A program made the position numbers and the translations under genes. Below, piece by piece: positions 1 through 64,000 of a stretch of DNA of 64,000 nt. Numbering within the stretch: position 1 is the stretch's first letter; each line of letters starts with the position of its first letter. Location of the stretch: positions 4,554 through 68,553 of the forward strand of contig JBEKGF010000023.1 of assembly GCA_050012935.1 (NCBI GenBank), read 5' to 3'. This DNA is from Edaphobacter sp. (GTDB lineage Bacteria; Acidobacteriota; Terriglobia; Terriglobales; Acidobacteriaceae). The notes beneath the pieces are model-generated. The model searched no databases, had not been told where the DNA came from, and saw nothing but the letters and a program-made list of their open reading frames with translations.

Positions 1-210
1 CCGTGTGCCCACGTGGTAACGATCAATCACGCCCCAGCCAAAATCCGGGCGAGGCCGCGCAAAAATCTCGAGCGACCTAGGAACAGTCTCAGCGGAAATT
101 GCATCTATTAGTCATCAAGATGCGCGCATACTGCCCCTCATCCACACAGCGAGTATTGAGGGAGTCGCCTCTGCCTTTTGCAGGACATGTGTGCAACCTA
201 ATTCGGCGAG

Positions 211-1092
211 GTGGCTGTTTTGATCTCAACACCCATTCGAAATCTCTCTCACGCTCAGGCAACATCCCGCATTCTTATCACCACATTCTCCCTCCTTCTG
301 GTTACATCGCCCTTCGCAACCGCTCAGGCAAATCTCACAAGTACTCCCGCCTCCGATGGGATCGCCGCCAATACACGCCTCGAACTCCCCGACGCACCCA
401 GCGCCTTACTAACCGGTTCGAGCAGCTCCGACGACGCTTCCGCCAACTCCGCCGAGTTCTCCTTCGGTCAAGATCCAGCCCAACCGGTACCCGTAGCCAG
501 GTCATCGCCAAGAGGTGCATTCCACATGCAGCTGGTGGTCGCGCCAAATGAAATTGCGAATCCGATGTCGGTGGGCGACAAGGTCGAGGACGGGTTCAAA
601 AGCTCCGTATCTCTCTTCGCCGCCCTCGGATGGATTACGACCGCCGGGTATGAGCAGGCAACGAACGGCAGGCCAAACTACGGAACCAATAGCACGGCCT
701 TCGGTAAGCGATTCGGTGCAGTCGTCGCCCACGGCGTCTCCAATGGCGTCTTCAGCAACTCCTTCTTCGCTCCCATATTCCACGAAGACCCTCGCTACTA
801 CATCATGGGTCCAGGCCACTCCTTCTTCAAGCGGATCATCTACGCAGGCACCCGCTCCATCATCTCCCGCACCGACAGCGGAAAAACCATCCCTAACTTC
901 TCCCTGATCGCCGGCGACGCCGCAGGTGCCGCCCTCACAATCGTCTATTACCCCAGCATCAATACCACCACCACAGAGGTCCTCTCCAGCCTCGGCACCT
1001 CCCTTGGCGGCTCCGCCTTCGGTTATGTCGTCGATGAGTTCCTCGTCGACGCCCTGATCGACCTTCACCTCAAAAAGAAGCAGCAACCGTAG
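211..1092 (+). CDS. Uncharacterised acidobacterial exported/membrane protein, paralog 1 of 3 (H[EQ]D[PN]RY family)
   Basis: Signal-peptide-like N-terminus and LPDAPS linker. C-terminal domain has HEDPRYY...RxxYAxxRxIIxRxDxG...PNFS...YYP, shared with the two downstream ORFs. Confidence 0.75.
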   Translation: MAVLISTPIRNLSHAQATSRILITTFSLLLVTSPFATAQANLTSTPASDGIAANTRLELPDAPSALLTGSSSSDDASANSAEFSFGQDPAQPVPVARSSPRGAFHMQLVVAPNEIANPMSVGDKVEDGFKSSVSLFAALGWITTAGYEQATNGRPNYGTNSTAFGKRFGAVVAHGVSNGVFSNSFFAPIFHEDPRYYIMGPGHSFFKRIIYAGTRSIISRTDSGKTIPNFSLIAGDAAGAALTIVYYPSINTTTTEVLSSLGTSLGGSAFGYVVDEFLVDALIDLHLKKKQQP

Positions 1093-1326
1093 CCTCCTCA
1101 TGGACTATATGGACGATGAAGGTAAAGCGAGAGGGGATCGCAGCTGCAGTTCCGCGCGCCTCCGAAAGGTTTGCTGCTCCGGCAAGGGCGCATTGTGACG
1201 ACGCCTAAACTAAATCTCATCGAAAACTGTCACAATTTATTCGCGCCTGCCCTGAATCAATCGGCGCTCTCGAGGAGTCTACTGATAATGCGAAGCCGTC
1301 ACGCCCTGTGGCGCAATCGATCACTT

Positions 1327-2169
1327 ATGTCTAAATTTTTCCCCAGCCACTTTGCCTGTCTTCTTCTGGCTTCATGCTCCGTTTACGGTATCGCCCAGGC
1401 GCAGCAAACACCTCAGGAGCCCTTACCCGACTCACCCGGCGCCATTCTCGCCAGCAACACTCACCGCGCCTCAGCGGATGAAACCTCCTCATCGAACGAC
1501 GCTCCAGACGAACTGCCTTCGCTCCCGCAAAGCGACCCGCCCTCATCACCCAGTGGTCAGTCAGCGAGCGATCAGTCAGCCACGCAAACCAGACGCATCC
1601 TCGGCATCATTCCAAACTTCCGCGCCGTCAGCGCCAACACTCAGCTTCCTCCACAATCGCCCAAGGAAAAGCTCCTCACCGCCACCCAGGACTCCTTCGA
1701 TTACTCCGCCCTCTTTCTGCCCGCCGTCCTCGCAGCCTATGGCCAGGCCACCAACCAAACTCCGCAGTTCCGCCAAGGCGCTGCCGGATTTGCCCGCTAC
1801 TACTGGCACAGCTATGTCGATCAAGCAATCGAGAACTACATGGTCGAAGCCATCGGCCCCATAATCACGCATCAGGATAACCGCTACTACACTTTGGGCC
1901 AGGGCGGCTTTTTCAAGCGCACCGGCTACGCTCTCAGCCGCGCCGTTATCACCAGAAACGATGCCGGAAACAATACCTTCAATTCGAGTGAAGTCATCGG
2001 CGCCGCCGCTGCCGCTGGCATCTCGAATCTCTACTATCCGTCACAGCAGCGCACCCTTTCCAACACACTCTCAAAGTGGGGTATCAACGTTGGCGTCGAC
2101 GCGGGCACCTTCGTCTTCAAGGAATTCTGGCCCGACATCAACAACGCCCTCTTCCATATAAAGGACTAG
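1327..2169 (+). CDS. Uncharacterised exported/membrane protein, paralog 2 of 3
   Basis: ATG at 1327 (MSKFFPS) gives a signal peptide. Contains LPDSPG, HQDNRYY, RAVITRNDAG and ISNLYYP motifs. Confidence 0.75.
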   Translation: MSKFFPSHFACLLLASCSVYGIAQAQQTPQEPLPDSPGAILASNTHRASADETSSSNDAPDELPSLPQSDPPSSPSGQSASDQSATQTRRILGIIPNFRAVSANTQLPPQSPKEKLLTATQDSFDYSALFLPAVLAAYGQATNQTPQFRQGAAGFARYYWHSYVDQAIENYMVEAIGPIITHQDNRYYTLGQGGFFKRTGYALSRAVITRNDAGNNTFNSSEVIGAAAAAGISNLYYPSQQRTLSNTLSKWGINVGVDAGTFVFKEFWPDINNALFHIKD

Positions 2170-2221
2170 AGGCATTCGCTGCCCTCCGCGTACTATGGAA
2201 CATACGCGAGAGGGCCTTCGC

Positions 2222-3130
2222 ATGCGCCGGTTGCTGACAACGGGGCTATTGCTGTCTGCAATCGCGGCATCAGCGCAAACGCGACCGCCATCAGTTCCCG
2301 AAACCCCAGCCCACCTCCCAGGCATCACCTCGGCCGATCTTCCCGACGCGCCCGATCCAACCCAGTCAAAACAGGATGATGTCGTCACTATCGCCCAAGC
2401 GTCCTTCAAAGTAACCAGCGATGGCGTTCGTCCCTGCAATGTGTTCAGAGCCATGAAGGTGGTCTACTTCGACCCCAACCGTTACGATCAGATCCCCAAG
2501 CCCTGCACCGAACTCATCTATCCCTACCAGCGCTTTCTCACCAGCAACGTAATCATCCCGCTGACTTGGCAGCAAAAGGGCTACATTGCGCTCCACGACC
2601 TCACCGATCCCGCGAACTTCGGCACCATCCTCGGCATCTCCGCCATCACCATCGGGGCCAACTCCCATACCGCATACGGTCCCGGCCTCAAAGGCTTCGG
2701 CAAGATCGTCGGCGTCAGCCTCCTGCAGGACGCGACCGGCCAGTTCTTCGGGGCCTTCGCCATCCCCGTTATCGCGCATCAGGACCCGCGCTACTTCCGC
2801 ATGCCTCACGCCCGGCTGACCAAGCGGATCATCTACTGCGTCTCCCGCACCGTCATCTCGCGTAGCGACACCGGCAAATCGATCCCCAACTACGCCACGT
2901 TGCTGACCTATCCCATCACCGCCGAGATCGACAATCTCTACGTCCCCGGCATTCACCCCGATGGTGCTTCCACCACTGCCCGCATCTTCACCGGCTATGC
3001 TCTCGATCCCGCCAACAACCTTCTCAATGAGTTCCTCCCCGACGTCGCCAGCCGCGTCCACGTGCGCATCATCTTCGTCCAGCGAATCCTTAACAACATC
3101 GCAAGCAACAGCACTGCAGGATTGCCCTGA
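2222..3130 (+). CDS. Uncharacterised exported/membrane protein, paralog 3 of 3
   Basis: MRRLLTTGLLL signal peptide, then LPDAPD, HQDPRYF, RTVISRSDTG and PNYA motifs. Confidence 0.75.
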   Translation: MRRLLTTGLLLSAIAASAQTRPPSVPETPAHLPGITSADLPDAPDPTQSKQDDVVTIAQASFKVTSDGVRPCNVFRAMKVVYFDPNRYDQIPKPCTELIYPYQRFLTSNVIIPLTWQQKGYIALHDLTDPANFGTILGISAITIGANSHTAYGPGLKGFGKIVGVSLLQDATGQFFGAFAIPVIAHQDPRYFRMPHARLTKRIIYCVSRTVISRSDTGKSIPNYATLLTYPITAEIDNLYVPGIHPDGASTTARIFTGYALDPANNLLNEFLPDVASRVHVRIIFVQRILNNIASNSTAGLP

Positions 3131-3353
3131 CCGGGATTCCACTACCCCATCCAAACCCTATCCTTACCATTCAATGCAAAATCCCGCCGTTCGATTCCCA
3201 TAGCTTCGACATGGCCTCGTATGTGCGTACTCTTATCTAGGTAACCCCAAGGGAAAACCACGCCGCATCTTCTTAGATAGAAATCAGATAGCTTTGCATC
3301 GAAATGTATCTTTCAAAGCATATCCAGCGTCGAATCGATCAGGAGAAAGATTA

Positions 3354-5447
3354 ATGCCGAAGGCCAAATTGTTCGAGAAGTCTCTTACCTACGGAGCCAA
3401 AGCAGGCTGGGCAATCTTCAGCAGACTGAATGCCATCAGCCCCAACAAGAGCTTCACTCCCAAGTGGAGCGACAAGCCCCTGCTCAAGAGCTACCAGAAA
3501 GAGAAGCCGCCTCTCGGCTGGCCCCGCACCACAGACTCTCTCTGCCCCAAGTGCATCCCTGAGATCCGCCAGCAGATCGTCGACGGCAAACTCCCCCACG
3601 AAATCCTCCTCAACGAAAAAGTCGGCGAGATCAAAGCGCAGATCATCGAGCGCGACGGCAAGATCCTCATGGTCAAGGACTGCCCCATCCACGGCCACTT
3701 CGAGGACGTCATGTCCATCGACCCCGTCATGATGAAGCATCTCGAAGACGTCTTCCCCGGCCGCGACATCCGTGCCCACAACGACGACAAGCTCCACAAT
3801 CACGGCACCTCTACCGTCACCCACGGCCGCGGCTCGGTTCTCACCATCGACCTCACCAACCGCTGCAACATGATGTGCGATCCCTGCTTCATGGACGCCA
3901 ACCAGGTCGGCTTCGTCCACGAACTCACCTGGGACGAGATCAAGACCATGCTCGACAACGCCATCACCATCAAGCCGCGTCGTCAGATGAGCGTCCAGTT
4001 CTCAGGGGGCGAGCCCACTCTCTCGCCTTACTTCCTCGACGCCGTCGCCTACGCCCGCAAGCTCGGCTACGAGTCCGTGCAGGCCGCGACCAACGGCATC
4101 GAGTTCGCCAAGTCCAAGGAGTTCTCGAAGGCAGCCGCTGAAGCCGGTCTCCGCTACGCCTACCTCCAGTTCGACGGCATCGGCAACGCCGCCAACTCGC
4201 ACCGCAAGGTCGGCAACGCCTTCGACGTAAAACTTCAGGCCATCCATAACCTGCACGAGGCCGGCGTCGACATCGTCCCCGTCACCACCATCATCAACGG
4301 CATTAACAACGAGCAGGTCGGCCACATCATCCAGTTCGCGCTCGACAACCCAAAGAAGATCAACTTCCTCAGCTTCCAGCCCGTCTCCTTCACTGGCCGC
4401 GACGAAGAGGTCTCCGACGAGCGCCGCGCCGCACAGCGCTACACCCTCTCGCACCTCGCCCACGACGTCAAAAACCAGACCGGCATCGGCGAGCCCGTCC
4501 GCGACTGGTTCCCCATCAGCTTCATCAGCACCTTCTCCGACTTCGCCGACCTCGTCCACGGACCCGATCGCGACTGGGGCCAGATCTCCTGCGGCTGCCA
4601 CCCCAACTGCGGCATCGGCACCGCGATCATGATCGACAAGGAGACCAAGGAAGCCGTTCCCGTCACCGCGTTCCTCGACGCCGTCCAGCTTGCCAAGGAC
4701 GTCGCCAAGGTCAATGACGCGGCTCGCGGCAAGACCCTCTCGCTCATCGGCATGACGCTCGCCCTTCTCAAGAACTACGACCCATCCAAGGCCCCGACGC
4801 ACATGAAGATGAAGGACCTGTTGATGAAGTTCGACAAGTTCTCCGGAGCCACCAAGCGCAACTACGGCTCCGTCAAGGCCGACCGCACCAAGGCCGACAT
4901 CGACAAGCGCCGCGCCGACCGCTGGAACTTCCTCTTCATCGCCGGCATGTGGTTCCAGGATCTCTTCAACTACGACTTCCGCCGCACCGAGCAGTGCATC
5001 ATCCCCTACGCCACACAAGAGGGTGAGATCAGCTTCTGCGCCTACAACACAGGCGTAGGCTGGCGCAACATCATCGAGAAGATGCACATGACCTCCACCC
5101 TCACCAAGTGGTACGAGGAGCACGGTCGTCACGAGATCTTCGCCGGTGGCAAGAAGGTTGGTCTCGAGAAGGAAGCGACCTACGACCTCGTCCTCAACGA
5201 GGCCCACGTCAACGCCGCCGCCAACGACACCTTCGACAAGTCCGGCATCGCGAAGAACTCTCGCGAAGAAAAGATCCGCGCACGCGACGCCAAGATCAAG
5301 CAGGACGCCGAAAACGCCCGCATGGCCAAGCTCTACCGCAAGGAGATCCTCCAGGAGCCCGACGCCCCCGCCGGCTTCATCTCCCTAGGAGACATCAAGC
5401 CAGCCCCAGCGAAGGTCGAATCGGAAGAAACCGTCGCCGGCGATTGA
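3354..5447 (+). CDS. Radical SAM enzyme of the MJ0619 / tetraether lipid synthase (Tes, GDGT-MAS) family
   Basis: CxxxCxxC motif (RCNMMCDPC), N-terminal SLCPKC...CPIHG metal site, FSGGEPT, YLQFDG, CGCHPNCG and CIIPY...SFCAYN. AGGAG SD upstream of ATG 3354. Confidence 0.85.
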   Translation: MPKAKLFEKSLTYGAKAGWAIFSRLNAISPNKSFTPKWSDKPLLKSYQKEKPPLGWPRTTDSLCPKCIPEIRQQIVDGKLPHEILLNEKVGEIKAQIIERDGKILMVKDCPIHGHFEDVMSIDPVMMKHLEDVFPGRDIRAHNDDKLHNHGTSTVTHGRGSVLTIDLTNRCNMMCDPCFMDANQVGFVHELTWDEIKTMLDNAITIKPRRQMSVQFSGGEPTLSPYFLDAVAYARKLGYESVQAATNGIEFAKSKEFSKAAAEAGLRYAYLQFDGIGNAANSHRKVGNAFDVKLQAIHNLHEAGVDIVPVTTIINGINNEQVGHIIQFALDNPKKINFLSFQPVSFTGRDEEVSDERRAAQRYTLSHLAHDVKNQTGIGEPVRDWFPISFISTFSDFADLVHGPDRDWGQISCGCHPNCGIGTAIMIDKETKEAVPVTAFLDAVQLAKDVAKVNDAARGKTLSLIGMTLALLKNYDPSKAPTHMKMKDLLMKFDKFSGATKRNYGSVKADRTKADIDKRRADRWNFLFIAGMWFQDLFNYDFRRTEQCIIPYATQEGEISFCAYNTGVGWRNIIEKMHMTSTLTKWYEEHGRHEIFAGGKKVGLEKEATYDLVLNEAHVNAAANDTFDKSGIAKNSREEKIRARDAKIKQDAENARMAKLYRKEILQEPDAPAGFISLGDIKPAPAKVESEETVAGD

Positions 5448-5461
5448 TTGTCAAAATATAT

Positions 5462-5497
5462 AAAGAAAGCCTCCCAGAATCTGGGAGGCTTTCTTTT
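5462..5497. terminator. Bidirectional intrinsic terminator
   Basis: AAAGAAAGCCTCCCAG-aat-CTGGGAGGCTTTCTTT perfect stem with A and T tracts, between convergent genes. Confidence 0.9.
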
Positions 5498-5512
5498 GGC
5501 GTCAGCTTGCAC

Positions 5513-5863
5513 TTATGGGAGCTGGTCATCTCGTAATATTGTGCGTGAATCATTCTTGTAAACCTCTTTAAATCGATTCCAAGGTGTCGTTTCAAGCATC
5601 TGACCGTCAACTACGAGTTTTACGAACCCCACTTCTGTAGCAACCAAATCTTCGGAGGTACGCAGTTGCAGCGTACGAGTGTCAGGGATGTCGGCTGATC
5701 GTTTATCTCGCGCCGAAAACTCCAAGAAGTAGTCGATTCCATCTATCATCACTGTTGTGGGCGACGTGGCCCCTACCACCTTGGACCTACACTTTGTACA
5801 CACCCACGTTGCCTGTGGCGTGTGAACCTCATACCCTTCCCAATTTAGATCTTTGGCTTGCAT
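5513..5863 (-). CDS. Hypothetical protein (116 aa, CxxC motif)
   Basis: Open ORF with AGAGAG upstream and WVCTKC motif. Visibly more AT-rich than its neighbours. Confidence 0.5.
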   Translation of the reverse strand: MQAKDLNWEGYEVHTPQATWVCTKCRSKVVGATSPTTVMIDGIDYFLEFSARDKRSADIPDTRTLQLRTSEDLVATEVGFVKLVVDGQMLETTPWNRFKEVYKNDSRTILRDDQLP

Positions 5864-5945
5864 ACGTTCTCTTTCCTCGTGAAATAAACTTCTGTAAACA
5901 CCAATATTTTAGGCTCTGAGGTAGATATAGAGCTAGGATGATTAC

Positions 5946-5987
5946 AGGTGGCCCATTCATCCCGCGTAGTTTGCGTGACAAATGAGA
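5946..5987 (+). repeat. REP-like palindrome, family A (degenerate)
   Basis: GGTGGCCCATTCATC...GACAAATGAGA resembles copies at 31333, 32111 and 36924. Confidence 0.5.
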
Positions 5988-5994
5988 TATAAAT

Positions 5995-6408
5995 CTAAAA
6001 CTCCACCAACTCCACACCCAGCCGCTCAAAATGCTTCCGGTTCAACGTAGCGACCACCATTCCATTAGCTGCGGCGGTCGCCGCGATCAGGACATCCATC
6101 GCATTGGGGTTGTGCCCATTTTTCTTAGCTCGTGCCATCAGGCTTCCGTAATGCCTCGCAACTTCGAGACTAAAACCCACCACACGGTTGAAGAACTGCA
6201 TATAGAGGTCCTCCTCGATCCAGTTCTCAAACTTCGTCCGTCTCTTGCCCGCAGGAAGAAGGTTAACGCCGTACCAAAGCTCGGCATAGGTGACAAAAGA
6301 GATGTAGAGATCGCTGTCATCTGTGCGCTGCACCCAGGCATCAACACGAGGGTCCGGAGGCAGCTTGGTGTATTGCGACACCACATCGGTATCGAGCAGG
6401 TACTTCAC
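5995..6408 (-). CDS. vapC: VapC-family PIN-domain toxin
   Basis: YLLDTDVVS, YAELWYG and MDVLIAATA PIN acidic motif residues. Overlaps the antitoxin stop by 4 bp. Confidence 0.92.
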   Translation of the reverse strand: MKYLLDTDVVSQYTKLPPDPRVDAWVQRTDDSDLYISFVTYAELWYGVNLLPAGKRRTKFENWIEEDLYMQFFNRVVGFSLEVARHYGSLMARAKKNGHNPNAMDVLIAATAAANGMVVATLNRKHFERLGVELVEF

Positions 6409-6665
6409 AACTCAACCTTCCTGGCTTTTGTGCGAGACCGCCGCAGATCAAGACCGGAGCCCGCCAGTGGCGAGTTCTTAAAGAAGTCGGACATCGTTCG
6501 AGCGTTCTGCGCGGGTGTGTGCTTTGCCTTTCCCCATTCCTCAGGAGACACAAGAACACCAACGAGTTTGCCATTGCGCGTAATCTCCTGCGCACCGTCC
6601 GCACGCGCGGTCTCAATCAACTCGCTGAACTTTGCCTTTGCCTCCGCCACTGCCCAAGTCGCCAT
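6405..6665 (-). CDS. Phd/YefM-family antitoxin
   Basis: WAVAEAKAKFSELIETA...EITRNGKLVGVLV Phd signature; GGAGG SD; directly upstream of vapC. Confidence 0.92.
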   Translation of the reverse strand: MATWAVAEAKAKFSELIETARADGAQEITRNGKLVGVLVSPEEWGKAKHTPAQNARTMSDFFKNSPLAGSGLDLRRSRTKARKVEL

Positions 6666-6679
6666 CTCGCACCTCCGCT

Positions 6680-6732
6680 ATGACCATTCTAGTCAAAATG
6701 ACCATTCTAGTCAAAATGACCATTCTAGTCAT
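6680..6732 (-). promoter_or_regulatory. Three tandem 18-bp operators (TGAC-N7-GTCA) that also form a sigma70 promoter TTGACT-N17-TAGAAT
   Basis: ATGACCATTCTAGTCAAA x3 at 6680, 6698 and 6716. On the minus strand, -35 is at 6709-6714 and -10 at 6686-6691, 17 bp apart. Confidence 0.8.
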
Positions 6733-6741
6733 CCAGTCACG

Positions 6742-7533
6742 TCAATCATTTGAAATCGAAGACCCATTCGACGCAGCCATCGCCGCGAGCATAAAAGCAA
6801 TCCCGCTAAATGCCAGCGCTTCGAACACGCTCGTCCATTCACTCCCCAATCCGCTATGGGGATCGGCAACGGCTCTGGGAATGTGCAGTATCAGGAACCA
6901 CAGAAAGATCATGATTCCCACCATCAACGACGCCAGCCGCGCGGTGAACCTCACCAACATCCCCACTCCGCCGGCAATCAAGGCCACACCCGCAAAGTAA
7001 GTCCAGAACCGGTGACCCGGAATCCACGCCGGCACCATCGTCGCCACGAAAGCGGTATAGAGAAAGTGATCGATTCCGAAGACGATCAGCATGATTGCGA
7101 AGAAGAATCGACCGGCACGCAGAATCCGCTCAAGAGAACCCGGCAGCTTGAGTGCTCCATCTCCAATCGAAATAGCGGTAATCCACGCTCCTCCGGCCAG
7201 TGTCAGCGCCGTGAGCGCATCGGCCCACGACACAAGATTTGCCGGATGCCCCATCAACTGTCGCGGGATATGCGCAGCGATCACAAGGACCACAAGCGCC
7301 ACGCCTGCTACCACCGCAACAGCCCGTCCCTTGATGTCAAAGAGCATCGCAACGCCCGCGCAGACCAGCGCCGCACCAACCACACACGCCCAGAACGGCC
7401 TGCCGGGCATCCACGCCGGCCACAACGCCACGATAACCGGAATGAAATCATGGAAGAGGAAGTGTTGTACGCCGATACCGATCAGGCCCACGGCATAGAA
7501 GATACGTCCCACAGGAAGAAGCCACTTCGGCAT
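6742..7533 (-). CDS. DoxX-like integral membrane protein (two internal repeats)
   Basis: Hydrophobic helices with duplicated GRxFxAxxLIxxGxxHF...P.W.PG..FW segments. Start at 7533 chosen as the first in-frame ATG. Confidence 0.75.
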   Translation of the reverse strand: MPKWLLPVGRIFYAVGLIGIGVQHFLFHDFIPVIVALWPAWMPGRPFWACVVGAALVCAGVAMLFDIKGRAVAVVAGVALVVLVIAAHIPRQLMGHPANLVSWADALTALTLAGGAWITAISIGDGALKLPGSLERILRAGRFFFAIMLIVFGIDHFLYTAFVATMVPAWIPGHRFWTYFAGVALIAGGVGMLVRFTARLASLMVGIMIFLWFLILHIPRAVADPHSGLGSEWTSVFEALAFSGIAFMLAAMAASNGSSISND

Positions 7534-7709
7534 GCGCAGAAGTCTAGCCCATCGGTGTTCGATTAGGCCATCTATCAAAGTCCATGGGCTCCTGTCCCGG
7601 CCTCAAACTCCGCGTCGCACCCTCGATCCCTTTTCCAACCCTCCCCGTCAGTGATCGGGCAGACTTGACATACCACACTCCCGGAGAGAGCTATCAGAGA
7701 GCCAAAAGG

Positions 7710-7737
7710 AGAAGGACGCCGTTCAAGGCGTCCTTCT
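7710..7737 (-). terminator. Intrinsic terminator downstream of the DUF882 gene
   Basis: AGAAGGACGCC-gttcaa-GGCGTCCTTCT stem, with AAAA on the left side (T tract on the minus strand). Confidence 0.75.
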
Positions 7738-7817
7738 TTACGCGCATATTCTCACTCTAGTCCAAACGTAAAGTATCTGTTTCCAAGACTTTGCGCTATT
7801 AAAGGTAGGGTAGGGCC

Positions 7818-8591
7818 TTACTGACCTGCAACCGCGGGGTTGCGACTGGAATGAGCCCGCCTTGTCTGCGCGATGATCGCTCTCTTCTGCTTCGAGCCGA
7901 ATACCCACTCCCGAACCGGTCCCACATCGACATGCACAAACTGGCTCACCGGATAGTATCCAACCCCACCAGCCTGCAACGAAAGCGCAGCATCCCTCAA
8001 CTGCACGGTCGAAACCCCAGGCACTCGCAGATCGATCGCATGTCCTTCCATATGCTGGCTATGCTCGGCCACTCCAGTCTGTGGAGCGTTGTGCCGCAGC
8101 GCCGAATTCGTCTCCGGCGTTCTGTACCCGCACACCACATTGATCACGCTGTCCAATTTTCCCAGCCGCGCCATCATCGCATGCAGCACATCGAACTCTT
8201 TCGGATCATAGTTGCTGACATCCTGCGTATTATGGTCGCGCAAAAAGTAGTTCAGCTTCTCCAGCGCCTCCGGAACGTAAGTATTCCCGATCCGGTAGAC
8301 GATATCCAGGCTCTCGCCCGTATGCAGGTTGAACATTCTCAGCTGATACGGTTTCTGACCCTCAGGCACAGCCGTCGCGGCCCCATCTGCTGCAATCTCC
8401 TCCGGCATCACCCCAGGAACGACAGCTTCCCCCGCCATCACCATCGGATGCGTCTTCAAATGCATCGAGCTCTTAAGCTCCGCATGCACTCGCGTCTTGA
8501 CGGTCCTAGCCCACGACGATCCGCTAATTCCAAATACCACTACTCCCGTCGCCGCTACTGCCGCGAAACCTCTCAAGCTCAATAACCGCAT
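7818..8591 (-). CDS. YcbK/MepK-like (DUF882) peptidase M15A
   Basis: NLHTGESL, LNYFLRDH, GYRTP, HSQHMEGHAIDL and GGVGYYPVSQFVHVDVGPVREW. Confidence 0.9.
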   Translation of the reverse strand: MRLLSLRGFAAVAATGVVVFGISGSSWARTVKTRVHAELKSSMHLKTHPMVMAGEAVVPGVMPEEIAADGAATAVPEGQKPYQLRMFNLHTGESLDIVYRIGNTYVPEALEKLNYFLRDHNTQDVSNYDPKEFDVLHAMMARLGKLDSVINVVCGYRTPETNSALRHNAPQTGVAEHSQHMEGHAIDLRVPGVSTVQLRDAALSLQAGGVGYYPVSQFVHVDVGPVREWVFGSKQKRAIIAQTRRAHSSRNPAVAGQ

Positions 8592-8627
8592 CCAATCTCC
8601 CTGGCCCTTAGAATCCTTGCGAATAAC

Positions 8628-8643
8628 AATCCCATATGGGATT
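8628..8643. promoter_or_regulatory. Perfect 16-bp palindrome, candidate operator of the DUF882 gene
   Basis: AATCCCATATGGGATT, 37 bp upstream of the start at 8591. Confidence 0.5.
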
Positions 8644-8789
8644 TACCAATCGTCATTCGCTGATTAAAGTTTACTCATTTCATACCAAAACCAGCCCGGT
8701 GGGAATGTAACTTTAGTGTCACAGCAACTTCTCTTCCTTGAATCCCACAACCTAAACAACTGCTCTATCGTCACTTAGCTCGATCTGCT

Positions 8790-9719
8790 CTAGTTCGAAT
8801 GCCAGGAAATAAGTTCATACACCAGCTTCGCCGCTGCAATATCCTCAATTGCAATCCCCACAGACTTGAACACTACAGGCCTATCCCGCCTGTCCAGCGA
8901 AGCTCCATTCAGCAACTCGCCGATCTCAGCGCTTACCGCCACCTTCGCCAGCAAAATATCCCCGGGCTCCCGCATCGACGCCTCGCGCGACTCCACCACC
9001 ACGGCTCCTTGCATCGCCTCATCATCCAACTCGCGCCGGTCGGGGGTCACCGCCCCCACGGCACAAACCATAGCATCCTTTTTCAGCCATCGACCCTGCA
9101 AAACCGGAACCGGCGAACTCGTCAGCGTCAGCACGACATCCGCGCCCGCCACCGCCTCTTCTGCCGAAGTAACCTCAGCCCCAATCTCCTCAGCAAACCT
9201 CCGCGCATTCACCTCCGACCGGCTCCAGACCCTTATCTCCTCAAATCTCCGCACCAGCACCAGCACCAGCGCCAGCGCCTGCACATGCGACCGCGCCTGG
9301 ACTCCGCTACCCAGAATCCCCAGTACCCTCACATCCTGCCGCGTCAGACAATCCACCGCCACAGCCGACACCGCCGCCGTCCGCATCTCCGTTATCAACC
9401 GCCCATCCATCACCGCCAGCGGTTCACCTGTGTCCGACCGGAACAGTTGAATCATCGCCATGTGCGTATGTTGATTGTGCGCGGCGTTCCCCGGATAGAA
9501 CGTCACCATCTTGGCGCCCATCACTCCACCGCACACTGCCGGCATCACTGCAAACCACCCATCATGCTCGACTACCTTCATCACCGAGCGCAAAGGCTGC
9601 ACGACCCGCCCAGCAGAGAAATTCTTTAGCGCCTCACGGATCGCCGGAATCAGGTCGTCATACGACAACGCCGCCCGCACCTGATCTTCTGTCAGAAATA
9701 ACAGTTTGCCCACCTGCAT
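8790..9719 (-). CDS. Ornithine cyclodeaminase / mu-crystallin family protein
   Basis: GAKMVTFYPGN, MDGRLITEMRTAAVSA, GILGSGVQA and VFKSVGIAIEDIAAA. Start at 9719 avoids overlap with the divergent gene. Confidence 0.9.
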   Translation of the reverse strand: MQVGKLLFLTEDQVRAALSYDDLIPAIREALKNFSAGRVVQPLRSVMKVVEHDGWFAVMPAVCGGVMGAKMVTFYPGNAAHNQHTHMAMIQLFRSDTGEPLAVMDGRLITEMRTAAVSAVAVDCLTRQDVRVLGILGSGVQARSHVQALALVLVLVRRFEEIRVWSRSEVNARRFAEEIGAEVTSAEEAVAGADVVLTLTSSPVPVLQGRWLKKDAMVCAVGAVTPDRRELDDEAMQGAVVVESREASMREPGDILLAKVAVSAEIGELLNGASLDRRDRPVVFKSVGIAIEDIAAAKLVYELISWHSN

Positions 9720-9765
9720 ATGTTCTTCATTATCATTCAGGACTACCTGTGGCACCCTTGTAGAC

Positions 9766-10437
9766 ATGTACCTTGACCCCATCCAGCTCCGAGTTCTCGG
9801 CTCCCTCATTGAAAAAGAGATCACCACGCCCGAAAACTACCCACTCTCCCTCAACGCTCTCGCCAATGCCTGCAACCAGCGCTCCAGCCGCGACCCGGTC
9901 CTCGATCTCACCGAGGAAGAGATCCGCCAAGCCCTTCACTCTCTCGAAGACCTCGCCCTCGTCACCCCGATCCGTGATACTCGCGTCCCTAAGTACGAGC
10001 ACCGCATCCGCACCGTCCTCAACCTTCGCCGCGACGAAACCGCCATCCTCTGCCTCCTCATGCTCCGCGGCCCACAGACTCCCGGAGAACTTCGCAGCCG
10101 CGCCGACCGTCTCTATCCCTTCGACGACCTTGCTTCCGCCCAGTCCACCCTCGAACGCCTCGCAAACCGTCCCGCCACCGACGCAACCGGCAATGAAAAC
10201 GGCCCCCTCACGACCATCCTTCCTCGCCAGCCCGGATCCCGCGAGGCCCGCTACGCTCATCTCCTCGGCGCACTGCCCGAAAAGAGTTCCGAATCTCCTG
10301 CCGATCCGGCGGTCGTCCCAAAAGACTCCCTGAACACCAACCAGCGCATCGAACGCCTGGAGGCCGAGATAGCCTCGCTTACAACCGCCCTCGATCAGCT
10401 CCGCTCACGCTTGGAGCTCCTTGAGCCAAACCACTAA
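9766..10437 (+). CDS. YceH family protein (DUF480)
   Basis: RVLGSLIEKEITTPENYPLSLNALANACNQRSSRDPV, LLMLRGPQTPGELR and REARYAHLLG. Confidence 0.92.
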   Translation: MYLDPIQLRVLGSLIEKEITTPENYPLSLNALANACNQRSSRDPVLDLTEEEIRQALHSLEDLALVTPIRDTRVPKYEHRIRTVLNLRRDETAILCLLMLRGPQTPGELRSRADRLYPFDDLASAQSTLERLANRPATDATGNENGPLTTILPRQPGSREARYAHLLGALPEKSSESPADPAVVPKDSLNTNQRIERLEAEIASLTTALDQLRSRLELLEPNH

Positions 10438-10483
10438 TCCGTATGCTCCAATAGAAGAAACTCCATTGAGGACGCCTTGCGTT

Positions 10484-13147
10484 ATGTCAGACTCCCTCCC
10501 TCAAACCGATCGATCGTCCCAAAGAAGCGGGAACGGTAGACGCAGGGAAGACGTACAGAACGAGCGATTCGCACGCCTCCTCAGCCAGATTACCCAGGGT
10601 ATCGTCTGCGTCGACCGCAACTGGGTCGTCACCTTCGCGAACGACGAAGCGCGCTATCGTAGCCGCATCACTTTGACCGACATCAACGTCAGAACCCTCT
10701 GGGAAATCTACCCGCACCTCCTCGGTTCAGAGCTGGAGCCCATCTATCGCGGCGTCATGGAGACCGGCGAAAAAGCCACCTTCGAGTACTACTCCGAACG
10801 CATCGACGGATGGTTCAACGTCTCCGTCTACCCAACCGACGAGGGCCTTGCTCTCTTCTACCACGACGTTACCGACCGCAAAGGCGCCGAGTTTCTATGG
10901 GGCATTTCGACCCGGCAGCTTCGTCAGGTACTCGAAACCACCACCGACTCCGTCGCCAGCATCGACCGCAACTGGAACATCTCCTTCCTCAATCGCCGTG
11001 CCAAAGAACTCCTCAGTGTTAAAGGCGAACTCCTCGGCAAGAATCTCTGGCACGAGTTCCCCTTCGCCGCTCAGAACGAGGAAACCAACCTTAACTTCCG
11101 CCGCGCCATGGAGGAAGGCATCGCCAGCGAGTTCGAGAGCTTCTTCCCTGATCCCCTCAATCGCTGGCTCTCCATCCAGTGCCGTCCTTTCGAAAATGGC
11201 ATCGTTCTCTTCTTCCGCGACATCACCGACCGCCGCACTGCCGACAGCATCCTCAAGCAGCAACAGGATCTTCTCGCTTCCATTCAGCACGCCGCGCTCG
11301 TTGCAACGTGGGACATCGATCTTTCTACCGGCAAAGTCACCTTTGGCCCAGGTTCGTATCCGATCGCCGGTCATCCGCTTGCGGAGATTCCCACCTTGGA
11401 GTCTTTCCTCAAGTTGGTCGTGCCTTCCTATATCGAGTCGATCCAACGCGCTATCCAGCAGACAGTCGCTACCGGCGAAATGATGCAGGTGGACATCCAG
11501 CTAGTCTCTCCCGACGGCACTCTGGTCTGGGTTGAGAACCGCGCTCAGGCCGTGCTCAAGCAAGGAATGCCTGTTCGTTTGCGCGGCTTGTCCATCGACA
11601 TTACCGCGAGAAAGAGAAACGAAGAGGCCCTCGTCGCCAGCGAAGCGCGTTACCGTGTTCTCACCGACCTCAACCCCCAGGCCGTCTGGATGGCCGACGC
11701 CGCCGGCAATCTCATCTACGCCAACCAGTTCTACCTCGACTGCACCGGCCTCACCCCCGAAACCCTTGGCGACTGGGCCGCCTTCGTCCATCCCGCACAC
11801 CGTGCCCGCGTCGCCGAAGCATGGGCTCACTCCCTCGCCACCGGAGACGACTACGATGTCGAGGCCCGCGTACTCCGATCGACCGACGGCCTTGTCCGCT
11901 GGTGGTGGACTCGTGCCCAGCCCATCCGCGACGACCAGGGAAACATCCTCCATTGGCTCGGTATCGGCATCGACATCGACGATCGCAAGACCTTCGCCGA
12001 AACCCTCCAGCAGCGCCAGGAAGAGACCGAGCGCCAGCGCGTCGAGCTCGAATCCATCTACCAGACCGCTCCCATCGGCCTCTCTGTCTTCGATCCAGTC
12101 GAGTTCCGCTACCTCCGCATCAACGATCGCCAGGCCGAGACCATCGGACTCCCACGCGAGAAGATTCTCGGCCGCCCCATCTTCGAACTGGCTCCCCTCA
12201 AAGGTCTACGGGAGATTCTCGAGCAGGTTGCCAAGGGCCATATCGCCAGAAATGTCTTCCTCGAAGGCGAGCTTTCGACCCATCCCGGCGAGCACCGCTA
12301 CTGGAACGTCAGCTACTCCCCCCTCCGCAACGCCCACGGAACGGTTGAGGCCATCATCGCCGTCATCCTTGAGATCACCAAACAGAAAAAAGCCGAGGCC
12401 GCTCTCATTCAGAGTGAAAAACTCGCCGCCGTCGGGCGACTCGCCAGCTCCATCTCCCACGAGATCAACAACCCCCTCGAGGCCATCACCAACCTCCTTT
12501 ACCTCATTGCCCTATCGGACCAACTCCCCGACAACATTCGTCACTACGTCCAGGTTGCCCAGGCGGAGCTGGCTCGCGTCTGCCAGATCGCAACGCAAAC
12601 CCTGCGCTTCCACCGTCAGGCCGTCCGCGCCACTCATGTCAGCGCGGCCAATCTCGTCGGCGCCGTCCTCGACCTCTATCATGGACGCCTCGCCAACTCC
12701 AACATTCAGATCGATGCCAGCTACTCAACCGAATCCACCGTCCTCTGTTTCGAAAACGACATCCGTCAGGTCCTCAACAACCTGATCGCCAACGCCATCG
12801 ACGCCATGCGCCAGGGCGGTTGCCTCCTCGTCCGCGCCCACGACGCAACCAGCTACTCAGCGGAGCATCTCAACGGAAGGCCAGGAATCCGCATCACCAT
12901 CGCAGACACGGGACACGGCATCTCCCCCGGCGTCCGCGCCCGTATCTTCGAGCCCTTCTTCACCACCAAGGACCTCAACGGCACAGGCCTCGGTCTTTGG
13001 ATCTCATCCGGAATCGTCAACCGCCATCATGGCCGCCTCACCTTCCGCACCTCGCAGGACCCCAGGTTCCACGGCACTGCCTTCTCGCTCTTCCTGCCTC
13101 GCGTCGAAATCCCCACTCCCGTCGAATCCTATGAATCTCGTTCCTGA
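10484..13147 (+). CDS. Multi-PAS/PAC sensor histidine kinase
   Basis: Several PAS/PAC repeats, H-box SHEINNPL, N-box QVLNNLIANAIDA, DTGHG, FFTTK and GTGLGL. No response regulator is adjacent. Confidence 0.93.
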   Translation: MSDSLPQTDRSSQRSGNGRRREDVQNERFARLLSQITQGIVCVDRNWVVTFANDEARYRSRITLTDINVRTLWEIYPHLLGSELEPIYRGVMETGEKATFEYYSERIDGWFNVSVYPTDEGLALFYHDVTDRKGAEFLWGISTRQLRQVLETTTDSVASIDRNWNISFLNRRAKELLSVKGELLGKNLWHEFPFAAQNEETNLNFRRAMEEGIASEFESFFPDPLNRWLSIQCRPFENGIVLFFRDITDRRTADSILKQQQDLLASIQHAALVATWDIDLSTGKVTFGPGSYPIAGHPLAEIPTLESFLKLVVPSYIESIQRAIQQTVATGEMMQVDIQLVSPDGTLVWVENRAQAVLKQGMPVRLRGLSIDITARKRNEEALVASEARYRVLTDLNPQAVWMADAAGNLIYANQFYLDCTGLTPETLGDWAAFVHPAHRARVAEAWAHSLATGDDYDVEARVLRSTDGLVRWWWTRAQPIRDDQGNILHWLGIGIDIDDRKTFAETLQQRQEETERQRVELESIYQTAPIGLSVFDPVEFRYLRINDRQAETIGLPREKILGRPIFELAPLKGLREILEQVAKGHIARNVFLEGELSTHPGEHRYWNVSYSPLRNAHGTVEAIIAVILEITKQKKAEAALIQSEKLAAVGRLASSISHEINNPLEAITNLLYLIALSDQLPDNIRHYVQVAQAELARVCQIATQTLRFHRQAVRATHVSAANLVGAVLDLYHGRLANSNIQIDASYSTESTVLCFENDIRQVLNNLIANAIDAMRQGGCLLVRAHDATSYSAEHLNGRPGIRITIADTGHGISPGVRARIFEPFFTTKDLNGTGLGLWISSGIVNRHHGRLTFRTSQDPRFHGTAFSLFLPRVEIPTPVESYESRS

Positions 13148-13336
13148 GCGATAGAACCCACGATACACGCCACCCCAAAAACCAGACAACGGCGTTGCCG
13201 CTTCGCTCCACCCACTCCAGCCCGCAAAATTCATGATCCCCGTCCATCGCCCGGTTCGACTTGGCAGACAATTGTTCAAAGATCGAAGTATTATTCTCCG
13301 GAGCGCATCACCCACACCGAAGCTCCAGGAGAGCCC

Positions 13337-15193
13337 ATGCAGCCAGCGAAGATTAGACTCCTTCTAGCCACGTTCCTCCTCCTCGTCACCGCCGCGATTC
13401 TCCAGGGCCAAACCACCAACACCACTCTTCTCGTCGATATCGACCACCGCCCCGCCACCTCCCTCAACGGCGACTGGCACGTCATTGTCGACCAGTACGC
13501 CACCGGTCTCTACGACTTCCATCAGAATCTCCGCAAAGACGGCTTCTTCATGAACGCCCCCTTCGATCCCAACGGCCATCCGCAGGACTACAACTTCGCC
13601 AACGCCTCCACTCTCAAGGTTCCCGGCGACTGGAACACCCAGCGTCCCGAATTATTCCGTTACGAGGGTGTCATCTGGTACCAGCGTGACTTCGAGCACA
13701 CTGCCAAGCCCAACACCCGCACCTTTCTCCACTTCGGCGCCGCCAACTACCGCACCTTCGTCTGGGTCAACACTCAAAAAGTCTGCGAACACGAAGGCGG
13801 TTTCACTCCCTTCGACTGCGACATCACCAGCGTCCTCAAGGACAGCCAAAACTTCGTCGTCGTCGCCATCGATAACACCCGCCTCGCCGACGGCGTCCCT
13901 ACCCTTCAGACCGACTGGTGGAACTACGGCGGCCTGCACCGCGACGTCTCCCTCGTCGAAGTCCCAGCGCAATTCATCGACGACTACGACCTCCACTTAA
14001 GCCGCACCGATCACAACCTCATCGAAGGCTACGTTCACGTCGAGGGCGCACCCGCCGGCACGGAAGTCGCCATCGCTATTCCAGAGCTGAATGCCTCAGC
14101 CAAAGCAACGGTAGACGCTGGCTCCCGGGCAACGATCCATCTCACCGCAAAATCCCTCAGTCTCTGGTCCCCCGAAAATCCAAAGCTCTACAAAGTCGAG
14201 CTCTCCTCGGGCACTGACAAACTCGAAGACGAAATGGGCTTCCGTACCATCGAAACCCGCGGCACTCAAATCCTGCTCAACGGCCAGCCGGTCTTCCTTC
14301 GCGGTATCTCCATCCACGCGGAAGCCCCCTACCGTACCGGCCGCGCCTACTCCCAAAAAGACGTCGACACCCTTCTCGGCTGGGCCAGGGAACTAGGTTG
14401 CAACTACGTTCGCCTCGCCCATTACCCCCACGACGAACGCATGACCCGCACCGCCGACCGTCTCGGCCTCATGGTCTGGTCGGAGATCCCCGACTACTGG
14501 GCCCTCCAGTTCGACAACCCCGCCGTCCTCTCAAAATCCAAACAGCAACTCGGTGAGATGATTCGTCGCGACCGCAACAAAGCCTCCATCGTTCTCTGGT
14601 CCGTCGCCAACGAAACCCCCAACACCGAGGCCCGCACCAAATACCTCACCGCCATGGTCGACCTCGCCCACCAGCTCGACCCCACCCGCCTCGTCACCGC
14701 CGCACTCCTCGTCCGCACCGAGAAAAACCCCAACGGCCAGGGCACCTTGAAAATCGTAGACGATCCCCTCGGTAACGCCCTCGATGTCCTCGGCACAAAC
14801 GAGTACATCGGCTGGTACGAGCAACACGCAGAGGGCGCCGACACCACCACCTGGGACATCCGCTACCAGAAGCCTCTCATCATGTCCGAGTGGGGCGGCG
14901 ACGCCAAAGCCGGCAACCACGCCCCGAAAGGCAGCGCCACCCCAGCCCTCTGGACCGAGGAGTACCAGGCCGAGATCTACCACCATCAGATCGCAATGCT
15001 CAATAAAATCCCGCAACTCCGCGGCACCAGCCCCTGGGTCCTGATGGACTTCCGTTCCGACCGCCGCGTCAACCCCGGCCTCCAGGACAACTTCAACCGC
15101 AAAGGCCTTATCTCCGACCAGGGCGCCAAAAAGCAAGCCTTCTTCATCCTGCAAAAGGCCTACAAAGAAAAATCCCTCGGCAAACCCGAGTAG
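13337..15193 (+). CDS. Beta-glucuronidase-like glycoside hydrolase family 2, secreted
   Basis: Signal peptide, HEGGFTPF, WWNYGGLHRDV, RLAHYPH, acid/base WSVANE and nucleophile region MSEWG. Confidence 0.9.
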   Translation: MQPAKIRLLLATFLLLVTAAILQGQTTNTTLLVDIDHRPATSLNGDWHVIVDQYATGLYDFHQNLRKDGFFMNAPFDPNGHPQDYNFANASTLKVPGDWNTQRPELFRYEGVIWYQRDFEHTAKPNTRTFLHFGAANYRTFVWVNTQKVCEHEGGFTPFDCDITSVLKDSQNFVVVAIDNTRLADGVPTLQTDWWNYGGLHRDVSLVEVPAQFIDDYDLHLSRTDHNLIEGYVHVEGAPAGTEVAIAIPELNASAKATVDAGSRATIHLTAKSLSLWSPENPKLYKVELSSGTDKLEDEMGFRTIETRGTQILLNGQPVFLRGISIHAEAPYRTGRAYSQKDVDTLLGWARELGCNYVRLAHYPHDERMTRTADRLGLMVWSEIPDYWALQFDNPAVLSKSKQQLGEMIRRDRNKASIVLWSVANETPNTEARTKYLTAMVDLAHQLDPTRLVTAALLVRTEKNPNGQGTLKIVDDPLGNALDVLGTNEYIGWYEQHAEGADTTTWDIRYQKPLIMSEWGGDAKAGNHAPKGSATPALWTEEYQAEIYHHQIAMLNKIPQLRGTSPWVLMDFRSDRRVNPGLQDNFNRKGLISDQGAKKQAFFILQKAYKEKSLGKPE

Positions 15194-15240
15194 TCGTTCC
15201 ATAATCAACGAATCAACACACAAAACCATGGGGCAAATCA

Positions 15241-16977
15241 ATGCAATGCGTTCCACGAAGATCGACGAGCCGCAGCCTTCCGCTGGCGCTGCTCTTTCTC
15301 GCTGTGCCTGTTGCGCGCGCTGCTACTGCGCCACCCGACTTCGGCCCCAACGTCCTCATCTTCAACCGCAATACCCCCTCGGCCGATATCCAGGCTCAAA
15401 TCGACAAAATCTACGCTACCCAGCGTCGCAACGAGTTCGGTCCCGAGCGTAACGCCATCCTCTTCCTCCCCGGCGACTACACCGTCGATGTCCCCATCGG
15501 TTTTTACACTCAAGTCCTCGGCCTCGGCGCATCACCCGACAGTGTCCACATCACCGGCAACGTTCACTCCGACGCAGCCGCGCGCAACAACAACGCCACC
15601 ACCACCTTCTGGCGCGCCGCCGAAAACTTCTCCGTTGCGCCCACCGGTGGCGTCATGCAGTGGGCTGTCTCTCAAGCCGCGCCATTCCGTCGCATGCACG
15701 TCCAGGGCGACATCGTCCTCCATCAAAATGGTGGCTGGGCCAGCGGCGGCTGGATGTCCGATACCCTCATCGACGGCAACGTAGCAGCCGGGCCCCAGCA
15801 GCAATGGATCTCACGCAACAGCGAGTGGCACAGTTGGACCGGCGCAAACTGGAACATGGTCTTCGTCGGCATCCCCAATCCGCCCGAAGGTGAGTGGCCA
15901 ATCCCGCCTTACACAAAAATTGCCAGGACCCCCATCGTCCGCGAGAAACCTTTCCTCCAGATCGACTCCTCCGGCAACTACACTGTCCGCGTCCCCGCCA
16001 TCCGTTCCGACAGCTCCGGCATCACCTGGCACGTCGCCACCACACCCGGAAAGACCATCCCCATCGCGCAGTTCTACATCGCCCATCCCAACCGCGACAA
16101 CGCCTCCACCATCAATGAGCAACTCGCGCACGGCAAGAATCTCATCTTCACACCAGGCATCTACGATCTCACCGAACCCATCCGCGTCACTCACGCCAAC
16201 ACGATCGTCATGGGCCTCGGCTTTGCCACGCTGCACCCCGTCAACGGCACCGCCGCCATGACCACCGCCGACGCCGACGGCATCATCATCGCCGGTCTCC
16301 TCTTCGACGCGGGCCCCACCTCCTCGCCAGTTCTGCTGCAGATTGGCCCGGACAAAAGCAAAGCCGGCCACGCAAAAAATCCCATCTCTCTCCACGATGT
16401 CTTCTTCCGTGTCGGCGGCGCCGGAGTCGGCCGTGCCGCGGTCAACCTCCAAATCAACAGCAACGAAACCATCATCGACCACACCTGGATCTGGCGTGCC
16501 GATCATGGTGCCGGCGTTGGCTGGGACTCGAACACCAGCGCCAACGGACTCGTCGTCAACGCCGACAACGTCACCGCCTACGGCCTCTTCGTCGAGCACC
16601 ACCAGCAGTTCCAGGTCCTCTGGAACGGCAACGGCGGCCGCACCTACTTCTATCAATCCGAAATCCCTTACGACCCACCCGACCAACCCAGCTTCACCAG
16701 TGCCCCGGGAACCAACGGATGGGCCTCCTACAAAGTCGCCGGCAACGTCGCCTCTCATGAAGCCTGGGGTCTCGGCATCTACAGCGTCTTCCGCCATCCT
16801 GATGTCGTCCTTACCCGCGCCATCGAGGTTCCCGTCAGCCCCAATGTCCGCTTCCACGACATGATCACCGTCGCCCTCGACGACAAAGGCGAGATCACCA
16901 ACGTCATCAACGACACCGGAGGACCCACCTCCGTTGCCCCTCATCGCGTCACGCCCAAGGTCACCAGCTTCCCTTAG
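15241..16977 (+). CDS. GH55-like (bacterial exo-beta-1,3-glucanase/laminarinase type) secreted glycosidase
   Basis: PDFGPNV, NEFGPER, GFYTQVLGLG, TFWRAAEN, WAVSQAAP, GPQQQW, REKPFL, WIWRADHG and FYQSEIPYD match the actinobacterial GH55 pattern as I recall it. Confidence 0.8.
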   Translation: MQCVPRRSTSRSLPLALLFLAVPVARAATAPPDFGPNVLIFNRNTPSADIQAQIDKIYATQRRNEFGPERNAILFLPGDYTVDVPIGFYTQVLGLGASPDSVHITGNVHSDAAARNNNATTTFWRAAENFSVAPTGGVMQWAVSQAAPFRRMHVQGDIVLHQNGGWASGGWMSDTLIDGNVAAGPQQQWISRNSEWHSWTGANWNMVFVGIPNPPEGEWPIPPYTKIARTPIVREKPFLQIDSSGNYTVRVPAIRSDSSGITWHVATTPGKTIPIAQFYIAHPNRDNASTINEQLAHGKNLIFTPGIYDLTEPIRVTHANTIVMGLGFATLHPVNGTAAMTTADADGIIIAGLLFDAGPTSSPVLLQIGPDKSKAGHAKNPISLHDVFFRVGGAGVGRAAVNLQINSNETIIDHTWIWRADHGAGVGWDSNTSANGLVVNADNVTAYGLFVEHHQQFQVLWNGNGGRTYFYQSEIPYDPPDQPSFTSAPGTNGWASYKVAGNVASHEAWGLGIYSVFRHPDVVLTRAIEVPVSPNVRFHDMITVALDDKGEITNVINDTGGPTSVAPHRVTPKVTSFP

Positions 16978-17020
16978 TCTGTATCGCTATCGAGGTGTAG
17001 CTAACCGGCTCATTGAGAGG

Positions 17021-17075
17021 TGTCATCCGGAGCGAAGCCTCTCGCAGTCTTATCGCGAGAGAGGCGCAGCGCGTT
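17021..17075 (+). repeat. REP-like palindrome, family B (TGTCATCC/TTCTGAGCG...)
   Basis: TGTCATCCGGAGCGAAGCCTCTCGC...GCGAGAGAGGCGCAGC hairpin between convergent genes; related copies at 55618, 55711 and 63192. Confidence 0.6.
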
Positions 17076-17128
17076 TTGCTCGATGTCACCCGCGTCGCAT
17101 TTTTGGAAAGTCGCGCCTCCCCCGGCAA

Positions 17129-17848
17129 TCAACTGTTCCCGTAAACCGGCACCGACGCACCCTGCACAACCCCAGCATGATCGCTGCACAAAAACAAAAT
17201 CACCCGCGCGATCTCCTCCGGTTTGGGCCACGTCGCAAAATTCGCATTCGGCATAGCCTCCCGGTTCGCCGCCGTATCGATAATGCTTGGAAGCACCGAG
17301 TTCGCCCTCACGCCAGTACCCTTCAAATCTCCGGCCAGCGAATCGATCATCGCCACCGCTGCCGCCTTCGACGCAGCGTACGCCGACGCGCCTGCTCCAT
17401 GATCGAGCGCCGCCTTCGCCGCAACATTCACGATAGCTCCATGTTTCTGTTGCAGCATCCCCGGCACGACAGCCCGGGCCAGGGCATAACCCGACCGCAG
17501 ATTCAGCGACAGCATCGCATCGAACACCTTCGTCTCCAGCTCCCACAGCTTCACGCCACCCGCGTACCCCCCCACCGTATTCACTAGCGCATCCACCCTG
17601 CCATGTCGCGACAGAATTCCGCCAACAAACTCGCTCGCAGCACGCTCATCGGTGACATCCACCGCAGCGCCTTCCAGCGACTCTGCCTTTGCGCCGGCAT
17701 CGCGTTTCAGCGCAAGAAACTCATCTTCTTTCCAGTACGGCACAATCACCTTCGCGCCTTCCTCCAGAAAAGCGCGACTCACAGCGCTCCCCAAACCGCC
17801 CGTTCCACCCGCCACAACCACAATCTTGCCTGAAAAGTTGATCTCCAT
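17129..17848 (-). CDS. Short-chain dehydrogenase/reductase (SDR)
   Basis: GGTGGLG, NTVGG, YAASK catalytic motif and NSVLPSIIDT. GGAGG SD. Confidence 0.93.
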   Translation of the reverse strand: MEINFSGKIVVVAGGTGGLGSAVSRAFLEEGAKVIVPYWKEDEFLALKRDAGAKAESLEGAAVDVTDERAASEFVGGILSRHGRVDALVNTVGGYAGGVKLWELETKVFDAMLSLNLRSGYALARAVVPGMLQQKHGAIVNVAAKAALDHGAGASAYAASKAAAVAMIDSLAGDLKGTGVRANSVLPSIIDTAANREAMPNANFATWPKPEEIARVILFLCSDHAGVVQGASVPVYGNS

Positions 17849-17915
17849 AGTTCCTCCATCCTATACGCCTGAATCGCCAACCGCGATTCACCACGCCAAA
17901 CACCGCGAGATAGCC

Positions 17916-19970
17916 TCACAGAGCGGCAATCTTCTTCTCGACCTCCGCCCCCAGGGCTTCCTGCGCCTCAGGCTCCATCGTCTTCACCACACTCAGCGCT
18001 CGTTCATAAGCCACGCGAGCCTCATCCTTCCGCCCCACGGCAACCAGCGCATCCCCCAGCGTCACCTCCGGCTCATACTCATCCGGAGCGATCGCCACAG
18101 CCTGTTGCGCAGCCCCCACAGCGCCAGCAAAATTCTTCTCCCTGGTCAACCGGCTCGACTCAGCAACATGGCTCAAAGCCGAAGCCAGCGGCACCCGAAA
18201 CGTGCCCTCGAATACTTCCACGCCATCCTGAATCGAAGCAACCGGAGTAAGTCGTTCGAACTCGCGATAAGGATTCAGCGCATTCGAACCGAACTCAAAT
18301 CCCGTCAGCGTTCCCGCACTGATAAACACCGTCCCACGAATCACAACTGGAACCGGTCGCTGCACCTTGGTGAAATAAGTATCGGGCGTCGGCAAAGCTT
18401 TGCACGGAATCCCATAATCCTCAGGCCGAAGAAACGGATCGGCAAAATAAGCAAACCAGCACTCCTTGATGCCATGCTCATCCGTATATCGCTTCACCGC
18501 GAGCAACTGTTGCGCCCAGTCTGTATTCGAGTCCGTCAGATACTTATAAGTCTGCGAAGGCCCGCCCCAAAGCTCATTCGAGTAAGCCATGTAATCCGGA
18601 TAAGCCCTCGCCGAAGACACCATCTGGCAAAGCAGCAACACGCCAACAGCATAACTCCAGCCCCGGTTCTTCCAACTCCAGCCGCACTCTCGCCCCTCGG
18701 ATTCAATCCAGGCCCAGCTTCCACCTGCCGCAAACACCGAAAGAAACACATACACCGGCAAAATGTGCCGCGCGCCAATGTTGAGACTCGACCCCATCGC
18801 AACCCAGAAGTACACCACCGCAGGAATCAGCAGAAACAAAATCTCGCGCCACCGCCGAAACCGCCCTGCAGCAATCGCCACAATAGCAAGCACCACCAAC
18901 GCCAGAAATCCCAGCGTTGATTTAATCAACAGCACAGCCGGAAAGTAGAACCACACTCCATGCTCATAAACCTTGCCAAAGATATACGAAGGCATCCCAT
19001 TCGCCATCGCCCGCACATCCGCCAACCCATACAGATAAGACTCAGGCAGAAGATGAAGCCGCGCCAGCAACATAATCCACTTCGCCTCGGCTGCCTTCAA
19101 AGGATGCACATAATCCGCAAGCGAAGGATCAAGACGCAGACCCAAAGGCCGAGCCGCATAGCGAAATCCATAGAACGCCCACAACACCCCAACCGCTATC
19201 ACTCCAATCAACGCCAGCGACCAGACCATCTGCAACGTACGCCTGCCCCGGGCATCGCCATTTAACCGAAACACAGCCTCGCACCCTGCCAGCCCAACCA
19301 GCATCGGCAACAGAAGCACAGCAGAGTGTTTCGTCGCCAACGCCAACCCTGCTGCCAATCCCGCCACTAGCAGTCGACCCGCCGACCGCACCTTGCAATA
19401 CCGGTAAAATGCATACACCGCCGCAAAAAAGAAACACGAAACACCCGTGTCGGTCGTAACAAAAGCGCCATGCGCCAGCACGGTAGGCTCAAACGTCAAC
19501 AGCACCAGAGCCACAAACGCAGCGCCTGTCCCAAACATCTCTCGCGCAGCCACAAATGCGAGCAGCCCCATCAGGATCGCCACGATCCCTGCTGCCATCC
19601 GCACCCGAAACGTCAGCGACTCCACGCTGTAATCCGGCGCATTGTCGAACAGCAGCTCTCGCCCATCTAAATAAGCTTCATCTTTAAAGTACCGATGCTG
19701 CAGCGCCGGAACCTTCAGCGGAAGCCCAAGCAGCGGCACCGTCGCCAGCATCTTCATCAGCGGAGGATGTTCTGGATTCAATCCAAAGTCATGCGTCTTC
19801 CACGACATGTAACCCGCAAAGATGTGGTCGCCCTCGTCCCACGTCAGCGACTCCTGCCGCACGGTAGACCCAAGCTGCCATCCAAACAGCAGCAACAGAA
19901 GACACACACCGGCATAGACAGAGAGACATCGCGGTTCAATCTTCGGCATGATTTTCATAGACCGCATCAT
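17916..19970 (-). CDS. Glycosyltransferase family 39 (ArnT/PMT-like, GT-C fold) with C-terminal TPR-like tail
   Basis: TWDEGDHIFAG, NPEHPPLMK, HGAFVTTD, ALATKHSA and IGARHILP, with many TM helices. Start lies between 19949 and 20000. Confidence 0.8.
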   Translation of the reverse strand: MMRSMKIMPKIEPRCLSVYAGVCLLLLLFGWQLGSTVRQESLTWDEGDHIFAGYMSWKTHDFGLNPEHPPLMKMLATVPLLGLPLKVPALQHRYFKDEAYLDGRELLFDNAPDYSVESLTFRVRMAAGIVAILMGLLAFVAAREMFGTGAAFVALVLLTFEPTVLAHGAFVTTDTGVSCFFFAAVYAFYRYCKVRSAGRLLVAGLAAGLALATKHSAVLLLPMLVGLAGCEAVFRLNGDARGRRTLQMVWSLALIGVIAVGVLWAFYGFRYAARPLGLRLDPSLADYVHPLKAAEAKWIMLLARLHLLPESYLYGLADVRAMANGMPSYIFGKVYEHGVWFYFPAVLLIKSTLGFLALVVLAIVAIAAGRFRRWREILFLLIPAVVYFWVAMGSSLNIGARHILPVYVFLSVFAAGGSWAWIESEGRECGWSWKNRGWSYAVGVLLLCQMVSSARAYPDYMAYSNELWGGPSQTYKYLTDSNTDWAQQLLAVKRYTDEHGIKECWFAYFADPFLRPEDYGIPCKALPTPDTYFTKVQRPVPVVIRGTVFISAGTLTGFEFGSNALNPYREFERLTPVASIQDGVEVFEGTFRVPLASALSHVAESSRLTREKNFAGAVGAAQQAVAIAPDEYEPEVTLGDALVAVGRKDEARVAYERALSVVKTMEPEAQEALGAEVEKKIAAL

Positions 19971-20082
19971 TCTACGGTCCCTGCCTACATCTCCGCCCAT
20001 CTTCTCAGAAGATTGTTTGTCGTAATCGGAGTTACACGATCACCTTGACCAGGCCACCTCGACGACAAATTGCTCATACTTA

Positions 20083-20111
20083 AAAATAAAGAGGGCCGGT
20101 TCAACCGGCCC
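20083..20111 (-). terminator. Intrinsic terminator after the TonB-dependent receptor
   Basis: GGGCCGGT-tca-ACCGGCCC stem followed on the minus strand by TCTTTATTTTT. Confidence 0.75.
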
Positions 20112-20133
20112 CCCAATAAGTACTGCAGTTACC

Positions 20134-23100
20134 TTAGAAATTGAAGCTGACCTGCAGACGAATTGTCCGAGGATGCTGCCAGTAAAGCGGCTTGCCATAT
20201 TGGCTGTTGATGGTCTCCGGTCCAGCCACATTATTCGACAACTGCCCGCCAATAGGCGCACCGTTGAGCGAAGCCTGTACGTTGTACGGAGCTGTTGCCG
20301 CGGCATAGAACGGAATGCCATTGAAAACAGGCTGGCCGTTAGGAGTAATGTACTGGGTGCCACTATAAGCGGAGTCGACTTGCGAGTAGACTGCCGTGAC
20401 CGCGTGTTCGTTGAACAGATTGGTAAAGGTCGACTGGAAGTTCAGAGACTTTGCCTCGCCGATGGCATACGACTGACTGAAGCTGAAGTCTGTCTCGTTG
20501 TACCAGGGATTACGGTATGTAAAAGGATTTCCCACAGTAACCGCACCGGTGCTGGCGTTTTGCGTTATGTTTGCCCACTTGCCCCAATCGAACAGCTTGA
20601 CCGGGAAGGCATTCTCGCTATAGCCCACGTCGGCATAGGTCGTGTTGGGCGAACCCTCATAGAAATACTGGAAGAGACCGAGGTTGCTCGTGAAGTTGTG
20701 CAGCCACTTGAATTGATAATAAGCGTCCGCCTTGAGAGTGTTGGGGCGATCTGTCGGCAACAACCCGCTCGAAGAACCACCAAATGCGTTGTACTGGAAG
20801 TAGGGTTCATCGAAGGCGCGGCTGTTGTTTGGCGAATTACGCCCACCGCTTCCACCGTCAGAGAGATCCGAGCTGGTCAGGCCGGTATAGTTTCCACGGA
20901 AGTGGCTATAGGTGTAAGAGAACAGCCCATACCAGTGATTGCTCATCGCCTTGGTCACGCGCAACTCGACACCATCGTAGCTGCGAGCCGCCTGGGGGTT
21001 GTTGTTTGCAGGAAATGGACCGCCCCCATTGGCGCAAGAGGAAGAGCCGTAACCGTAGAGGAAGTTGCAATACCCGCTAACCGTTGCGTTGACGCCCTGG
21101 CCCGGGTTGACGATCACGAATGTCTCACCCTCGGTTGGGCTATAAACTGCCGCATCTTCGATCACGTGGTCGAGACGTCGTCGGTCATAACGTACTTCGA
21201 GTGCTATTGTCCTGTTCAACTGATAGTCGGTGCCAAAAAGTGCCTCATGCTGTTCGTAAGGCTTCAAGCCGGGAGCAACGCCTTCCTGGGTCACGCTGCA
21301 GGTTGGGCAAGTGGTCGGAAAGGCACGCTGGTTGAGGTTTTCCACGAACAGCGCATTGGAGGGAGCGGTTCCACTCGCAAAATTCGCACCCGTGGAAGTA
21401 TTGCCAGACGGGCAGTAACGGCCCGCGCTGTTGAACTTCGGAACGATAGTCTGGTAATTGGAGTTCGTCAGCACGTAGGAGCAGTTGTTCCAGTACTGGC
21501 CGCCAAATGAGCTGATCGCAACGTTAAGCTTCATCTGGTCATAGAACTGGCCATAACCACCGAAGACCTTCAGCTTGCCGTTACGGAAGACATCCCAGGC
21601 GACACCGATACGGGGAGCAATCTTGTCCTTCCAACCGAAATTGATGGGCTTCTGAGGCGCCCCGCCACCGAACGCCTCGCCGGGAAGGTATTCCTTTTCA
21701 GCGCGGATTCCGGCATCGATTGTGATGCCACGTCCCGCTGTCCATGAGTCCTGACCGTAGAAGCCGTTGTCATACGCAATGGCGCTGCCCCCGGTGCCGA
21801 AATCGTACACGGTCGCATAACCATCTCCGTTGGCATCCTGGCAACTACCCGTACCAAGTTGCGTCCCGATTGCGGTGCAATTCGCTGTTCCGAGCGGACT
21901 GCCAGGACTATAGACCGTCCCAGGAAACAGCTGGATCTGCGGCTCGTTATAAATTTGCTGAATGAGATTGGAGTTCCGGTTGACCTGGTAGCCGAACTTG
22001 AAGTTATGCGTGCCGAACTTCGTGCTCTTGAACCATGCGAAATCCTGACTGAACTCGATTGCCTTGCTGGAGTTGTAGTTCGTGATCTGATTCAGCGGTC
22101 CACTTAAAGCCCCTTGGGTCTGACCGAAACCGCTTGTCTGCCACGAGTACACCACGCCGCCCAACGGATATCCGAAGTCGTGATAGTTCTCGAAGTAATA
22201 CCCGAAGCGGCTGGTCGATACGACGGTTGGCGAGATCGAATAGTCAGCTCCAGTGTTGACTGTTATGTTTGGAGCCGTGAAACCCAGATTGTGACCATAG
22301 GTATCGGGAGAGTTTCCTGAAGACAGATTGAATTGTCCTTGCCCCGTGGAGTAGTTGAAGGCTTGGACGGAATCAGCGAACGGCAGTTGTTCGCCATGCT
22401 GCTTCTGGAGCTGGTAGAGCCACGAGCCGAAGACGCGAACCCTTTTGCTGGCCTGAACGTCCACGCGAGCGACTGTGTAATAGGTGTTCGTGTTCTGGCT
22501 AAAGGGAATCACACCGGTTGCCGGGTTGCCGGCAGAAGCCGGGCCGTAGTTCACGCTGCGAGCGTCGCGGTTCAAATCAGGATTGAAGCCGACGAAGAAG
22601 AAGACTTTATCCCGCCATGCCGAAGACAAAAAGGGAAGCAATGGGCCGCCCAACGTGAAGCCAGGCCGCACGTCGCTGTAATGGTCCTTCGAATTCTGAT
22701 AGCTCTGATAGTTCGCGTCGCTAAGACCCTGATAGCCGGGAAAACAGCCAGTCGTTGGTGGGTTCGTTTGAGGTGACGGGCAACCGGGGAGAGATGAGGC
22801 CGATGTGGCCCAGTTGGTCGGGGTTGGACTAGACGTCGGGTCATAGCGTAGCGTGCCATTTGGGCCTGCGTCGAGCCCTTGATTCTCAAACTGCATGAAG
22901 ACCGAACCGTGAAATCTGGCGGTGCCCTTCTTCATAACGACGTTGACGACGCCGCCGAGCGCGCCGCCATACTCGGCCTGCACGCCAGAGCTCTTGACCT
23001 CAACCTCTTGAATAAAGTCGAACGGCACGTTGGTGTGGGAGTAGCCGCCGATCAGATTGGCCGTCTCCTGTCCTTCAACAAGGTAGGAGTTTTCAGAGTC

Positions 23101-23721
23101 AGAGCCACCGGCGATCGAATATCCGAAAGATTGACCGTTGCTGCCATTGCCCGGAGAAACGCTGCCGCTGCCATTGGTCGTGGTATTTCCCATCAGCGGC
23201 TCGTTGCGAGCCGAAGGAGCAAACTGAATGACCGACTGGAACGATGTTCCGCGCGGGACGAAATCGATTACGTCCTGGGTGACGTTCGTCAACGTTGTAA
23301 CAGAAGTGACATCGATCGTGGGAGCCGCTGCGCTTACCTCAACCACAGTCGCTTCGCCGCCAACCGCAACGGTCAGGTCGACAGTTGGAAAGTGGCCTAC
23401 CTCGAGAATCAGCCCCTCGCGCCTTAGCGTCGTGAATCCTTTCGCTGTGACGTTGATGACATAAGGCCCCGGAGGAAGATTGGCGAACCGGTAATTTCCC
23501 GCTTTGTCGGTCACAACCGTCTTGTCGCCAACGAGCGTCGGACTGGAAATTGTTACCGTCGCATTTGGAATGACGGCACCTGTACCGTCCTTAACTGCGC
23601 CTTGCAGGCCAGCCGTCGTTTCTTGTGCGTAAGCAGTTGGTGTTGCGGTAAAGGGAAGTGAGGAGAGTAAAACGAAGAAGAAAACGCAGAAAAGACTAGG
23701 CAAAGCCCGATAAATTCGCAT
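20134..23721 (-). CDS. Oar-like TonB-dependent receptor with N-terminal carboxypeptidase-regulatory-like domain
   Basis: Signal peptide, GAVKDGTGAVIPNATVTI...GNYRFANLPPG, AEYGGALGGVVNVV, long beta-barrel and C-terminal PRTIRLQVSFNF. Confidence 0.92.
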   Translation of the reverse strand: MRIYRALPSLFCVFFFVLLSSLPFTATPTAYAQETTAGLQGAVKDGTGAVIPNATVTISSPTLVGDKTVVTDKAGNYRFANLPPGPYVINVTAKGFTTLRREGLILEVGHFPTVDLTVAVGGEATVVEVSAAAPTIDVTSVTTLTNVTQDVIDFVPRGTSFQSVIQFAPSARNEPLMGNTTTNGSGSVSPGNGSNGQSFGYSIAGGSDSENSYLVEGQETANLIGGYSHTNVPFDFIQEVEVKSSGVQAEYGGALGGVVNVVMKKGTARFHGSVFMQFENQGLDAGPNGTLRYDPTSSPTPTNWATSASSLPGCPSPQTNPPTTGCFPGYQGLSDANYQSYQNSKDHYSDVRPGFTLGGPLLPFLSSAWRDKVFFFVGFNPDLNRDARSVNYGPASAGNPATGVIPFSQNTNTYYTVARVDVQASKRVRVFGSWLYQLQKQHGEQLPFADSVQAFNYSTGQGQFNLSSGNSPDTYGHNLGFTAPNITVNTGADYSISPTVVSTSRFGYYFENYHDFGYPLGGVVYSWQTSGFGQTQGALSGPLNQITNYNSSKAIEFSQDFAWFKSTKFGTHNFKFGYQVNRNSNLIQQIYNEPQIQLFPGTVYSPGSPLGTANCTAIGTQLGTGSCQDANGDGYATVYDFGTGGSAIAYDNGFYGQDSWTAGRGITIDAGIRAEKEYLPGEAFGGGAPQKPINFGWKDKIAPRIGVAWDVFRNGKLKVFGGYGQFYDQMKLNVAISSFGGQYWNNCSYVLTNSNYQTIVPKFNSAGRYCPSGNTSTGANFASGTAPSNALFVENLNQRAFPTTCPTCSVTQEGVAPGLKPYEQHEALFGTDYQLNRTIALEVRYDRRRLDHVIEDAAVYSPTEGETFVIVNPGQGVNATVSGYCNFLYGYGSSSCANGGGPFPANNNPQAARSYDGVELRVTKAMSNHWYGLFSYTYSHFRGNYTGLTSSDLSDGGSGGRNSPNNSRAFDEPYFQYNAFGGSSSGLLPTDRPNTLKADAYYQFKWLHNFTSNLGLFQYFYEGSPNTTYADVGYSENAFPVKLFDWGKWANITQNASTGAVTVGNPFTYRNPWYNETDFSFSQSYAIGEAKSLNFQSTFTNLFNEHAVTAVYSQVDSAYSGTQYITPNGQPVFNGIPFYAAATAPYNVQASLNGAPIGGQLSNNVAGPETINSQYGKPLYWQHPRTIRLQVSFNF

Positions 23722-24645
23722 ACTTTCTGCAAGGCATTTTCTATGCCATTCGCTCGCGACAACAAACTTTTTTACCATCTCTATGATTCAAATGGATTAA
23801 ATCGAAACTTCTTCAGAGAGTGCGTAAGCAGCTCATATTCCAAACCGCGAAGCTGTCCCTTAACACTTTCGTGAATCCTTGAGGGAACCCAACGTCACCG
23901 CCGGGCTCGGGCATTATACGTGGGTTTCTTCGGAAAGTTGCAGGTTTAAATGAATGAATCCTCATTTATTTTCAATTCAGCCCAAATTTAAGTGCATTCA
24001 TCACTAAATTCTGTTATTCGTCACAAAGTCTCCGAGATGTCCAGATTTTGTCACGGAATTGTAAACAGAAATATGGAAAATTGGATCGTTCGGACTTTAT
24101 GTCACCCAACATGACGCTCGCGTAGCTGGAAATTCGTTGATTTCATCTACTCCCGTTCCGCAAAACGCTGTCGGGCGCGCATTCTTTCGCTTCTTTATTA
24201 CGGTGGTGGTCTTTCGCGTCATCTGCTTCATCTTGTCCTCGAAAAAAAATCCTTCAGTTAGGCGGCGTCCAGTCGTGTTCCAAATGCCTTGACCGCTAAC
24301 CCTCGAAGTCCTCTCAAATGGCCAAAGCCATCCGGAACCTCAAAGTTTGCTGCTCAACTGCAATTGAGTTTTGAGCTCAGGTTGAACCGGCAGGGAACCG
24401 AATCCTATAATGCAACCAACCTGCAGTCATCACTGGCTGTAGCTCCAGGTTCTCGCGGTCTCTGCCAGGAGATTGTTCCGCGGGAATCTGGCCTCATCAC
24501 TCCCAGAAAATCCCTCTGAATTTCCCGTGTTTCTCGTAAAAAGTCAGAATATACGACGGGACTAGTCCGATATCAAGTGAATATACGACAAATCCAGTCT
24601 GTATTTCGATTATCGCTCAACTTTCTCGTCAATGAGGAATTCGCC

Positions 24646-26136
24646 TTATCGATCCGGTACGGAATAAACCGTCAACCCGGTCGCTGCAGCAAATGTATGA
24701 GGTACATACCCCAAATCACCTATCGCAAACTCGTTTAGCTGAACTTCGGAGATGTGATATTGCATCTCCATCTCCGGGCCTGCCAGAATCCAGTCGGGCC
24801 TTGTCTGACTTGCCCAACTCTCGAAGCTTTGCAAATCAGTAAGATCGAAAATAGCTCCGCGCGCTTTTGGACGTGCGAAGTAAACATTCGGAATCCCGAT
24901 GGAATCGAACATCGTCGAGCTTCGCTCCGGTCTGGATGCTTCCAGATCACGAAGGCAATGGATGGTAAGGAGGCCGGAATGTTTGTTTGGGATTTGCCGT
25001 TTCACTAGTGGCTTTGCAACGATCAGTGCCGTTGCCAAAATAAGCAGCAATGGTACAGAAACCGTCCTGATCGCCCGCCGAGGCATAAATACCTGAAGAG
25101 CAAACAATACAATAGCGGGGAAAGCAATTACCGCATAGTGGCGCCGCGGATAAATTACCAGGCTCCCAACTACAACGGGAACGCTGATCATAAGGATAAA
25201 GATGCTGGCCGGCAATAGAGACCGATCCTTCTTAATCAGCCATGTATAGGCAAGCACAGCAAGCAAAAACATCAAAGGGAGAAAAAACTTCGGATCGGCC
25301 GCATTCGCGGCGAGATGTCCGAGAAATAGACGAGGATTGGAATGAAAAAAAACTCCGATTGTAGCCTTGCGTCCAGCCGCTACATGAAAAACCTTATAGG
25401 CATAAAGTGAAAGCGGTGGACTCTCTCCTCCAAGCAGGCCTTTCTCGGATGCTCGCACATTGAAGTGTTGTACGAACGCAAGTCCGGAACGGCTCTGATC
25501 TGAGTGGCTTATTACGACAAGCATCGTGCCCATCAAACACAGAATCACGAAAACTGCGAGGGTTGCCTTTCTCTTCGACTCTTGAAAGCCTTTTGCCACG
25601 ATTGCGATAACGGCGGCGATGCCCGAAACGAAAACTCCGTATTCAAACTCGGGCCGGCAGAAGGCAGCTACAAAGCACAGTAGGCAGCATTGGGATAATG
25701 CTTCAACGACTGACAAATTCCATCGAAGAATCAGGCACAGTCCGATAACAAAAAACATTGAAGCGAATAGAGAAACATAGGGTCCGACGCTAAAAAAAGG
25801 AACGCTGAATAAAATCAGCACATAAATCCATGCAGACCGAATTCGCATTAGCCAGGGAATTATCGCGACGATCGTTACCAACAGCCCCCAGGAGAAAAAA
25901 TATCGCCACACTGGATTGGGACACACGAAACTGAGAACTCTGAACCACAGAGAATAAAGAGGTCCCTCCGTCAGCTCATGGAGGAACATTGACGCGTGAA
26001 TTTGGGTGCCCCGGTCTAAATAGTAGGACTCGTCATAAAAAAGAATGTCTTGCCATAGACAGGCAAATAGCAGATAGATTCCGACAAGACAAAAGATGAG
26101 GGTCTTTTCCTTATTTCTACTTAGCGTCTGAAGCAA
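24646..26136 (-). CDS. Polytopic membrane protein, probable GT-C-fold glycosyltransferase
   Basis: About 11-12 TM helices, with YDESYY right after TM1, FCRPE and PRRHY. AT-rich codon usage. Confidence 0.55.
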   Translation of the reverse strand: MLQTLSRNKEKTLIFCLVGIYLLFACLWQDILFYDESYYLDRGTQIHASMFLHELTEGPLYSLWFRVLSFVCPNPVWRYFFSWGLLVTIVAIIPWLMRIRSAWIYVLILFSVPFFSVGPYVSLFASMFFVIGLCLILRWNLSVVEALSQCCLLCFVAAFCRPEFEYGVFVSGIAAVIAIVAKGFQESKRKATLAVFVILCLMGTMLVVISHSDQSRSGLAFVQHFNVRASEKGLLGGESPPLSLYAYKVFHVAAGRKATIGVFFHSNPRLFLGHLAANAADPKFFLPLMFLLAVLAYTWLIKKDRSLLPASIFILMISVPVVVGSLVIYPRRHYAVIAFPAIVLFALQVFMPRRAIRTVSVPLLLILATALIVAKPLVKRQIPNKHSGLLTIHCLRDLEASRPERSSTMFDSIGIPNVYFARPKARGAIFDLTDLQSFESWASQTRPDWILAGPEMEMQYHISEVQLNEFAIGDLGYVPHTFAAATGLTVYSVPDR

Positions 26137-26314
26137 ATTGACACCCTATTTGGAAATCGCGTAGTTGCGCAGTCGGAGAGTCTCAAGCTCCTTAGATCAA
26201 ATCCTTTACCGGATACTTGGCGATCTTTCGCCTGCTGCGCAAGAGTAACATTTTACAGCCCTGCCACGGCACGGAAGACGCTTCCAATTCCCTATATAAT
26301 GGCTTTATAAATCC

Positions 26315-29221
<2,907 letters not shown>

Positions 29222-29278
29222 TTCCTAAAATGGATTCAGATCCATAGAATTTTCATTATCGGCCTAGATTTCCTAAAT

Positions 29279-29307
29279 TTCATGCCGTAATCTGATTACG
29301 GCATGAA
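29279..29307. promoter_or_regulatory. Perfect 14+1+14 bp inverted repeat covering the methyltransferase start codon
   Basis: TTCATGCCGTAATC-T-GATTACGGCATGAA; the ATG at 29303 lies in the right arm. Confidence 0.7.
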
Positions 29308-30172
29308 GCTCGAATATGAAACTCAGCTCGGTCGTCTCTTCCAGTCGGACTGCATTACGCTTTTGAAGTCGATTGCAACCGATAGCGTGGATACCTTCTT
29401 CGCCGACCCACCTTTCAATCTGAATAAGCATTATGGTCCTGAGTCTTCTGATGATCTTTCTGAGGCTCACTATCTCGCTTGGAGTCAGAGCTGGCTATTA
29501 GAGGCAATTCGCACACTGACGCCCGGTGGTTCTCTCTTTCTTTATAATTTGCCAAAATGGTTGATGCCGCTGGGAGCCTTCCTAATGGCTCAGCCTCAGA
29601 TGACCTTCAAACATTGGATTGCTGTGGAGAAGGCCCACAGTCTGCCCATTCCTAACCGATTGTCGACCAGCCACTATGGCATCCTCTTTTTTATAAAAGG
29701 CAACAGACCGCGTGTGTTCGACCGTGATGCTGTCAGAATTCCAATCAAGACTTGCAGGCACTGTGGCAAGGATATTAAGGACTACGGTGGCCACAAGAAA
29801 TACCTAAATGAAAAGGGCCTGAATCTCGGAGATGTCTGGACCGACGTCCCACCGGTTAGACATAAAAAATATAAATATCGGGGAGCTAATGAACTGGCTC
29901 CCGTACTACTCGAACGCGTAATAAGGCTTACGACCAATCCAGGGGACTTGATCTGCGATCCCTTCGCAGGAGGTGGGACAACCGCGTATGTCGCAGAGAA
30001 GCTAGGTCGATCGTGGATTTCGGGAGATATCGGCGACTGTGAACCCGCTCGGCTGCGTCTCATCGATCTTGCCAATGGTTGCGATCCAGAGTGGAAATCT
30101 ACGTCCGAGCGCTTCCTTCATAAGTGCGAGCCTATAGGCTCCCTTTCTTTCTCTTTTTCGGACTCGCCTTAG
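29303..30172 (+). CDS. Type II DNA methyltransferase, beta class, M.BamHI-like (probable m4C)
   Basis: FADPPFNL motif IV before DPFAGGGTT motif I. IPIKTCRHCGKDIKDYGG...DVWTDVPPVRH closely parallels M.BamHI as I recall it. Confidence 0.88.
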   Translation: MKLEYETQLGRLFQSDCITLLKSIATDSVDTFFADPPFNLNKHYGPESSDDLSEAHYLAWSQSWLLEAIRTLTPGGSLFLYNLPKWLMPLGAFLMAQPQMTFKHWIAVEKAHSLPIPNRLSTSHYGILFFIKGNRPRVFDRDAVRIPIKTCRHCGKDIKDYGGHKKYLNEKGLNLGDVWTDVPPVRHKKYKYRGANELAPVLLERVIRLTTNPGDLICDPFAGGGTTAYVAEKLGRSWISGDIGDCEPARLRLIDLANGCDPEWKSTSERFLHKCEPIGSLSFSFSDSP

Positions 30173-30986
30173 CTTTTACAGTGCTCTTCGTCTTCGATTT
30201 GGTCTTGTTCACAAATCTACGTGCATTGCCGTCTGACCCGACTGGAATAAAAATACGCAAATCGGAACTCTTTATGAGTTCGTCCTGTTCAACTTCTATA
30301 ACCGCAAGTATCCCCTTGCCGATGCGCGGCGCAACACTTTGCCAGAAGTAGAAATAAGGCTGAAGTTCCGTAATATTGCCGATGCGATCTGTTAGGTGCG
30401 GACGCAAGGCGGCTGAGGGAACAATCAATACCGCCGCATCTACGAGCCCACCCATAAGAGCCAAGCACATCTTGTTGAGAGACCGGTGCGAAGACGAAAT
30501 GTTCCCGGTTTCCCACTCAACGACTACTCGGAAGCCATCTTTGCTCTGAAACCAAAAATCAAACTCGCCCACTCCTTCATGAAGTGGATCTTTCAAAGCC
30601 TCACCCGTTGGGTATAAGAAGATCTTCTCAAGTGCTTCATTGTTTCTGGTCACTTCGAAGTATTTTGCTAAATCCAGCGGCTCTTCAGCTTTCCAGTCCA
30701 ACGAAGCCACTAGGTTCTGTCGAAACATCTTCCGCAAAGGCAGCACACCATTTCTGAGATTCTTCGCTTCTGCGGTCCACTTGGTTGTCTTGCCTATTAA
30801 CGTCGTGTATGAATCGCCGGGCTTCAGTTGGATGATGCGTGGAAGAGTAAACTTCCGATCCGTCGCATTTAGGGGCCAAACGCATTTTTGGATCGCTGAA
30901 TATATGGCTTCATGAGCAACTTTCCAGTTCTCGCTCTTTGTTGTTTCTTTTCGGTCGATCAAGACGAATGTCTTATTTGCTTTCAT
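30132..30986 (-). CDS. Type II restriction endonuclease, BamHI family
   Basis: NGVLPL...EEPLD...GEFDFW...VEWETGNISSSHRSLNKM...LTDRIGNITELQPYF...IPVGSDG parallels BamHI (EFETGNISSAHRSMNK, LTDRVTNFEELEPYF, PKGSDG). Confidence 0.88.
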   Translation of the reverse strand: MKANKTFVLIDRKETTKSENWKVAHEAIYSAIQKCVWPLNATDRKFTLPRIIQLKPGDSYTTLIGKTTKWTAEAKNLRNGVLPLRKMFRQNLVASLDWKAEEPLDLAKYFEVTRNNEALEKIFLYPTGEALKDPLHEGVGEFDFWFQSKDGFRVVVEWETGNISSSHRSLNKMCLALMGGLVDAAVLIVPSAALRPHLTDRIGNITELQPYFYFWQSVAPRIGKGILAVIEVEQDELIKSSDLRIFIPVGSDGNARRFVNKTKSKTKSTVKAKASPKKRKKGSL

Positions 30987-31203
30987 CGGAGGTCTCCGAG
31001 AAGCTAAATAAGGCTGAGATCGGCAATCCGAATGCCTGCCCAAATTGTTCCAAATTGTCGAAAGACGGCGAATTACGACCGCGCTCGATGAGGCTCAAGA
31101 AATCGATCGAAATTCCTATTTTTTCAGCGAGAGCTTCTTGGGTTAACCCTCGCGATTTACGTAAGAATTGAATCCGGCGACCGAAAAGCTCTCGTAACGT
31201 CAT
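30973..31203 (-). CDS. Controller (C) protein, XRE-type HTH, of the R-M system
   Basis: FGRRIQFLRKSRGLTQEALAEKIGISIDFLSLIERGRNSPS. Same strand as the REase and overlaps its start by 14 bp. Alternative start at 31221. Confidence 0.88.
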   Translation of the reverse strand: MTLRELFGRRIQFLRKSRGLTQEALAEKIGISIDFLSLIERGRNSPSFDNLEQFGQAFGLPISALFSFSETSDESK

Positions 31204-31207
31204 TACG

Positions 31208-31226
31208 GCAGGGTGAGTCATCCTGC
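31208..31226. promoter_or_regulatory. Candidate C-protein operator (19-bp near-palindrome)
   Basis: GCAGG-G-TGAGTCA-T-CCTGC, 16 of 19 positions self-complementary, 4 bp upstream of ATG 31203. Confidence 0.5.
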
Positions 31227-31332
31227 TAAGTTTCCCGGAATGAGACTACGGGTACCACCGAATGTGATTACGGATTAGGGTGGGTGGCCCATATATATCA
31301 ATGCTCGGTGGCGGGTGGCCCAGGCACTAGAT

Positions 31333-31400
31333 GGGTGCCCCATTCATCGCGTCTTTGTCTTATGCGATGAGTGGGCCATTTTCGCGGTAGCGAAAATCCA
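31333..31400 (+). repeat. REP-like element, family A
   Basis: GGGTGCCCCATTCATCGCG...CGATGAGTGGGCCATTTTCGC...GCGAAAATCCA. Confidence 0.75.
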
Positions 31401-31418
31401 ATCCACTCTTGCAACCCA

Positions 31419-32012
31419 CTACGAAACAGGCAACAGGGAAATATCATCCGCCACAAAGGCATGCAGAGTCTGGCCCTGTTTGATCTCCACGTTCTTGCCA
31501 TGTTTGATCAGCCCAATCGGCCCAAATAGCACGGTAAGAACCACAGTACTCGTCACGCCGCTCTCACCCTCTTTACCCTTCGTGCCGCGCAGTTTGACTT
31601 TCTCATCCCCCGCCTTCAAATAATCCAACCGAATGCTCAATTCCCCGGCTTTTCCCATCATTCCGGACTTCTCAGCCTTACTCACCTCTCCGACCGCTTT
31701 GCTCCCCGCCTTCGCCACAACAACGCCTCCCACCTTGAGATCATCGACGAGCGTGAGGGTCACGGGATCGCCCTCCGCAGCCGTCTTTGAACTCAGGTCT
31801 TGTGCAAACTGCAGATTCACGTCTTCCCCCTCGCGCAGCTTGTACTTGCCCGAGGCGTCTGGCGCAGTGGGAACAGGAACCGCTGGCGGCGTCACGATCG
31901 CAGCGGGCGCGACTACGGAAGCCGCAGTGGCGGGCGTAACAGCCTGTTGAGAGAGGGCAAAATTGCCGGATCCAGAGAGAAGAACCAAGAGGGAAGCAAG
32001 CAGACGACGCAT
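31419..32012 (-). CDS. Secreted hypothetical protein (197 aa)
   Basis: Signal peptide, Ala/Pro linker, then LREGEDVNLQFAQDLSSKTAAEGDPV...KGTKGKEG...KHGKNVEIKQG domain. Confidence 0.75.
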   Translation of the reverse strand: MRRLLASLLVLLSGSGNFALSQQAVTPATAASVVAPAAIVTPPAVPVPTAPDASGKYKLREGEDVNLQFAQDLSSKTAAEGDPVTLTLVDDLKVGGVVVAKAGSKAVGEVSKAEKSGMMGKAGELSIRLDYLKAGDEKVKLRGTKGKEGESGVTSTVVLTVLFGPIGLIKHGKNVEIKQGQTLHAFVADDISLLPVS

Positions 32013-32110
32013 GAAATGGAAGGACCTATTCGCTGTAAGTTGAAGTCGTATCGAACACTACACCTCGTCCAGTCAGCAAACAAGGAGAAACTTCATCCCG
32101 CAGCATTATT

Positions 32111-32176
32111 GGTGCCCCATCTTCGGCGCGGTCTTATCGCGACTAAGGTGGGCCATTTTCGCAGCAGCGAAAATCC
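32111..32176 (+). repeat. REP-like element, family A
   Basis: GGTGCCCCATCTTCGGCGCG...CGCGACTAAGGTGGGCCATTTTCGC...GCGAAAATCCA. Confidence 0.75.
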
Positions 32177-32183
32177 AAAAACC

Positions 32184-32483
32184 TTACCCAGCCATCTCCT
32201 TCAGCATCTTCTCCCGGAGCATCCGGTTAGCCCGCGTCTGATATCCCTTCCCATCCTTCTTCAGCCAAGCGATCACATCCGCATCCAGCCGCAGACTCAC
32301 CGCTCTCTTCACTGGCCGATAGAGCCCGCCGCGAATCGCATTTTTCAGCGCCCCCGGCGGTAACTCTGGAATATCCGAGGTGTCAATCGGACGCCCTTTC
32401 AGTGCCTTCAGTTCCTTCAATTGCTTTCGCGTGAGCGGAGTGCCTGGCTTTCTCGTGTAAACCACATCACATTTCGTCTTCAT
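32184..32483 (-). CDS. brnA: BrnA antitoxin (DUF4415 family)
   Basis: IDTSDIPEL and PVKRAVSLRLDADVIAWLKKDGKGYQTRANRMLRE. AGGAG SD before ATG 32483. Confidence 0.9.
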   Translation of the reverse strand: MKTKCDVVYTRKPGTPLTRKQLKELKALKGRPIDTSDIPELPPGALKNAIRGGLYRPVKRAVSLRLDADVIAWLKKDGKGYQTRANRMLREKMLKEMAG

Positions 32484-32747
32484 AATCTCTCCTCTCATGG
32501 GCCGTCGCTTCGCGAGCCGAGATAATGCGAATCAAGTCTTCCCCATCCTCTTCAATCGTGTGAGCTGCGATCAGCAGATACCTTCCATGAACCTCTCCGA
32601 TCGTCTTCCACCGTTGCTCTCCTCCAACAAACCGATCTTCGATCAGCAACTGTAAAGGATCCTCAAAGATCGCCGTAGCAGTCTCGAAACTAATGCCATG
32701 CTTCCGCTGGTTGCTCTATTCTTTCTCTCGTCCCAAACAAACCGCAC
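32467..32747 (-). pseudogene. brnT: BrnT toxin with a 1-nt deletion frameshift near 32714
   Basis: GTG-RFVWDERKNR is in one frame. NQRKHGISFETATAIFEDP...RIISAREAT is in another; the junction reads aat aga gc aac cag. Confidence 0.85.
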
Positions 32748-32874
32748 GCAGTTGCCACCGCCTATACGCAATAGTATATACAAAAAAAGATATACAAATC
32801 GATCAACGCTTCGGCACCAAAGAAAAAAGTCTACAATCCCACTCACGGGGCCCCACAAAACAGGAGGGACTCAA

Positions 32875-33441
32875 ATGACCAGCCAAGGCCTGAAAGACCC
32901 GTCCGCACCCAGCTTCAAGGAGAAGGCGAAGCGGGAGTTTAAGGACTACATCGCCATCTCCCTTTACCTGGCCTTTTTCTTCTGCGCATTGTCGACCTAC
33001 TCTACGCTGCTGTTGAGAAAATATAACATCGAGTATCTGACCTACACCTTCGCGCTGATCAATGCTCTCGTCATCGCCAAAGTTATTCTCATCGGAGAGA
33101 TGGCTCACCTTGGCAGGAGATGGGAGAAGAAACCGCTGTACCTGTCAGTTCTCTTCAAGACATTTGTCTTTGGCCTGCTGGTCTTCGCGTTCCACTTTCT
33201 CGAGGAGCTAGTCAAACGTGTCATTCACCACGAGCCTTCCGGAACAATCCTGCATAATTTAAAACCTGAGGAGATGATCGCTAGAACAATCGTGATTCTT
33301 TGCGCCTTCGTTCCACTCTTCGCCTTCAGGGAGGTTGGCCGAGTGCTCGGCAAGGAGAGACTCCACGCGCTGTTCTTCAAACCCGATGCCGCGGCCAATT
33401 CGACCCTTACTTCAACAGGCGCTGAGCCGTTGCATGGGTGA
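32875..33441 (+). CDS. Hypothetical membrane protein (about 4-5 TM)
   Basis: GGAGG SD, hydrophobic helices, ALVIAKVILIGE and FVPLFAFREVGRVLG. Confidence 0.75.
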   Translation: MTSQGLKDPSAPSFKEKAKREFKDYIAISLYLAFFFCALSTYSTLLLRKYNIEYLTYTFALINALVIAKVILIGEMAHLGRRWEKKPLYLSVLFKTFVFGLLVFAFHFLEELVKRVIHHEPSGTILHNLKPEEMIARTIVILCAFVPLFAFREVGRVLGKERLHALFFKPDAAANSTLTSTGAEPLHG

Positions 33442-33459
33442 GCCACCCACCGCCCTGCC

Positions 33460-33778
33460 GCACAAAAAAATCCCCAAAAACCTCAACAAAATCGCATGTC
33501 AAGCCCCCAAACCACCTAACTCACTCAAACCAAACCACATCCGCGTGGCGTTTTAGTTCGGCCCAGCAAGCTATACTTAATACAGAAAAGAAAAACAAAA
33601 AAGCCCCAGAGGAATCTATCCCCCTCCGGGGCTTTCCCTTTTGCAATGAGGACTTTACCGACAAGCAGAATCGAAAAAACCAATAGAATCAAGACTTTGC
33701 CAAACATCCCCGAAGGGAGGTCCAAACCTAAACCAAATCGAATGAAGACTTTGCACACATTCCGTAGGGTGGGTGCCC
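33460..33778 (+). repeat. Dispersed ~300-bp non-coding element, copy 1
   Basis: AAAATCGCATGTCAAGC (33488), CCTAA, TTAGTTC, GCTATACT, hairpin AAAAAAGCCCC...GGGGCTTT (33597-33638), three AAT[GC]A[AG]GACTTT[AG]C repeats (33645, 33687, 33741) and GGGTGGGTGCCC end. Confidence 0.8.
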
Positions 33779-33883
33779 ACAGTTATGTTATTTTTCCGCA
33801 AACCGAATTGACGTCTCCCGAGTCCAGGTCTATAAATAAGTCTCCAACCCTTGGGCCCCCCGGACAACTAAAGGAGAAAGACC

Positions 33884-34618
33884 ATGTGGCTAAACTGCCT
33901 GCGTTCTCTATCTGTGTCCGCACTTCTGATCGCTGCCTGTGCGGTTTCCACCATCCCAATCCACGCCGACACCATCGCCTGGGCAACCTGGACCTCTGGT
34001 ACATCCGGCAGTCCTGGCTCGGCCACGGGCACTATCGGCAGCATCACCGTCAACTATTCCGGCCAGACGAGCGGCCTGCTCACGGACTATCCCAGTTGGA
34101 CACCCACAACCACTTTCACTGGCGGCGTCGTTGGCAACGCCCCACCCGCCATCAACAACTCGGTCGGCCTCGAGGGCGGAGTCTCCTTCACCGAAACTAT
34201 CACCTTCTCGACAGTAGTCGCCGACCCCATCTTCGCCGTCTGGAGCCTCGGTGCGGCTGGCACCCCAGCCTCTTTTGACTTCTCCGCCAGCGAACCCTTC
34301 ACCGTTCAGGGAGGCGGACCGTCCGCCGAGTTCGGCGGCACCGCACTCACTATCAATGGCGAGGATGCAGAAGGGCAGGAAGGCAACGGAATCATCCAGT
34401 TCAACGGTGACTTCAGCTCCATCACCTTCACCACCCCGCAATTCGAAAACTTCTACGCCTTCACCGTAGGCGAGGACGCGACCCTCACTAGCCAGCTTCC
34501 TTCTGGACCACCTGCTCCACCCAGCAGTGTCCCTGAACCGGAAACAATCTCACTCCTGGTCCTCGGCCTCGCCGCGATACCCTTCGCTCGCAGGTCACTT
34601 TCGCGCCTCCGCACCTAG
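33884..34618 (+). CDS. PEP-CTERM sorting-domain protein
   Basis: Signal peptide, Ser/Thr/Gly-rich body, C-terminal VPEPETISLLVLGLAAIPFARR. Confidence 0.88.
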   Translation: MWLNCLRSLSVSALLIAACAVSTIPIHADTIAWATWTSGTSGSPGSATGTIGSITVNYSGQTSGLLTDYPSWTPTTTFTGGVVGNAPPAINNSVGLEGGVSFTETITFSTVVADPIFAVWSLGAAGTPASFDFSASEPFTVQGGGPSAEFGGTALTINGEDAEGQEGNGIIQFNGDFSSITFTTPQFENFYAFTVGEDATLTSQLPSGPPAPPSSVPEPETISLLVLGLAAIPFARRSLSRLRT

Positions 34619-34647
34619 CAACCTAAACCGCAAATACCTAAAAAACA

Positions 34648-34682
34648 ATGCCCCCTTCACGACATAATGGAGGGGGCGTTAT
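34648..34682. terminator. Hairpin terminator between convergent genes
   Basis: AATGCCCCCTTCA-cgacataa-TGGAGGGGGCGTT. Confidence 0.6.
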
Positions 34683-34878
34683 TTCGTTGCACGCGTGCCC
34701 ACATCTGAGACCACCACGACTCGGTGCCCCCCTCGACCTCGAATCCAGGACAAAGTAGCCGCCCTAGTCATCCCGAAGAAGTCAAGACCCACCCCGAAGA
34801 GGAAACGTTTCTTCGGTGGCCACTTCAAAGGGGAGACGAAAGCCGAAAGGTGCCTTATTCCAGAGAGTACCCTTTAGG

Positions 34879-36795
34879 CTACGGAGCCGTGACTGTCGAC
34901 CGTTCAACCCACGGCACGCGCCGATTCGGACTGACGTGGATCTCGTAGCCCCATCTTGCGAACACCGTTGGCATGTCGTGACGGATGTAACGCGCGAGCG
35001 GAAGACTATCGATACCGTCATCGGGCACACCCCAGACAGGCAGCATCGATGGCCTGGTGATCACGCATGCCGACGGATTCGCTTCGAGAACCTGAAGCGT
35101 CTTTTGTTGTTTTTCAAGCGGGATTCCCCTCATCCAGTTATCCTCGTTGAACCCATCCGGAGTTGGCACTTCGGACCAGAAGTTGAAACTTCCCATGCCA
35201 GGCATCGTGAAAAGAATCTGGCAGTTGGTTTGGGCGTCGTTGGATACCGCTCCGTAATACGTCTCAAGGTCAATGGGAAGATGCAACGATGCCGATCCAG
35301 CCAAAGAAGAAGCGGGAGTCGGATAATGCCGGTGCCAAATACCTTGTTTCAGCATCCCAGCGGTCAAAATGACCAAGACGATTCCCCCCAGGACGGATGC
35401 TGCGCTTATGCGAACATGCCAGCCTTTTGTTGATGGAAATGAAGCGAGTAGCCCACCGCCGCCATCGTGGATGCAGACGAACGCCCAAAGCAGAAAAGGT
35501 GCTACTCCACTATTTACCTGACTGCCAGCGACCGAATAAGCCTGCATGATTAGCATCACTGCAAGAGCCGCAATAAAAATCCGTGGAAAATACTCAACTG
35601 CTTTCCATCGGACTTCCTTTCTCGGAATCAACACCAACGGAAGAAGAGCATACAGTGGCGCAAAAGAGAACGTTCGCGGAGCCATATAAGCTATGGTCCG
35701 TTTGTCTAACAACACAATAACGAGCACCCCAGCCACGCATTTCAGTACATCAATCCATGCGGAGCGTGTCCTCCACCGCTCAGGGAACCAATACAGCCCA
35801 GCCACGCAGACGGCTAACACTATCCCAAACATAAGCATCTCTTTTGTTACGACAAAAGGGATGAAAAACACCGCAGGTTGGCGTGATGGGGCCAATATAA
35901 CACCATCCAGTACAGTGCGCAGCGACAATCCTTCCATCGTCGTTGCGAGAAGGGTCAGAATGGCAAACCCTATAGCGCCCAGCGCGATGTATCGAAAAGT
36001 TTTCATGCCCTCGGACGCATAAACGTTCGCGCGCATTCCGGCAAGCAGAGTGGAAGTGCCTGCCAGAATACTCATGAGGCAAAACCCCCATGCCCACGCA
36101 TTCAGGAAATGATGCATCAGTACGATTGGCCCTGCCACCACTGCTGCAAATAGCAGTTGGCTGCTCATATTTCGTAGGCGGCCCTCCGGAAACACGCACA
36201 CGGAAGCAATCACAGCAGCAGCCAGAAAAAAAATCCCTATATTGGTTTTTGTAAAAAAGAGTGCCGTTCCGACGGCACCTAGTGATAACAACGCAGCTGG
36301 GCTCGGATTCGCCGAAATACAACATCCCAGCATCTGCAGTACGATTACCACCTCCTGCGGGTGATTTGGTTCGAGAGATATAACCCTTTCCAACCACATC
36401 GTTGCTAAGCAGGCAGCCGATGCGAGCAGTGCATTCTTTGACAGCCTGTAGACAAAAAGTCCACCAAACACGGCCGACAGCACCCAGTAGATATAGGCTA
36501 CAAGCCGTCCAGAATCGAATGAAACTGGCAAACGGAACAATCCGAAGATGGCTTTTTGGAGCAGGAAATAAAATGGACCATACATACTGAATACTTGCGT
36601 ATAAAGATGTTCCCCCGCAAAGTAATGCTTCAGCGAAAGAAGAAGATAACTTTCATCATCGCTAATGAAATGTGGCGTCGCGAGAACGTATTTCCCGAAA
36701 CGAAGTGTCAATAAAAAAGTAGCTAAGACAATACTCGCGCGCCCAATCGAGAGCCACCTGCTCTTGAATGAGTCTTGTTGCTGAGGATTTTCCAT
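34879..36795 (-). CDS. Polytopic membrane protein, probable GT-C-fold glycosyltransferase
   Basis: ISDDESY after TM1, YGPFY, FFTKTNIG, many TM helices and a soluble C-terminal domain. AT-rich codons. Confidence 0.6.
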   Translation of the reverse strand: MENPQQQDSFKSRWLSIGRASIVLATFLLTLRFGKYVLATPHFISDDESYLLLSLKHYFAGEHLYTQVFSMYGPFYFLLQKAIFGLFRLPVSFDSGRLVAYIYWVLSAVFGGLFVYRLSKNALLASAACLATMWLERVISLEPNHPQEVVIVLQMLGCCISANPSPAALLSLGAVGTALFFTKTNIGIFFLAAAVIASVCVFPEGRLRNMSSQLLFAAVVAGPIVLMHHFLNAWAWGFCLMSILAGTSTLLAGMRANVYASEGMKTFRYIALGAIGFAILTLLATTMEGLSLRTVLDGVILAPSRQPAVFFIPFVVTKEMLMFGIVLAVCVAGLYWFPERWRTRSAWIDVLKCVAGVLVIVLLDKRTIAYMAPRTFSFAPLYALLPLVLIPRKEVRWKAVEYFPRIFIAALAVMLIMQAYSVAGSQVNSGVAPFLLWAFVCIHDGGGGLLASFPSTKGWHVRISAASVLGGIVLVILTAGMLKQGIWHRHYPTPASSLAGSASLHLPIDLETYYGAVSNDAQTNCQILFTMPGMGSFNFWSEVPTPDGFNEDNWMRGIPLEKQQKTLQVLEANPSACVITRPSMLPVWGVPDDGIDSLPLARYIRHDMPTVFARWGYEIHVSPNRRVPWVERSTVTAP

Positions 36796-36923
36796 AACAG
36801 TAGAATGTCGGTCCAACATAGAAATAAGAATAATTTAAGGAAATAATGGTCTCAAAAAGATTTGCTCAGCAAGTCTACATGGTCCGGGCGGATGGACCGC
36901 ATCTGACCTCATAACCACGACCC

Positions 36924-36991
36924 GGCGCCCCATCTTCGCGACAGTTTCATCGTCGCTAAGGTGGGCAATTTTAGCTGCAAACGAAAATCCA
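36924..36991 (+). repeat. REP-like element, family A
   Basis: GGCGCCCCATCTTCGCGAC...GTCGCTAAGGTGGGCAATTTT...CGAAAATCCA. Confidence 0.75.
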
Positions 36992-37055
36992 TGAGAAAAA
37001 GTTGTATTTTTAAATTCGCGTTTAAGCAAAACAGCCACTAGTTTTCCATCTAGAG

Positions 37056-37545
37056 TTGCTGGCTTATACCTTCGCAGACTATGCATGGGCAGAGCTCTTC
37101 AGCGCGTCTAGCAACAATCCCGTCGCACTGCTCTTCACCGGTCAGACCGAGCCCAGCGGTAGCATCGTTCCCGCCCAGGGTTTGTCTGCTTTTCCAGTTG
37201 TCGCCACGCTTAGCCCGTCATCAGTTCCAATCATTCCTGGCGGACCAGTTTGGTCGCCCCTGGGATCGTACTCCGGTGAATGCTTCGATACCGGTTGCGG
37301 TTACACCGGCTGGGTTCTATCCACCTACGACATCCCGACTGGCGGAAAACTACTACGTGGAGTTTGGCGCCACCAACTGGGTAGACGAGGCATTTGACAC
37401 AGGCTTGGCCATCGATGGCGTCACCGTCGGCGGCCAACCTATAAATCCTCCCGGTCCTACTCCGGAACCTTCGACCCTGGTTTTGTTCGGTTCCGGTCTT
37501 CTTGGGCTCGCTGGCATCGCAAAACGCAGACTGCTGTCGCGCTAA
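37056..37545 (+). pseudogene. 5'-truncated, frameshifted PEP-CTERM protein gene
   Basis: FADYAWAELF...CGYTGWVLSTYDIPTGG continues as NYYVEFG...PEPSTLVLFGSGLLGLAGIAKRR after an extra A in the run at 37346-37349. No signal peptide or SD. Confidence 0.8.
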
Positions 37546-37699
37546 AGCAGCAATACCACGGGGTAGATCTCCGCGACTGCGGTACTACCCCGTGTTGAAG
37601 TTTTAGCCCTGCCTTCCACATTCCCTCGGTCTCCGAGAACAGCTGCGGCAAGCGCACCGACGTCGCTCCGCCACGATCTCGCCCCAACCCCTCATAAGC

Positions 37700-38012
37700 A
37701 CACCAAAAAATCACTCACCAGAACCCCCAAAAAAGGCAAAAATGCGTGTCAAGCTCTCAAAACACCTAACTATCTCAAGCCAGCTATTGCACTTTAGTTA
37801 GTTCCAACCTGCTTAAATCAGAAAAGAAAATCGAAAAAGCCCCAGAGAAATTCATCTCCTTCGGGGCTTTTCCCTTTGAAGTGAATACTTTACGAACATA
37901 GTCGAATCAAAACCCACAGAATCACGGCTCTGCCAAACGCCAACAAACGGAAGTACAAGCCTAAAGCAAATAAAATGAGGGCTTTGCCTACATTTCGGCG
38001 GGGTGGGTATCC
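37700..38012 (+). repeat. Dispersed ~300-bp non-coding element, copy 2
   Basis: AAAATGCGTGTCAAGC (37739), CCTAA, TTAGTTC, hairpin AAAAAGCCCC...GGGGCTTTT (37834-37874), sub-repeats at about 37880, 37921 and 37974, and GGGGTGGGTATCC end. Confidence 0.8.
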
Positions 38013-38057
38013 GAAAAGTCTGTTTCAATTTCCCAGATTCAAGTTAAACTCCCACCC

Positions 38058-38498
38058 ATGAAGCCACTCCTTCTCACTTTATTGGCCGCGACACTAACTC
38101 CCGCACTCGCCCAACCCCCTGCTCCAGATCCCATCGGCACCGAGCCCGACTTCATCTTCATCCAGGAGCTTAATCTCTGGAGAACCCTGCAGAACCACGA
38201 TCTCGCCACCTTCCACGCTCTCCTCCTCCCCGACTTTCTTTACATACAAAAGGCTATCCAGACCCGCGAGCAGATCATGGACAATCTCAACACCTGCACC
38301 CTCTCCAACTTCAAGTTCCGCAACCATCAGCTCCGCATGATCACGCCCGACATCGCCATCCTCGCCTACACCGCATCCAGCGAAACCACTTGCGGCGAAT
38401 CCCACCTCGCCGGCAGCTACAACGCCACTACCACCTGGGTCCGTCGCGACGGCAAATGGCTCGTCCAAATCCACACCGAAGTCCCCATCAAACCCTGA
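38058..38498 (+). CDS. Secreted NTF2-like (DUF4440-type) protein, paralog 1
   Basis: Signal peptide, ELNLW...DF...ITPDIAILAY...TWVRRDGKWLVQIHTE. Confidence 0.85.
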   Translation: MKPLLLTLLAATLTPALAQPPAPDPIGTEPDFIFIQELNLWRTLQNHDLATFHALLLPDFLYIQKAIQTREQIMDNLNTCTLSNFKFRNHQLRMITPDIAILAYTASSETTCGESHLAGSYNATTTWVRRDGKWLVQIHTEVPIKP

Positions 38499-38513
38499 AG
38501 CGCGAACGAATCT

Positions 38514-39164
38514 CTACTGCGGCGTCCCCGATCGCAAAGGCTGCAGGTCATGATCCAGCATCGTGGTCAGATCCTTTGCCAGATCGGCCACCTTCACCGC
38601 CGTCCCCGTCCCCAGCGATCCCTTCAACTCCACATCTGTCTTCTTCCCTGCAGACTCCGAGGTGCAAGGAGTCGCGGTCAGGTACGACGCCACAAACCCA
38701 ATCGTTCCCCGGCCCGTCGTCATCTTCTCGACCACCAGATGTAGCACTTTATCTGCCTTGGCTGCCGAGTCCACCAGATCCACCCCATTCATCGCGCCCA
38801 CGGCTTGTTTAATCGAAGTCGCAATGTCCCCTGTCGGATCGTCCCCGGTCACCGTTACCAGGACGTGTATTCTCCCCCCGGACATCGTCCCACTCGCCGG
38901 ACATGTCAGTATCTGCCTCCGCGGATCAATCCGTGCTGATGCCAGCAGCGCGACAAGCTGCATCTTCGTCAAGTTATTCAAACCCTCCGCCTTGAAATTC
39001 TGCTCCGCTACTCCCAGAGTCTGCTGCACCTCAGGCGACCACACTGCCATCCCAGGCTTCGCAGCACTCGCGCTCTTCGACTTTGCCGTCTGCCCGAACG
39101 CGGCATGCCCTGACACCACAACTGCGACCAGCGAAAAACCGCAAACCCGCCACATAAGTCCCAT
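38514..39164 (-). CDS. Secreted hypothetical protein
   Basis: Signal-peptide-like N-terminus and a coherent ORF. Start uncertain (39155-39191). Confidence 0.65.
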   Translation of the reverse strand: MGLMWRVCGFSLVAVVVSGHAAFGQTAKSKSASAAKPGMAVWSPEVQQTLGVAEQNFKAEGLNNLTKMQLVALLASARIDPRRQILTCPASGTMSGGRIHVLVTVTGDDPTGDIATSIKQAVGAMNGVDLVDSAAKADKVLHLVVEKMTTGRGTIGFVASYLTATPCTSESAGKKTDVELKGSLGTGTAVKVADLAKDLTTMLDHDLQPLRSGTPQ

Positions 39165-39234
39165 ATTTGCCACATGTCCTCCAGATGACATTGCAAAGCT
39201 ATCAGTAAGACGCTAAAACCAACCCCAAGCCTCC

Positions 39235-39320
39235 ACAGAAATGCCGATCAAGCCTGAACATCGCCTAACCCATTGCATAGAAAAAAGATATTCATAGCAA
39301 GTTGCGCGGGCTAATTCAGT
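39235..39320 (+). repeat. Degenerate partial copy (copy 5) of the ~300-bp element
   Basis: TCAAGC (39248)-N10-CCTAACCCATTG matches copy 4 (TCAAGC-N10-CCTAACCCATTG). Confidence 0.5.
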
Positions 39321-39358
39321 AGCCTTCGAATCCAGAAACCCGCGCTAACATAACAGCC

Positions 39359-39805
39359 ATGAGTCTCTTTCTCGTGGCAATCCTGGCCTTTGCCCTACCC
39401 TCTCAGGCCCAAAACGCAACTCCGTCTCCTGTAGAGATCGTAAATCTCGAGCAGAACCTATGGACCACCATGGCAGAAGGAAACTTCGCCACGGTCCGAA
39501 GCCTCTTCACCAAAGACTTCATCCAGGTAGACAACAAGATCCAGGCCGCAGACTCCTTACTAATTACTCTTAAGCACTGCAAGCTCGAGTCCTACGAACT
39601 CCGCGATCTCCAGGTCCGCATCCTTAGCCCGGACTCAGCCCTGACCGCCTATCACGTAGTCAATACCTTTAACTGCGGCACGGAAGATCACCCGCAGGTA
39701 AACAATTACGACAACAACTCCATCACCGTCTGGGTCCGCCAACCCAACACCGCTAAATGGCTGGTCCAGGCCCACACTGAGACTCCCACCGCCTTGGCAA
39801 AATAA
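39359..39805 (+). CDS. Secreted NTF2-like (DUF4440-type) protein, paralog 2
   Basis: Signal peptide, EQNLW...DF...LSPDSALTAY...VWVRQ...KWLVQAHTE. Two Cys are shared with paralog 1. Confidence 0.85.
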   Translation: MSLFLVAILAFALPSQAQNATPSPVEIVNLEQNLWTTMAEGNFATVRSLFTKDFIQVDNKIQAADSLLITLKHCKLESYELRDLQVRILSPDSALTAYHVVNTFNCGTEDHPQVNNYDNNSITVWVRQPNTAKWLVQAHTETPTALAK

Positions 39806-39848
39806 CAAAAACTCGCATAAAGTCGTTCCGTCACGCGAAAGAGGTCTC

Positions 39849-40715
39849 ATGTCCCTTCGCTACCGAATCGCGGCAGCAGCATTTTTTATGCTGGCCTTCA
39901 ACGGATGCGCCAACCTTGATGATGCAGCCGGATTCTCCAACCTGTCCGATAAAGCCCGCGTCGCTCTTCCCAAGGTCTCCAACGACGTTGCGGGCACCTG
40001 CGCCCGCCAGAACACTCTATTCAATAACACTCCAGCGGCAGAGCGCGACACAAGCCAACACGCTCAGGACTGCCAGCCATATCAGAACGTCGCAGATCAT
40101 CTTGCGAAAGACGAGAACGTCCTTGCCGACTACTTCGACGCGCTCGGCAAACTCGCCTCCAATAAACCGCTCAGCTATGACGCCACCATCAACGCAAATG
40201 TAACTTCTACCAGTGCAAACTCGGCCCTGTCGGCCAACACTATCTCGGCTACAAACGATGCCCAGGGAATCCTGAAAGCCCTCGCCGATGCCGCTACGAA
40301 AGGCTATCGGCAAAAACAACTCGGCCAGCTTATCGAGCAGAACGACGCCGCTATCCAGTCTCTTACCAAGGCTCTCAAGAAGGTCATTACCGTCGACTAT
40401 GGGTTGCTTCTCTCCAATGAAGAAACCACCCTGGACAACTTCTACCGGGGCCCCATGGCAGCCGCCACACCGAACGAGCGTCTCGCTCTCATCCTCGTCC
40501 AGCGCCAGTATGCGCACGATAAGGACGCTCTTCAATCGCGGAAAGACGCGATAGCCGACTATGGCAAAGTCATGGATGACATCGCCGCTCTCCACTCCAG
40601 GTTGAAAGGGGAAGCGGGCAAGAAGATCAGCATCACTGACCTCGCCAAGCAAGCCGCGCCCATCGTCCAATCGCTCCAGACGGCGCTCTCCAACATTCAA
40701 TCGAGGTTGAACTAA
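39849..40715 (+). CDS. Hypothetical alpha-helical lipoprotein
   Basis: GAGG SD, lipobox FNGC at residue 20, Ala/Leu/Gln-rich predicted helices. Confidence 0.75.
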   Translation: MSLRYRIAAAAFFMLAFNGCANLDDAAGFSNLSDKARVALPKVSNDVAGTCARQNTLFNNTPAAERDTSQHAQDCQPYQNVADHLAKDENVLADYFDALGKLASNKPLSYDATINANVTSTSANSALSANTISATNDAQGILKALADAATKGYRQKQLGQLIEQNDAAIQSLTKALKKVITVDYGLLLSNEETTLDNFYRGPMAAATPNERLALILVQRQYAHDKDALQSRKDAIADYGKVMDDIAALHSRLKGEAGKKISITDLAKQAAPIVQSLQTALSNIQSRLN

Positions 40716-40717
40716 CC

Positions 40718-41221
40718 ATGACAACCAAGACAACCAAGACAATCAAGACCAAGGCAGTCAACACAGTCAACACAGTCAAACTCAATCCACGGGCCGATCA
40801 AGCCTCGCCAGGCGCCACCACTCTCTCCGACGATCAGATGCAGGCCTTGGCTCAATCCTTTCATGACATAGCCGTGGAAGTTGGCCAGGTGCGCCTCGAT
40901 GCCATCGCCGCCGGCAGCGCGCTCACTGATCCCCGCATCGTCCATCTGCAAGGCTATGTTTTCTCGTTGATGAACGTTGCCGCCGGCCTTGCGCTGCAGG
41001 ATGCAAACCTCACGCTCGACAACGCAGATCAGGCAGTCAATCAAATCTCTCTTGCCACCAAGGCCGCAGACAAAGCATTAGATAAGCTCAAGGATATTGA
41101 TAAGGCGGTCAATATTGCTTCGTCTGTGATCGTTCTCGCCGCAGCAATCACGACCAAAGATCCTGGCCAGATTATCTCAGCAGCCAAAGGGATCTTTACT
41201 GCATCGGGCTTCTCCTTGTAG
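40718..41221 (+). CDS. Hypothetical alpha-helical protein, probably co-transcribed with the lipoprotein
   Basis: Starts 2 bp after the upstream stop. Amphipathic helices and a hydrophobic C-terminal IASSVIVLAAAITT segment. Confidence 0.7.
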   Translation: MTTKTTKTIKTKAVNTVNTVKLNPRADQASPGATTLSDDQMQALAQSFHDIAVEVGQVRLDAIAAGSALTDPRIVHLQGYVFSLMNVAAGLALQDANLTLDNADQAVNQISLATKAADKALDKLKDIDKAVNIASSVIVLAAAITTKDPGQIISAAKGIFTASGFSL

Positions 41222-41263
41222 AGAAGGGAAGTACGGGGGGGAGATATCCTCCCCCCATACTCT

Positions 41264-44200
41264 CTACTTCTTGTGATAGTTCGGGTAAGGCGGCTTCGCC
41301 GGCTCCTGTACAGGATGTTGCGCGAGCTCCTGCATTGCGACACTCACAGCCTTCTCCAACTGCGGATCGTGTCCTTCGCTTACCGCCTTTGGATCCTGCT
41401 CAACCACAACATCCGGGTCGGTGCCGTGATTCTCGATCTGCCACTTGCCCTCGGGCGAGAAGTAGCCGAAGCTTGGCGACGTCACATTGCCGCCGTCCAT
41501 CAACACAGGAATCGCGCCGATACCGACCAGCCCGCCCCAGGTGCGCTTGCCAACCAGCGTCCCGACCTTCTCCTGGTGAAACAGCCACGGCATCGCATCG
41601 CCGCCGGAGCCCGCGACCTCATTGATGATCATCACCTTTGGTCCCGGAATAGACGCATTCGAGGATGTCTGGATCGCACCATAGCGATACGCCCAATATC
41701 CCATGATCTTCCTCTGCATCGCTTCGATGATATAGTCGGCGACCTGCCCACCGCCATTGAAACGCTCATCGATCACCGCGCCCTGCTTGTCCAGTTGCGA
41801 GTAATAAAAACGATTGAAGTTCGTGAAGCCGCCGGCTCCCGTATCCGGAAGATACACATAGGCCAGTTTGCCACCGGAGAGTTGATCCACCTTCTTCTGG
41901 TTGTCTTCGATCCACTGATTGTTCCGCATGGAGGCCTCGCTCCGGACAGGAACCACTGTGATGTCTCGTGCGTTGCTTCCGTCCGCGGACGCAACATGCA
42001 GCACGAGAGCGTGGGTTGCTGAACCTTCGAGCAGGCGTTGAATGTCGTCGTCAGCCTTCAGCTCCTCGCCGCCGATGGAAAGGATGCAATCTCCTGCATG
42101 CACATTCAGCCCAGGTTGTGCGAGCGGAGGTGCCTGCTCCGGATTCCAGTTGCCCCCGGTATAAATCTTCGAGAGGCAATAGTGTCCGCCCTGGATCGTA
42201 TAGTCCGCGCCCAGTAGGCCGCCCGATACGCGTCGTGCCTCTGGAATTGTTCCTCCGGTGCCGCGCAGATGTCCAACTGAAAAGCCGCTCAGCATCTCCT
42301 GGAAGATGTAGTTCAGGTCGCTGCGAGCTGCAATCGAAGCAACATACGGCTCAAACCGCTTCTCTTCTTCGACGGTGTCCACGCCGTGGAAGTTCGTATC
42401 GTAGAAGTAGGCTCGCTCAACCCGCCACACCTCGTGGTACATCTGCTTCCACTCTGCAGCCGGATCAATGCGCACCTCCATGTCCGCTAGCGAAATGGCT
42501 CCCTCGCCCGGTTTCACTGGTGCAGTAGCTGGCGCGATCACCCAGTTCAATCGCCGTCCGCCGCCACCGCCGCCCTCTCCCTGTCCACCGGGCCGTTCAG
42601 CGCTCAGTCCCAGCAGCATCTTCTCGCCATCAGCCGAGAGATCGAAGCTCGCCACGCGATCCGCCAGCTTCTCCGTCTTGCGCGTATCAAAGACATACCG
42701 GCTCAGTGTGGCGGAGCGATCGGCAAATCGGTTCCCTCCTCCAGCCTCCCGGAAATACAACACGCCCGCTTTGCCGGCCTGTAGATCCAGATAGTCCGAA
42801 GCTGGCAAAGGCAGCGGCACGATTCGCGTCTCAATGCCGTCCAGATCAACCTTGACCGGCCTTGGCGGTGTAGCAGGTCGCGCCGCGCCTCGAGCGCCCT
42901 CTTTCGCTTCACCCGTAGTCGTAGCATCCGCAGTCTCCGGCGTCTTTTCCTTCGCCTGGGCTGGAGTCTTCTCGTCATCGCTCTCAGGCGCAATCGGCGA
43001 AGCCTGATCCGCCGCCAGCACCAGCGCGTAAACGTTGCGTGAGGGAGAAAGCAGATCGCTCGTCATATCCAACCCCGCTGAGGCACCCCCGGAGTTAGTG
43101 CTCGCTGCGAAGTAGACATACTTCCCTCCGCGATCGAAGGTCGGCAGCCGCGAATCAGCCGAATCCTGCGTAAACTGAGTAGCCTTACCCGTCTCCACCG
43201 AATACAGGAACAACGAATGCAGATGGTTCCTCACGATCTGCGAGTAGGCAAGCCACTTCGAGTCCGGAGACCACGCGATATCGCGCTTGTCGGTCTGGTA
43301 ATAATCGTCTTCACCTACATGCGTCAATTTACCGTTCGTCGTGTCCAGCATCCACAGCCGCAGATGATTGTCGCGAAACGACAGCAGCTTCGAGTCCGGA
43401 GACCACGCCGGATCGAAGTAGTACGCGGCATCTTTGGCTAGCGGAAACTTCTTCACCGTTCCCGCTCCGGTCTGACTCGCGACGTGCATCGCATACAGTC
43501 CCGACTCATCGGAAAAATAAGCGATGGACTGACCATCCGGCGACCACGCCGGACTCCGCTCCATCACCCCCGGCGTATTCGTAATATCGCGCGTCGGCCC
43601 CTTCTTCACCGGCACAGTCAAAATCTCGCCATGCGCCTCAAAAACCGCCCGCAGGCCAGTCGGAGAGATCCCCGCATGCTCAATCTGCGTACTCACGTTC
43701 TCAATGCGCGCTCTCACCTCCGGCAGGTCGCCGGTCACATCGATCGGCACAAGTCGCGACTGCCCCGTAGCAAGGTCATACATATAGATCTCGCCCAGTT
43801 GATCGTAGACAAGCCCGCCCGGGCCACCCGAGAGCGAATGAATATCAGGCTTTCCTGCGTTCTTCACGCACTCCGTTACAGCCTTCGTCGCTGGGTCGTA
43901 CTTGTACAGCGTCATCGGACCACTGCGGTCGGAAAGAAAATAAACCATCTTCCCCACCCACACCGGATCGAGATCAGAACCCGTCTCATGCGGAATCTGC
44001 GTGCTGCTCAGATCCTTCAGCCCCGTAATCCAGAGTGTGCTGGCGCGCCCACCGCGATAGTTTCCCCAAGCCACGTACCGGTTGTAGTCGAAGCTGAACG
44101 ACGGCCCCAGCGGCGAATAAGCAATGTTCGCGCCATCGCTTGAGATCTCGCCTTCATAGGCCATCGGCAAAGGCAGTACTTTAGCAAATCCACCCGCTGC

Positions 44201-44641
44201 TGGAACCTCATACAGTTGCGTATAGCGGCTGTTCGCCTGCCGATCCGAACGGAACAAAATCTCCTTCCCATCCGGCGACCATCCCACCGCAGTATCGGCT
44301 GCAGGATGGTACGTCACCCGATGCGGCACGCCGCCTGTCGCCGGAATCGTAAAGACATCCGTGTTGCCGTCGTACTCCCCAGTGAACGCGATCGTGTTTC
44401 CATCAGGCGAGAACACCGGCGAGGTCTCGACCCCTACTCCCACAGTCAGGCGTGTGGCATGTCCACCCTTGCGGTCCACGCTCCACAGGTCGCCCGCATA
44501 GTTAAAGACAATCTGCGTCTGACTCAACGCTGGACGCTGCAGCAAATGATATTTTTCCCCGGAGGTAGCGGCCATGCAAACAGTGGTGATCCCGGCGAGA
44601 GTCAAGTACGAGAGAAGGGCGATAGGCGAAGCGAGGCGCAA
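41264..44641 (-). CDS. Tricorn protease homolog (S41 family)
   Basis: Beta-propeller repeats (FSPDG, WSPDG), PDZ, HLRG, DERFNGGG, NEVAGSGGDAMP and GKRTWGGLVG. Confidence 0.95.
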   Translation of the reverse strand: MRLASPIALLSYLTLAGITTVCMAATSGEKYHLLQRPALSQTQIVFNYAGDLWSVDRKGGHATRLTVGVGVETSPVFSPDGNTIAFTGEYDGNTDVFTIPATGGVPHRVTYHPAADTAVGWSPDGKEILFRSDRQANSRYTQLYEVPAAGGFAKVLPLPMAYEGEISSDGANIAYSPLGPSFSFDYNRYVAWGNYRGGRASTLWITGLKDLSSTQIPHETGSDLDPVWVGKMVYFLSDRSGPMTLYKYDPATKAVTECVKNAGKPDIHSLSGGPGGLVYDQLGEIYMYDLATGQSRLVPIDVTGDLPEVRARIENVSTQIEHAGISPTGLRAVFEAHGEILTVPVKKGPTRDITNTPGVMERSPAWSPDGQSIAYFSDESGLYAMHVASQTGAGTVKKFPLAKDAAYYFDPAWSPDSKLLSFRDNHLRLWMLDTTNGKLTHVGEDDYYQTDKRDIAWSPDSKWLAYSQIVRNHLHSLFLYSVETGKATQFTQDSADSRLPTFDRGGKYVYFAASTNSGGASAGLDMTSDLLSPSRNVYALVLAADQASPIAPESDDEKTPAQAKEKTPETADATTTGEAKEGARGAARPATPPRPVKVDLDGIETRIVPLPLPASDYLDLQAGKAGVLYFREAGGGNRFADRSATLSRYVFDTRKTEKLADRVASFDLSADGEKMLLGLSAERPGGQGEGGGGGGRRLNWVIAPATAPVKPGEGAISLADMEVRIDPAAEWKQMYHEVWRVERAYFYDTNFHGVDTVEEEKRFEPYVASIAARSDLNYIFQEMLSGFSVGHLRGTGGTIPEARRVSGGLLGADYTIQGGHYCLSKIYTGGNWNPEQAPPLAQPGLNVHAGDCILSIGGEELKADDDIQRLLEGSATHALVLHVASADGSNARDITVVPVRSEASMRNNQWIEDNQKKVDQLSGGKLAYVYLPDTGAGGFTNFNRFYYSQLDKQGAVIDERFNGGGQVADYIIEAMQRKIMGYWAYRYGAIQTSSNASIPGPKVMIINEVAGSGGDAMPWLFHQEKVGTLVGKRTWGGLVGIGAIPVLMDGGNVTSPSFGYFSPEGKWQIENHGTDPDVVVEQDPKAVSEGHDPQLEKAVSVAMQELAQHPVQEPAKPPYPNYHKK

Positions 44642-44915
44642 GTTAGTTCTCCATATCCGTCATAAGGTGTAAGTTTTGGTTCCGCCATCCTACACGCTTA
44701 GCGGCTGCGCCAGAGTATTCAGGTACAACTAAATAGGAATGGGGCATCTCTTTTGCGTGTGACAAACTCTAACAAGTACCAACCCTTGCTTAACAATGAC
44801 ATCAAAGGGACGTCAAAAAGACATATTTTCACCGAAACTTTTCCTTAACCATTGCGTCATCTACATCAGAGCCGGGTTTGTCCATCCAGGCAACACTGCA
44901 GAGGAAACTTATCAA

Positions 44916-45143
44916 ATGGGCTACAAACTGAAATATTTCGCGATGACGCTGATGTTTCTTATTGCGCTCAGCTTTACCTTCGAGCGCCAAGCCCACGCTT
45001 ACGTCGATCCGGGCTCCGGGCTCCTGATCTTTCAGGGCATTAGCGCGATCTTTTCCGGAGCGCTATTCTACTTCCGCCGTCGCCTCAAGAGTCTCTTCGT
45101 CAGATCTCCCAAGGGGATCGCACGGTCCAGCCGTCTCTCCTAG
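44916..45143 (+). CDS. Small membrane protein with signal peptide and Y[IV]DPG[ST]G motif
   Basis: GAGGAA SD, AHA cleavage site, then YVDPGSGLLIFQGISAIFSGALFYFRRR (one TM plus basic tail). Confidence 0.8.
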   Translation: MGYKLKYFAMTLMFLIALSFTFERQAHAYVDPGSGLLIFQGISAIFSGALFYFRRRLKSLFVRSPKGIARSSRLS

Positions 45144-45297
45144 ATGCCGTTGACATCCGGCAGAAGGGCCTTATGCCTTTTCTTGGAATGCGCGCTAATT
45201 CCTGCGTCTGCGCAAACCCTTACTTCAAATCCTTGATTGGAAACGGGCGGTGCGAATGCTCGCATCCTGTTCTCTCGTCCTTGAAAGAAAACAGGCG

Positions 45298-46905
45298 GTG
45301 AAGCCACTTACTCATCCCATCGCGGTCGCCTTCGGCCTCGCTAACCTTTATCTGCTCGACCTGACCGGTCCACTCATCGCAACCGATCACGACCTGGTCT
45401 ACCACCTCGTCGGGTCGGCTTCTTCGGTCATTATTCCGATCATCGTCTACGCCATCGCCCTGTCGCTTCTTTTCGCCGTACTTCTGTTTCTTGCCGAAAG
45501 GCCCGGCGCTCTCCGTATCATCATCTGGTCAGCATTCATCCTCGCTCTACCGTCGATTCTTCTCCATACCTTTGCTAACTTCTCCGGCGCCGAGATACCG
45601 GACTGGTTGACCTATTCCGTTGTCGGAATCTGCCTCTTCACCTTTATCGCGATCACTGTTTTCCGGAAGAAATTCGCCCCTCGATTTGAAAAGATTCAAC
45701 ACTCAGCCGCCATCATCCTCGGCCTGTGCTCTTTCACCGGGCTGCTTATCTTCGGCCAACTCATCTGGAGCTGTTGGCAGGCACGCAACCTCAACCCATC
45801 GCCCACGCTGCACAAGTCTCAGCTCAGTTTGCCCCCGACTCAAACCCGCCCTCGAATTATCTGGCTTCTATTCGACGAGCTCTCCTACCAGCAGCTCTAC
45901 GAGAGACGCTTTCCCGGCCTCAGCCTACCTGCCTTCGACAAGCTCGCCGCTCAATCGACTGTTTTCACACAGGTTGTTCCCGCTGGCTTATATACCCGCT
46001 ACATTCTTCCCACACTCTTCACTGGCATCCCATCCGACGCCGTCGACGTCTCCGCACGCGGTTTTCTTATCTCGCTGAAAGACTCATCCACCGGCAAGTG
46101 GACCCCATTTCTTCAGCACCAGACCGTCTTTCAGGACGCCATCGACGCAGGCTATACCACCGGCATCGCCGGCTGGTACAACCCCTACTGCCGAATCATG
46201 CCCGAAGTCCTCGATTATTGCTTCTGGACCTACCGCGAAACTACCCCCGCCAACCTCTCGCCGAACCGCTCTCTCGCGGTTGATCTCCTGCGTCCGTTCC
46301 ACTACCTCTGGCTCGACGCGAAACACCTCGTCGGCCGCGGTCCCGGCTCACCCTCCGACGAGCGCCGCGACATCCGTCAGCACTCCAGCGACTATCAAAA
46401 GCTCCGCATCGCCGGCGACGCCTTCCTCGCCGACCCCTCCATCGGCTTCCTCTTTCTCCACATGCCCATTCCGCACCCCTACGGCTTCTACGACCGCAGG
46501 AAGAAGGCCTTCAGCACCAGACACACCTCGTACATCGACAATCTCGCCCTCGCCGACCGCTACCTCTCCCACATCCGTCAACTTCTCGAACAGAAAAATC
46601 AGTGGAATTCTTCTGCCATCGTCGTCATAGGCGACCACTCTTGGCGCACCACCCAGATATGGAAAGACTCCATGACCTGGACCGACGAAGACCAATCCGC
46701 AAGCCGCGGCGAGTTCGATCCTCGTCCGGCCTACATCGTCAAACTCCCTGACCAGCAGACCTCAGCCACCATCGATCAGAGCTTCTCAGCCGTCTCCACC
46801 CGCGCCCTGCTGGACGCCCTGATACAAAATCATCTGCAAACCCCGGCCGACCTGCAAACCTGGGTCAGCCGGCAGAAAATACCCTCGGATATCGCCCGAA
46901 AATAA
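45298..46905 (+). CDS. Membrane-anchored alkaline-phosphatase/sulfatase-superfamily transferase (LTA synthase / EptA-like)
   Basis: N-terminal TM helices, IIWLLFDE, HMPIPHPY, YIDNLALAD and VVIGDH metal-binding motifs. GTG start at 45298 assumed. Confidence 0.8.
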   Translation: MKPLTHPIAVAFGLANLYLLDLTGPLIATDHDLVYHLVGSASSVIIPIIVYAIALSLLFAVLLFLAERPGALRIIIWSAFILALPSILLHTFANFSGAEIPDWLTYSVVGICLFTFIAITVFRKKFAPRFEKIQHSAAIILGLCSFTGLLIFGQLIWSCWQARNLNPSPTLHKSQLSLPPTQTRPRIIWLLFDELSYQQLYERRFPGLSLPAFDKLAAQSTVFTQVVPAGLYTRYILPTLFTGIPSDAVDVSARGFLISLKDSSTGKWTPFLQHQTVFQDAIDAGYTTGIAGWYNPYCRIMPEVLDYCFWTYRETTPANLSPNRSLAVDLLRPFHYLWLDAKHLVGRGPGSPSDERRDIRQHSSDYQKLRIAGDAFLADPSIGFLFLHMPIPHPYGFYDRRKKAFSTRHTSYIDNLALADRYLSHIRQLLEQKNQWNSSAIVVIGDHSWRTTQIWKDSMTWTDEDQSASRGEFDPRPAYIVKLPDQQTSATIDQSFSAVSTRALLDALIQNHLQTPADLQTWVSRQKIPSDIARK

Positions 46906-47022
46906 CCGTCATCATCTTCTGCCCGTTAATCGACAAGTACACAGAACCGACCTGATCACTTACCCGATCTCTAACCACACACTAAAGTAAAAGATGCTCT
47001 GGCGTTCCGCGCCTCCGAAATC

Positions 47023-48000
47023 ATGATGCGTGCGAACGCCCCAATTCCGGCCCTTCTGGCTCTCGCAGCGCTGTATCTCTTTCCAGCAGATTGCCTGGCC
47101 AGGCAATCGCAGCCCCTGGTCCACAAGACCGCACTCGCCGCTCCAGCGCATCACAAACAAACCGCTGAGACGCCGCACTCAACTGGCACCCCTGTAAAAC
47201 GCAACGTTGCTTCAGCGAGCGCACACAAGCAGAACGCATCCACACATCATCACGCGCGCCGCGCCGCCACACCATCCGCCAACGTCGTCAACATTCTTCG
47301 AACGAATACCCAGAGACCGCGCCTCGCCAGTGCAGAGGAGGCCGCCTCAACCCCCGTCATTCTACCCAGCCTCTACAACAGGCGTGGCCGCCTCATCGTT
47401 CCGCCGCCCCTCAAAGGTTCCCACGACATTCTTGTCCATCAAAATGAGGTGGCCGACCGCGACGGCCTCCACCGCATCCAGAACGACGAAGATCTCTTGG
47501 ACATGCGCAGTGAACATCTGCTCGTCTCGCTTCCTGCCGACAACGACCTTCAGGTCGATGAGCGTCTTCCTCTGAATCGCCGCTACTGCCGCCCCTGGAC
47601 CGCGCAGTTCCTGGTCACCTTGGCTCGCGACTACTACGCCCACTTTCACACCCCGTTACAGGTCAACTCCGCGGTTCGCACTGTCGAATTTCAGCAGCAC
47701 CTCATGCACATCAACGGAAATGCAGCTCCCGCCGACGGCGACACCGCGTCGCCCCACCTCACCGGCCAGGCCATCGACATCGCCAAGCACGGTCTCTCCC
47801 TCACCGAGATCGCATGGCTACGCGCATACCTCTTGCCTCTTGTCCAACAGGGGGAGGTTGACGTGGAAGAAGAGTTTCAGCAGGCCTGCTTTCACATCAG
47901 CGTCTACAAGAAGTATCTTCCTCCGGTAAACGCCCCGAACGATGACCTCATCGCGCCGCATCACGGGGGCACCACTGCATTGGCGACAGCTCTGCGCTAA
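47023..48000 (+). CDS. DUF5715-type secreted protein with peptidase M15-like metal motif
   Basis: YCRPWT, QVNSAVRT, SPHLTGQAIDI and EEFQQACFHI. Confidence 0.75.
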   Translation: MMRANAPIPALLALAALYLFPADCLARQSQPLVHKTALAAPAHHKQTAETPHSTGTPVKRNVASASAHKQNASTHHHARRAATPSANVVNILRTNTQRPRLASAEEAASTPVILPSLYNRRGRLIVPPPLKGSHDILVHQNEVADRDGLHRIQNDEDLLDMRSEHLLVSLPADNDLQVDERLPLNRRYCRPWTAQFLVTLARDYYAHFHTPLQVNSAVRTVEFQQHLMHINGNAAPADGDTASPHLTGQAIDIAKHGLSLTEIAWLRAYLLPLVQQGEVDVEEEFQQACFHISVYKKYLPPVNAPNDDLIAPHHGGTTALATALR

Positions 48001-48998
48001 ACAGCCTCACGGCGCCCACTCCGCCAGCTCGCATACGCTGTATCGAGCGCACGCATATTATGCACGCCATCTCCGCCCGAAGCTGGAAAGTTGCCCATAC
48101 CCCAAAATGCCGACGCGAAGCTGTCCAGCATCCGCGTGTACCCATCCCCATTGTCCACCGTGACCGTCTCCACAAGTGCGCCTCCCTTGTGCAAGACAAT
48201 CTGCACCGGCCGATCGACCGTCAAGCCATTCTCTGCGATCAGCACACCATCGCTTCCCGTAACCTCAACCAGCGTTCGGTATGGCGCGCGCGCACTCGCC
48301 GTCACATTTGCATAGATGCCGCCTGTGATCTCCAACTGCAGCGAAGCAATCGCCTCCACCTTGCCGGAAGCATCGTCCTTTTGAGCCACCGTGCTGACGC
48401 TGGTCACATTCTCACCCAGCACAAAGCGAAGAGCATCAATGCAGTGCACGCCAACATCCGCAATAGGCCCGCCGCACGCCAGCGTCGGATCGGTAATCCA
48501 TTTTCGCGGAGCCTGCGCAGCCGGATAGGCATACTGTGCATGGGCAAGCTGCGGCTTTCCGATGCGTCCCGCGGCGATCTGTTCGCGCAGCCAATCTAGA
48601 CTGCGGTTGAACCGAAAATTTTGCGCCACGCCAAACAACAACCCGGCAGTTTGAGCCGCCTTTGTCATCTCCTCAGCTTCGGCGGTGTTCATCGCAAGCG
48701 GCTTTTCGCACAGCACAGCCTTGCCATGACTCAGAGCCAGCAGCGTATCGTCGCGATGCATTGCATCCGGTGATGTAATCAGGACGACATCCACCTCAGG
48801 CGAAGAGCACAACGCCTCGCGCGAAGGAAAACAGTTAGGAATTTTGTGCTCAGCGCAATTCTTCACAGCGGCAGCCTGATCTCTCCGCCACATTCCGCTC
48901 AACGTTGCTCGTTCGCTCACCGCAAAGGCTGGCAAAAGCCGGCGAACGGCATGGTGGCCAAAACCCAGAATCGCGAAACGCACCGGTGACTGCGTCAT
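47997..48998 (-). CDS. Gfo/Idh/MocA family oxidoreductase
   Basis: ILGFGHHA, ITSPDAMH, VLCEKPLA and DVGVHCID. GGAG SD. Confidence 0.92.
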   Translation of the reverse strand: MTQSPVRFAILGFGHHAVRRLLPAFAVSERATLSGMWRRDQAAAVKNCAEHKIPNCFPSREALCSSPEVDVVLITSPDAMHRDDTLLALSHGKAVLCEKPLAMNTAEAEEMTKAAQTAGLLFGVAQNFRFNRSLDWLREQIAAGRIGKPQLAHAQYAYPAAQAPRKWITDPTLACGGPIADVGVHCIDALRFVLGENVTSVSTVAQKDDASGKVEAIASLQLEITGGIYANVTASARAPYRTLVEVTGSDGVLIAENGLTVDRPVQIVLHKGGALVETVTVDNGDGYTRMLDSFASAFWGMGNFPASGGDGVHNMRALDTAYASWRSGRREAV

Positions 48999-49125
48999 GA
49001 ACTTCTCCAAAATATCTTGGTTATTATAGGCCGCTGAAATTAGTCGTCTTGCTTAAGCGCGCGGCCTTCAGCTGTGCAGCGCGTTCTGTCGGCAACACGG
49101 CTTCATCTGTAGGTACGCTCGCTCT

Positions 49126-50223
49126 CTAGTGGGCGTCGTTCTTGAATATCTCGTCCGCGAGAAAGTTCTCCACCTTGGCCTGATTGTGCACCATCTCAAG
49201 ATAGGCAGCCTTCAGCAACTGCGAACGGCCTTGTTGCAACTGTTGCCGGATCGCCTGTTGCACGCGAGGATCATTCAAATCCCTCTGCCCTGGAGGATCG
49301 CGCGAGAGCAGCTTGTAAATCGCATATCCCACCGGCTTCTTCGTCTGTGGATCGATAATCGGGAGAATGTCGGTCACTTCGCTCGCCTTCAGCTTTGTAA
49401 TCGAGTTGGAGATTGCAGGATCGGCATGCTGCATCTGCGACTCACCCACGAAGCCCTTATCTCCGCCGTTCGGCGCTGTCTCCGGATCTTCGGAAAAGTT
49501 CATTGCGAGCGTGCCAAAGTCTTCGCCGCTGTCCAGCCTGTTCTTCAACGCCTGGATCTTCCTCTTGGCCTCTGTGTCATTGGCGGCCTTGCTGTTCTGT
49601 AAATTGCCCGGTTGCGTCGACGGTTGATCTGTCACCAGAATCTGCGCCAGATGATATTGCGTCTCAATCAGATTGAACCCGGCCTTGTTCTGGTTGTAGT
49701 AGTTCGCAACATCCGCGTCCGTCACCGTAATCTTCGAATTGATCTCCTTATTGATCAGCTTGTTGATCGTAAGGGTCTGCCGTATCAGATGCTTCAGATC
49801 GTCGACCGTCTGATTGCTTGCCTTCAGCCTCTCTTGAAACTGATCTTCGGTGAACGGAGCTTTCATCTCGTTGAGCTTCGCATCCACCTCTTCATTTGTC
49901 GCCGTCAGATTCATCTTGGCAGCACGCTGCAGCACGATCTCGTTGTCGATCATTCCGTGCAACACGTTCAAGCGCAGCGAATCGGCCTGCTCCTGAGGGA
50001 GATGTCGTTGCTGCGGCGCATCGCCCAGTTGCGCCTGGTAGGCCTTGTCCAGCTCCGTCCGCATAATCGCATGGCCGTTCACCGTCGCAACTACATCGGC
50101 GCTATGGCCGCGATTGCAACCTGCAACCACGCCGGCACACAGAATCAACGCGACAGGAAAAGAAATCTGGCGCAAGTACTGCATGGTGAAAGAACGATCG
50201 GTATCGGTCAACAATGTTGGCAC
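49126..50223 (-). CDS. SurA/PrsA-like parvulin peptidyl-prolyl isomerase, lipoprotein
   Basis: VAGC lipobox, VVATVNGHAI, HLAQILV and FGTLAMNFSEDP...GGDKGF. Confidence 0.9.
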   Translation of the reverse strand: MPTLLTDTDRSFTMQYLRQISFPVALILCAGVVAGCNRGHSADVVATVNGHAIMRTELDKAYQAQLGDAPQQRHLPQEQADSLRLNVLHGMIDNEIVLQRAAKMNLTATNEEVDAKLNEMKAPFTEDQFQERLKASNQTVDDLKHLIRQTLTINKLINKEINSKITVTDADVANYYNQNKAGFNLIETQYHLAQILVTDQPSTQPGNLQNSKAANDTEAKRKIQALKNRLDSGEDFGTLAMNFSEDPETAPNGGDKGFVGESQMQHADPAISNSITKLKASEVTDILPIIDPQTKKPVGYAIYKLLSRDPPGQRDLNDPRVQQAIRQQLQQGRSQLLKAAYLEMVHNQAKVENFLADEIFKNDAH

Positions 50224-50248
50224 GTCCTGTATCTCCTGATTGCTTTCG

Positions 50249-51232
50249 CTAGTTGCCGGGCTTGGTCGCCGACGTAGCCGCAGGCGGTGCCTGAGCGGGG
50301 GCAGCCGGCGGTGGTGGTGGTGGTGGCGTCTGGCCCGAGGCAGTCAACGCGTTATCGATCATACGGTATACATACTCCAGCGGGAGAGCCCCTTCTACCT
50401 TTTCTCCATTGATAAATAGCGCCGGAGTCGAGTCCACCCCCAGAGATTCGCCCAACTTCACCGATGCCTTGATCGCCGTATCATCCTGCTTGGTAATGCA
50501 CGCATTCAACGTATCGACATTCAGCTTCTGCCGCTTTCCCTCGTCGCGCGCCAGCGAATCCAGCGTATCGTTCGCCTTCGCCAGGCTCTTCTCTTCGCCG
50601 CCCATCCCCGCGGCATGTGCGTGGATATAATCCACCAGGTTCCAATACCCTGTCGGACTCTGCGCGGCAACGCAATTGGCATCGACCGCCGCCCGCATCG
50701 CCCATGGATGCTGATCCAGCGGAAAATCCCGGTAGACAATATGAATCTGGTTCTTATATCGCTCCGTCAGCGCGGGAAACAATTGAGCATGCATCTGGGC
50801 GCAGTACGGGCACTCCAGGTCGTCAAAGCCCACAATCAGCACCGGAGCATTCGCCGGTCCACCCCGTGCCGGTCGGCCATCCCCACTCACCAGCAGCTTC
50901 GGGTCCTTGCTGATGTCGTACTTGTTGAACTGTGCCAGTGTCTTGCCGTCCGTCGAAAGCAGGAACGTCATTGGCTTGCTTGTCTTGCCTTCCAGCGACA
51001 AAGTTACGGTGATCTCATCGAAGTCCGGCACATTGCTCTTCATTCGCGGACCAATGTGCATCTCATAATCCGGAGTTATCGAGGACCTCGAACGAATCAG
51101 CACCTCAACCCGCCGCGCCAGCTCCGGAGATAGCTCTTTCGAGGCCTCCGTTGGAGTCTGTGCGTGGCATCCAACAGCAGCCAGCGTTAAGGCAAAAATA
51201 AGGGCACGGAAAGACTTCACAACGGTAGGCAC
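50249..51232 (-). CDS. DsbA/DsbG-like thioredoxin-fold lipoprotein
   Basis: AVGC lipobox, GPANAPVLIVGFDDLECPYC, RDFPL...HPWA and GVDSTPALFING. Confidence 0.92.
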   Translation of the reverse strand: MPTVVKSFRALIFALTLAAVGCHAQTPTEASKELSPELARRVEVLIRSRSSITPDYEMHIGPRMKSNVPDFDEITVTLSLEGKTSKPMTFLLSTDGKTLAQFNKYDISKDPKLLVSGDGRPARGGPANAPVLIVGFDDLECPYCAQMHAQLFPALTERYKNQIHIVYRDFPLDQHPWAMRAAVDANCVAAQSPTGYWNLVDYIHAHAAGMGGEEKSLAKANDTLDSLARDEGKRQKLNVDTLNACITKQDDTAIKASVKLGESLGVDSTPALFINGEKVEGALPLEYVYRMIDNALTASGQTPPPPPPPAAPAQAPPAATSATKPGN

Positions 51233-51304
51233 AATACCTCGATTATCTCACGCGAGACGCGGTCTACACCGTCGCAAATCCCCGTAATCTCCACTGAATT
51301 CAGC

Positions 51305-54013
51305 TCAAAACAGACTCGCCGCGCGACGCAGATTCCCCGCCGTCCCGATATTCAACAACGTGAAGTTGAATCGTTCCGACGTCTCATTGCGCACCGAGCC
51401 CAGCTCGTACTTCCGAACCTCCACGCTGAACCCGCAGCAGTCCCAGTTATACGAGCCTTGCAGCGCGCCATACTGCAACAGCCCCGAATCCCCGGCCCTC
51501 AAATCCAGTCCCACGTTTGCCGCCACCCCCAACCCCGCTTTGGTCGGTGATCCATATCCCAGCAGCAGTTTCAATTGGTTGAAGTTCGACACCGCAGAAC
51601 TGACTCCCTCCGTAAAGAACCGTCCCGGCGCATTCAGCTTCGCATAGCTCAGACCTGCAAAAATATTGTTCTGATGTACGTCCACGATCACATTGTTGGA
51701 CGTAAATTTCTTCGCCCCGGTATCCAGGTCGAAATCCCACTCCACATCGATGTGCTCCGACGTCCGCCACCGCATCCGCGAGACCACCGGCGAAATCGCT
51801 CGCGGCTCCGTCAAAAACGCGATCCCCGAAAAATTCAGCGTCGTGTCGAAGATGTTCCGGCGCCCATTGATCACCGCCCCCCCGAAATTTTCATCGAAGA
51901 AGTACTTCTGTGTCAGGCGCCAACTGATCAACTCGCGGCTTCCGCACACCGGCTCGTGCTTCCCCCAGCCAACGCTCTGCTCCTTCGCATAAATCCGCCC
52001 GCCATCCTCATCCGGATCATCCTGCTCTCCGGTCGGCCGTTTTTCCTTGCATGGCCGATCCTTTACCGGACGCAAAAACAGCCTCTGCGTCACGCCGTAC
52101 TCCAGCTCATTCGTATCGCTCGCAACGTCGACATCGTCGAACCGCAGTATATTCAAAAAATTATTAATCCCCGCCACATAGCGATACGTAACCTCCGGCT
52201 CGATCGTATGCTTCACGTCATTCCCATCGAAAAGTTTCTCCAGGCCCGGCGCCGTAAACGTCCGCTCCAACACCGGAGCTCGCAAGTCCACCTCTGCCTC
52301 CACATCCGAGCGGTTGATCGCATTCGGCAGCTCGACCGGCAGCCCGTCCGGCGAATAAGGCGTCTGCCGGCTTCGGCTATAAGCCGTCTCCCGGAAGCCC
52401 ACCGACGACCGCAGCCGCCACCCATCGAATTTCAGCGGATACGAAATCTCCGGATGAAGATCCACCCGCTGCGTCAGGCCGCCAGTGGAAAAATTCGGCT
52501 GCACTCGCGACAGGCCCGCATACGAGCTCTCCACACTCCACTGCAACCCGCTCCTTCCGATCTCATGTTCCGTGCTGCTGAAATCCAGCGACGGCGCATG
52601 AAAGATACGCACCTGCTCCTCCGGTACTGCCGGCGTTCCCCCGACTGGGTCCGCAAATGGACGAGGACCGACCGGGCGAGGCAAGGCGGGCGTCGCAGCC
52701 TGAGCCGCCATCTTCAAACCCTGGTAGCGGTCCGCCCGCAGTCCCTCAGAATATCCATTCGACTCATGCACCCCATAGGCGATCGAAAGAATATCGCTCG
52801 ACACCGCCAGGCTGAAGCTCTCCGCAAACGCTTCGCGGTAGGTATACGAACTCAGATACTCTGCATCCGCGACCACCCGTGTCTCCTGGCTGAAGTCATG
52901 CCGGCCCGAGAACGTTACATCCTCGCCCCCCTGATTCACGAAGACCCCGTCCGTCACAATCCCGCGGTCCTGTAGCCCGCTGTAGTGCGACTTCGCAAAG
53001 TTATTCCCCAGCCCTTTATAACGAAACGACGCCGACTCCTCCCATCCGCGCAACGAGTAGTACTGCAACCCAATCGTCAGATCCGTGCTGCGGTTGATCG
53101 CCCAGTAGTACCCATCGCCAAACGTAAACCCCTTCGTCGAAGAGTACCCCGGCACCGGAATCAGAAAGCCGCTCTGCCTCTGCTCCGAATCCACCGGATG
53201 CGTCACATAAGGCATAAACATCAGAGGAATATTCATCATCCTGAAGATGCTGTTCTGCGCCTTCGCCTTTCCGCCGTCCATGTCCACCGTAAACTTGCCC
53301 GAGTCCAACATCCAATCAGGATTCGGCAACTGGCACGTCGTCAGCGTTCCCTCGTAGATCTCATACGTCTGCGGACCCGTCCTTACCACTATCTTTCCCG
53401 TAAACAGAAAGGGATTGCTGTTCGCATACGTCGTCAGGCTATGACCGTTGTTCTTCAGGCCGACAGACCCCGTCACATCGTAGAACCGCGCAGTCTGCAG
53501 ATTCAGATTCATCGTTCCGTGGCTGGCCTTGATGTCCTCATGGTTCGGCCCTCCGGTTACGTGCAAGTGTCCGTTGGCCGTCAGCTCGCCAGTCTCCGTG
53601 TTGTACTCGATGTGGTCCGCCCTCACAACGCGATCGCGATACGTAATAACAACATCGTCATCCAGCGTGTAGAGGTTTCCCGCCTTCGTCTGCGGTCCCA
53701 GCGACTCGATCACCACAGTCGTCCTGTCATCCTCGGCTGGCAACACCTCGGCAGCCGGATACTGCGTCGCCCCAGGCGCATCGGGAAGGCCCGTCTGAGG
53801 GGTTGCCTGACTCGTCACCTCTTGCGCCATCAGATGTGGATGACTTGCCACCGCCACCGTGATAGTTATCAAGAGGTAAACAGCGGCCAGGGAACTCTGC
53901 ACGAAGCGTCTCCCTCTGCTGTTCGAGAGAACGATCGAGATAGCGCGCAACACCTTGCATTTGCTCGTGCCCAACGCCAACGTACTCAACCTCAGTTGAC
54001 GCTGCCCAGGCAT
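51305..54013 (-). CDS. lptD: LPS-assembly outer-membrane protein LptD
   Basis: OstA-like N-domain (ADHIEYN, GTLTTC), QSGFLIP, YWAINRS, beta-barrel and C-terminal FNFTLLNIG. Start uncertain, possibly further downstream. Confidence 0.88.
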   Translation of the reverse strand: MPGQRQLRLSTLALGTSKCKVLRAISIVLSNSRGRRFVQSSLAAVYLLITITVAVASHPHLMAQEVTSQATPQTGLPDAPGATQYPAAEVLPAEDDRTTVVIESLGPQTKAGNLYTLDDDVVITYRDRVVRADHIEYNTETGELTANGHLHVTGGPNHEDIKASHGTMNLNLQTARFYDVTGSVGLKNNGHSLTTYANSNPFLFTGKIVVRTGPQTYEIYEGTLTTCQLPNPDWMLDSGKFTVDMDGGKAKAQNSIFRMMNIPLMFMPYVTHPVDSEQRQSGFLIPVPGYSSTKGFTFGDGYYWAINRSTDLTIGLQYYSLRGWEESASFRYKGLGNNFAKSHYSGLQDRGIVTDGVFVNQGGEDVTFSGRHDFSQETRVVADAEYLSSYTYREAFAESFSLAVSSDILSIAYGVHESNGYSEGLRADRYQGLKMAAQAATPALPRPVGPRPFADPVGGTPAVPEEQVRIFHAPSLDFSSTEHEIGRSGLQWSVESSYAGLSRVQPNFSTGGLTQRVDLHPEISYPLKFDGWRLRSSVGFRETAYSRSRQTPYSPDGLPVELPNAINRSDVEAEVDLRAPVLERTFTAPGLEKLFDGNDVKHTIEPEVTYRYVAGINNFLNILRFDDVDVASDTNELEYGVTQRLFLRPVKDRPCKEKRPTGEQDDPDEDGGRIYAKEQSVGWGKHEPVCGSRELISWRLTQKYFFDENFGGAVINGRRNIFDTTLNFSGIAFLTEPRAISPVVSRMRWRTSEHIDVEWDFDLDTGAKKFTSNNVIVDVHQNNIFAGLSYAKLNAPGRFFTEGVSSAVSNFNQLKLLLGYGSPTKAGLGVAANVGLDLRAGDSGLLQYGALQGSYNWDCCGFSVEVRKYELGSVRNETSERFNFTLLNIGTAGNLRRAASLF

Positions 54014-54107
54014 CGAGCCACCCGGTTCGTTCGGTTTTAAACTTGTCACACGCACCACATCTTTGAGGCTAAACGATTTTACGGAAGCGAGTTCGGAATT
54101 GAGCACT

Positions 54108-55514
54108 ATGAGCGCGGCGCAACGAGACCTGCTACCACTGGACGAACCGGCAGCCGAAACGGAAGCCACAGCCCCGGTTGCATTAAAGGAACCGTTCGCA
54201 CTCAAGGAACAGGTAGCCCAGCGTCTCGCCGCCCATCGCGCCCGCCGCACACAACGATCCGGCAGCGCCCAAACCCCCATCGCCAGCCCGGAGCCGGCGA
54301 ACTCGCGCACCTCCCGCATCGCCGCCGCAGTCGCCGAGCGCTATGCCAACTCGCAAAGCTACCGCGCCTTTCTCGCCGCCCAGGCCGAGACCGCCATCCG
54401 CGAAGCCCAGGCTGCAGCCGAGGTCGCAGCTCTCAATGCTCAGGCGGTCGCCGACGCCCAGTTCCAGCTCCTCGCGGAACTCGACCAATGGACTCTGACG
54501 CCTTCTGCACCGCCCCCAGCAACTCCTTCAGAGCATGCGCCGCGAATCACCGAAGCTCTACCCTCCACTCCATCTAACCCGTCGCAAGCCTACGGCCTTA
54601 CCGTCAGGCTCTACGACGAGGAGCAGGTTCCGCAAAAATATTTGCAACCGCACCTTACCTCAAACCGGGTCGACTCTCTGCTGTCGCTCGACGAAACCGA
54701 AGCGCTGGCCCTCGACGAAGAGATTGCCTTCCGCCAGTCGCCCGTCTTCGAGGACGCAGCGCCTCCCGTCGACCTCCCCGCCAACCTTATCGAGTTCCCC
54801 CGTCAGTTAGTAGCTCCGCGCAAAGCTCGTCCCCGGCTTGCCGAGGGCCCCTTGCGCGAAGAAGCCGATCACTCCGCACACCAGAACCCGGAGACGGCCC
54901 AACTCCGCATCTTCGAGGTCGAAGCCGCTCAGATCTCCACCGCTCCGGCCGTAGAATCCGTAGACCCCGAGTGGTCTTCCATCCTCCTCGCGGCCCATCC
55001 CCATCCCACCACCCCCCTCCTCGAGACTCCCGAAGCCCCCTTCCAGCCGGTCTTCTCCTCCCCGACCAAATCCCAGACCGCACCCTTCAATCTCCGCCTC
55101 ATGGCTGCCGTCGTCGACGGCTGCCTCATCGCCGCCGCTCTACTCGCCTTCATCGCTGTAGCTGCCCTCGCCGTCGGAAAATTCTCAGAAGGCCACGCAA
55201 CCATCGCAACCGAAATCCACATGACGCCGCAAGCCGCGTTGCTTGCAGCCACTGCGACATTGATCGTCCTCACCCTGCTCTACCAGCTCCTCTTCTTCAC
55301 TTTTTCAGAAGCGACTCCCGGCATGCGCTACGCCCGCATCGGTCTCTGCACCTTCTCCGACGACAACCCCACCCGCGCCGCCATACGCCGCCGCATCGTC
55401 GCCACCATCCTCGCCGCCTGCCCACTCGGCATAGGCTTCCTCTGGGCCTGGCTCGACGACGACGGCCTCGGCTGGCATGACCGCATCTCCCGCATGTATC
55501 AACGCAGCTACTAG
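54108..55514 (+). CDS. RDD family membrane protein with long N-terminal low-complexity region
   Basis: APFNLRLMAAVVD, TPGMR and HDRISR RDD motifs in the C-terminal third. Confidence 0.85.
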   Translation: MSAAQRDLLPLDEPAAETEATAPVALKEPFALKEQVAQRLAAHRARRTQRSGSAQTPIASPEPANSRTSRIAAAVAERYANSQSYRAFLAAQAETAIREAQAAAEVAALNAQAVADAQFQLLAELDQWTLTPSAPPPATPSEHAPRITEALPSTPSNPSQAYGLTVRLYDEEQVPQKYLQPHLTSNRVDSLLSLDETEALALDEEIAFRQSPVFEDAAPPVDLPANLIEFPRQLVAPRKARPRLAEGPLREEADHSAHQNPETAQLRIFEVEAAQISTAPAVESVDPEWSSILLAAHPHPTTPLLETPEAPFQPVFSSPTKSQTAPFNLRLMAAVVDGCLIAAALLAFIAVAALAVGKFSEGHATIATEIHMTPQAALLAATATLIVLTLLYQLLFFTFSEATPGMRYARIGLCTFSDDNPTRAAIRRRIVATILAACPLGIGFLWAWLDDDGLGWHDRISRMYQRSY

Positions 55515-55516
55515 AC

Positions 55517-55600
55517 TAGAGCTGTCTTGTAAACTAGAGCTGTCTTGTAACTAGAGCTGTCTTGTAACAAGAGCTGTCTTGCAGAGTAGAGCTTTCTTGC
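55517..55600 (+). repeat. Tandem array of five 17-18-bp units
   Basis: TAGAGCTGTCTTGTAAAC, TAGAGCTGTCTTGTAAC x2, AAGAGCTGTCTTGCAGAG and TAGAGCTTTCTTGC, with no spacers. Confidence 0.85.
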
Positions 55601-55617
55601 CGCGTCCTCTTCAGCTT

Positions 55618-55880
55618 TGTCATTCTGAGCGCAGCGAAGAACCCCCGCATTTGCATTTGCATTTGCAGTTGCATTTGCAGTTGTCGTTGCTCGTTGCTCG
55701 TTTTTTAGTTTGTCACCCTTCGCCGAAGGCGGAGGATCTGCCTTTGTCTCTGCCTTTTGTCTTTGTCGTTGCTTCCAGATGAGGGGGTTTCAGCCGCGTC
55801 TAGCCCGCAAGCGCCTCACCGCTCTGCCCTGAACAGCGTCGAAGGGCCGGAGCGAAGCCCGAAGGGGCAAAGCGACTGAT
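55618..55880 (+). repeat. Cluster of REP-like family B palindromes with (TTGCA[TG])n linker
   Basis: TGTCATTCTGAGCGCAGCGAAGAACCCCCGCATTT, TTGCAT/TTGCAG hexamers, TGTCACCCTTCGCCGAAGGCGGAGGATCTG and a further GC-rich hairpin. Confidence 0.7.
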
Positions 55881-55944
55881 TTATCGCTCTTGCATTCGCC
55901 GCAAACCACAGACAAGAAACACTTTACAAACCACCAAATTATCT

Positions 55945-56231
55945 TTTAGCGTTTTAAGCCCAAAAATCGCATGTCAAGCTCCGAAGCCACCTAAATCACT
56001 CAATCAAAACGAGTTATAATTGGCGTATTAGTTCCACTCAGCCAGCTATAATGGATATATAGAGTCAAGAAAAAGCCCCGGCACAGACTGGGGCTTCGCA
56101 TTTAAGCCAGTAAGTCGTTTGCTGGCACGAATTTAGCAATAAGTCCCGTGGTTGCACATATTTAGCAGGGATTGAACTAGCTATATCATTGCAGCCATTG
56201 AAGTTATCGCCGACAATAGGGGGGGTACCCC
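55945..56231 (+). repeat. Dispersed ~300-bp non-coding element, copy 3
   Basis: AAAATCGCATGTCAAGC (55963), CCTAA, TTGGCGTATTAGTTCC, GCTATAATGGATATATAGAGTCAAGAAAAAGCCCCGG hairpin, ...ATTTAGC sub-repeats and GGGGGGGTACCCC end. Confidence 0.82.
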
Positions 56232-56435
56232 TGGGGAGAAGAGAAAGGAAGCAGAGACCAAGGAACAACGGCCCTACCTTTGTCATTCAATCCGATCCGA
56301 GCCATAGGGGCGCGCACGAACCAGATCCGAGGCATCATTCGGTTTCGCGGATGTAAGCACACATCCACTGTCGCTGGAGTTCATCGCCATCCTCAATCAC
56401 ATCCAACGTGAGAGAGGATCGGAACCAGGAGCTGC

Positions 56436-56858
56436 CTACGCCAAAGGAGCCTGCGCCGCGGCCAGCAGATCCGCGCTCACTGCAGACGGGTCTCCAGCCT
56501 TGCCAGCAACCAACTCTGCCGTGGCTGCGGCAGTAACAAGAGCCCCTGTAGTCGGTGCGCGCTTCGTCTGAAAGCATTGCCGGCAAAGCACAGGCCGCCC
56601 CTGCGTCGGCTTGAACGGCACGGTCGTCTCGATACCGCACGCCGAACACTCCGTGCGTGTCTCCGTTCGCGAAAGACCGGCTGCGGCAGGCCCCGTACCG
56701 GCCTTCGCACTCGCGCCGGACCGCTTGGACTTGCATGGTTTGCAACGCTTCGGGTCATTCTTGAACTGTTTGTCGAAGAAGAAAAGTTGTTCCCCGGCGG
56801 TGAAGATGAACTCCCCGCCACAATCTGCACAGGTTAAGAGCCGATCCACAAATTCCAT
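56436..56858 (-). CDS. Double zinc-ribbon protein (zf-trcl plus CxxC-x17-CxxC type)
   Basis: DRLLTCADCGGEFIFTAGEQLFF...PKRCKPCK and CSACG...VPFKP...RPVLCRQCF. Confidence 0.9.
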   Translation of the reverse strand: MEFVDRLLTCADCGGEFIFTAGEQLFFFDKQFKNDPKRCKPCKSKRSGASAKAGTGPAAAGLSRTETRTECSACGIETTVPFKPTQGRPVLCRQCFQTKRAPTTGALVTAAATAELVAGKAGDPSAVSADLLAAAQAPLA

Positions 56859-57142
56859 ACCGCTTCTCCCGTTCGTTACGGAAAGGAAGAACATCCAGCG
56901 AGCCTGATCGTGGCAACACCCTGGAATTCAACCTTTGCTGATAATTGGTGCTTCCTGGTTTTTTGAGGGGGCCCGGAATGCTGAAACGCTTCGATTTGCC
57001 AGTCAATGTGGGCCGGTCGATTGGCTCTCTCTGCTGGTGCCAGTCAATGGCGGGAGTCCACTGCGCTGGCGGGTTCAAGAGGCCGCCTCGTCAGACTCTT
57101 CAAAAGAGGAGGAGACGGCCTGTCTTGGTTGCGGAGCAGCGA

Positions 57143-57340
57143 CTAATCCTGCTCCTTACGTACCTTCTTGCGATTGCGCTTACGTGCAAGCGCCTCTTTC
57201 ACGCGCTTCTTCTCACCTGGTTTCAGATAAAAAGAGTGGCGCTTAACTTCCTTGATGATGTCTTCCGTCTGCACCTTGCGCTTGAAGCGCCGCAGTGCGT
57301 TCTCAAGGGGTTCGCCTTCTTGTACTCGAACCTCTGCCAA
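57143..57340 (-). CDS. rpsU: 30S ribosomal protein bS21
   Basis: GEPLENALRRFKRKV...EVKRHSFYLKPGEKKR. TTG start with GGAGGTG SD. Confidence 0.95.
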   Translation of the reverse strand: MAEVRVQEGEPLENALRRFKRKVQTEDIIKEVKRHSFYLKPGEKKRVKEALARKRNRKKVRKEQD

Positions 57341-57495
57341 GAAAAATACACCTCCAAACATTCCCAATCGGGACACGTTCAGAATACGCCAGTTTGACTC
57401 GAAAATCACATAAAATCGTGGCTAATTTGACCTTGCAAAACTACAAAATCCCTCCATCAAAAACTCACCTTCCGCTTCAGCGTAAAATTCACTCT

Positions 57496-58017
57496 ATGAT
57501 CCGGTCCTATCAGGGAATAACTCCAGTCATTCCAACAAGCTGCTACATCGATCCCTCCGCGCAGATTATCGGCGACGTCATTCTGGGAGAACAGGCAAGT
57601 GTATGGATGAACGCTGTCATCCGCGGCGATGTTAACTCAATACGCATCGGCGCGAAGAGCAATGTGCAAGACTGTGCAGTCTTGCACGGCATGCGATACA
57701 TCTACCCAGTCATCGTTGGAGAGATGGTCACCATAGGCCACAACGCGACAGTGCACGGTTGCGTGTTGGAGGATGCTGTGCTCGTAGGCATTGGCGCCAC
57801 CATCCTCAACAATGCTCGCATCGGAGAAGGTTCCATCATCGCTGCCGGAGCCGTCATTCCGGAGCAGACCGTCATTCCGCCAAACTCGCTGGTCGCAGGC
57901 GTACCGGGCAAAGTCCGTCGCACGCTTGGTGAGGATGACAGGGCGATGATCCTCAAATACGCGCAGAACTACCTTGATTACACCGCGATCTACCTCAGGG
58001 AAGCCTCCGGATCATAA
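57496..58017 (+). CDS. Gamma carbonic anhydrase family (YrdA-like) protein
   Basis: Hexapeptide repeats, IRGDVNSIRIG, NVQDCAVLH, TIGHNATVHGC and AGVPGK. Confidence 0.92.
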   Translation: MIRSYQGITPVIPTSCYIDPSAQIIGDVILGEQASVWMNAVIRGDVNSIRIGAKSNVQDCAVLHGMRYIYPVIVGEMVTIGHNATVHGCVLEDAVLVGIGATILNNARIGEGSIIAAGAVIPEQTVIPPNSLVAGVPGKVRRTLGEDDRAMILKYAQNYLDYTAIYLREASGS

Positions 58018-58048
58018 ATCTTCACTCATCTTCGCTACACTGAAGGGA

Positions 58049-59341
58049 ATGGGCACTTTGAAAGCAGTACGCGGCACCCGGGATCTGCTTCCTCCAGAGA
58101 CCGCGCTTTGGAACCATGTTGAGGCCACGGCGCGCGCTGTCTTTGCGCGCTATGGATTTGGCGAGATCCGTACGCCGGTCTTTGAGGACACAACCTTATT
58201 TGCCAGGAGCGTTGGCGAGGAGACCGACATCGTCTCCAAGGAGATGTACACCTGGGAGGATCGCACGCGCGCTGACAGCGAGACGGGCCAGTCCCTCACT
58301 CTTCGACCGGAGAATACCGCCGGCGTTGTTCGCGCTTACATCGAACACAAGCTGGCAGACTCCGGAATGTTGCAGAAGCTGTTCTACATCGGGCCGCAGT
58401 TTCGCCGCGAGCGTCCGCAGCGCGGACGATACCGGCAGTTCTGGCAGATTGGGGCTGAGGTGCTCGGCCCTGCGTGGTCGGGGTCGGATAGTCCGCTGCG
58501 CGATGCTGAAGTCCTGGAGATGCTCGCTGCCTTCCTCAACGAGCTTGGCGTGAAGGGTTGGAAGCTGGAGATCAACTCCGTTGGTTCGTCGTCCGATCGG
58601 CCCCGCTATGTTGCTGCGCTGCGTGAGGCTCTGGGTCCGGTCAAGGCGATGATGAGTCCCGACAATCAGCGGCGCGCCGAGACGAATCCGCTACGTGTGC
58701 TCGACAGCAAAGAGCCCTTCGATCAGGAGATCATCGACAACCTGCCGAAGATTGCGGACTTCCTCGATGATGCGAGCAAACTGCACTTCGCGCAGGTGCT
58801 CGGCGCGCTGGATGCTTGTGGCGTTGCTTATACGGTGAATCCGCGCCTGGTTCGTGGGCTGGATTACTACACGCGGACGACGTTCGAGTTCACGGTTCCT
58901 GATGGAAGCGGGTTGGGAACGCAGAACGCTCTGCTTGGCGGCGGACGATACGACGGATTGTCCGAGATGCTGGGTGGACCGAACGCTCCTGGAATCGGTT
59001 TTGCGATTGGCGAAGATCGCCTCATCCTCACCTTGCAAGCGCAGGCGGAAGCTCCTGCGGAGAGGAAGCTTGACGCGTTCGTTGCTCCGATGGGTATTGC
59101 GCAGAATGCCGCTGCGCTTGTGTTAGCGAAGGAGCTGCGCGATACAGGGCTTACGGTCGAACTCGGAGACGGAAGCTTCCGGTTGAAAAAGTCGTTTGAG
59201 GCGGCGGACAAGCTGGCTCGACGCATGGTGATTCTGGGTGAAGACGAGGTTTCGTCGGGTATTCTGACGGTTAAACACTTTAGCGCAGGCGAACAGACCA
59301 AGGTTCCTCGAACCGAACTTGCGAAGTTCCTGCGAGGTTGA
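58049..59341 (+). CDS. hisS: Histidine--tRNA ligase
   Basis: RGTRD, DIVSKEMY, LRPENTA, FRRERPQRGRYRQF, LVRGLDYY and GGGRYDGL. Confidence 0.97.
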   Translation: MGTLKAVRGTRDLLPPETALWNHVEATARAVFARYGFGEIRTPVFEDTTLFARSVGEETDIVSKEMYTWEDRTRADSETGQSLTLRPENTAGVVRAYIEHKLADSGMLQKLFYIGPQFRRERPQRGRYRQFWQIGAEVLGPAWSGSDSPLRDAEVLEMLAAFLNELGVKGWKLEINSVGSSSDRPRYVAALREALGPVKAMMSPDNQRRAETNPLRVLDSKEPFDQEIIDNLPKIADFLDDASKLHFAQVLGALDACGVAYTVNPRLVRGLDYYTRTTFEFTVPDGSGLGTQNALLGGGRYDGLSEMLGGPNAPGIGFAIGEDRLILTLQAQAEAPAERKLDAFVAPMGIAQNAAALVLAKELRDTGLTVELGDGSFRLKKSFEAADKLARRMVILGEDEVSSGILTVKHFSAGEQTKVPRTELAKFLRG

Positions 59342-59374
59342 GCTTTTTCTTCAGCGAGCGACGACGATTGGAAA

Positions 59375-61204
59375 GTGAATAGGATCATGTTGGATTTTTT
59401 AGGCAGTTTGCAGCGGACACATACTTGTGGCCAGCTTCGCGCAGAGCAGAATGGGCAACCGGTGGTCCTGATGGGCTGGGTCAACCGGCGGCGGGACCAT
59501 GGGAACCTGATCTTTCTTGATGTTCGGGACCGCACCGGCATTACTCAAGTGGTGCTCGATAAGGAAGTGTCCGGCGAGGCGCATGCGAAGGCCGAGACGG
59601 CGCGCTCCGAGTACGTTGTCGCGGTGAAGGGCAAGGTGCGGCGCCGCGGTGCTGGCCTTGAGAACCCCAACATGCCGACGGGACAGATTGAGGTTCTTGC
59701 CAGCGAGCTGCTGTTGCTGAACGAGGCGAAGACTCCGCCGTTTTCTCCTGCCGACGATGCGATTGCGAATGAGGAGGTGCGGCTGAAGTATCGCTACCTC
59801 GACCTGCGGCGGCCTGAGATGCAGTCGAACTTCGCGCTGCGCAGCCGTGTGGCGATGGCGATTCGGAACTACCTTGTTGGGGAAGGCTTCCTTGAGATTG
59901 AGACTCCTTTCATGACGAGGTCTACTCCCGAGGGCGCGCGCGATTACCTGGTGCCGAGCCGGGTTCATGCGGGCAGCTTCTATGCGCTGCCGCAGTCTCC
60001 ACAGATCTTCAAGCAGATCCTGATGATCTCGGGATTCGATCGCTACTTCCAAATTGCTCGCTGTTTCCGCGATGAGGACCTTCGTGCGGACCGTCAGCCG
60101 GAGTTTACCCAGATCGACCTGGAGATGACTTTTCCCCAGCAGGAGATGGTGTTTCGCGTGGTTGAAGGTTTTCTGACTGCGGCGTTTGCGACGGCTGGGA
60201 TTCAACTGACTGCTCCTTTCGTGCAGATGACCTACGACGATGCGATTAAGAACTACGGGATCGACAAGCCGGATATGCGGCTGCCGGCGATGGTTTCGTT
60301 GAGCGATGAGCTGCCGGCCGAGCTGCGTGAGTCGTTGAAGATTGAGAAGGAGCTGCCGGTGCTTGGGTTTGTGATTCCCAAGGCGGCCGGTTTGAGCGGC
60401 ACGCAGAAGCGTGGTCTCGTCGAGGAGATTCGTGCTTCCTTCGGCGAGTCGGGCCTCGACTTTCTGGATGTGGCGCGGTTGAAGACGAACGCTTCATTCG
60501 CTCCGTTGGCAGAGACGATTGAGAAGAAGTTGAGCGCTGCCGCTGACGATCTGATCATTGTCATTACTCCCAGGATTGGCACTCCTGCACAGTGGAACTA
60601 CGATCCGCAGTGGATCTACAAGCGGGTTGGCGCGCTGCGGCTGGAGCTGGCGAAGAAGTATGCGGACAAGCACAAGCTCTTCGAGCAGACCGGCACGGCG
60701 GCGGACTTCAAGTTTGCCTGGGTCACCGACTTTCCCATGTATGAGTGGGACGAGGAGACGAAGACGTGGAACGCTGCCCATCATCCGTTTACGTCGCCGC
60801 ACGAAGAGGACATCAAGTCGGGCAAGCTGACCAGCGACAAGGGCGCCGTTCGTGCGCTTGCGTATGACATCGTGCTGAACGGGACGGAGCTTGGTTCGGG
60901 CTCGATCCGCATTCACCGCAAGGATGTGCAGGCGGAGATCTTCCGTTCGCTGGGCATGTCGGATGAAGAGGCGAAGGAGCGGTTCGGGTTCTTCCTCGAT
61001 GCGCTGGAGTACGGCACGCCTCCGCATGGCGGAATTGCGCTGGGTCTGGACCGGATTGTGATGATTCTTGCTGGTGCGACGAGCCTCCGTGAGGTGATTG
61101 CGTTTCCGAAGACGGCGAAGGCGATCGACCTGATGGTCGATGCGCCTACACCGGTGAGCGATCACCAGATGCGGGAGCTGCATCTGAAGGTGAACCCGCG
61201 CTAG
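59375..61204 (+). CDS. aspS: Aspartate--tRNA ligase, probably non-discriminating (Asp/Asn)
   Basis: RRRDHG (His, typical of the non-discriminating type), RLKYRYLDLRRP, LPQSPQ, RDEDLRADRQPEFTQID and PPHGGIALGLDR. Confidence 0.97.
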   Translation: MNRIMLDFLGSLQRTHTCGQLRAEQNGQPVVLMGWVNRRRDHGNLIFLDVRDRTGITQVVLDKEVSGEAHAKAETARSEYVVAVKGKVRRRGAGLENPNMPTGQIEVLASELLLLNEAKTPPFSPADDAIANEEVRLKYRYLDLRRPEMQSNFALRSRVAMAIRNYLVGEGFLEIETPFMTRSTPEGARDYLVPSRVHAGSFYALPQSPQIFKQILMISGFDRYFQIARCFRDEDLRADRQPEFTQIDLEMTFPQQEMVFRVVEGFLTAAFATAGIQLTAPFVQMTYDDAIKNYGIDKPDMRLPAMVSLSDELPAELRESLKIEKELPVLGFVIPKAAGLSGTQKRGLVEEIRASFGESGLDFLDVARLKTNASFAPLAETIEKKLSAAADDLIIVITPRIGTPAQWNYDPQWIYKRVGALRLELAKKYADKHKLFEQTGTAADFKFAWVTDFPMYEWDEETKTWNAAHHPFTSPHEEDIKSGKLTSDKGAVRALAYDIVLNGTELGSGSIRIHRKDVQAEIFRSLGMSDEEAKERFGFFLDALEYGTPPHGGIALGLDRIVMILAGATSLREVIAFPKTAKAIDLMVDAPTPVSDHQMRELHLKVNPR

Positions 61205-61787
61205 CCGGTTCCGTGGGCTCTTCGCGGGATGGGATCACGGCTAAGGACCGGGTCTCTTCGACGACGCTTGTGACAGGCTCTGCGATCGGCGTTTCAGGTT
61301 CGGCTGGAGGCGATCGTTTTCGGGTGGGGGGAGTTGGCGGTTCTTGCGGTTCGGGGTCGAGCTCGAGGCGAGAGAAGACCTCGATGATGGCTCCTGGTTC
61401 TGCGAGATCGAGGCCGCTGGGCGAGGACTCGACGGCGCGGACGACCTCCGGTGTGCCGGGTGCATTGTTGAGGCGGGCTGCGTTGGAGGATGCGAGCTGA
61501 AGGCCGTAGAGCAGTACGGTCGCGCGTTTCGGGTCGATGCGATTGGTGGCGAGGGCATTGACGACGACTGAGATTGCGAGCTGGACGGACTCACGGTCTT
61601 CAAGAACGCAGAGCTCGAGGTCTCGCCCGTGGGTAAAGTAAGCTCGGGTCTCGTCGGTGGCGCGAAAGTTGGCGTGGCGGGCGTGAAGGCGGTTGTGAAA
61701 GTAGCACCACTGGCCTCCGGTGAGGGCGGGCGCGTGGCATTGCAGACCGTTGGTTTTGATGTGACGGCAGAGCGGATATTGTTCCAT
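61146..61787 (-). CDS. Hypothetical protein with N-terminal C-x9-C-x10-C-x2-H zinc-finger-like motif, directly downstream of element copy 4
   Basis: CRHIKTNGLQCHAPALTGGQWCYFH followed by a helical LEDRESVQLAIS...RIDPKRATVLLYGLQLASSN block. AGGAG SD at 61796-61800. Confidence 0.75.
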   Translation of the reverse strand: MEQYPLCRHIKTNGLQCHAPALTGGQWCYFHNRLHARHANFRATDETRAYFTHGRDLELCVLEDRESVQLAISVVVNALATNRIDPKRATVLLYGLQLASSNAARLNNAPGTPEVVRAVESSPSGLDLAEPGAIIEVFSRLELDPEPQEPPTPPTRKRSPPAEPETPIAEPVTSVVEETRSLAVIPSREEPTEPASAGSPSDAAPASGDRSPV

Positions 61788-61804
61788 GACGTTGTCTCCT
61801 TTGA

Positions 61805-62080
61805 GGGGCTCCCCCCCGGGGGGTGTTCCTTAAAAGTGCTGTGGTTGCAATGATTTAGCAAAATGGGTCGGGCTAAATTCCTGCAACCACAGGGGTTGTT
61901 GGTAAATTCGTCTTTCTAAACGGGAAAAGCCCCGGAATGAGCTTCCGGGGCTTTTTCTTGACTCTATATATCCAGTATAGCGGATTGGAGGGAACTAATA
62001 CGCCAAGTGTAACTTGATGTTGATCAATGGGTTAGGTGGTTTTGGGGCTTGACATGCGATTTTTGGGCTGAAAACGCAGA
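61805..62080 (-). repeat. Dispersed ~300-bp non-coding element, copy 4 (ORF-associated)
   Basis: Reverse complement reads AAAATCGCATGTCAAGC-N10-CCTAA...TTGGCGTATTAGTTCC...GCTATACTGGATATATAGAGTCAAGAAAAAGCCCCGG...CCGGGGCTTTT, then GTGGTTGCA...ATTTAGC repeats. Confidence 0.85.
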
Positions 62081-62230
62081 TTTTTTTTTTGGAATGGCGG
62101 AAGTCGCATCAATGCAATGGCAAGATCAACAGCAGAGTGCAAACGCGAATGCGGCGTTGCACTCGTGGAACGATCAGACAGGCGTTAGTGGGATCCGCTG
62201 AATCGATAGCTCAAGAGAAGACTACGGGCT

Positions 62231-63058
62231 TTAGTTCATCCAGCGTTTGTCGTTGGGGTTTTTGCGGAGTTCGTCGGGGTCGACGTAGCGGCCGTCTTTG
62301 TCGAAGTGGACTTCGCGGTTTTGCTTGCGCATGTAGACCTCGAACTTGCGGGCGGCGCGGCGGCGCTTCCAGCGGAAGTAGTTGTTGCGGACGCTGAAGT
62401 AGCTCTCGCTAAGACCGAAGGCGAAGCCTCTGCGCGGCGCGAATTTGACGTAGAGGAAGCCGCAGAGCGCGCCGGAGAGTTGAAGCAGGGCGTTGAAGGT
62501 GTCGGCCTGTTTGAGAAGGACAGCGACGGCGATGAGGATGTAGATGGCGACCATGTACTTCGCCTTGATGCGGACGAGGAACCAGAGCAGGAATTCCTGG
62601 TCGCCGAAGATCATGGCGATGGCGATGAGAAGGCCGAAGATGCCGGACCAGCATCCCGCGGTGGCGATTTCAGGGCGCAGATGCAGGACGTGGGTGAAGG
62701 AGATTGCGGAGGCGAGGATGGCGCCGCCGATGACTGAGGTGAAGTAGAGCTCGGCGAGCCAGCGGGAGCCGAAGGATGGCTCGAGGAGTGAGCCGGTGAA
62801 CCAGAGGGTGAGCATGCCGAAGAGAATTCCAAGGATGCCCTGCTCGATGAAGGAGTAGGTGGCGAGCTGCCAGATTTCGCCGTGGACGACAGCGAGAGGT
62901 TCGAGGATGAGGTGGCTGATGAAGAGGTCGGCAAGATGAGGAGCGAGCCAGCGGAGCAGGAGGATCGCGAAGAAGGCCCCGACGTTGGCGAGGATGAGCT
63001 TGCGAGTGGCTCCGGAGAAGGCGGGGAGGCTGAGCGAGATGGGGCCTGAGCGACGCAT
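62231..63058 (-). CDS. Rhomboid-fold membrane protein lacking catalytic residues (pseudoprotease)
   Basis: Rhomboid architecture (GEIWQLATY, FGMLTLWFTG, KAKY). GxSG reads GCWSG with Trp at the Ser position, and AHLGG reads LQLSG. Confidence 0.75.
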   Translation of the reverse strand: MRRSGPISLSLPAFSGATRKLILANVGAFFAILLLRWLAPHLADLFISHLILEPLAVVHGEIWQLATYSFIEQGILGILFGMLTLWFTGSLLEPSFGSRWLAELYFTSVIGGAILASAISFTHVLHLRPEIATAGCWSGIFGLLIAIAMIFGDQEFLLWFLVRIKAKYMVAIYILIAVAVLLKQADTFNALLQLSGALCGFLYVKFAPRRGFAFGLSESYFSVRNNYFRWKRRRAARKFEVYMRKQNREVHFDKDGRYVDPDELRKNPNDKRWMN

Positions 63059-63117
63059 GGCTGTTCTAATTTCATCATAGCGGTTGAGCGTAAAAACGGT
63101 TTACACGTGGCGCGAAT

Positions 63118-63154
63118 AACCCACCTTTCCCGATAAAACTGCAAAGGATGGGCC
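63118..63154 (-). repeat. REP-like element, family A
   Basis: Reverse complement GGCCCATCCTTTGC...GGAAAGGTGGGTT. Confidence 0.6.
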
Positions 63155-63191
63155 GGGTGTTCCTCGTGGAGGATTTTTGGCGCTTCGAAGA

Positions 63192-63238
63192 AAATGCGGG
63201 GGTTCTTCCCCATCGACAAGCTCAGGGTCAGAATGACA
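63192..63238 (-). repeat. REP-like element, family B
   Basis: Reverse complement TGTCATTCTGA...GAAGAACCCCCGCATTT matches the copy at 55618. Confidence 0.7.
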
Positions 63239-63288
63239 ACGGTAAGGCTAGTTCCTAAGTTGAAATGACAAACTGTAATGCCAGCTCG

Positions 63289-64000
63289 TTAAGGTTGAGC
63301 GGCTGGTGGCGGGGTGGTTCCGGGGACGGGCCTTGTTCGTTGTGGCGGGACGGGATAGACGGCCGCGCTGCGGTGGCCGGCGGCATCGACGGAGCGGACG
63401 CCGAAGATGACGTTGTCCTTGGAGATGGGCAGGGCAACGTTGGTGTCCGTTCCGGCGGAGACGACGCTGGTCCAGTCGGGTTCGTAGGTGTCGCGGTAGA
63501 CGACCTCGAAGGTGGCTCCGGCGGGGAAGCCTGCGGGTTTTTCCCAGCGGAGGACGGTGCGGACGTCGTAGGGGGGATTGAGGACGGCGACCTTTTGAGG
63601 CTGGCCGGGCGCGGAAGCGAGAGTGGCGAGCGTGGCGGAGTTGAGGCGGGTGACGTTGGCGATGTAGTTGAAGTCGTCGTACTTGATGTCGTCGGCGTAC
63701 TCGATGCCGTTCTCGATGCGCGGGGTCTGGTGCTGGTGGTTGAAGTTTTCGAGCCACTCGGTGAAGCGGACGGCTGCGAAGCCTTCCTGGTTGAAGCTGG
63801 TGTGATCGCCGCCGCGGCCAAAGCGATCGCGACGGAAGACCATGACGGGATGGAAGGCGGGGACCATGCGCATGGCCATGTTGTGCGCCTGGCCCGGGGG
63901 TGTTCCGGCGGCGAGGCGCTCGGAGGAGGGGTGGAAGTAGGTGCGGTCGACGTCGACGATGGCGCGGGCGAGCTGGCGTGAGGGGGAGTCGTTTTCTGCG
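63289..64000 (-). CDS. M28 family metallopeptidase, C-terminal part (5' end outside window)
   Basis: Frame open to the window edge: ENDSPSRQLAR, RRDRFGRGGDHTSF, RFTE...ENFNHQH and an FN3-like tail (IFGVRSVDAAGHRS). Confidence 0.85.
   Translation of the reverse strand, partial: AENDSPSRQLARAIVDVDRTYFHPSSERLAAGTPPGQAHNMAMRMVPAFHPVMVFRRDRFGRGGDHTSFNQEGFAAVRFTEWLENFNHQHQTPRIENGIEYADDIKYDDFNYIANVTRLNSATLATLASAPGQPQKVAVLNPPYDVRTVLRWEKPAGFPAGATFEVVYRDTYEPDWTSVVSAGTDTNVALPISKDNVIFGVRSVDAAGHRSAAVYPVPPQRTRPVPGTTPPPAAQP

What the first reader, a model, noticed from the sequence alone, without database searches (positions are those of the whole stretch)
3354..5447. Tetraether-lipid-synthase (Tes/MJ0619)-like radical SAM: candidate membrane-spanning lipid (brGDGT) enzyme
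Seen in the sequence: an N-terminal CxxC...CxxH site, the SAM cluster motif and extra C-terminal Cys motifs (CGCHPNCG, CIIPY...FCAYN). This is the architecture of archaeal Tes/GDGT-MAS, which couples lipid tails by C-C bond formation. Acidobacteria are known producers of iso-diabolic acid and branched GDGTs, and the role of their Tes homologs is still unsettled. A charged C-terminal tail of about 100 aa is unexplained.
Basis: partly seen in the sequence, partly recalled or inferred. Interest (0 to 1): 0.65.

Follow-up and report, generated by a model that had tools for sequence, protein, structure and literature searches.

The report
Three-cofactor Tes-like lipid-coupling enzyme gene
This soil acidobacterium carries an intact, very strongly conserved relative of the archaeal enzyme that welds two lipid tails into a membrane-spanning lipid; it lacks one of that enzyme's four metal centres, and it is the best candidate (published in 2022, still untested) for making the iso-diabolic-acid/brGDGT lipids used as palaeoclimate proxies.

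Summary
Window 3354-5447 (+) is a real 697-aa gene with a Shine-Dalgarno site and a terminator. The protein is a clear relative of archaeal tetraether synthase GDGT-MAS/Tes (7TOL, E 1.7e-62; model TM 0.79). It is not a canonical Tes. It scores 330 bits against the NCBIfam Tes model (cut-off 450). The whole clade lacks the Cys triad of the N-terminal [4Fe-4S] cluster. It forms its own clade (98/100), apart from MJ0619 and from the canonical Tes that some Acidobacteriaceae also carry.

The rubredoxin-like site, the radical-SAM cluster and the C-terminal catalytic cluster ligands, including the labile Met, are kept. This "type 1" gene occurs in 112 of 121 Acidobacteriaceae genomes. It also occurs in Bryobacterales and in Chloracidobacterium, all iso-diabolic-acid producers. 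It is absent from Geothrix. The genome has a second copy (82%) and a PlsA/Ger-like ether-lipid gene.

Best reading (about 0.6): tail-to-tail C-C coupling of iso-C15 lipids. The idea was already published (Zeng 2022, Halamka 2022). The three-cofactor architecture and the near-universal distribution are the additions. The tail remains unexplained.

The parts
3354..5447 (+). Type-1 Tes-like radical SAM gene (697 aa plus stop)
   Evidence: orthologue alignment
3336..3341 (+). Shine-Dalgarno-like AGGAGA upstream of ATG 3354
   Evidence: sequence printed
3360..3428 (+). N-terminal helix aa 3-25. It is moderately amphipathic (muH 0.41, net +4) and may be an in-plane membrane anchor. It is absent from MJ0619.
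   Evidence: AF2 pLDDT 85-93; hydrophobic moment
3450..3527 (+). Nearly invariant linker FTPKWSDKPLLKSYQKEKPPLGWPR (aa 33-58). The model shows it as disordered. Function unknown.
3522..3716 (+). Rubredoxin-like zinc-ribbon domain (C64, C67, C110, H113) with a clade-specific 22-aa insert after the CxxC
   Evidence: PF23545 E 7e-13; alignment to MJ0619 C9/C12/C33/H36
3792..3833 (+). LHNHGTSTVTHGRG. This segment stands where GDGT-MAS has the [4Fe-4S]N motif CPYDCGLCPNH. It contains no Cys and has low model confidence.
3864..3887 (+). Radical SAM cluster motif C171-x3-C175-x2-C178
3852..4340 (+). Radical SAM core domain (aa 167-329)
   Evidence: PF04055 E 9e-19
4590..4613 (+). CGCHPNCG. C419 aligns with MJ0619 C338, a probable [4Fe-4S]C ligand. 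C413 and C415 are extra Cys that many canonical Tes proteins also have.
4941..4961 (+). AGMWFQD. M532 aligns with the labile cluster ligand Met439 of GDGT-MAS.
   Evidence: PMC9433317
4992..5048 (+). QCIIPY...FCAYN. C548 and C562 align with MJ0619 C456 and C470 (C-terminal auxiliary cluster).
5112..5444 (+). C-terminal extension aa 587-697: invariant YEEHGRHEIFAGG, conserved GIAKNxREEKxRAR, a charged helix at 637-665, and a disordered end ...AGD. Function unexplained.
5462..5496 (.). 16-bp palindromic hairpin between this gene and the convergent ORF 5513-5863. It is probably a bidirectional terminator.

Best explanation
The gene encodes a membrane-associated radical SAM enzyme of a distinct, Acidobacteriota-wide branch ('type 1') of the tetraether-synthase family. 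This branch carries three metal cofactors, not four.

Inferred mechanism, by homology to GDGT-MAS:
1. The [4Fe-4S]RS cluster (C171/C175/C178) cleaves SAM to a 5'-deoxyadenosyl radical.
2. That radical abstracts H from the terminal methyl carbon of an iso-C15 chain of a glycerolipid held in a hydrophobic tunnel.
3. The lipid radical is parked on a sulfide of the C-terminal auxiliary [4Fe-4S] cluster (C419, C548, C562, labile M532).
4. A second SAM-derived radical on a second tail forms the omega-omega C-C bond.
5. The product is iso-diabolic acid (13,16-dimethyl-octacosanedioic acid) lipids, that is, membrane-spanning tetraesters.

Where a PlsA/Ger-type ester reductase is present, as in this genome, those lipids or their ether precursors could become brGDGTs. 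Electrons would enter through the rubredoxin-like site, because the surface [4Fe-4S]N relay of the archaeal enzyme is missing.

Shown here: family, fold, ligand conservation, missing cluster motif, distribution. Inferred: substrate, product, membrane anchoring by the N-terminal helix. Unexplained: the C-terminal tail.
For: Homology and fold:
- 7TOL E 1.7e-62 over residues 92-586; BLASTP 30% identity, E 2e-67.
- The AF2 model matches 7TOM/7TOL at TM 0.79 and E 2e-27. The next hit, MoaA, matches only at 8e-7.

Catalytic ligands: the RS motif, C338/M439/C456/C470 equivalents and the rubredoxin site are conserved, against the cofactor map of PMC9433317.

Constraint:
- 75-91% identity across Acidobacteriaceae, Bryobacterales and Angelobacter.
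- The two paralogues have dN/dS 0.22.

Distribution tracks iso-diabolic acid:
- A match in 112/121 Acidobacteriaceae genomes, 94/98 of the high-quality ones, with about 95 full-length.
- Present in Bryobacterales MAGs and in S. usitatus as Acid_2410 (714 aa).
- Present in Chloracidobacterium validum and thermophilum and in a Blastocatellales MAG.
- C. validum has only this type and has iso-diabolic acid as a main fatty acid.
- iso-DA occurs in subdivisions 1, 3, 4 and 6, and Acidobacteria have no Mss.
- No family member at 1e-40 in Geothrix (Holophagae) or in a genome whose closest named RpsL relatives are Thermoanaerobaculia MAGs.

Literature and genome context:
- E. aggregans makes iso-DA and brGDGT. 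Its single reported homologue (32% identity, 4e-61) has type-1-like statistics.
- This genome also has a PlsA/Ger-like gene.
Against: - No biochemical or genetic test of any type-1 protein exists in the searchable literature.
- The protein scores below the curated Tes cut-off and sits in a separate clade, so transfer of function is an extrapolation.
- S. usitatus carries a type-1 gene, yet no free iso-diabolic acid was detected there.
- There is no lipid-gene operon context.
- Radical SAM chemistry in strict aerobes needs explaining.
- The naming of negative-control genomes is limited to a few.
Confidence: 0.6

Rival explanations
1. It is a dedicated brGDGT (tetraether) synthase. On this view it couples only ether-linked iso-C15 diethers, exactly as the first reader and Halamka et al. 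proposed for S. usitatus.
For: Same family as archaeal Tes, which acts on diethers. S. usitatus has this type and makes brGDGTs. This genome has a PlsA/Ger-like gene.
Against: The gene is present in about 96% of good Acidobacteriaceae genomes. The PlsA/Ger-like DUF2229 protein is present in only 44/99. Most SD1 strains make ester-bound iso-DA, not tetraethers. C. validum has type 1 only and makes iso-DA. Archaeal Tes itself binds ester lipids.
Confidence: 0.1
2. It performs a different radical modification of lipid tails in which the canonical Tes-type auxiliary cluster chemistry is re-used. Examples would be intramolecular macrocyclisation, a mid-chain cross-link or C-S chemistry. On this view the true iso-DA synthase is an unidentified, non-homologous enzyme, the 'alternative pathway' of Sahonero-Canavesi et al.
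For: It forms a separate clade on a long branch (0.68) and has lost one cluster. It has clade-specific N- and C-terminal additions. Some genomes carry type 1 and canonical type 2 close together, which suggests non-redundant roles.
Against: All ligands of the two clusters that do the coupling chemistry are kept. The distribution matches iso-DA. No other candidate is known in Acidobacteria.
Confidence: 0.17
3. It has a non-lipid function or is a catalytically degenerate paralogue. A cofactor or peptide modification is one possibility, as in the original HMPTM annotation.
For: JGI still annotates many members as 7,8-dihydro-6-hydroxymethylpterin dimethyltransferase. Some divergent relatives have lost cluster ligands: T. 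roseus P0140 and P0147.
Against: The HMPTM assignment was not reproducible for MJ0619. The window protein keeps every catalytic ligand and is under strong purifying selection. The model covers the whole GDGT-MAS chain, including the C-terminal domain that lies next to the lipid pockets (TM 0.79 normalised to the target).
Confidence: 0.08

Closest known systems
GDGT-MAS / tetraether synthase Tes of archaea (M. jannaschii MJ0619, PDB 7TOL/7TOM; M. acetivorans MA_1486; NCBIfam NF045702)
   Same: Same fold (TM 0.79). Both have the rubredoxin-like CxxC...CxxH site, the radical SAM CX3CX2C motif, the C-terminal auxiliary cluster ligands and the labile Met. The predicted chemistry is the same: Csp3-Csp3 coupling of two lipid tail ends.
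   Different: Only 30% identity, and 330 bits against a 450-bit cut-off. It lacks the N-terminal auxiliary [4Fe-4S] cluster (C73/C77/C80/His). It has a 22-aa insert in the rubredoxin domain, an extra N-terminal segment of about 55 aa with a helix, and a C-terminal tail of about 111 aa. It forms a separate clade. The presumed substrate is iso-C15 acyl/alkyl bacterial lipid, not phytanyl diether.
Canonical bacterial Tes homologues ('type 2': S. usitatus Acid_5929, Ca. Koribacter, Korobacteraceae; PGAP name 'tetraether lipid synthase Tes')
   Same: Same family and same phylum. They sometimes lie within 2-13 kb of a type-1 gene in Acidobacteriaceae genomes.
   Different: Type 2 proteins are about 550 aa, 44% identical to MJ0619, score 580 bits on NF045702 and keep all four metal sites. 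They occur in only about 20 of 121 Acidobacteriaceae genomes and are absent from this genome. Type 1 is 33-40% identical to them.
Orthologues already named in the literature: S. usitatus Acid_2410 (714 aa, 30.1% to MA_1486, 4e-62) and the single E. aggregans Tes homologue (32%, 4e-61)
   Same: Same length class and same similarity statistics as the window protein. They were proposed as brGDGT candidates by Zeng et al. 2022 and Halamka et al. 2022.
   Different: Those papers treat them simply as weaker Tes homologues. In the papers that could be read here, the missing cluster, the separate clade and the near-universal distribution are not described.
Mss, membrane-spanning lipid synthase of Thermotoga and Thermoanaerobacter (Sahonero-Canavesi 2022)
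   Same: A radical SAM enzyme shown to couple two fatty acyl tails into (iso-)diabolic acids. This is the function proposed here.
   Different: A different radical SAM family, and reported to have no homologues in Acidobacteria. So far it is found only in anaerobes. It was not compared by sequence here because no Mss sequence was available to the tools.

Membership tests
Tes / GDGT-MAS (NCBIfam NF045702 equivalog) | Whole-protein score at or above the curated cut-off (450 bits) | tested here: not met
   329.9 bits. The paralogue scores 318.8. Type-2 controls score 580-586 bits.
Tes / GDGT-MAS | Rubredoxin-like mononuclear site C-x2-C...C-x2-H | tested here: met
   C64, C67, C110 and H113 align with C9, C12, C33 and H36. 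PF23545 E 7e-13.
Tes / GDGT-MAS | N-terminal auxiliary [4Fe-4S] cluster ligated by C73, C77, C80 and a His | tested here: not met
   The segment is LHNHGTSTVTHGRG with no Cys. The motif is absent from the whole type-1 clade and present in all type-2 and canonical sequences except one.
Tes / GDGT-MAS | Radical SAM CX3CX2C cluster and core | tested here: met
   C171/C175/C178; PF04055 E 9e-19.
Tes / GDGT-MAS | C-terminal auxiliary [4Fe-4S] cluster with labile Met439 | tested here: met
   C419, M532, C548 and C562 align with C338, M439, C456 and C470 and are invariant in alignment A1. Actual metal binding was not testable.
Tes / GDGT-MAS | Overall fold of 7TOL/7TOM | tested here: met
   Foldseek E 2e-27, TM 0.79 normalised to the target. 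Model pLDDT 73, pTM 0.79.
Tes / GDGT-MAS | Groups with characterised Tes in a tree | tested here: not met
   The cluster-less sequences form their own clade (98/100, branch 0.68), apart from MJ0619 plus type 2. The rooting is unreliable, so 'sister' versus 'nested' is open.
Tes / GDGT-MAS | Catalyses tail-to-tail C-C coupling of glycerolipids | not testable with these tools
   No experiment on any type-1 member was found.
TrsS radical SAM (seleno)protein (NF045646) | Score at or above 490 bits | tested here: not met
   207.5 bits.
Mss (bacterial MSL synthase) | Sequence homology to T. maritima / T. ethanolicus Mss | not tested
   No Mss sequence or model was available. The literature reports no mss homologues in Acidobacteria.
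Radical SAM superfamily (PF04055) | Pfam gathering score | tested here: met
   68.7 bits against a 29.5-bit cut-off.

The most novel reading that the evidence does not exclude
The type-1, three-cofactor Tes-like clade is the long-sought iso-diabolic acid (membrane-spanning lipid) synthase of aerobic Acidobacteria. On this reading it acts on ester-linked iso-C15 phospholipids. It has shed the surface-exposed [4Fe-4S]N cluster and gained N- and C-terminal modules as an adaptation to oxic life and to a different electron donor. Canonical type-2 Tes is a later, accessory enzyme linked to tetraether formation. The 'alternative, convergent pathway' inferred from stringent BLAST screens would then be an artefact of the 30% identity threshold.
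Probability: 0.5. Interest if true: 0.75.

Novelty: new variant of a known kind. Interest (0 to 1): 0.5.

Why it matters
brGDGTs and their iso-diabolic acid precursors underpin widely used soil and lake palaeothermometers and pH proxies. The bacterial enzyme that makes the membrane-spanning C-C bond in Acidobacteria has never been demonstrated.

If this near-universal type-1 protein is that enzyme, three things follow. Source organisms could be mapped from metagenomes with a specific marker; current screens at >=30% identity or with the NCBIfam Tes cut-off miss it. Proxy physiology could be tested genetically. And the enzyme would show that the Tes coupling chemistry works without the N-terminal cluster, in aerobes.

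The candidate itself is not new (Zeng 2022, Halamka 2022). What this analysis adds is sharper definition and testability.

Tried and rejected
- **Operon context.** I looked for a lipid operon around the gene. Neighbours in the window are three unknown secreted proteins, a VapC/Phd pair, DoxX, an M15 peptidase, OCD and DUF480. Across 80 orthologous loci, only the unknown upstream family recurs (28/80). It has no Pfam, NCBIfam or PDB-fold match, so it gives no functional support.
- **Genes between type 1 and type 2.** In other genomes these are unrelated: serpin, VKOR, SDR, a methyltransferase.
- **PF06050 as a PlsA/Ger marker.** It gave nothing, but the T. maritima control did not ring either, so that negative result is uninformative. 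PF09989 and PF01869 worked.
- **Tree rooting.** The outgroups were poor. L004 turned out not to be a radical SAM ORF, and L003 landed inside the ingroup. Only the unrooted split is used.
- **Papers not held.** The supplement with Table S21 of Sahonero-Canavesi and the paper by Chen et al. 2025 (GCA 401:190) were not held. The latter is known only through its citation in PMC13023045.
- **TrsS membership.** Rejected on score.
- **CGCHPNCG as a type-1 signature.** Rejected. CxCHxxC or CHxxC occurs in many canonical Tes proteins, and MJ0619 is the odd one out.
- **Second copy as contamination.** Rejected. Another species of the genus also has two copies (G234), and dN/dS between the copies is 0.22.
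Full report
**Observation.** The + strand ORF 3354-5447 encodes 697 aa.
- The ATG at 3354 follows an AGGAGA box and coincides with the start of orthologues. The longer TTG start at 3294 is therefore unlikely.
- A 16-bp palindromic hairpin at 5462-5496 separates the gene from a convergent ORF. The gene is probably monocistronic.
- The protein has only 11 cysteines, and all of them lie in these motifs.
- Pfam finds the HMPTM zinc ribbon (E 7e-13) and the radical SAM domain (E 9e-19).

**Family and fold.**
- The best solved relative is GDGT-MAS, MJ0619 (7TOL/7TOM): E 1.7e-62 over residues 92-586. BLASTP gives 30% identity and E 2e-67.
- An AlphaFold2 model (pLDDT 73, pTM 0.79) matches 7TOM/7TOL with target-normalised TM 0.79 and E 2e-27. 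The next hit, MoaA, covers only the radical SAM core.
- NCBIfam's Tes equivalog model gives 329.9 bits, below its 450-bit cut-off. TrsS gives 207 bits against a 490-bit cut-off.

**What differs from archaeal Tes.** Lloyd et al. (PMC9433317) describe four cofactors:
- a rubredoxin-like Fe (C9, C12, C33, H36);
- a surface N-terminal [4Fe-4S] cluster (C73, C77, C80 and a His);
- the RS cluster;
- a C-terminal [4Fe-4S] cluster with labile Met439, on which the substrate-sulfur intermediate forms.

I rebuilt MJ0619 residues 1-490 from the tool alignment and aligned it with the family.
- Kept in the window protein: the rubredoxin site, the RS motif, and the equivalents of C338, M439, C456 and C470 (C419, M532, C548, C562).
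- Missing: the CPxxCGxCxxH motif. LHNHGTSTVTHGRG stands in its place.
- Added: a 22-aa insert in the rubredoxin domain, an N-terminal segment of about 55 aa, and a C-terminal extension of 111 aa.
- The extra Cys of CGCHPNCG are not special to this clade.

**Two lineages in Acidobacteria.**
- Type 1 (this protein, about 700 aa) gives a match in 112 of 121 sampled genomes of the same family, and in 94 of 98 high-quality ones. About 95 genomes have a full-length copy at 71% identity or more.
- A second lineage ('type 2') is about 550-570 aa and 33-40% identical to ours. It occurs in about 20 of those genomes, in several of them within 2-13 kb of type 1.
- Type 2 has all four metal sites and scores 580-586 bits on the Tes model. 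It is 44% identical to MJ0619. PGAP names it 'tetraether lipid synthase Tes' in Korobacteraceae and Terriglobales. Type 1 is named only 'radical SAM protein'.
- In an ML tree the sequences lacking the cluster form one clade (98/100, branch 0.68), apart from MJ0619 and type 2. The outgroups were poor, so the root is open.
- The window's genome has no type 2. It does have a second type-1 copy on contig C105: 82% identity, the same tail, dN/dS 0.22. One other species of the genus also has two copies.

**Distribution and link to lipids.**
- Named genomes with type 1 at 75-91% identity include Tunturiibacter psychrotolerans (the closest named isolate), Granulicella aggregans, Acidipila rosea, and MAGs labelled Edaphobacter, Terriglobus, Terracidiphilus, Ca. 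Angelobacter, Sulfopaludibacter and Bryobacterales.
- At phylum level, roughly 135-140 of 301 genomes have type 1, about 39 have only more distant family members, and 124 have none.
- By exact look-up, one type-1-only genome is Chloracidobacterium validum, and another is a Blastocatellales MAG. Chloracidobacterium has iso-diabolic acid as a main fatty acid (PMC12816986).
- Among genomes with no family member, one is Geothrix. For three others, the closest named RpsL relatives are Thermoanaerobaculia, Aminicenantia and Holophagae MAGs.
- This pattern matches the reported occurrence of iso-diabolic acid in subdivisions 1, 3, 4 and 6.
- S. usitatus Acid_2410 (714 aa, 30.1%, 4e-62) has the length and similarity statistics of type 1, and Acid_5929 (545 aa, 40%) those of type 2. 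The single E. aggregans homologue (32%, 4e-61) has type-1 statistics.
- Type 1 sits right at the 30% identity threshold. This plausibly explains why a stringent screen found Tes homologues in only 3 of 14 iso-DA-producing acidobacteria and inferred an alternative pathway.

**State of knowledge.**
- Bacterial Tes homologues were proposed as brGDGT enzymes in 2022. As of 2025-2026 they are still described as not experimentally confirmed.
- A 2025 study, known to me only through a citation, links a Tes homologue to iso-diabolic tetraesters in Koribacter, and Tes plus Ger to brGDGTs in S. usitatus.
- This genome carries a 1225-aa PlsA/Ger-like protein (two BcrAD_BadFG domains plus DUF2229). It sits in an operon with an unknown 601-aa protein and a radical SAM protein.
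- Such a gene is present in 44 of 99 good genomes of the family. Ether or tetraether formation is therefore conceivable here, but it is not general for carriers of type 1.

**Mechanism.** I infer Tes-like omega-omega coupling of iso-C15 chains of glycerolipids to give iso-diabolic-acid membrane-spanning lipids.
- The RS cluster and the Met-capped C-terminal cluster would do the chemistry.
- The rubredoxin-like site would be the electron entry point.
- The N-terminal helix 3-25 (muH 0.41, net +4; pLDDT about 90) is a plausible in-plane membrane anchor.
- The segment 33-58 is nearly invariant yet modelled as disordered.

**The tail.**
- Residues 587-599 (YEEHGRHEIFAGG) are invariant, and GIAKNxREEKxRAR (631-644) is conserved.
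- A highly charged, non-amphipathic helix spans 637-665, and the end is disordered.
- In more distant type-1 proteins the similarity to this protein ends at about residue 605, so this form of the tail is specific to the closer relatives.
- Its role (partner docking, oligomerisation or regulation) remains unexplained.

**Context.** There is no lipid operon around the gene.
- The only recurrent neighbour is a family of unknown secreted helical proteins directly upstream on the same strand. The window has three tandem copies, and 28 of 80 loci have one or more.
- That family has no match in Pfam, NCBIfam or PDB folds.

**Earlier notes of this scan.** Notes on orthologues in other genomes reached the same reading: a divergent Tes-like enzyme that lacks one metal centre and is a published but untested candidate. 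I re-derived each point here independently. Those notes are not counted as evidence.

**Verdict.**
- It is a new variant of a known kind, already flagged in the literature as a candidate.

Noticed in passing
window 1-64000 (switch near 56000-58040): Very strong strand-specific GC skew. The + strand skew is -0.15 to -0.35 whatever the gene orientation. The third-codon-position skew is about -0.5 to -0.6 in + strand genes and +0.15 to +0.64 in - strand genes. The sign flips at about 56-58 kb (cumulative minimum at 58,040). No dnaA lies there; the genes are LptD, RDD, a treble-clef zinc finger, a hexapeptide transferase, HisRS and AspRS. Whether this is the origin, the terminus or an inversion edge is not resolved.
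   Followed up: partly
window 211-1092, 1171-2169, 2195-3130 (+): Tandem triplet of paralogous proteins of about 300 aa. Each has a signal or TM helix, a disordered Pro/Ser-rich stretch and a confidently modelled helical bundle (aa 120-309, pLDDT about 90) with the motif HQDPRY. There is no Pfam, NCBIfam or PDB-fold match. A member of the family lies directly upstream of the type-1 Tes-like gene, on the same strand, in 28 of 80 orthologous loci.
   Followed up: partly
own genome contig C8, L115 5115-17195 (G000:C8:~51100-63200): Candidate ether-lipid cluster. On the - strand: radical SAM (427 aa), unknown protein (601 aa), PlsA/Ger-like protein (1225 aa; 2x BcrAD_BadFG + DUF2229) and an FtsX permease. 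Divergent from these is an AMP-binding/PP-binding/acyltransferase fusion (863 aa).
   Followed up: partly
own genome contig C105, L002 275-2362 (+): A second, intact type-1 Tes-like paralogue: 82% aa identity, the same C-terminal ...VAGD, dN/dS 0.22 against the window copy. In the tree it branches outside the window/Tunturiibacter/Acidipila group, so it is an older duplicate or was acquired from another Acidobacteriaceae lineage.
   Followed up: partly
loci L013-L016 (G056, G083, G118, G089): In several Acidobacteriaceae genomes the canonical Tes (type 2) lies 0.3-11 kb from the type-1 gene. In G089 it is directly adjacent on the same strand. The genes in between are unrelated to lipids.
   Followed up: partly
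P0140 (Terriglobus roseus DSM 18391, WP_014786616.1), P0147, P0151, P0180: Divergent relatives of type 1 (38-40% identity) have lost the C-terminal cluster cysteines or, in P0147, even the radical SAM CX3CX2C motif. They are possibly pseudo-enzymes.
   Followed up: no
window 5995-6665 (-): VapC (PIN) toxin and Phd/YefM antitoxin pair immediately downstream of the locus.
   Followed up: no
G120:C18:224383-226433 and G092:C13:123501-125424 (same family): In two related genomes the type-1 gene appears disrupted: in-frame TGA stops or a split into pieces. This suggests occasional loss.
   Followed up: no

Follow-up and report, generated by a model that had tools for sequence, protein, structure and literature searches.

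A stretch of 64,000 nucleotides from Edaphobacter sp. (the window) had been described, in a sequence-only reading, as carrying five copies within 29 kb of a dispersed non-coding element, which raises the question of whether these look-alikes form a real family and, if so, what such an element could do. All five were recovered at the places given, as four full copies and one fragment, with the following features.

33452..33779, forward strand: element copy 1 (sequence read; nhmmer match C23:37979-38330)
33488-33519, forward strand: copy 1, box 1
33546-33558, forward strand: copy 1, TGGCGTTTTAGTT
33570-33577, forward strand: copy 1, -10-like box GCTATACT
33600-33635, forward strand: copy 1, hairpin (arms from repeat search)
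33645-33659, 33687-33701 and 33741-33755, forward strand: copy 1, units
33765-33779, forward strand: copy 1, G-rich end
37700-38012, forward strand: element copy 2 (sequence read; partial nhmmer match C23:42290-42450)
39226..39275, forward strand: element fragment (fuzzy pattern search; below the nhmmer threshold)
55932..56247, forward strand: element copy 3 (sequence read; nhmmer)
55963 (start), forward strand: copy 3, box 1
56045-56052, forward strand: copy 3, GCTATAAT
56073-56096, forward strand: copy 3, hairpin with one G.T pair
61800..62107, reverse strand: element copy 4 (sequence read; nhmmer; repeat search)
62063-62032, reverse strand: copy 4, box 1
62005-61993, reverse strand: copy 4, TGGCGTATTAGTT
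61981-61974, reverse strand: copy 4, GCTATACT
61955-61925, reverse strand: copy 4, hairpin
61920-61901, reverse strand: copy 4, unit 1
61890-61872 / 61859-61841, reverse strand: copy 4, inverted unit pair
61823-61805, reverse strand: copy 4, C-run/G-run

Identity and architecture of the element family

The look-alikes in the window are true members of an undescribed family of ~290-bp non-coding intergenic elements of soil Acidobacteriaceae. Within the window, the 17-mer AAAATCGCATGTCAAGC occurred four times with at most three mismatches against an expectation of 0.23, and none of 100 shuffles reached four. An nhmmer search of the 5.4-Mb genome returned 58 matches, 48 of them near full length, so that the earlier count, correct for its own 29 kb, fell far short of the about 50 family copies in the genome. 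Element lengths ranged from 236 to 426 bp, with two to three unit matches per copy. Several congeners carried dozens of copies per genome and many species of the genus were multi-copy, whereas no match was found in 80 other genera of the same family. Neither an ORF nor a transposase was found inside the element, and the comparison with Rfam that had been proposed gave no match at the gathering score over the window (Rfam 15), and only weak, hairpin-driven chance matches at an E-value threshold, bearing out the claim of a genuine undescribed modular family.

Copies share a colinear block order, comprising box 1 (TGTCAAGC-N10-CCTAA), TGGCRTNTTAGTT, a -10-like gcTAnAnT box, a GC hairpin, two to three A/T-rich units of ~28 bp, and a C-run/G-run/GGTACC end, the 5' end being T-rich and the 3' end G-rich. 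The finer points of the sequence-only reading also held, including the exact 10-nt gap before CCTAA (all four full copies), the GCTATA[CA]T box (three of the four, copy 2 having GCTTAAAT instead), the hairpin, the G-rich end, and the three sub-repeats (spacings in copy 1, 42 and 54 bp). The same applied to the two subfamilies, with direct ACTTTGC units in copies 1 and 2 and a 19-21-bp inverted pair in copy 4. Copy 2 is diverged, with three mismatches in box 1 and a degenerate -10-like box, and the fragment consists of a degenerate box 1 only (ATGCCGATCAAGCC-N-CCTAACCCATTG) upstream of a second DUF4440 gene. Mean paralog identity was 79% in box 1 versus 55% in the linkers, in agreement with the proposed selection on blocks joined by free linkers, and in orthologous copies the blocks were retained while the flanks could not be aligned. 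Box 1 (~35 bp, highly conserved, TGTCAAGC-N10-CCTAAC) and the TGGCRTNTTAGTT box are most likely protein-binding sites.

Among known repeats, the BOX elements of Streptococcus pneumoniae (boxA-(boxB)n-boxC) are likewise dispersed, non-coding, modular, intergenic and free of a transposase, and have fixed modules at the ends and, between them, internal units of ~30-45 bp in varying number, compared with two to three units here. An effect on the expression of neighbouring genes is also suspected. The likeness is one of architecture, with no sequence homology. In BOX, however, modules A and C show partial complementarity and folding takes in the entire element, whereas here only one central hairpin is supported. 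To our knowledge, neither replication polarity nor a dedicated gene has been described for BOX. BIME-1 or RIP elements (REP-IHF site-REP) of enterobacteria also lie between genes and, like the present elements, are found preferentially at the 3' ends of genes and between convergent genes; they share with them a GC hairpin and IHF-consensus-like A/T motifs, both kinds being thought to act as protein-bound DNA and as RNA-end structures. Direct reading of the units gave matches to WATCAANNNNTTR, and we take some of the units, by our own comparison, to fit the published IHF consensus. A REP/BIME assignment was nevertheless rejected, as REPs are ~35-nt palindromes and the present element is ~290 bp long and for the most part not palindromic, and has a -10-like box, a single central hairpin and a conserved, asymmetric 5' block of 130 bp. 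The Correia elements (NEMIS/CREE) of Neisseria are similarly dispersed between genes, with promoter-like hexamers, an IHF-type site and stem-loops able to act on neighbouring transcripts, but differ by inverted ends of 26 bp and a duplicated TA, neither of which was seen here. A repeat search of three copies detected internal hairpins only, confirming the reported absence of terminal inverted repeats and speaking against a classical MITE of the Correia kind.

The -10-like box and the central hairpin

Across 63 copies from five species, T1, A2 and A4 of the TAnAnT box were at least 90% conserved and T6 was invariant, and the "gc" prefix matched the tRNA promoters of this genome. No full -35/-10 promoter was called in any window copy, and no -35 was present at 16-18 nt, so that an activator may be required at the -10-like box, if this is a promoter at all. 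A sigma-54 promoter was rejected, since GG-N10-GC with TGGCAC/TTGCW gave isolated single matches at no recurrent position across 48 copies.

The hairpin was paired in 80% of cells, compared with 73.5% in shuffles (0 of 500 reaching the observed value) and at most 57% when slid. The covariation test suggested earlier supports it, with double changes in eight of nine pairs. Among 78 distinct hairpins, single mismatches were G.T in 18 cases and A.C in 3, opposite to the local mutation bias, from which the stem-loop is most simply read as acting in single-stranded nucleic acid of the forward strand, RNA being the simplest case. RNAalifold found this central hairpin and no conserved fold elsewhere, which, together with the Rfam result, speaks against the earlier suggestion of a structured RNA over the whole element. 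The accompanying suggestion of a portable promoter/terminator-like module is still a fair description. In the subfamily to which copies 1, 2 and 4 belong, the hairpin is followed by a T-run; in the main subfamily the forward strand lacks a U-tract after the hairpin, and a T-run lies on the reverse strand. Copy 1 also received a terminator-like call on the reverse strand.

These features could belong to a multi-copy small-RNA gene family in which each element is transcribed on its own. Regulators would act at the upstream boxes, TAnAnT would serve as the -10 and the variable parts would confer target specificity, the product being a 50-60-nt RNA up to the GC hairpin or a ~200-nt RNA up to the G-run. 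The conservation signature of the -10, the same-strand hairpin with its tolerated G.U pairs, the conserved first ~25 nt past the putative start (GGATATATAGATCGAAAAAC), the T-run in the subfamily of copies 1, 2 and 4, and the independence of the elements from neighbouring genes all agree with this explanation. We nevertheless regard it as improbable, given that the best-conserved block, box 1, would lie ~75 nt upstream of the putative start and outside the RNA, that the main subfamily lacks the U-tract, that a -35, an Rfam match and any conserved fold beyond the hairpin are missing, and that neither the conserved units nor the G/C end, both located past the hairpin, would be explained.

Replication-strand polarity and inheritance

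The forward strand of the element lay on the locally C-rich (lagging) strand in 46 of 48 copies here (p=8e-12) and in 63 of 68 copies in relatives (p=8e-14), compared with 1959 of 3920 genes (50%) and 20 of 38 tRNAs as controls. In G012, a genome in a single contig, the 13 clear copies to the left of dnaA included 11 in plus orientation, and in the window, copy 3 sits where the GC skew switches sign. The polarity tracks replication, not gene direction. A small-RNA family would leave this 96% polarity unexplained, tRNA genes showing none. A forward promoter, if active, would direct transcription head-on to replication in 96% of copies, an unexpected arrangement. The genome-wide scale of the family, this near-absolute polarity and the zinc-finger gene link presented below had escaped the sequence-only reading.

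Three to four other species carried copies 3 and 4 at orthologous positions, with ~70% identity (copy 3 in G021, G018 and G011; copy 4 in G018, G010 and G011, with a half copy in G021). Two further copies on other contigs were shared with G021, four elements in all occupying orthologous sites in both G000 and G021. Such shared positions in related species indicate that the copies are old and kept by selection, so that the non-autonomous mobile element once proposed has not been recently mobile. No clean empty site was found, element-less sites in G021 or G018 being rearranged; no conserved or duplicated flank indicative of a target-site duplication was seen by eye; and no target motif or mobilising enzyme was found.

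Several of these observations would be accounted for by a selfish single-strand transposon, non-autonomous and akin to IS200/IS605-PATE or REPIN, that was mobilised in trans at the fork by a Y1 (HUH) transposase and is now decaying without host function. Inverted ends are absent and no target duplication was seen, family members are confined to one genus, Y1_Tnp genes occur in all but one of the 13 genomes considered in the genus, and both ends offer candidate subterminal stem-loops (GCGTTTT..AAAATCGC; TACCCC..GGGGTA). The orientation bias resembles that documented for IS200/IS605 relative to the replication fork (PMC5027513). As in REP/REPIN-RAYT and IS200/IS605-PATE systems, where terminal inverted repeats and target-site duplications are likewise not seen, a few-copy gene is permanently flanked by the repeat it presumably serves. 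In those systems, however, the Y1 partner carries or is flanked by the same ends, whereas none of the three Y1_Tnp genes of G000 (C11:22.8 kb, C47, C59) adjoins an element, and Y1 gene presence is unrelated to element abundance among the genomes of the genus. The linked gene encodes a CCCH zinc-finger protein with no recognisable HUH/Y1 domain, the element adjoins one side of it only, and this obligatory link would go unexplained. Furthermore, the 5' stem-loop is missing in the CAAAAACCTCAGC subfamily, the lagging template would expose the reverse strand although it is on the forward strand that selection maintains the only supported hairpin, and box 1 is at least as conserved among paralogs as coding DNA is between species, though the copies predate the species splits. 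We consider a transposon of this kind unlikely.

Link to a zinc-finger gene and possible roles

Copy 4 lies directly upstream of a small gene of the same strand.

61146..61787, reverse strand: CCCH zinc-finger ORF, 213 aa (C7, C17, C28 and H31 invariant in alignment)

The ORF starts 13 nt past the nhmmer end of the element (61800) and 17 nt past the C-run/G-run (61805). An element precedes the zinc-finger gene in all three paralogs here, in five of five loci in other assemblies and in five of five congeners, and the gene with its upstream element persists in congeners with few or no dispersed copies. The family is a modular, strand-polar, amplified upstream region of this small gene, and the element is best read as the native upstream control region of the zinc-finger gene family. 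The protein had no match in Pfam, NCBIfam, PHROG or PDB, and its AF2 model had a pLDDT of 57. It is a candidate cognate binder, and its locus a candidate "master" locus of the family; that it binds the element is purely our inference.

Extending this arrangement to all copies, as a shared regulon promoter or 5' leader controlling the following gene, appears very improbable. According to a crude home-made gene caller, the next downstream gene was on the same strand for 21 copies, often 5-50 nt past the G-rich end, which contains GGAGG; for the zinc-finger genes this arrangement always holds. For 26 copies, however, it was on the opposite strand, and in such convergent cases its stop codon abuts the G-rich end, by which this explanation is largely refuted. 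In addition, the proteins flanking the copies were mutually unrelated in a protein comparison, those downstream including PEP-CTERM, DUF4440 and others, and the polarity follows replication rather than genes.

Our preferred reading, to which we give somewhat less than an even chance, is that the control region of the zinc-finger gene gave rise to a promoter/hairpin cassette that is replication-polar and bound by protein. Each copy would be a self-contained, strand-polar intergenic cassette acting mainly as DNA, its prototype being the long upstream control region of the CCCH gene, in which a sigma-70-type -10 hexamer (gcTAnAnT) without a -35 would point at a GC-rich stem-loop and the C-run/G-run/GGTACC palindrome ends flush against the start or stop codon of the next gene. 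Orphan copies may have spread in the ancestor of part of the genus through a fork-linked process that acts in one orientation and leaves neither inverted ends nor target duplications, followed by vertical inheritance and purifying selection. Of this reading, the block architecture, the number and age of the copies, the selection on blocks, the strand polarity, the hairpin on the forward strand and the gene linkage are shown by the data, while promoter activity, binding by a protein and the way the copies spread are proposed. Their probable role would be that of binding platforms for the zinc-finger protein, with autoregulation at its own copy, and a second one probably promoter/stem-loop punctuation between genes.

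The same linkage recalls Tus/Ter and RTP/Ter, in which strictly replication-polar sites are accompanied by a binding-protein gene directly behind one site; tus adjoins TerB and is autoregulated there. By analogy, the element could serve replication or segregation as a polar site and have its own, here predicted, binding protein, which would bind the boxes or units asymmetrically, letting forks or translocases pass in the normal direction and stopping those arriving the wrong way, and would autoregulate its gene from the preceding copy, as TerB does for tus. The near-absolute orientation against strand skew irrespective of gene direction, the element directly before every zinc-finger gene, the old, positionally stable copies under purifying selection, and the asymmetric arrays of direct repeats, which suit polar binding, are in line with such a site. 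Known Ter sites, however, are about 23-30 bp long, number about 10 per genome and surround the terminus, compared with ~50 modules of 290 bp over all contigs here. Moreover, the -10 box and RNA-type hairpin would have no role, the gene is kept even where a genome of the genus has few dispersed copies, and searches found no relation of the zinc-finger protein, with its low-scoring predicted fold, to Tus or RTP. We consider a polar site of this kind unlikely.

Beyond the favoured control-region cassette, there is a small chance that the element and the CCCH protein form a previously unrecognised, chromosome-wide, replication-polar DNA-protein system of Acidobacteria. This could take the form of a dispersed Ter-like trap, which would catch forks or translocases arriving from the wrong direction and have its gene autoregulated at its own site, or of a transcription-primed R-loop site, for which the promoter-to-G6AG6 layout recalls the mitochondrial LSP-CSBII primer module. 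Lying almost always on one replication strand and stemming from the upstream region of the zinc-finger gene, the element is a candidate, open to experimental test, for a DNA site that is linked to replication and served by a binding protein of its own.

Copies and anatomy of the element

On re-reading the sequence, the four full copies and the fragment were recovered at the positions where a sequence-only reading had placed them, with the blocks as described there, and the left 17-mer of the element was found four times in the window against 0.23 occurrences expected. The features concerned are as follows:

33452..33779, + strand, element copy 1
37700..38012, + strand, element copy 2
39226..39275, + strand, element fragment with a degenerate box 1 only
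55932..56247, + strand, element copy 3
61146..61787, − strand, zinc-finger gene (CCCH ORF, 213 aa), directly after copy 4
61800..62107, − strand, element copy 4

Also in agreement with that reading, the element copies had no terminal inverted repeats and contained internal hairpins only. The five members counted initially do exist, but the family is much larger, with about 50 copies genome-wide: a fuzzy search for box 1 found ~50 copies in the genome (5.36 Mb, 178 contigs), and an iterated nhmmer profile gave 58 matches, 48 of them covering most of the ~290-bp unit. The sole "long" copy (contig C36 of the same genome, 20116-22608) proved to be an ordinary copy into which 2.3 kb had inserted. 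The insertion contains a 296-aa ORF besides an IS1595/ISXO2-type transposase gene and has an 8-bp direct duplication, CATCGACG, on both flanks, so that an autonomous longer version of the element was rejected. Dispersed intergenic repeats are common; no matching description was found in the published literature on the element motif, Acidobacterial repeats or sRNAs.

Profile alignment revealed that a T-rich lead is followed by box 1, (A)AAATCGCATGTCAAGCCCCAAAACCACCTAAC, the TGTCAAGC and CCTAA parts of which lie at fixed spacing, and then by a free linker, TGGCRTNTTAGTT, gcTAnAnT (13 nt beyond TGGCRTNTTAGTT), GGATATATAGATCGAAAAAC and a GC hairpin. The hairpin is followed by A/T-rich units of ~28 bp (TAAC-N3-TTTG-N7-A-N2-ATTTTGC), two or three per copy; most copies have them as direct repeats, and in the zinc-finger-linked subfamily some are inverted. 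A C-run/G-run/GGTACC terminus comes last. Paralogous copies were on average 79% identical in box 1, and the value fell to 64% for box 2 and the hairpin and to 53-56% for linkers and units.

The G-rich 3' end (e.g., window 61805-61823; contig C27 of the genome, 38860-38900) often reads G4-6 A G5-7, a motif similar to both a Shine-Dalgarno core and the G6AG7-8 tract of mitochondrial CSBII, and it is sometimes expanded to at least four G-runs (GGAGGGGGGAGGGGGGAGGGGGGAGGGGG), which makes it G-quadruplex-capable on an otherwise C-rich strand. In addition, a second dispersed repeat is frequent immediately 5' of the element (window 55800-55900; contigs C11, C29, C3, C27, C24 and C7 of the genome). 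It reads ...CCGCTCTGCCCTGAACACCGTCGAAGGGCCGG..GCGAAGCC.GAAGGGG..GCGACTGATTTAATTGCC, also occurs in a related form, GTCATTCTGAGCG.AGCGAAGAA, and may represent the REP-like counterpart of the Y1 transposase genes in this genome.

The -10-like hexamer and the hairpin

The -10-like hexamer showed the canonical conservation pattern, with conservation of 90% or more at T1, A2 and A4 and an invariant final T (63 copies, five species), and its "gc" prefix also occurs on the tRNA promoters of this genome, which are otherwise ordinary-looking (TTGACN-N17-TAnAcT). A simple promoter scanner called no -35/-10 pair, and hence no complete sigma-70 promoter, at the hexamer. Neither the units nor TGGCGT...TT qualified as a sigma-54 promoter. 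A Bacteroidetes-type -33/-7 promoter, whose spacing or motif does not match, was likewise rejected, and DnaA boxes were not enriched.

Since structure prediction from the MAFFT alignment yielded no structure, the hairpin was scored explicitly. Pairing reached 80% of cells compared with 73.5% in shuffles (0/500 as high) and at most 57% with the partner slid, and both sides had changed in 8/9 pairs, indicating covariation; selection thus acts on the structure of the hairpin. In a set of 78 distinct hairpins, G.T accounted for 18 single mismatches on the forward strand (running from box 1 to the G-rich end) and A.C for 3. This strand being rich in C and A, mutation bias would be expected to produce A.C, and the excess of G.T therefore places use of the stem, whether as RNA or as single-stranded DNA, on the forward strand. 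In the main subfamily it is the reverse strand that carries the T-run of the hairpin, which counts against a simple forward terminator.

The earlier suggestion of a structured RNA did not extend to the whole element, as RNAalifold on 42-116 copies detected no conserved fold beyond the central hairpin on either strand, a possible AUGUCA/UGGCRU helix lacked compensatory support, and the Rfam comparison matched no known RNA family. A small hidden ORF or type I toxin was rejected, no ORF being found at a conserved position; a 7-codon ATGTCAAGC...TAA frame had no SD, and its stop was not retained in all copies. An sRNA family would account for the -10 box and the hairpin but would leave the upstream conservation, the polarity and the units without explanation; it is considered unlikely.

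Genomic context, the zinc-finger gene and the age of the copies

According to a home-made codon-usage gene caller, which is crude and gives approximate counts, the upstream gene was on the element's strand in ~35/48 copies, and the downstream gene was on the same strand in 21 copies and convergent in 26; the element is thus more than a 5' leader. Its G-rich end often lies 0-60 nt from the start or stop codon of the downstream gene. A tie to a paralogous family of neighbour genes was rejected, no link to neighbouring gene families being found. In the window, copy 2 and the fragment near 39250 lie upstream of the paralogous secreted DUF4440/SnoaL-like genes at 38058-38498 and 39359-39805, respectively.

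In the alignment of the 213-aa ORF after copy 4, C7, C17, C28 and H31 were invariant, the helical core was conserved and the tail was acidic. The family comprised 470 proteins by word search and 4146 cluster representatives by profile search; the protein had no match in Pfam, NCBIfam, PHROGs or the PDB profile search, its long relatives had no Pfam domain, and its AlphaFold model was poor (pLDDT 57). In the source genome, an element lies directly 5' of the zinc-finger paralogs, in the same orientation, in 3/3 cases. The same arrangement of element 5' of gene was found at five loci in other assemblies, including Granulicella sp. L60, and in five congeners, among them G004, G016 and G017 with few or no dispersed copies. 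As the element precedes the gene in every one of these cases, it represents the native upstream region of the zinc-finger gene, and the dispersed copies are, judging from this context, probably orphan amplifications of that region.

Five other species of the genus carry multiple copies of the strict box-1 pattern, which was absent from 16 sister-family genomes. More diverged copies were detected by BLAST in 18/26 congeners; BLAST found no element in 80 other genera of the family, represented by one genome each. Copies 3 and 4 occupy orthologous positions in the related genomes G018, G011, G010 and G021 (copy 4 as a half in G021), with ~70% identity compared with 77-88% for the flanking genes. 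On one G021 contig, of 315 kb, the source genome shares four elements at orthologous sites and two or three are not shared, the latter always at rearranged rather than clean empty sites, and no clean empty site was found in G021 or G018. The copies are older than the species splits, yet box 1 matches coding DNA in its degree of conservation, which implies purifying selection or gene conversion for box 1. That the copies are old and appear to be selectively maintained is unusual for dispersed intergenic repeats.

At window 33441-38058 the gene order is unlike that of G018, where the orthologs of 32698-33441 and 38058-38498 adjoin without an element between them and the PEP-CTERM gene lies ~5 kb away. 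In the window, copies 1 and 2, in direct orientation, occupy the two junctions of this rearranged 4.6-kb block, so elements may have been the sites of, or partners in, recombination.

Strand polarity and candidate functions

GC skew in this genome is very strong and mosaic (mean |skew| 0.136 per 20 kb, up to 0.27); within the window it ranges from about -0.2 to +0.29 with a sign change near 57 kb, and AT skew is opposite over most of the window. With polarity scored from the flanks only (±5 kb), the forward strand of the element was the C-rich strand in 46/48 copies (p=8e-12), a bias that persisted to ±50 kb. The four window copies all conform, even copy 4 on the opposite strand beyond the skew switch. 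In relatives, 63/68 copies did so (p=8e-14), although the copies are partly orthologous, so that the p-values overstate independence. In contrast, genes (1959/3920, 50%) and tRNAs (20/38) showed no bias. In the single-contig genome G012, with dnaA at 1.43 Mb, 11/13 clear copies in the 1.4 Mb to the left are "+", which fits the forward strand of the element being the lagging strand; polarity by position was less clear in G002, consistent with a mosaic of inversions. That ~95% of copies follow the replication strand, although genes and tRNAs have no preference, is unusual, and the polarity is thus tied to replication history rather than to transcription of neighbours. The elements mark strand history and are thus usable as inversion markers in fragmented assemblies.

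Across window 54000-60000, GC skew changes near 57 kb from about -0.24 to +0.29, with a V-shaped cumulative minimum, inside a ~3-kb gene-poor stretch containing copy 3. No DnaA-box cluster was found at this switch, which may mark the breakpoint of an old inversion or be origin-like. On contig C8 of G021, syntenic with the window, 50-kb bins also shift, from ~0 to +0.15.

The most economical reading, and the one preferred here, is a putatively protein-bound DNA cassette that combines a promoter-like box with a stem-loop at the RNA level. The prototype cassette would control the zinc-finger gene, and orphan copies would have been laid down in a single orientation relative to the fork and then retained. 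The orientation may have been set by single-strand transposition of the IS200/IS605 type, for which such a bias has been shown (PMC5027513). Y1 transposase genes are indeed present in the genus, with three Y1_Tnp (IS200/RAYT-type) genes in the source genome (C11:22821-23147, C47:13941-14261, C59:16074-16340) and 1-5 each in 12/13 congeners checked; however, none of them adjoins a member of the element family, and the strand on which the hairpin is supported is the "wrong" one for this model. Polarity driven by function is the boldest reading that the evidence allows. By analogy with Ter, the zinc-finger protein could bind the cassette as a Ter-like site, its own gene lying behind one such site in the way that tus lies behind TerB; the element could also be a promoter-to-G-run R-loop module.

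The element needs masking or annotation in Acidobacteriaceae genomes. It is unusual that a repeat family can be traced to the control region belonging to a single unnamed family of small, widespread proteins, which in turn gains a concrete candidate job, namely that its members may bind their own repeats. In Acidobacteria, a major soil phylum for which we know of none of these systems, the family offers an entry point to replication termination, fork management or chromosome organisation.

Follow-up and report, generated by a model that had tools for sequence, protein, structure and literature searches.

The window that we analysed, i.e. the whole stretch of 64,000 nucleotides from an Edaphobacter sp. 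contig, contains the aspS gene and, converging on its 3' end, an ORF encoding a small zinc-finger protein (hereafter ZnF), which is headed by one copy (copy 4) of a repeated element. Another copy of this element (copy 3) stands without any ORF in the same window. The features that will be needed throughout are the following:

~55930..56245, plus strand: element copy 3, ORF-less, closest relative of copy 4, in the opposite orientation across a GC-skew switch
59375..61204, plus strand: aspS, the convergent neighbour, its last 59 bp overlapped by the ZnF tail
61146..61787, minus strand: ZnF ORF, 213 aa, with a CCCH zinc knuckle, a helical hairpin and a variable tail
61377..61787, minus strand: conserved core of the ZnF protein (aa 1-137), from the homolog alignment
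61146..61376, minus strand: variable low-complexity ZnF tail, from the alignment; over its final 59 bp (61146-61204) it runs antisense into the aspS 3' end
61796..61802, minus strand: Shine-Dalgarno (SD) sequence AAAGGAG, separated from the ZnF ATG by 8 nt
61801..62092, minus strand: whole element copy 4, ZnF-linked, ~300 nt
61800..61834, minus strand: G/C-rich palindrome, or hairpin 3; C6G7 in copy 4, G5-8TAC4-7 in most homologous leaders
61839..61892, minus strand: hairpin 2, with 21-nt arms and an internal loop, made of a sub-repeat and its inverted copy
61893..61924, minus strand: sub-repeat U1, ~30 nt (...GACGAATTTACC...), the first of tandem 29-30-nt units
61925..61955, minus strand: hairpin 1, a perfect 13-bp stem between an A-run and a T-run
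61974..62006, minus strand: Box B, TTGGCGTATTAGTT-N13-TATACT, whose -10-like hexamer, of the TAnAAT type, almost every copy retains
62031..62092, minus strand: Box A (GCCCAAAAATCGCATGTCAAGCCCCAAAACCACCTAAC) and T-rich left end, the best-conserved block of the element family
62231..63058, minus strand: rhomboid-like ORF upstream of the element, from the ORF list

The zinc ligands at the N-terminus of ZnF are spaced as C7-x9-C17-x10-C28-x2-H31, which is the finger that the first-pass annotation had described; its assignment to an HGGxSTG type did not hold, as we could tie it to no family. The conserved core associates the CCCH zinc knuckle with a basic helix and a helical hairpin, and it carries the invariant blocks EDRESVQ and LLYGLQLA, followed by a GLDLAEPGA motif. 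In the AF2 structure model, order is confined to residues 1-105, a core made of the zinc knuckle and three helices (29-39, 65-80 and 86-104). The dN/dS ratio is 0.12 against the closest aspS-linked ortholog (group median 0.30) and, as judged from these ratios, the ORF is a genuine gene on which purifying selection acts. It belongs to a family of more than 4,000 clusters at 50% identity, present in 0-11 copies per genome, whose members bear no other name than "hypothetical protein", in line with the multi-copy, unannotated protein type of the first-pass annotation; a literature search found no description of either the family or the element.

The nature of the protein was approached by several searches. 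No match was obtained at E<=1 in Pfam and NCBIfam, including any HUH, DDE, serine or tyrosine recombinase or RT signature, and none in a profile search of the PDB. PHROGs and PADLOC gave nothing significant (one insignificant match, E 0.038), and a Pfam search of ten long homologs found no domain, their extra length consisting of junk tails read from the flanking DNA. Foldseek found no match in the PDB for the AF2 model, be it a catalytic fold or a recognised DNA- or RNA-binding fold, and the predicted core is devoid of beta-sheet. These results agree with the initial impression that ZnF lacks any known domain of a transposase, a recombinase or an RT, and the protein, as modelled, does not look like an enzyme.

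Most ZnF homologs end in an acidic tail. The 59-bp antisense run into aspS and the lack of a terminator-like site behind the 3' end of the ORF were both seen again; the run had been taken as the sign of an insertion, and we rather see in it a disposable tail. When ZnF genes and their elements are compared in pairs within a genome, 775-825 bp are common at 92-97% identity, while the flanks are unrelated. Gene and module are thus, on the evidence of these alignments, a single heritable unit of about 0.8 kb with sharp edges, occasionally duplicated as a block. The boundary of the duplicated unit falls inside the ZnF tail, where no structure is conserved, and the stop codon is therefore supplied by the flanking DNA.

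Upstream of the gene, the parts of the module follow one another in this order: T-rich lead, Box A, Box B, hairpin 1, sub-repeats and hairpin 2, G/C palindrome and SD. The latter lies 4 nt from the palindrome (61805-61829), so that the gene does have its own SD close to the G/C-rich end of the element, as first noted. In copy 3 the 29-nt tandem units are found at 56108-56165. No inverted repeat joins both ends of copy 4 or of copy 3. Box A and Box B are conserved far above the rest of the element, and the stem of hairpin 1 varies in sequence across copies with its pairing kept; because this stem is flanked by an A-run and a T-run, it resembles a bidirectional terminator. Three hairpins are predicted in the leader. 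Among 16 leaders, 9 of 19 predicted pairs (15 of the 19 being in hairpin 2) still pair after two-sided changes, and in some ZnF homologs the SD is predicted to pair with an upstream CCUUU. Folding energy is better on the reverse strand in 36 of 44 copies, a comparison confounded by the G/T-rich composition, and the covarying leaders contain about 10 G-U versus 7 A-C pairs, which does not discriminate the transcribed strand.

As for transcription signals, a consensus scan of 61100-62300 returned no sigma-70 promoter; Box B is not scored as such because the -35 is missing. A TTGACA on the reverse strand of Box A was considered as a -35 and rejected, no -10 being kept at the right spacing in our reading of the alignments. 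We also rejected a sigma-54 promoter (TGGCAC-N5-TTGC) in the sub-repeats, for which we required GG and GC dinucleotides at a fixed 12-nt spacing and conserved across copies: the family consensus has no -24 GG, and only a few sub-repeat copies fit the pattern (copy 3 at 56122-56138, CTGGCACGAATTTAGCA; locus L057 of genome G020). No Rfam covariance model matched the window at gathering score, and the region 61700-62250 gave sub-threshold chance matches only. As read from the sequence, the module has a putative promoter and a putative terminator, and the strand that would be transcribed is likewise a putative assignment.

The association between gene and element is far beyond chance. All three ZnF paralogs of this genome have the element directly upstream, and so do at least 24 of the 29 ZnF loci in close relatives. 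Among the homologs of other Acidobacteriaceae (GTDB representative genomes), the element lies directly upstream and on the same strand at 64 of 65 loci, 59 of them near full length, to be compared with a genome-wide baseline of about 24 genes directly behind an element, well under 1% of the genes in this 5.36-Mb genome. The ORF and the element thus form the dedicated pair that the first-pass annotation had suspected, and the observation named beforehand as fatal to it, a single-copy family syntenic with aspS and usually lacking the element, is not what was found, the homologs being multi-copy and only 14-17 of the 65 being located at aspS. ZnF copy number correlates with the Box A core count (rho 0.72, p 4e-5, a raw value with no correction for phylogeny or genome size). 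In genomes without expansion, the motif is found largely ahead of ZnF genes: genome G016 has four Box A cores, two of them upstream of its two ZnF genes, G022 has four, at least one of them upstream of a ZnF gene, and G004, with two ZnF genes, has just four cores as well. It thus seems that the element is kept in reserve in its gene-linked form. In genome G009, 24 Box A cores were counted and no ZnF gene was detected, in an assembly that is 82% complete.

These data bear directly on the possibility that ZnF merely hitch-hikes, i.e. that the element is an orphan repeat, selfish or structural, which machinery other than ZnF has spread, and that ZnF uses the promoter of an old copy with no functional interaction between them. 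Pneumococcal BOX (boxA-boxB(n)-boxC), ERIC and RUP are modular orphan intergenic repeats of this kind, with variable sub-repeats, strong hairpins and tens to hundreds of copies, and we know of no dedicated protein gene linked to them. The ZnF element resembles them in being modular and intergenic, with a variable number of sub-repeats, hairpins and tens of copies, and it differs from them in heading a specific gene family and in being strand-polar. Unrelated repeat families do crowd the same intergenic sites, Y1 transposase genes (PF01797) are present in most genomes, and in genome G000 the solo (ORF-less) copies are not those closest to its ZnF-linked copies, all of which would suit this scenario. 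It nevertheless fits poorly with the 64 of 65 homologs that carry the element, with the low-copy genomes that keep it largely at ZnF genes, with the joint duplication of gene and element, and with the deep paralogs of this genome and its close relatives, which keep the upstream architecture at 35-45% identity. Moreover, genome G011 contains 45 cores and no Y1 gene. We thus regard hitch-hiking as very improbable. Y1 transposases as alternative mobilisers were rejected, since their presence does not track element abundance.

The locus next to aspS gives an idea of the age of the unit. It is common to 14-17 genomes, from many species, and it is vertically inherited; Tunturiibacter gelidiferens (X5P2, M8UP28) and Granulicella sp. 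L60 are examples of cultured strains in which the aspS-linked copy is present. In relatives, the same site is found as an empty site, as a truncated gene or as a solo remnant, and this series shows a decay from the full unit to the truncated gene and then to the solo remnant. In the empty site of genomes G007 and G015, the rhomboid-like ORF lies about 66 bp from aspS with a terminator hairpin alone in between. The proposal that the element was inserted at the 3' end of aspS is thus borne out insofar as relatives have an empty site, but the locus is an old, vertically inherited one rather than a recent arrival. A second site is that of trpS, where the element is upstream of the gene in G000 and G018 and absent in the equally close G010; the genes further upstream differ among genomes there, leaving no clean empty site and no readable junction. 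The empty and filled sites, at aspS-rhomboid as well as at trpS, are too diverged or rearranged for a junction or a target duplication to be read.

The solo copies retain one end of the unit only, the 5' part. Copy 3 is the clearest case at hand: as had been claimed, copy 4 has no closer relative (83% identity over 133 nt; sisters in the tree), copy 3 has the same right end, of the G7TAC4 type, and no forward ORF is found behind it, the next gene being a convergent zinc-ribbon ORF at 56436-56858. The parallel that had been drawn with autonomous and non-autonomous elements is right as regards full versus ORF-less copies and the block duplication of ~0.8 kb, but not as regards the ends: unlike a MITE and its autonomous IS, copies 4 and 3 have no terminal inverted repeat in common, and the full copy has no transposase recognisable by Pfam, NCBIfam, PDB, Foldseek, PHROGs or PADLOC. 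In the tree, most solo copies of this genome form their own clade, apart from the ZnF-linked copy 4 and without recent descent from it; none of the solo copies here are near-identical to one another. In G020, solo and ZnF-linked copies are found together in one tight clade. Overall, the copies group in genome-specific clades, the mark of a lineage-specific amplification, and the Box A core 11-mer is counted 0-66 times per genome within one genus (0-3 for a reversed control).

In this genome, the right end of the element puts a GGAG/SD directly before the start codon of eight unrelated, non-ZnF genes, kdsA and mnmA among them, and in G020 about 9 of 19 solo copies place the element SD directly ahead of a start codon. 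Putative mobile promoters, or promoter reuse, have been described as highly similar upstream regions before unrelated genes in one genome (PMC3575422). The ZnF element likewise stands ahead of unrelated genes, to which it even supplies the SD, but about half of the copies of this element are upstream of no gene, and a source gene family, linked in 64 of 65 cases, can be identified. Such data could suggest a pure regulon without mobility, in which the element would be a selected promoter/leader or terminator cassette and ZnF an autoregulated transcription, antitermination or translation factor. The much higher conservation of Box A and Box B and the -10-like hexamer followed by a promoter-proximal terminator-like hairpin would agree with it, together with the SD placements. 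On the other hand, 20 of 44 copies have a convergent gene next to them, with its 3' end against the element, and therefore the copies cannot all be 5' cassettes; similarity among copies spans some 300 nt, far beyond the needs of an operator; and the genome-specific clades, the presence or absence of the element before trpS in equally close genomes and the 0-66 range of core counts in a single genus are hardly expected of a regulon. We hold this possibility to be quite improbable.

The copies are also strongly oriented. In 37 of 44 elements the forward strand coincides with the strand that is locally richer in C, as it does at 53 of 62 ZnF loci, whereas the baseline for long ORFs is 53%. The tuf and r-protein genes are on the C-rich strand; over 4 Mb, GC skew reverses 37 times, and a search of the assembly for a 16S gene found none.

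The explanation that we prefer, and to which we give a probability of about 0.5, is that ZnF binds nucleic acids without being an enzyme, and that it comes with a structured promoter/leader module of its own, of which ORF-less copies have multiplied. The element is an upstream module belonging to the ZnF gene family; gene and module are long-lived at fixed loci, that of aspS being one, and now and then block-duplicated, and in some lineages the module alone has been amplified into tens of strand-polar, ORF-less copies filling intergenic gaps, ahead of unrelated start codons or against the 3' ends of genes. The protein would be a structure- or sequence-specific binder that recognises the module, both in its own leader (autoregulation) and at the same sites in the solo copies, and from such a recognition would follow the role of the ZnF-linked copy as the persistent master form, of which the solo copies are derivatives. 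Copying may use the single-stranded DNA of the replication fork as its substrate and be the work of host functions or of another enzyme, as suggested by the strand polarity and the covarying hairpins. Counting against this preferred explanation are the absence of a sigma-70 promoter in the scan and of a recognised binding fold in the model, the separate clade of solo copies in this genome, the 20 of 44 copies that face a convergent gene, and genome G009.

A known system close to it in organisation is REPIN-RAYT, in which a low-copy and largely vertical partner gene is attached to a short non-coding repeat present in tens of copies per genome (PMC3116915, PMC3337134, bioRxiv 10.1101/2021.07.10.451892). 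In both cases a gene is tied to a repeat population that persists and diversifies by lineage, copy numbers going together, and we do find here the long vertical persistence (aspS locus in 14-17 genomes) and the co-occurrence (rho 0.72). The differences are as follows: ZnF is not a Y1/HUH transposase; its element is of ~300 nt, modular, directional and non-palindromic, as opposed to an inverted REP doublet; it is found on the 5' side of the gene only, when RAYT is flanked by its REPs; and the ZnF gene is often multi-copy (up to 11).

The first-pass annotation had hesitated between a new mobilisation and a new nucleic-acid-binding system. We prefer the latter; the former, for which there is no sign of an enzyme, we consider unlikely. 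ZnF would then be the protein that mobilises a minimal element resembling IS200, a very small strand-transfer or targeting factor with the invariant Tyr94 of LLYGLQ and the acidic EDRE cluster as catalytic candidates, acting on single-stranded hairpin DNA and copying its own unit or, more often, just the 5' module. IS200/IS605 elements are oriented with a bias relative to the replication strands, and the bias seen here, at 37 of 44 elements and at 53 of 62 ZnF loci, is comparable, being measured on the local C-rich strand; this polarity fits single-stranded DNA transposons. The size and layout also match: IS200 is 707 bp long, with one ORF of ~150 aa, a bidirectional terminator at its left end and, close to the SD, a stem-loop in its 5'UTR (PMC4513863), and the ZnF unit is of ~0.7-0.8 kb, with one ORF, a bidirectional-terminator-like hairpin and a structured 5'UTR by the SD; neither has terminal inverted repeats. 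In the IS200/IS605 family subterminal hairpins stand at both ends and target duplications are absent; the hairpins seen in the ZnF unit are internal. The sharp block duplication, the lineage-specific amplification, the variable presence at the aspS and trpS sites, the correlated copy numbers and the poor case for Y1 transposases would all be accounted for. Against it, ZnF has neither a PF01797 match nor a predicted HUH fold, nor any other transposase, recombinase or RT signature, and its predicted core, without beta-sheet, matches no catalytic fold. The ORF-less derivatives keep just the 5' part, with no right-end structure definable; there are no terminal repeats and no target duplication definable at the diverged or rearranged sites; and this genome has no near-identical solo copies.

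A bolder proposal, which we make tentatively and rate as unlikely, would be that the ZnF unit represents a class of its own, hitherto undescribed, among bacterial mobile elements or genomic symbionts. A zinc-knuckle/helical-hairpin protein of ~100 residues, devoid of any known catalytic fold, would have its own hairpin-rich 5' module copied in a strand-specific way coupled to replication. It would do so by itself, the invariant Tyr and the acidic cluster being the means, or via recruited host enzymes, and would so seed portable terminator-promoter-SD cassettes across the Acidobacteriaceae.

Returning to the nucleic-acid binder with its amplified module, which remains our preferred explanation, the evidence is pointing to a gene-plus-repeat partnership of a sort so far undescribed. 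Few soil bacteria are as abundant as the Acidobacteriaceae, whose genetics are nevertheless little known. An unannotated protein family of this size is almost always coupled there to a structured module of ~300 nt that occupies up to ~65 intergenic sites per genome, and that sometimes gives housekeeping genes such as kdsA and mnmA their ribosome-binding site. If ZnF mobilises the module, it would be a new type of transposition protein; if it binds the module, gene and repeats would form a network, regulatory or architectural, that spans the lineage and that arose as the repeat was amplified.

The zinc-finger (ZnF) ORF and the neighbouring features of the window are arranged as follows.

Features of the window
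55930-56245: element copy 3, the nearest relative of copy 4, with no forward ORF behind it
56436-56858, minus strand: zinc-ribbon ORF (double CxxC, MEFVDRLLTCADCGGEFIFTAGEQLFFFDKQFKNDPKRCKPCK...), the next gene after copy 3 and convergent to it
57143-57340, minus strand: rpsU (ribosomal protein S21), within the seemingly gene-free stretch after copy 3
59375-61204: aspS, convergent to the ZnF ORF, whose 3' end lies 59 bp inside it
61146-61787, minus strand: ZnF ORF, 213 aa, N-terminus MEQYPLCRHIKTNGLQCHAPALTGGQWCYFH
about 61801-62092, same strand as the ZnF ORF: element copy 4, upstream of the ORF

Besides copy 4, the window has copies of the element at about 33.5, 37.8 and 55.9 kb, the last of these being copy 3. 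An AAAGGAG stands 8 nt 5' of the ZnF ATG, a G/C-rich palindrome is 4 nt away from it, the zinc ligands are spaced C-x9-C-x10-C-x2-H, and no terminator-like site was found 3' of the ORF. The first-pass annotation had described this ORF, its ligand spacing, its Shine-Dalgarno (SD) sequence, its overlap with aspS and copy 3 as its closest ORF-less relative, all of it correctly. The stretch upstream of copy 3 (55497-55900) is crowded with other repeats, namely five tandem units of about 17-18 nt (ACTAGAGCTGTCTTGTA), short tandem repeats of the GCATTTGCAGTT type and a hairpin motif, GTCATTCTGAGCGCAGCGAAGAA, that resembles REP sequences; in one related genome (G002) motifs of this kind occupy the stretch from aspS to a rhomboid-like gene, and in another (G020) they flank elements.

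The ZnF protein has no family match in Pfam, NCBIfam, PHROG or PADLOC, and neither a sequence nor a fold match in the PDB. Its family comprises 470 clusters at 90% identity and 4,173 clusters at 50% identity and E<=1e-3, whose members (Granulicella, Edaphobacter, Acidobacteriota) bear 'hypothetical protein' as their sole name, in line with the first-pass annotation, which had called this protein type unannotated in Acidobacteria. An alignment of 45 members delimits a strongly conserved core of about 137 residues, with invariant positions that include C7, C17, C28, H31, E63, D64, E66, Q69, Y94 and G95; this core is followed by a GLDLAEPGA motif and a tail, which is acidic (D/E-rich) in most members and Pro/Glu-rich in the window's protein, where it is read antisense into aspS. 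The structure prediction proposed earlier, made with AlphaFold2, orders residues 1-105 alone, as a zinc knuckle and three helices (29-39, 65-80 and 86-104), the remainder being disordered. No extra domain is found in homologs of 300-470 aa, whose length is due to low-complexity read-through into the flanking DNA, and nothing in the protein looks catalytic. Another tail made of flanking DNA is that of the third paralog of this genome (L003, G000:C141:3860-5429), whose ORF stays open for 523 codons without a stop codon and crosses the start of a downstream MFS-transporter gene out of frame. The closest pair of aspS-linked orthologs has a dN/dS of 0.12, and the median over these orthologs is 0.30; ZnF is a real gene under selection, and a fairly fast-evolving one.

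BLAST finds 43-54 loci of the element genome-wide, and we curated a set of 44 copies, each with both Box A and Box B. The consensus order is T-rich lead, Box A, Box B, hairpin 1, sub-repeats/hairpin 2, G/C palindrome and GGAG.

Parts of the element
Box A: consensus GCCCAAAAATCGCATGTCAAGCCCCAAAACCACCTAAC, after the T-rich lead
Box B: consensus TTGGCGTATTAGTT-N13-TATAcT, with the -10-like hexamer in nearly all copies
Hairpin 1: GC hairpin between A- and T-runs, its stem varying in sequence among copies with pairing kept
Hairpin 2: long hairpin formed by two or three sub-repeats of 29-30 nt

The element lacks terminal inverted repeats and a consensus sigma-70 promoter, and no Rfam family matches it. 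MFE folds of the ZnF leaders contain three hairpins, and some homologs have leaders in which a CCUUU further upstream is paired with the SD. Of the 19 pairs predicted (15 in hairpin 2 and 4 in the G/C palindrome), 9 retain pairing through changes on both sides across 16 ZnF leaders, so a nucleic-acid structure, RNA or ssDNA, is under constraint there. Some sub-repeat copies are almost perfect sigma-54 -24/-12 sites (CTGGCACGAATTTAGCA), as at 56122-56138 of the window and at one G020 locus (L057); as a family-wide feature such a site was rejected, the consensus of the sub-repeats not fitting it.

The element lies upstream, in the same orientation, in 3/3 ZnF paralogs of this genome and at no fewer than 24 of 29 ZnF loci of close relatives. 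In representative genomes of Edaphobacter, Tunturiibacter, Granulicella and strain KBS 89 it is present at 64 of 65 loci, ending 17-63 nt 5' of the start codon and near-full-length in 59 of the 64, and the same upstream architecture is retained even by paralogs as distant as 35-45% identity. The homologs are thus not single-copy, aspS-syntenic genes, usually without the element, as would have refuted the first-pass annotation; there are three paralogs here and 29 contexts among the 65 loci. Within genomes, pairs of ZnF genes have sharply bounded blocks of 775-825 bp (element and ORF) in common, at 92-97% identity and between unrelated flanks. The right edge of these blocks falls inside the ZnF tail and the stop codon of every copy is supplied by flanking DNA, which is why the ZnF ORF runs into aspS. 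The data establish a two-part unit, a protein with its own structured upstream module, which persists vertically and duplicates as a block. That gene and element merely hitch-hike together is the least probable reading that we weighed, being weakened by this near-complete linkage and by low-copy genomes, whose copies stand largely before ZnF genes.

Genomes differ in the sequence that separates aspS from the rhomboid-like gene.

The aspS-rhomboid spacer in related genomes
G007, G015: empty site, about 66 bp with one bidirectional terminator hairpin
G000 (the window's genome), G011: element and ZnF
G018 (L066): element and truncated ZnF
G021 (L065): partial solo element, Box A to hairpin 1, ZnF deleted
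G002, G020: other repeats

The empty site that had been suggested as a check thus exists. The copy had also been seen as an insertion at a gene end; it has long been resident at an orthologous locus and is not a recent arrival, because 14-17 of the 65 loci are aspS-linked (11 others share a second common context) and decayed forms, such as the frameshifted ZnF of L194, occupy the same locus. The truncation in G018, the deletion in G021 and the L194 frameshift are successive stages of this decay, and ORF loss at this locus is one documented way in which a full unit becomes a solo, ORF-less element. In front of trpS, G000 and G018 carry the element, G002 has part of it, and G010, a genome just as close, lacks it.

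Within the genus, genomes hold 0-66 copies of the Box A core 11-mer (reversed control, 0-3), and both the Box A 19-mer and the ZnF gene are absent from 16 genomes of another family of the same order. Unexpanded genomes (G004, G016 and G022) have four cores each, which sit largely before ZnF genes (2/4 in G016, at least 1/4 in G022). ZnF copy number follows core count (rho 0.72, p 4e-5), also once linked copies are removed (rho 0.67), both values being without phylogenetic correction. Y1 transposase genes do not track element abundance, G011 having 45 cores and zero Y1 genes. In the element tree, the solo copies of G020 cluster tightly in a single clade with the three ZnF-linked copies of that genome. 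Copy 4 falls together with copy 3 and with its ZnF-linked orthologs from other species, and most solo copies of G000 form a separate clade of their own. The module has thus been amplified alone, in lineage-specific bursts. Between G020 copies (L110-L129), similarity reaches at least 145 nt left of Box A and three alternative left flanks recur (e.g. ...GTCATTACAGGCGAATCC...); these elements may be nested with, or targeted beside, another repeat family.

The elements tightly fill their intergenic gaps. When the 44 copies are sorted by flanking genes, 17 have both the upstream and the downstream gene co-directional, 16 an upstream co-directional and a downstream convergent gene, 7 an upstream divergent and a downstream co-directional gene, and 4 opposite genes on both sides. 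In 8 non-ZnF genes, kdsA and mnmA among them, no more than 45 nt separate the start codon from the G/C palindrome, and about 9 of 19 solo copies of G020 place GGAG directly 5' of a start codon. A pure regulon devoid of mobility is improbable, given copies at gene 3' ends, similarity over some 300 nt, genome-specific clades and presence/absence polymorphism.

The forward strand of the element is the locally C-rich strand in 37/44 copies (p 5e-6), as is the ZnF coding strand at 53 of 62 loci of other genomes (p 1e-8), against a baseline of 53% for long ORFs. GC skew is exceptionally strong in this genome (mean |skew| 0.11 per 50 kb, with many sign changes, 37 in 4 Mb of the assembly). In the window, plus-strand skew is -0.2 to -0.3 until about 56 kb and +0.1 to +0.29 beyond 58 kb; copies 3 and 4, opposite in orientation, lie on either side of this switch (about 56000-58000) and both obey the polarity rule. 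The leading strand may be C-rich in this organism, since the two tuf genes and the operon for ribosomal proteins (G000 C86 and C12, about 39-55 kb) lie on the locally C-rich strand. Universal primer sites located no 16S rRNA gene in the assembly.

The closest analogues are REPIN-RAYT systems (PMC3116915, PMC3337134, 10.1101/2021.07.10.451892), IS200, which the unit resembles in size and layout (PMC4513863), orphan modular repeats such as BOX, and mobile promoters (PMC3575422). We assign the unit to none of these, because the defining enzymes of REPIN-RAYT and IS200 were searched for and are absent, BOX-like repeats have no partner gene and mobile promoters no identifiable source gene. The IS200 likeness speaks for a new mobilisation protein, the idea of the first-pass annotation, which we rank ahead of the regulon and of hitch-hiking and yet find unlikely for a protein without any catalytic signature.

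We favour, at a probability of about 0.5, a ZnF that is a non-enzymatic, structure-specific nucleic-acid binder acting on the module. By such action ZnF would autoregulate its own leader and share sites at the solo copies, and ssDNA linked to replication may take part in copying the module, given the strand polarity and the hairpins.

Follow-up and report, generated by a model that had tools for sequence, protein, structure and literature searches.

The question raised by this locus is whether a rhomboid gene of the soil bacterium Edaphobacter still encodes a protease and, if it does not, what the gene is kept for. The gene lies on the minus strand at 62231..63058 of the window, the 64,000-nucleotide stretch of DNA that was analysed, within a genome of 5.36 Mb in 178 contigs. 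A preliminary description, made from the sequence of the window, had called the reading frame intact, and the frame is unbroken: its coding sequence at 62234-63058 specifies 275 aa and ends in a TAA stop codon at 62231-62233. The codon usage, described there as host-like, looks native, with a GC3 of 0.85 vs 0.74-0.84 in the neighbouring genes.

The encoded protein matches the Pfam Rhomboid family (PF01694) over residues 60-205 with 52.2 bits and an E value of 9.7e-14, against a cut-off of 22.6. An AlphaFold2 model built with 58 homologues (mean pLDDT 87.3, pTM 0.77) contains six membrane helices and a tail composed of a long helix (residues 212-245) and a short hairpin. In a Foldseek comparison with the PDB, the top match was E. 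coli GlpG (TM 0.75 normalised to GlpG, probability 1.00), followed by iRhom1/2 and human Derlin-1 (7y4w, TM 0.55), with no other meaningful match. By this model, the window protein has the six-helix rhomboid fold. In NCBIfam, the whole protein matches only GlpG and rhombosortase, both far below their cut-offs, with 10.5 bits vs 84 for rhombosortase (TIGR03902). A weak match to TMEM115/DUF1751 (PF08551) spans TM2-TM4 with 28.3 bits (cut-off 22), but it scores below the Rhomboid match and also occurs in active orthologues; it reflects the shared clan, does not make the protein a member of TMEM115, and says nothing on inactivity.

Active rhomboids are recognised by the Ser of a GxSG motif, a TM6 His, and a TM2 HxxxN motif with a preceding His. 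All of these are absent from the window protein, whose register was set through alignments to orthologues that keep the motifs, to the canonical rhomboid of the same genome, and to E. coli GlpG. TM4 starts with G135-C-W137-S-G139 (62642..62656, minus strand), the former GxSGx nucleophile motif, which aligns without gaps to the GASGA of live orthologues. Within it, W137 (TGG, 62648-62650) takes the place of GlpG S201 in the alignments with GlpG and with the genome's canonical rhomboid. In the AlphaFold model W137 stands at the start of the TM4 helix, which we take to be the location of S201 in GlpG as well. TM6 carries L191-L-Q193-L-S-G196-A-L-C-G200 (62459..62488, minus strand), a former AHxGGxxxG in which GxxxG is retained and Gln (Q193; CAA, 62480-62482) replaces the His that is H254 in GlpG, again by both alignments. 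In the TM2 segment (62816..62845, minus strand), E72, G77, and G81 align with GlpG H145, H150, and N154, respectively. The L1 loop contains W63-Q64 (62867..62872, minus strand), delineated by its conservation, where rhomboids have their WR motif.

Every replacement named in the preliminary description, namely Trp at the nucleophile position, LQLSG for AHLGG, FIE for FLH, and GILFGM for HxxFNM, was confirmed in the codons and the alignments. The live orthologues align with the window protein without gaps on both sides of the site (TVGASGAIYGL/TAGCWSGIFGL and AHLGGA/LQLSGA), and because of this no register shift is supported. On these alignments the register is unambiguous: W137 takes the Ser position and Q193 that of the His. 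The earlier name of bacterial rhomboid pseudoprotease is upheld by the rhomboid fold and by five replaced catalytic or oxyanion positions, the inactivity itself being predicted from sequence.

Rather than a duplicate, the window protein is a positional orthologue within a tail-bearing subfamily of active rhomboids that is distributed across the class Terriglobia. The subfamily is defined by a tail motif, [RK][RK]F[EQ]VYM, and a terminal W-[VMI]-[NH], both of which occur in the window protein as well as in orthologues from 13 families. A search of 151 Terriglobia genomes returned a single match in 146 of them; the tail matches once per genome, and no second copy of the tail was found in the genome of the window. 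Scanning of species genomes confirmed 592 loci with the tail motif, and the labels of the 80 closest are nearly all Acidobacteriaceae, Edaphobacter, Tunturiibacter, Granulicella, or Acidipila, with four others. The best 120 of 3909 database matches are 82-91% identical to the window protein, and close homologues bear the names Tunturiibacter (a member of the Acidobacteriaceae, Terriglobia) or Granulicella and the product name "rhomboid family intramembrane serine protease" in their sources.

Orthologues that keep the catalytic residues are here called live, and those that have lost them dead. All 35 residue-keeping orthologues examined, from 13 families, read H, HxxxN, GxSG, and H (one with K for N). 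This set is found in all 30 sequences from the 12 families besides the window's own, and five sequences of the Acidobacteriaceae are intact (L015, L017-L020). Ser and His are kept together in none of the 80 closest loci among the 592 and in none of the 93 species genomes of an Acidobacteriaceae clade that includes Edaphobacter, Tunturiibacter, Granulicella, and Acidipila. In genus groups g1 (the window's own), g2, g4, and g9 of this family, all 13 sequences are dead, as are L021 and L022 from genus groups g8 and g7. The same replacements define the whole orthologue clade, far beyond chance, and only part of the Acidobacteriaceae is affected by the loss.

The vacated positions have become variable. 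Position 137 is Ser in 15/15 active orthologues, while the 93 dead ones have mainly Trp (52), Asp (10), and Phe (7). Across the dead sequences the former Ser is W, Y, F, M, L, D, A, G, R, V, or T, and occasionally S; the former His is Q, E, Y, I, S, L, V, A, or T, and occasionally H. In TM2, the 15 active orthologues show little or no variation at H, H, and N, and the 93 dead ones are scrambled there. Structural rhomboid residues are maintained in the dead clade (W63, Q64, Y68, W86, G89, E93, G196, and G200): W63 is invariant, Q64 is present in 90/93 dead and 15/15 active orthologues, and both G196 and G200 are conserved in 90/93 dead orthologues.

On the minus strand, the gene order at the window locus is an M28 peptidase (cut by the end of the window and contig), the rhomboid, a 440-nt spacer, and an ORF of 213 aa, with aspS converging from the plus strand. 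The M28 peptidase lies upstream on the same strand at 54 of 110 loci, all of them in Acidobacteriaceae and including live orthologues, and aspS is convergent at 33 of the 110. Dead and live members of the family share this synteny with the upstream M28 gene, and the M28 neighbour therefore does not account for the loss. Across families the neighbours differ and are housekeeping genes, including aspS, pyruvate kinase, a BrkB-family membrane protein, isocitrate lyase, malate synthase, and an ABC ATPase; comparison of the orthologues' neighbourhoods revealed no operon partner conserved across families. There is no clear promoter-like site at the locus, terminator-like hairpins are weak only, and no Rfam family occurs in 60500-64000.

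In a maximum-likelihood tree of 110 orthologues, a single clade (SH-aLRT 99) on a stem of length 0.63 takes in the 93 dead sequences, with live Acidobacteriaceae sequences basal to it. Basal dead lineages retain partial motifs, such as HSN..M..Y, HEN..S..Y, and NHN..D..I, and one metagenome representative reads H.N..S..Q. The TM6 His is the sole position lost in every basal dead lineage, from which we infer that its loss opened the process and that the remaining positions drifted afterwards. The second dead lineage, L021 and L022, occupies the syntenic position of the live orthologue in a genome with the same genus code. Parsimony requires 2 changes on the genome-derived sequences and 7 once metagenome representatives are added, at least 2 of which are forced by well-supported branches. 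One clade holding every dead sequence is not rejected by an AU test (p = 0.60). This result, taken together with the parsimony counts, limits the claim to one large loss of catalysis and probably more, as read from the sequences.

The window's own subclade comprises 66 sequences, in which an aromatic residue (mostly Trp) has become fixed at the Ser position. These sequences have G, A, or S at the former Asn, with the exception of one Asp, and Gln or Glu has settled at the His position. A fixed aromatic at the Ser position combined with small residues at the former Asn suggests that in this subclade the aromatic side chain now occupies what was the active-site cavity.

The dead-clade gene is under purifying selection. 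Over 80 pairs of dead-clade members with at least 85% protein identity, the Nei-Gojobori dN/dS of the whole gene, a crude measure for GC-rich genes, has a median of 0.11 and a range of 0.03-0.27, at a moderately high median dS of 0.50. Distant pairs were left out since their Nei-Gojobori dN/dS is saturated and inflated; in a wider, partly saturated pair set the rhomboid median is 0.36, near the 0.30 of the neighbouring M28 gene. With this median over 80 close pairs and a loss common to 93/93 orthologues of the clade, the earlier judgement that the gene is not a decaying pseudogene stands, and the conservation and dN/dS comparison proposed alongside it agrees. Two findings had been named beforehand as counting against a pseudoprotease, and they fared differently: orthologues with GxSG and His were found in other families, whereas relaxed selection on the window copy was not seen. 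It is highly probable that the window protein, a rhomboid-fold protein of the inner membrane, is, judged by its residues, incapable of Ser-His intramembrane proteolysis and is retained by selection for a non-catalytic job.

The most conserved parts of the protein are an N-terminal motif and the C-terminal tail, both cytoplasmic. The N-terminal motif is L11-P12-A-F14-S-G16 (LPxFxG; 63011..63028, minus strand), recognised by its conservation and modelled with a pLDDT of 85 over residues 11-20. Its P12, F14, and G16 are invariant in 93/93 dead orthologues. The tail, residues 207-275 (62234..62440, minus strand), is delineated by conservation, dN/dS, and the model and consists of PRRG, a basic helix with the sequence RNxYYRWKRRRAARKFEVYMRK, an FDxxGRYxDPD hairpin, and RWMN. 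Its basic character was correctly described at the outset, with 19 K/R vs 9 D/E in 70 residues (206-275). Many of its positions are invariant in 93/93; the conserved residues in the dead clade are P208-R-R-G, E218, R224-N, Y227-Y-R, K231-R-R-R-A-A, K238-F-E-V-Y-M, R248, F252-D, G256-R-Y, P261-D, D270, and W273-M-N. All extracted orthologues of the subfamily carry the tail consensus RNxYYRWKRRRAARKFEVYMRK...RW[VM]N.

P12, F14, and a tail insertion (FDxxG.Y..P) are common to live and dead Acidobacteriaceae and absent from other families. Since live family members possess them, this cytoplasmic elaboration predates the loss of catalysis. The tail has no relatives in Pfam at E <= 10, and a PDB profile search returned a lone match, lactate oxidase, which is due to chance. 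Weak tail-like matches occur at the ends of ORFs of mostly 243-317 aa in 13 genomes from other classes of the phylum.

This pattern of conservation bears on an alternative in which the core is a membrane anchor only and all function resides in the N-terminal motif and the tail, which would bind, for example, the ribosome, nucleic acid, or anionic lipid. The high conservation of both elements and the strongly basic tail are in keeping with such an arrangement, as is the dN/dS of tail residues 207-275, the lowest in the protein at 0.06 (80 dead-clade pairs). It is nonetheless unlikely, because the membrane core (residues 17-206) is constrained too, with a dN/dS of 0.12 over the same pairs, and retains W63, Y68, W86, G89, E93, and the TM6 GxxxG. 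A six-helix rhomboid fold kept in 93 species is also needless for a plain anchor.

The genome of the window contains two rhomboid-domain genes in total. The other, on a different contig, is a canonical rhomboid with HxxxN, GASGA, and AHIGG. Of 13 main-clade genomes that were checked, 12 have two PF01694 genes and one has three, the sequence of the second gene being read only in the window's genome. A rhomboid pair of this kind would suit an iRhom-like role, in which the dead protein regulates the active rhomboid that remains, or competes with it, by sequestering its substrates or modulating their cleavage, much as iRhoms counteract rhomboid signalling (PMC3149277). We regard this role as improbable: the two genes are unlinked, belong to different subfamilies, and encode proteins with 26% identity. 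Active orthologues of the subfamily coexist with other rhomboids too, and nothing links the pair.

A third possibility, that the protein is still a protease with a shifted or non-canonical catalytic set, such as S138 and another base, is very improbable. It draws on the proximity of S138 to W137, on His residues at 41, 49, 59, 123, and 126 of the window protein, and on one subclade that combines Tyr at 137 with His at 193. Against this, the S138 column is A, G, or S (39, 23, and 19 of the 93 dead orthologues), and per-site counts show no invariant Ser or His among the 93. The oxyanion His and Asn are gone as well. The preliminary description had itself allowed that S138 might be shifted into place, an option that loses its footing given the ungapped alignment, the variability of S138, and the fact that no His is available in the dead clade. 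Finally, a neutral relic in slow decay would account for the freely varying catalytic positions and the long branch (0.63) to the dead clade, but is scarcely credible given frames intact in the orthologues of 109 loci (save one TGA in L012), a dN/dS of 0.03-0.27, dozens of invariant positions, strong codon bias (GC3 0.85), and the 82-91% identity of the nearest homologues among the best 120 of 3909 database matches.

The preferred reading is that of a pseudoprotease with a non-proteolytic function, which, by analogy with YqgP-FtsH and the Derlins, is likely to consist in binding clients or serving as an adaptor by means of the tail. The ancestral enzyme would have had a second, protease-independent role residing in its membrane core and cytoplasmic tail. 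In this role it may have recognised transmembrane clients and handed them over to, or scaffolded, a cytoplasmic or membrane partner, and this activity would be what remains after the loss of catalysis. The rhomboid core in the membrane, with the tail as interaction platform, could then act as an adaptor, scaffold, or chaperone of membrane proteins. Proteolysis proper would fall to the single canonical rhomboid encoded on the other contig. As guesses for the partner, one can name the FtsH protease or the insertion/ribosome machinery.

YqgP (GluP) is a bacterial rhomboid whose protease-independent adaptor role relies on an extension in the cytoplasm, as is proposed here for the tail. A catalytically dead mutant of the B. 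subtilis protein continues to present MgtE to FtsH via its cytoplasmic domain, and an adaptor role of this type is hinted at as an evolutionary route to pseudoproteases (PMC7231995). YqgP differs from the window protein in that it is catalytically active and in that its extension is an N-terminal metal-binding domain, unrelated in sequence to the tail. Its adaptor role requires an unobstructed active site (PMC7231995); as the Trp probably fills the cavity here, the analogy may fail in detail. Bacterial rhomboids of the GlpG type function in the quality control of membrane proteins, in which orphan membrane proteins are removed (PMC7232013).

The Derlins (Der1/Dfm1/Derlin-1) are rhomboid-fold proteins of the ER that also lack the catalytic dyad and keep WR-like and GxxxG elements. 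Like RHBDL4, they possess a cytoplasmic C-terminal tail, which in their case recruits partners through an SHP box or a VCP-binding motif. The window protein resembles them in fold only, with no match to Pfam DER1 at E <= 1, and differs in being bacterial and in having arisen independently, and far more recently, from an active enzyme. A review of the superfamily describes the recruitment of p97 by the C-terminal tails of Derlins and RHBDL4 (PMC12615303).

The iRhoms (RHBDF1/2) share with the window protein a dead rhomboid core under strong purifying selection. In 12/93 dead orthologues a Pro immediately precedes the former Ser (GP[WYF]), as it does in iRhoms (PMC3149277), whereas the window protein has Cys at this position and is non-metazoan. 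It has neither the iRhom homology domain nor the long N-terminal domain, its L1 loop being ~25 residues and its N-terminus 16 residues long.

Rhomboid proteases themselves (MEROPS S54, PF01694; GlpG) have in common with the window protein the six-helix fold, the TM2/TM4/TM6 architecture, the L1 Trp, and the TM6 GxxxG, and the intact enzymes of sister families are its direct orthologues. Compared with GlpG, it is without the Ser-His dyad and the TM2 His and Asn, and it adds a 70-residue basic tail and an N-terminal motif. MEROPS lists "non-peptidase homologues", so inactive rhomboid sequences from bacteria are not in themselves without precedent. A full-text literature search, which did not extend to Koonin 2003 or Lemberg & Freeman 2007, turned up no paper about the rhomboids of Acidobacteria or about a naturally occurring family of rhomboid pseudoproteases in bacteria. 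The bacterial mentions located by a text search in a 2025 review of the superfamily name no bacterial pseudoprotease (PMC12615303).

What emerges is a clade of bacterial pseudoproteases that arose recently, has active orthologues and intermediates still extant, and conserves its tail. Within this clade, the NCBI and JGI name "rhomboid family intramembrane serine protease" is probably wrong. Eukaryotic rhomboid pseudoproteases (iRhoms, Derlins, TMEM115, and UBAC2) are central regulators whose origin from active enzymes is ancient and untraceable. The transition seen in the present family is a recent one with dense sampling, from intact enzymes in sister genera and families through Ser-only or His-only intermediates to a large dead clade. 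Such sampling permits ancestral and back-mutation work, comparison of live with dead orthologues, and a search for tail partners. A tentative extension, possible but rather doubtful, is that the whole tail-bearing Acidobacteriota subfamily acts mainly as a non-proteolytic adaptor, a bacterial counterpart of the Derlins, whose tail recruits a machine such as FtsH, another AAA+ unfoldase, or the ribosome and insertase, and in which proteolysis was accessory and was discarded once or several times in Acidobacteriaceae. If this were true, pairs of live and dead orthologues would provide a direct system for the evolution of a protease into a pseudoprotease.

The genome that carries the catalytically dead rhomboid, an orthologue without both the catalytic Ser and His, encodes only one other rhomboid gene. 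This canonical 282-aa rhomboid retains the HxxxN, GASGA, and AHIGG motifs and lies on contig C24 of the window's own genome, G000, at 46514-46966 (1234-2082 in locus L001). Among the dead-clade genomes checked, a complement of just two rhomboid genes is usual; genomes with a live orthologue, in which the catalytic residues are kept, have 2-5.

Upstream of the window rhomboid is an M28-family peptidase gene (63289-64000, minus strand), the 5' part of which extends beyond the end of the window and contig. The full-length copy in orthologous locus L039 (1911-3488) indicates a peptidase of ~525 aa, and the C-terminal 236 aa that fall within the window gave no Pfam match. This gene adjoins the rhomboid in 54 of the 110 orthologous loci compared, all in Acidobacteriaceae. 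Downstream of the rhomboid and a spacer at 61788-62230 is a 213-aa ORF (61146-61787, minus strand) whose N-terminus is rich in Cys and His (CRHIKTNGLQCH...WCYFHNRLH). It lacks a Pfam match and overlaps 59 nt of the aspS 3' end. Because it is found downstream of the rhomboid in only 5/110 loci, the ORF looks like an insertion separating the rhomboid from aspS.

Genomes G094 (loci L019/L121) and G108 (L022/L124) share an identical genus code and synteny, yet the rhomboid of the first is live and that of the second dead, with only 37% identity between them. The dead alleles of G108 and G115 (L021/L123) are 74% identical, higher than the flanking pyruvate kinase at 69%. Either loss occurred independently under very strong constraint, or lineages have exchanged the dead allele.

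Residues at the former catalytic positions also vary within the dead clade. A Granulicella-labelled subclade nested deep within it (L070, L071, L073, and L078) reads G-x-Y ... H-L-[ST]-G: Tyr stands where the Ser was, and His has returned in TM6, probably through a secondary Gln-to-His change. In 12 of the 93 dead orthologues, a Pro at alignment position 136 directly precedes the former Ser as GP[WYF] (named loci: L050, L053, L073, L076, L077, L079, L083, L089, L095, and L112), whereas the window protein has Cys there. Metazoan iRhoms carry Pro just ahead of the Ser position as their signature, and this single substitution is enough to inactivate the bacterial rhomboid AarA (PMC3149277). The resemblance of the 12 orthologues to iRhoms looks convergent.
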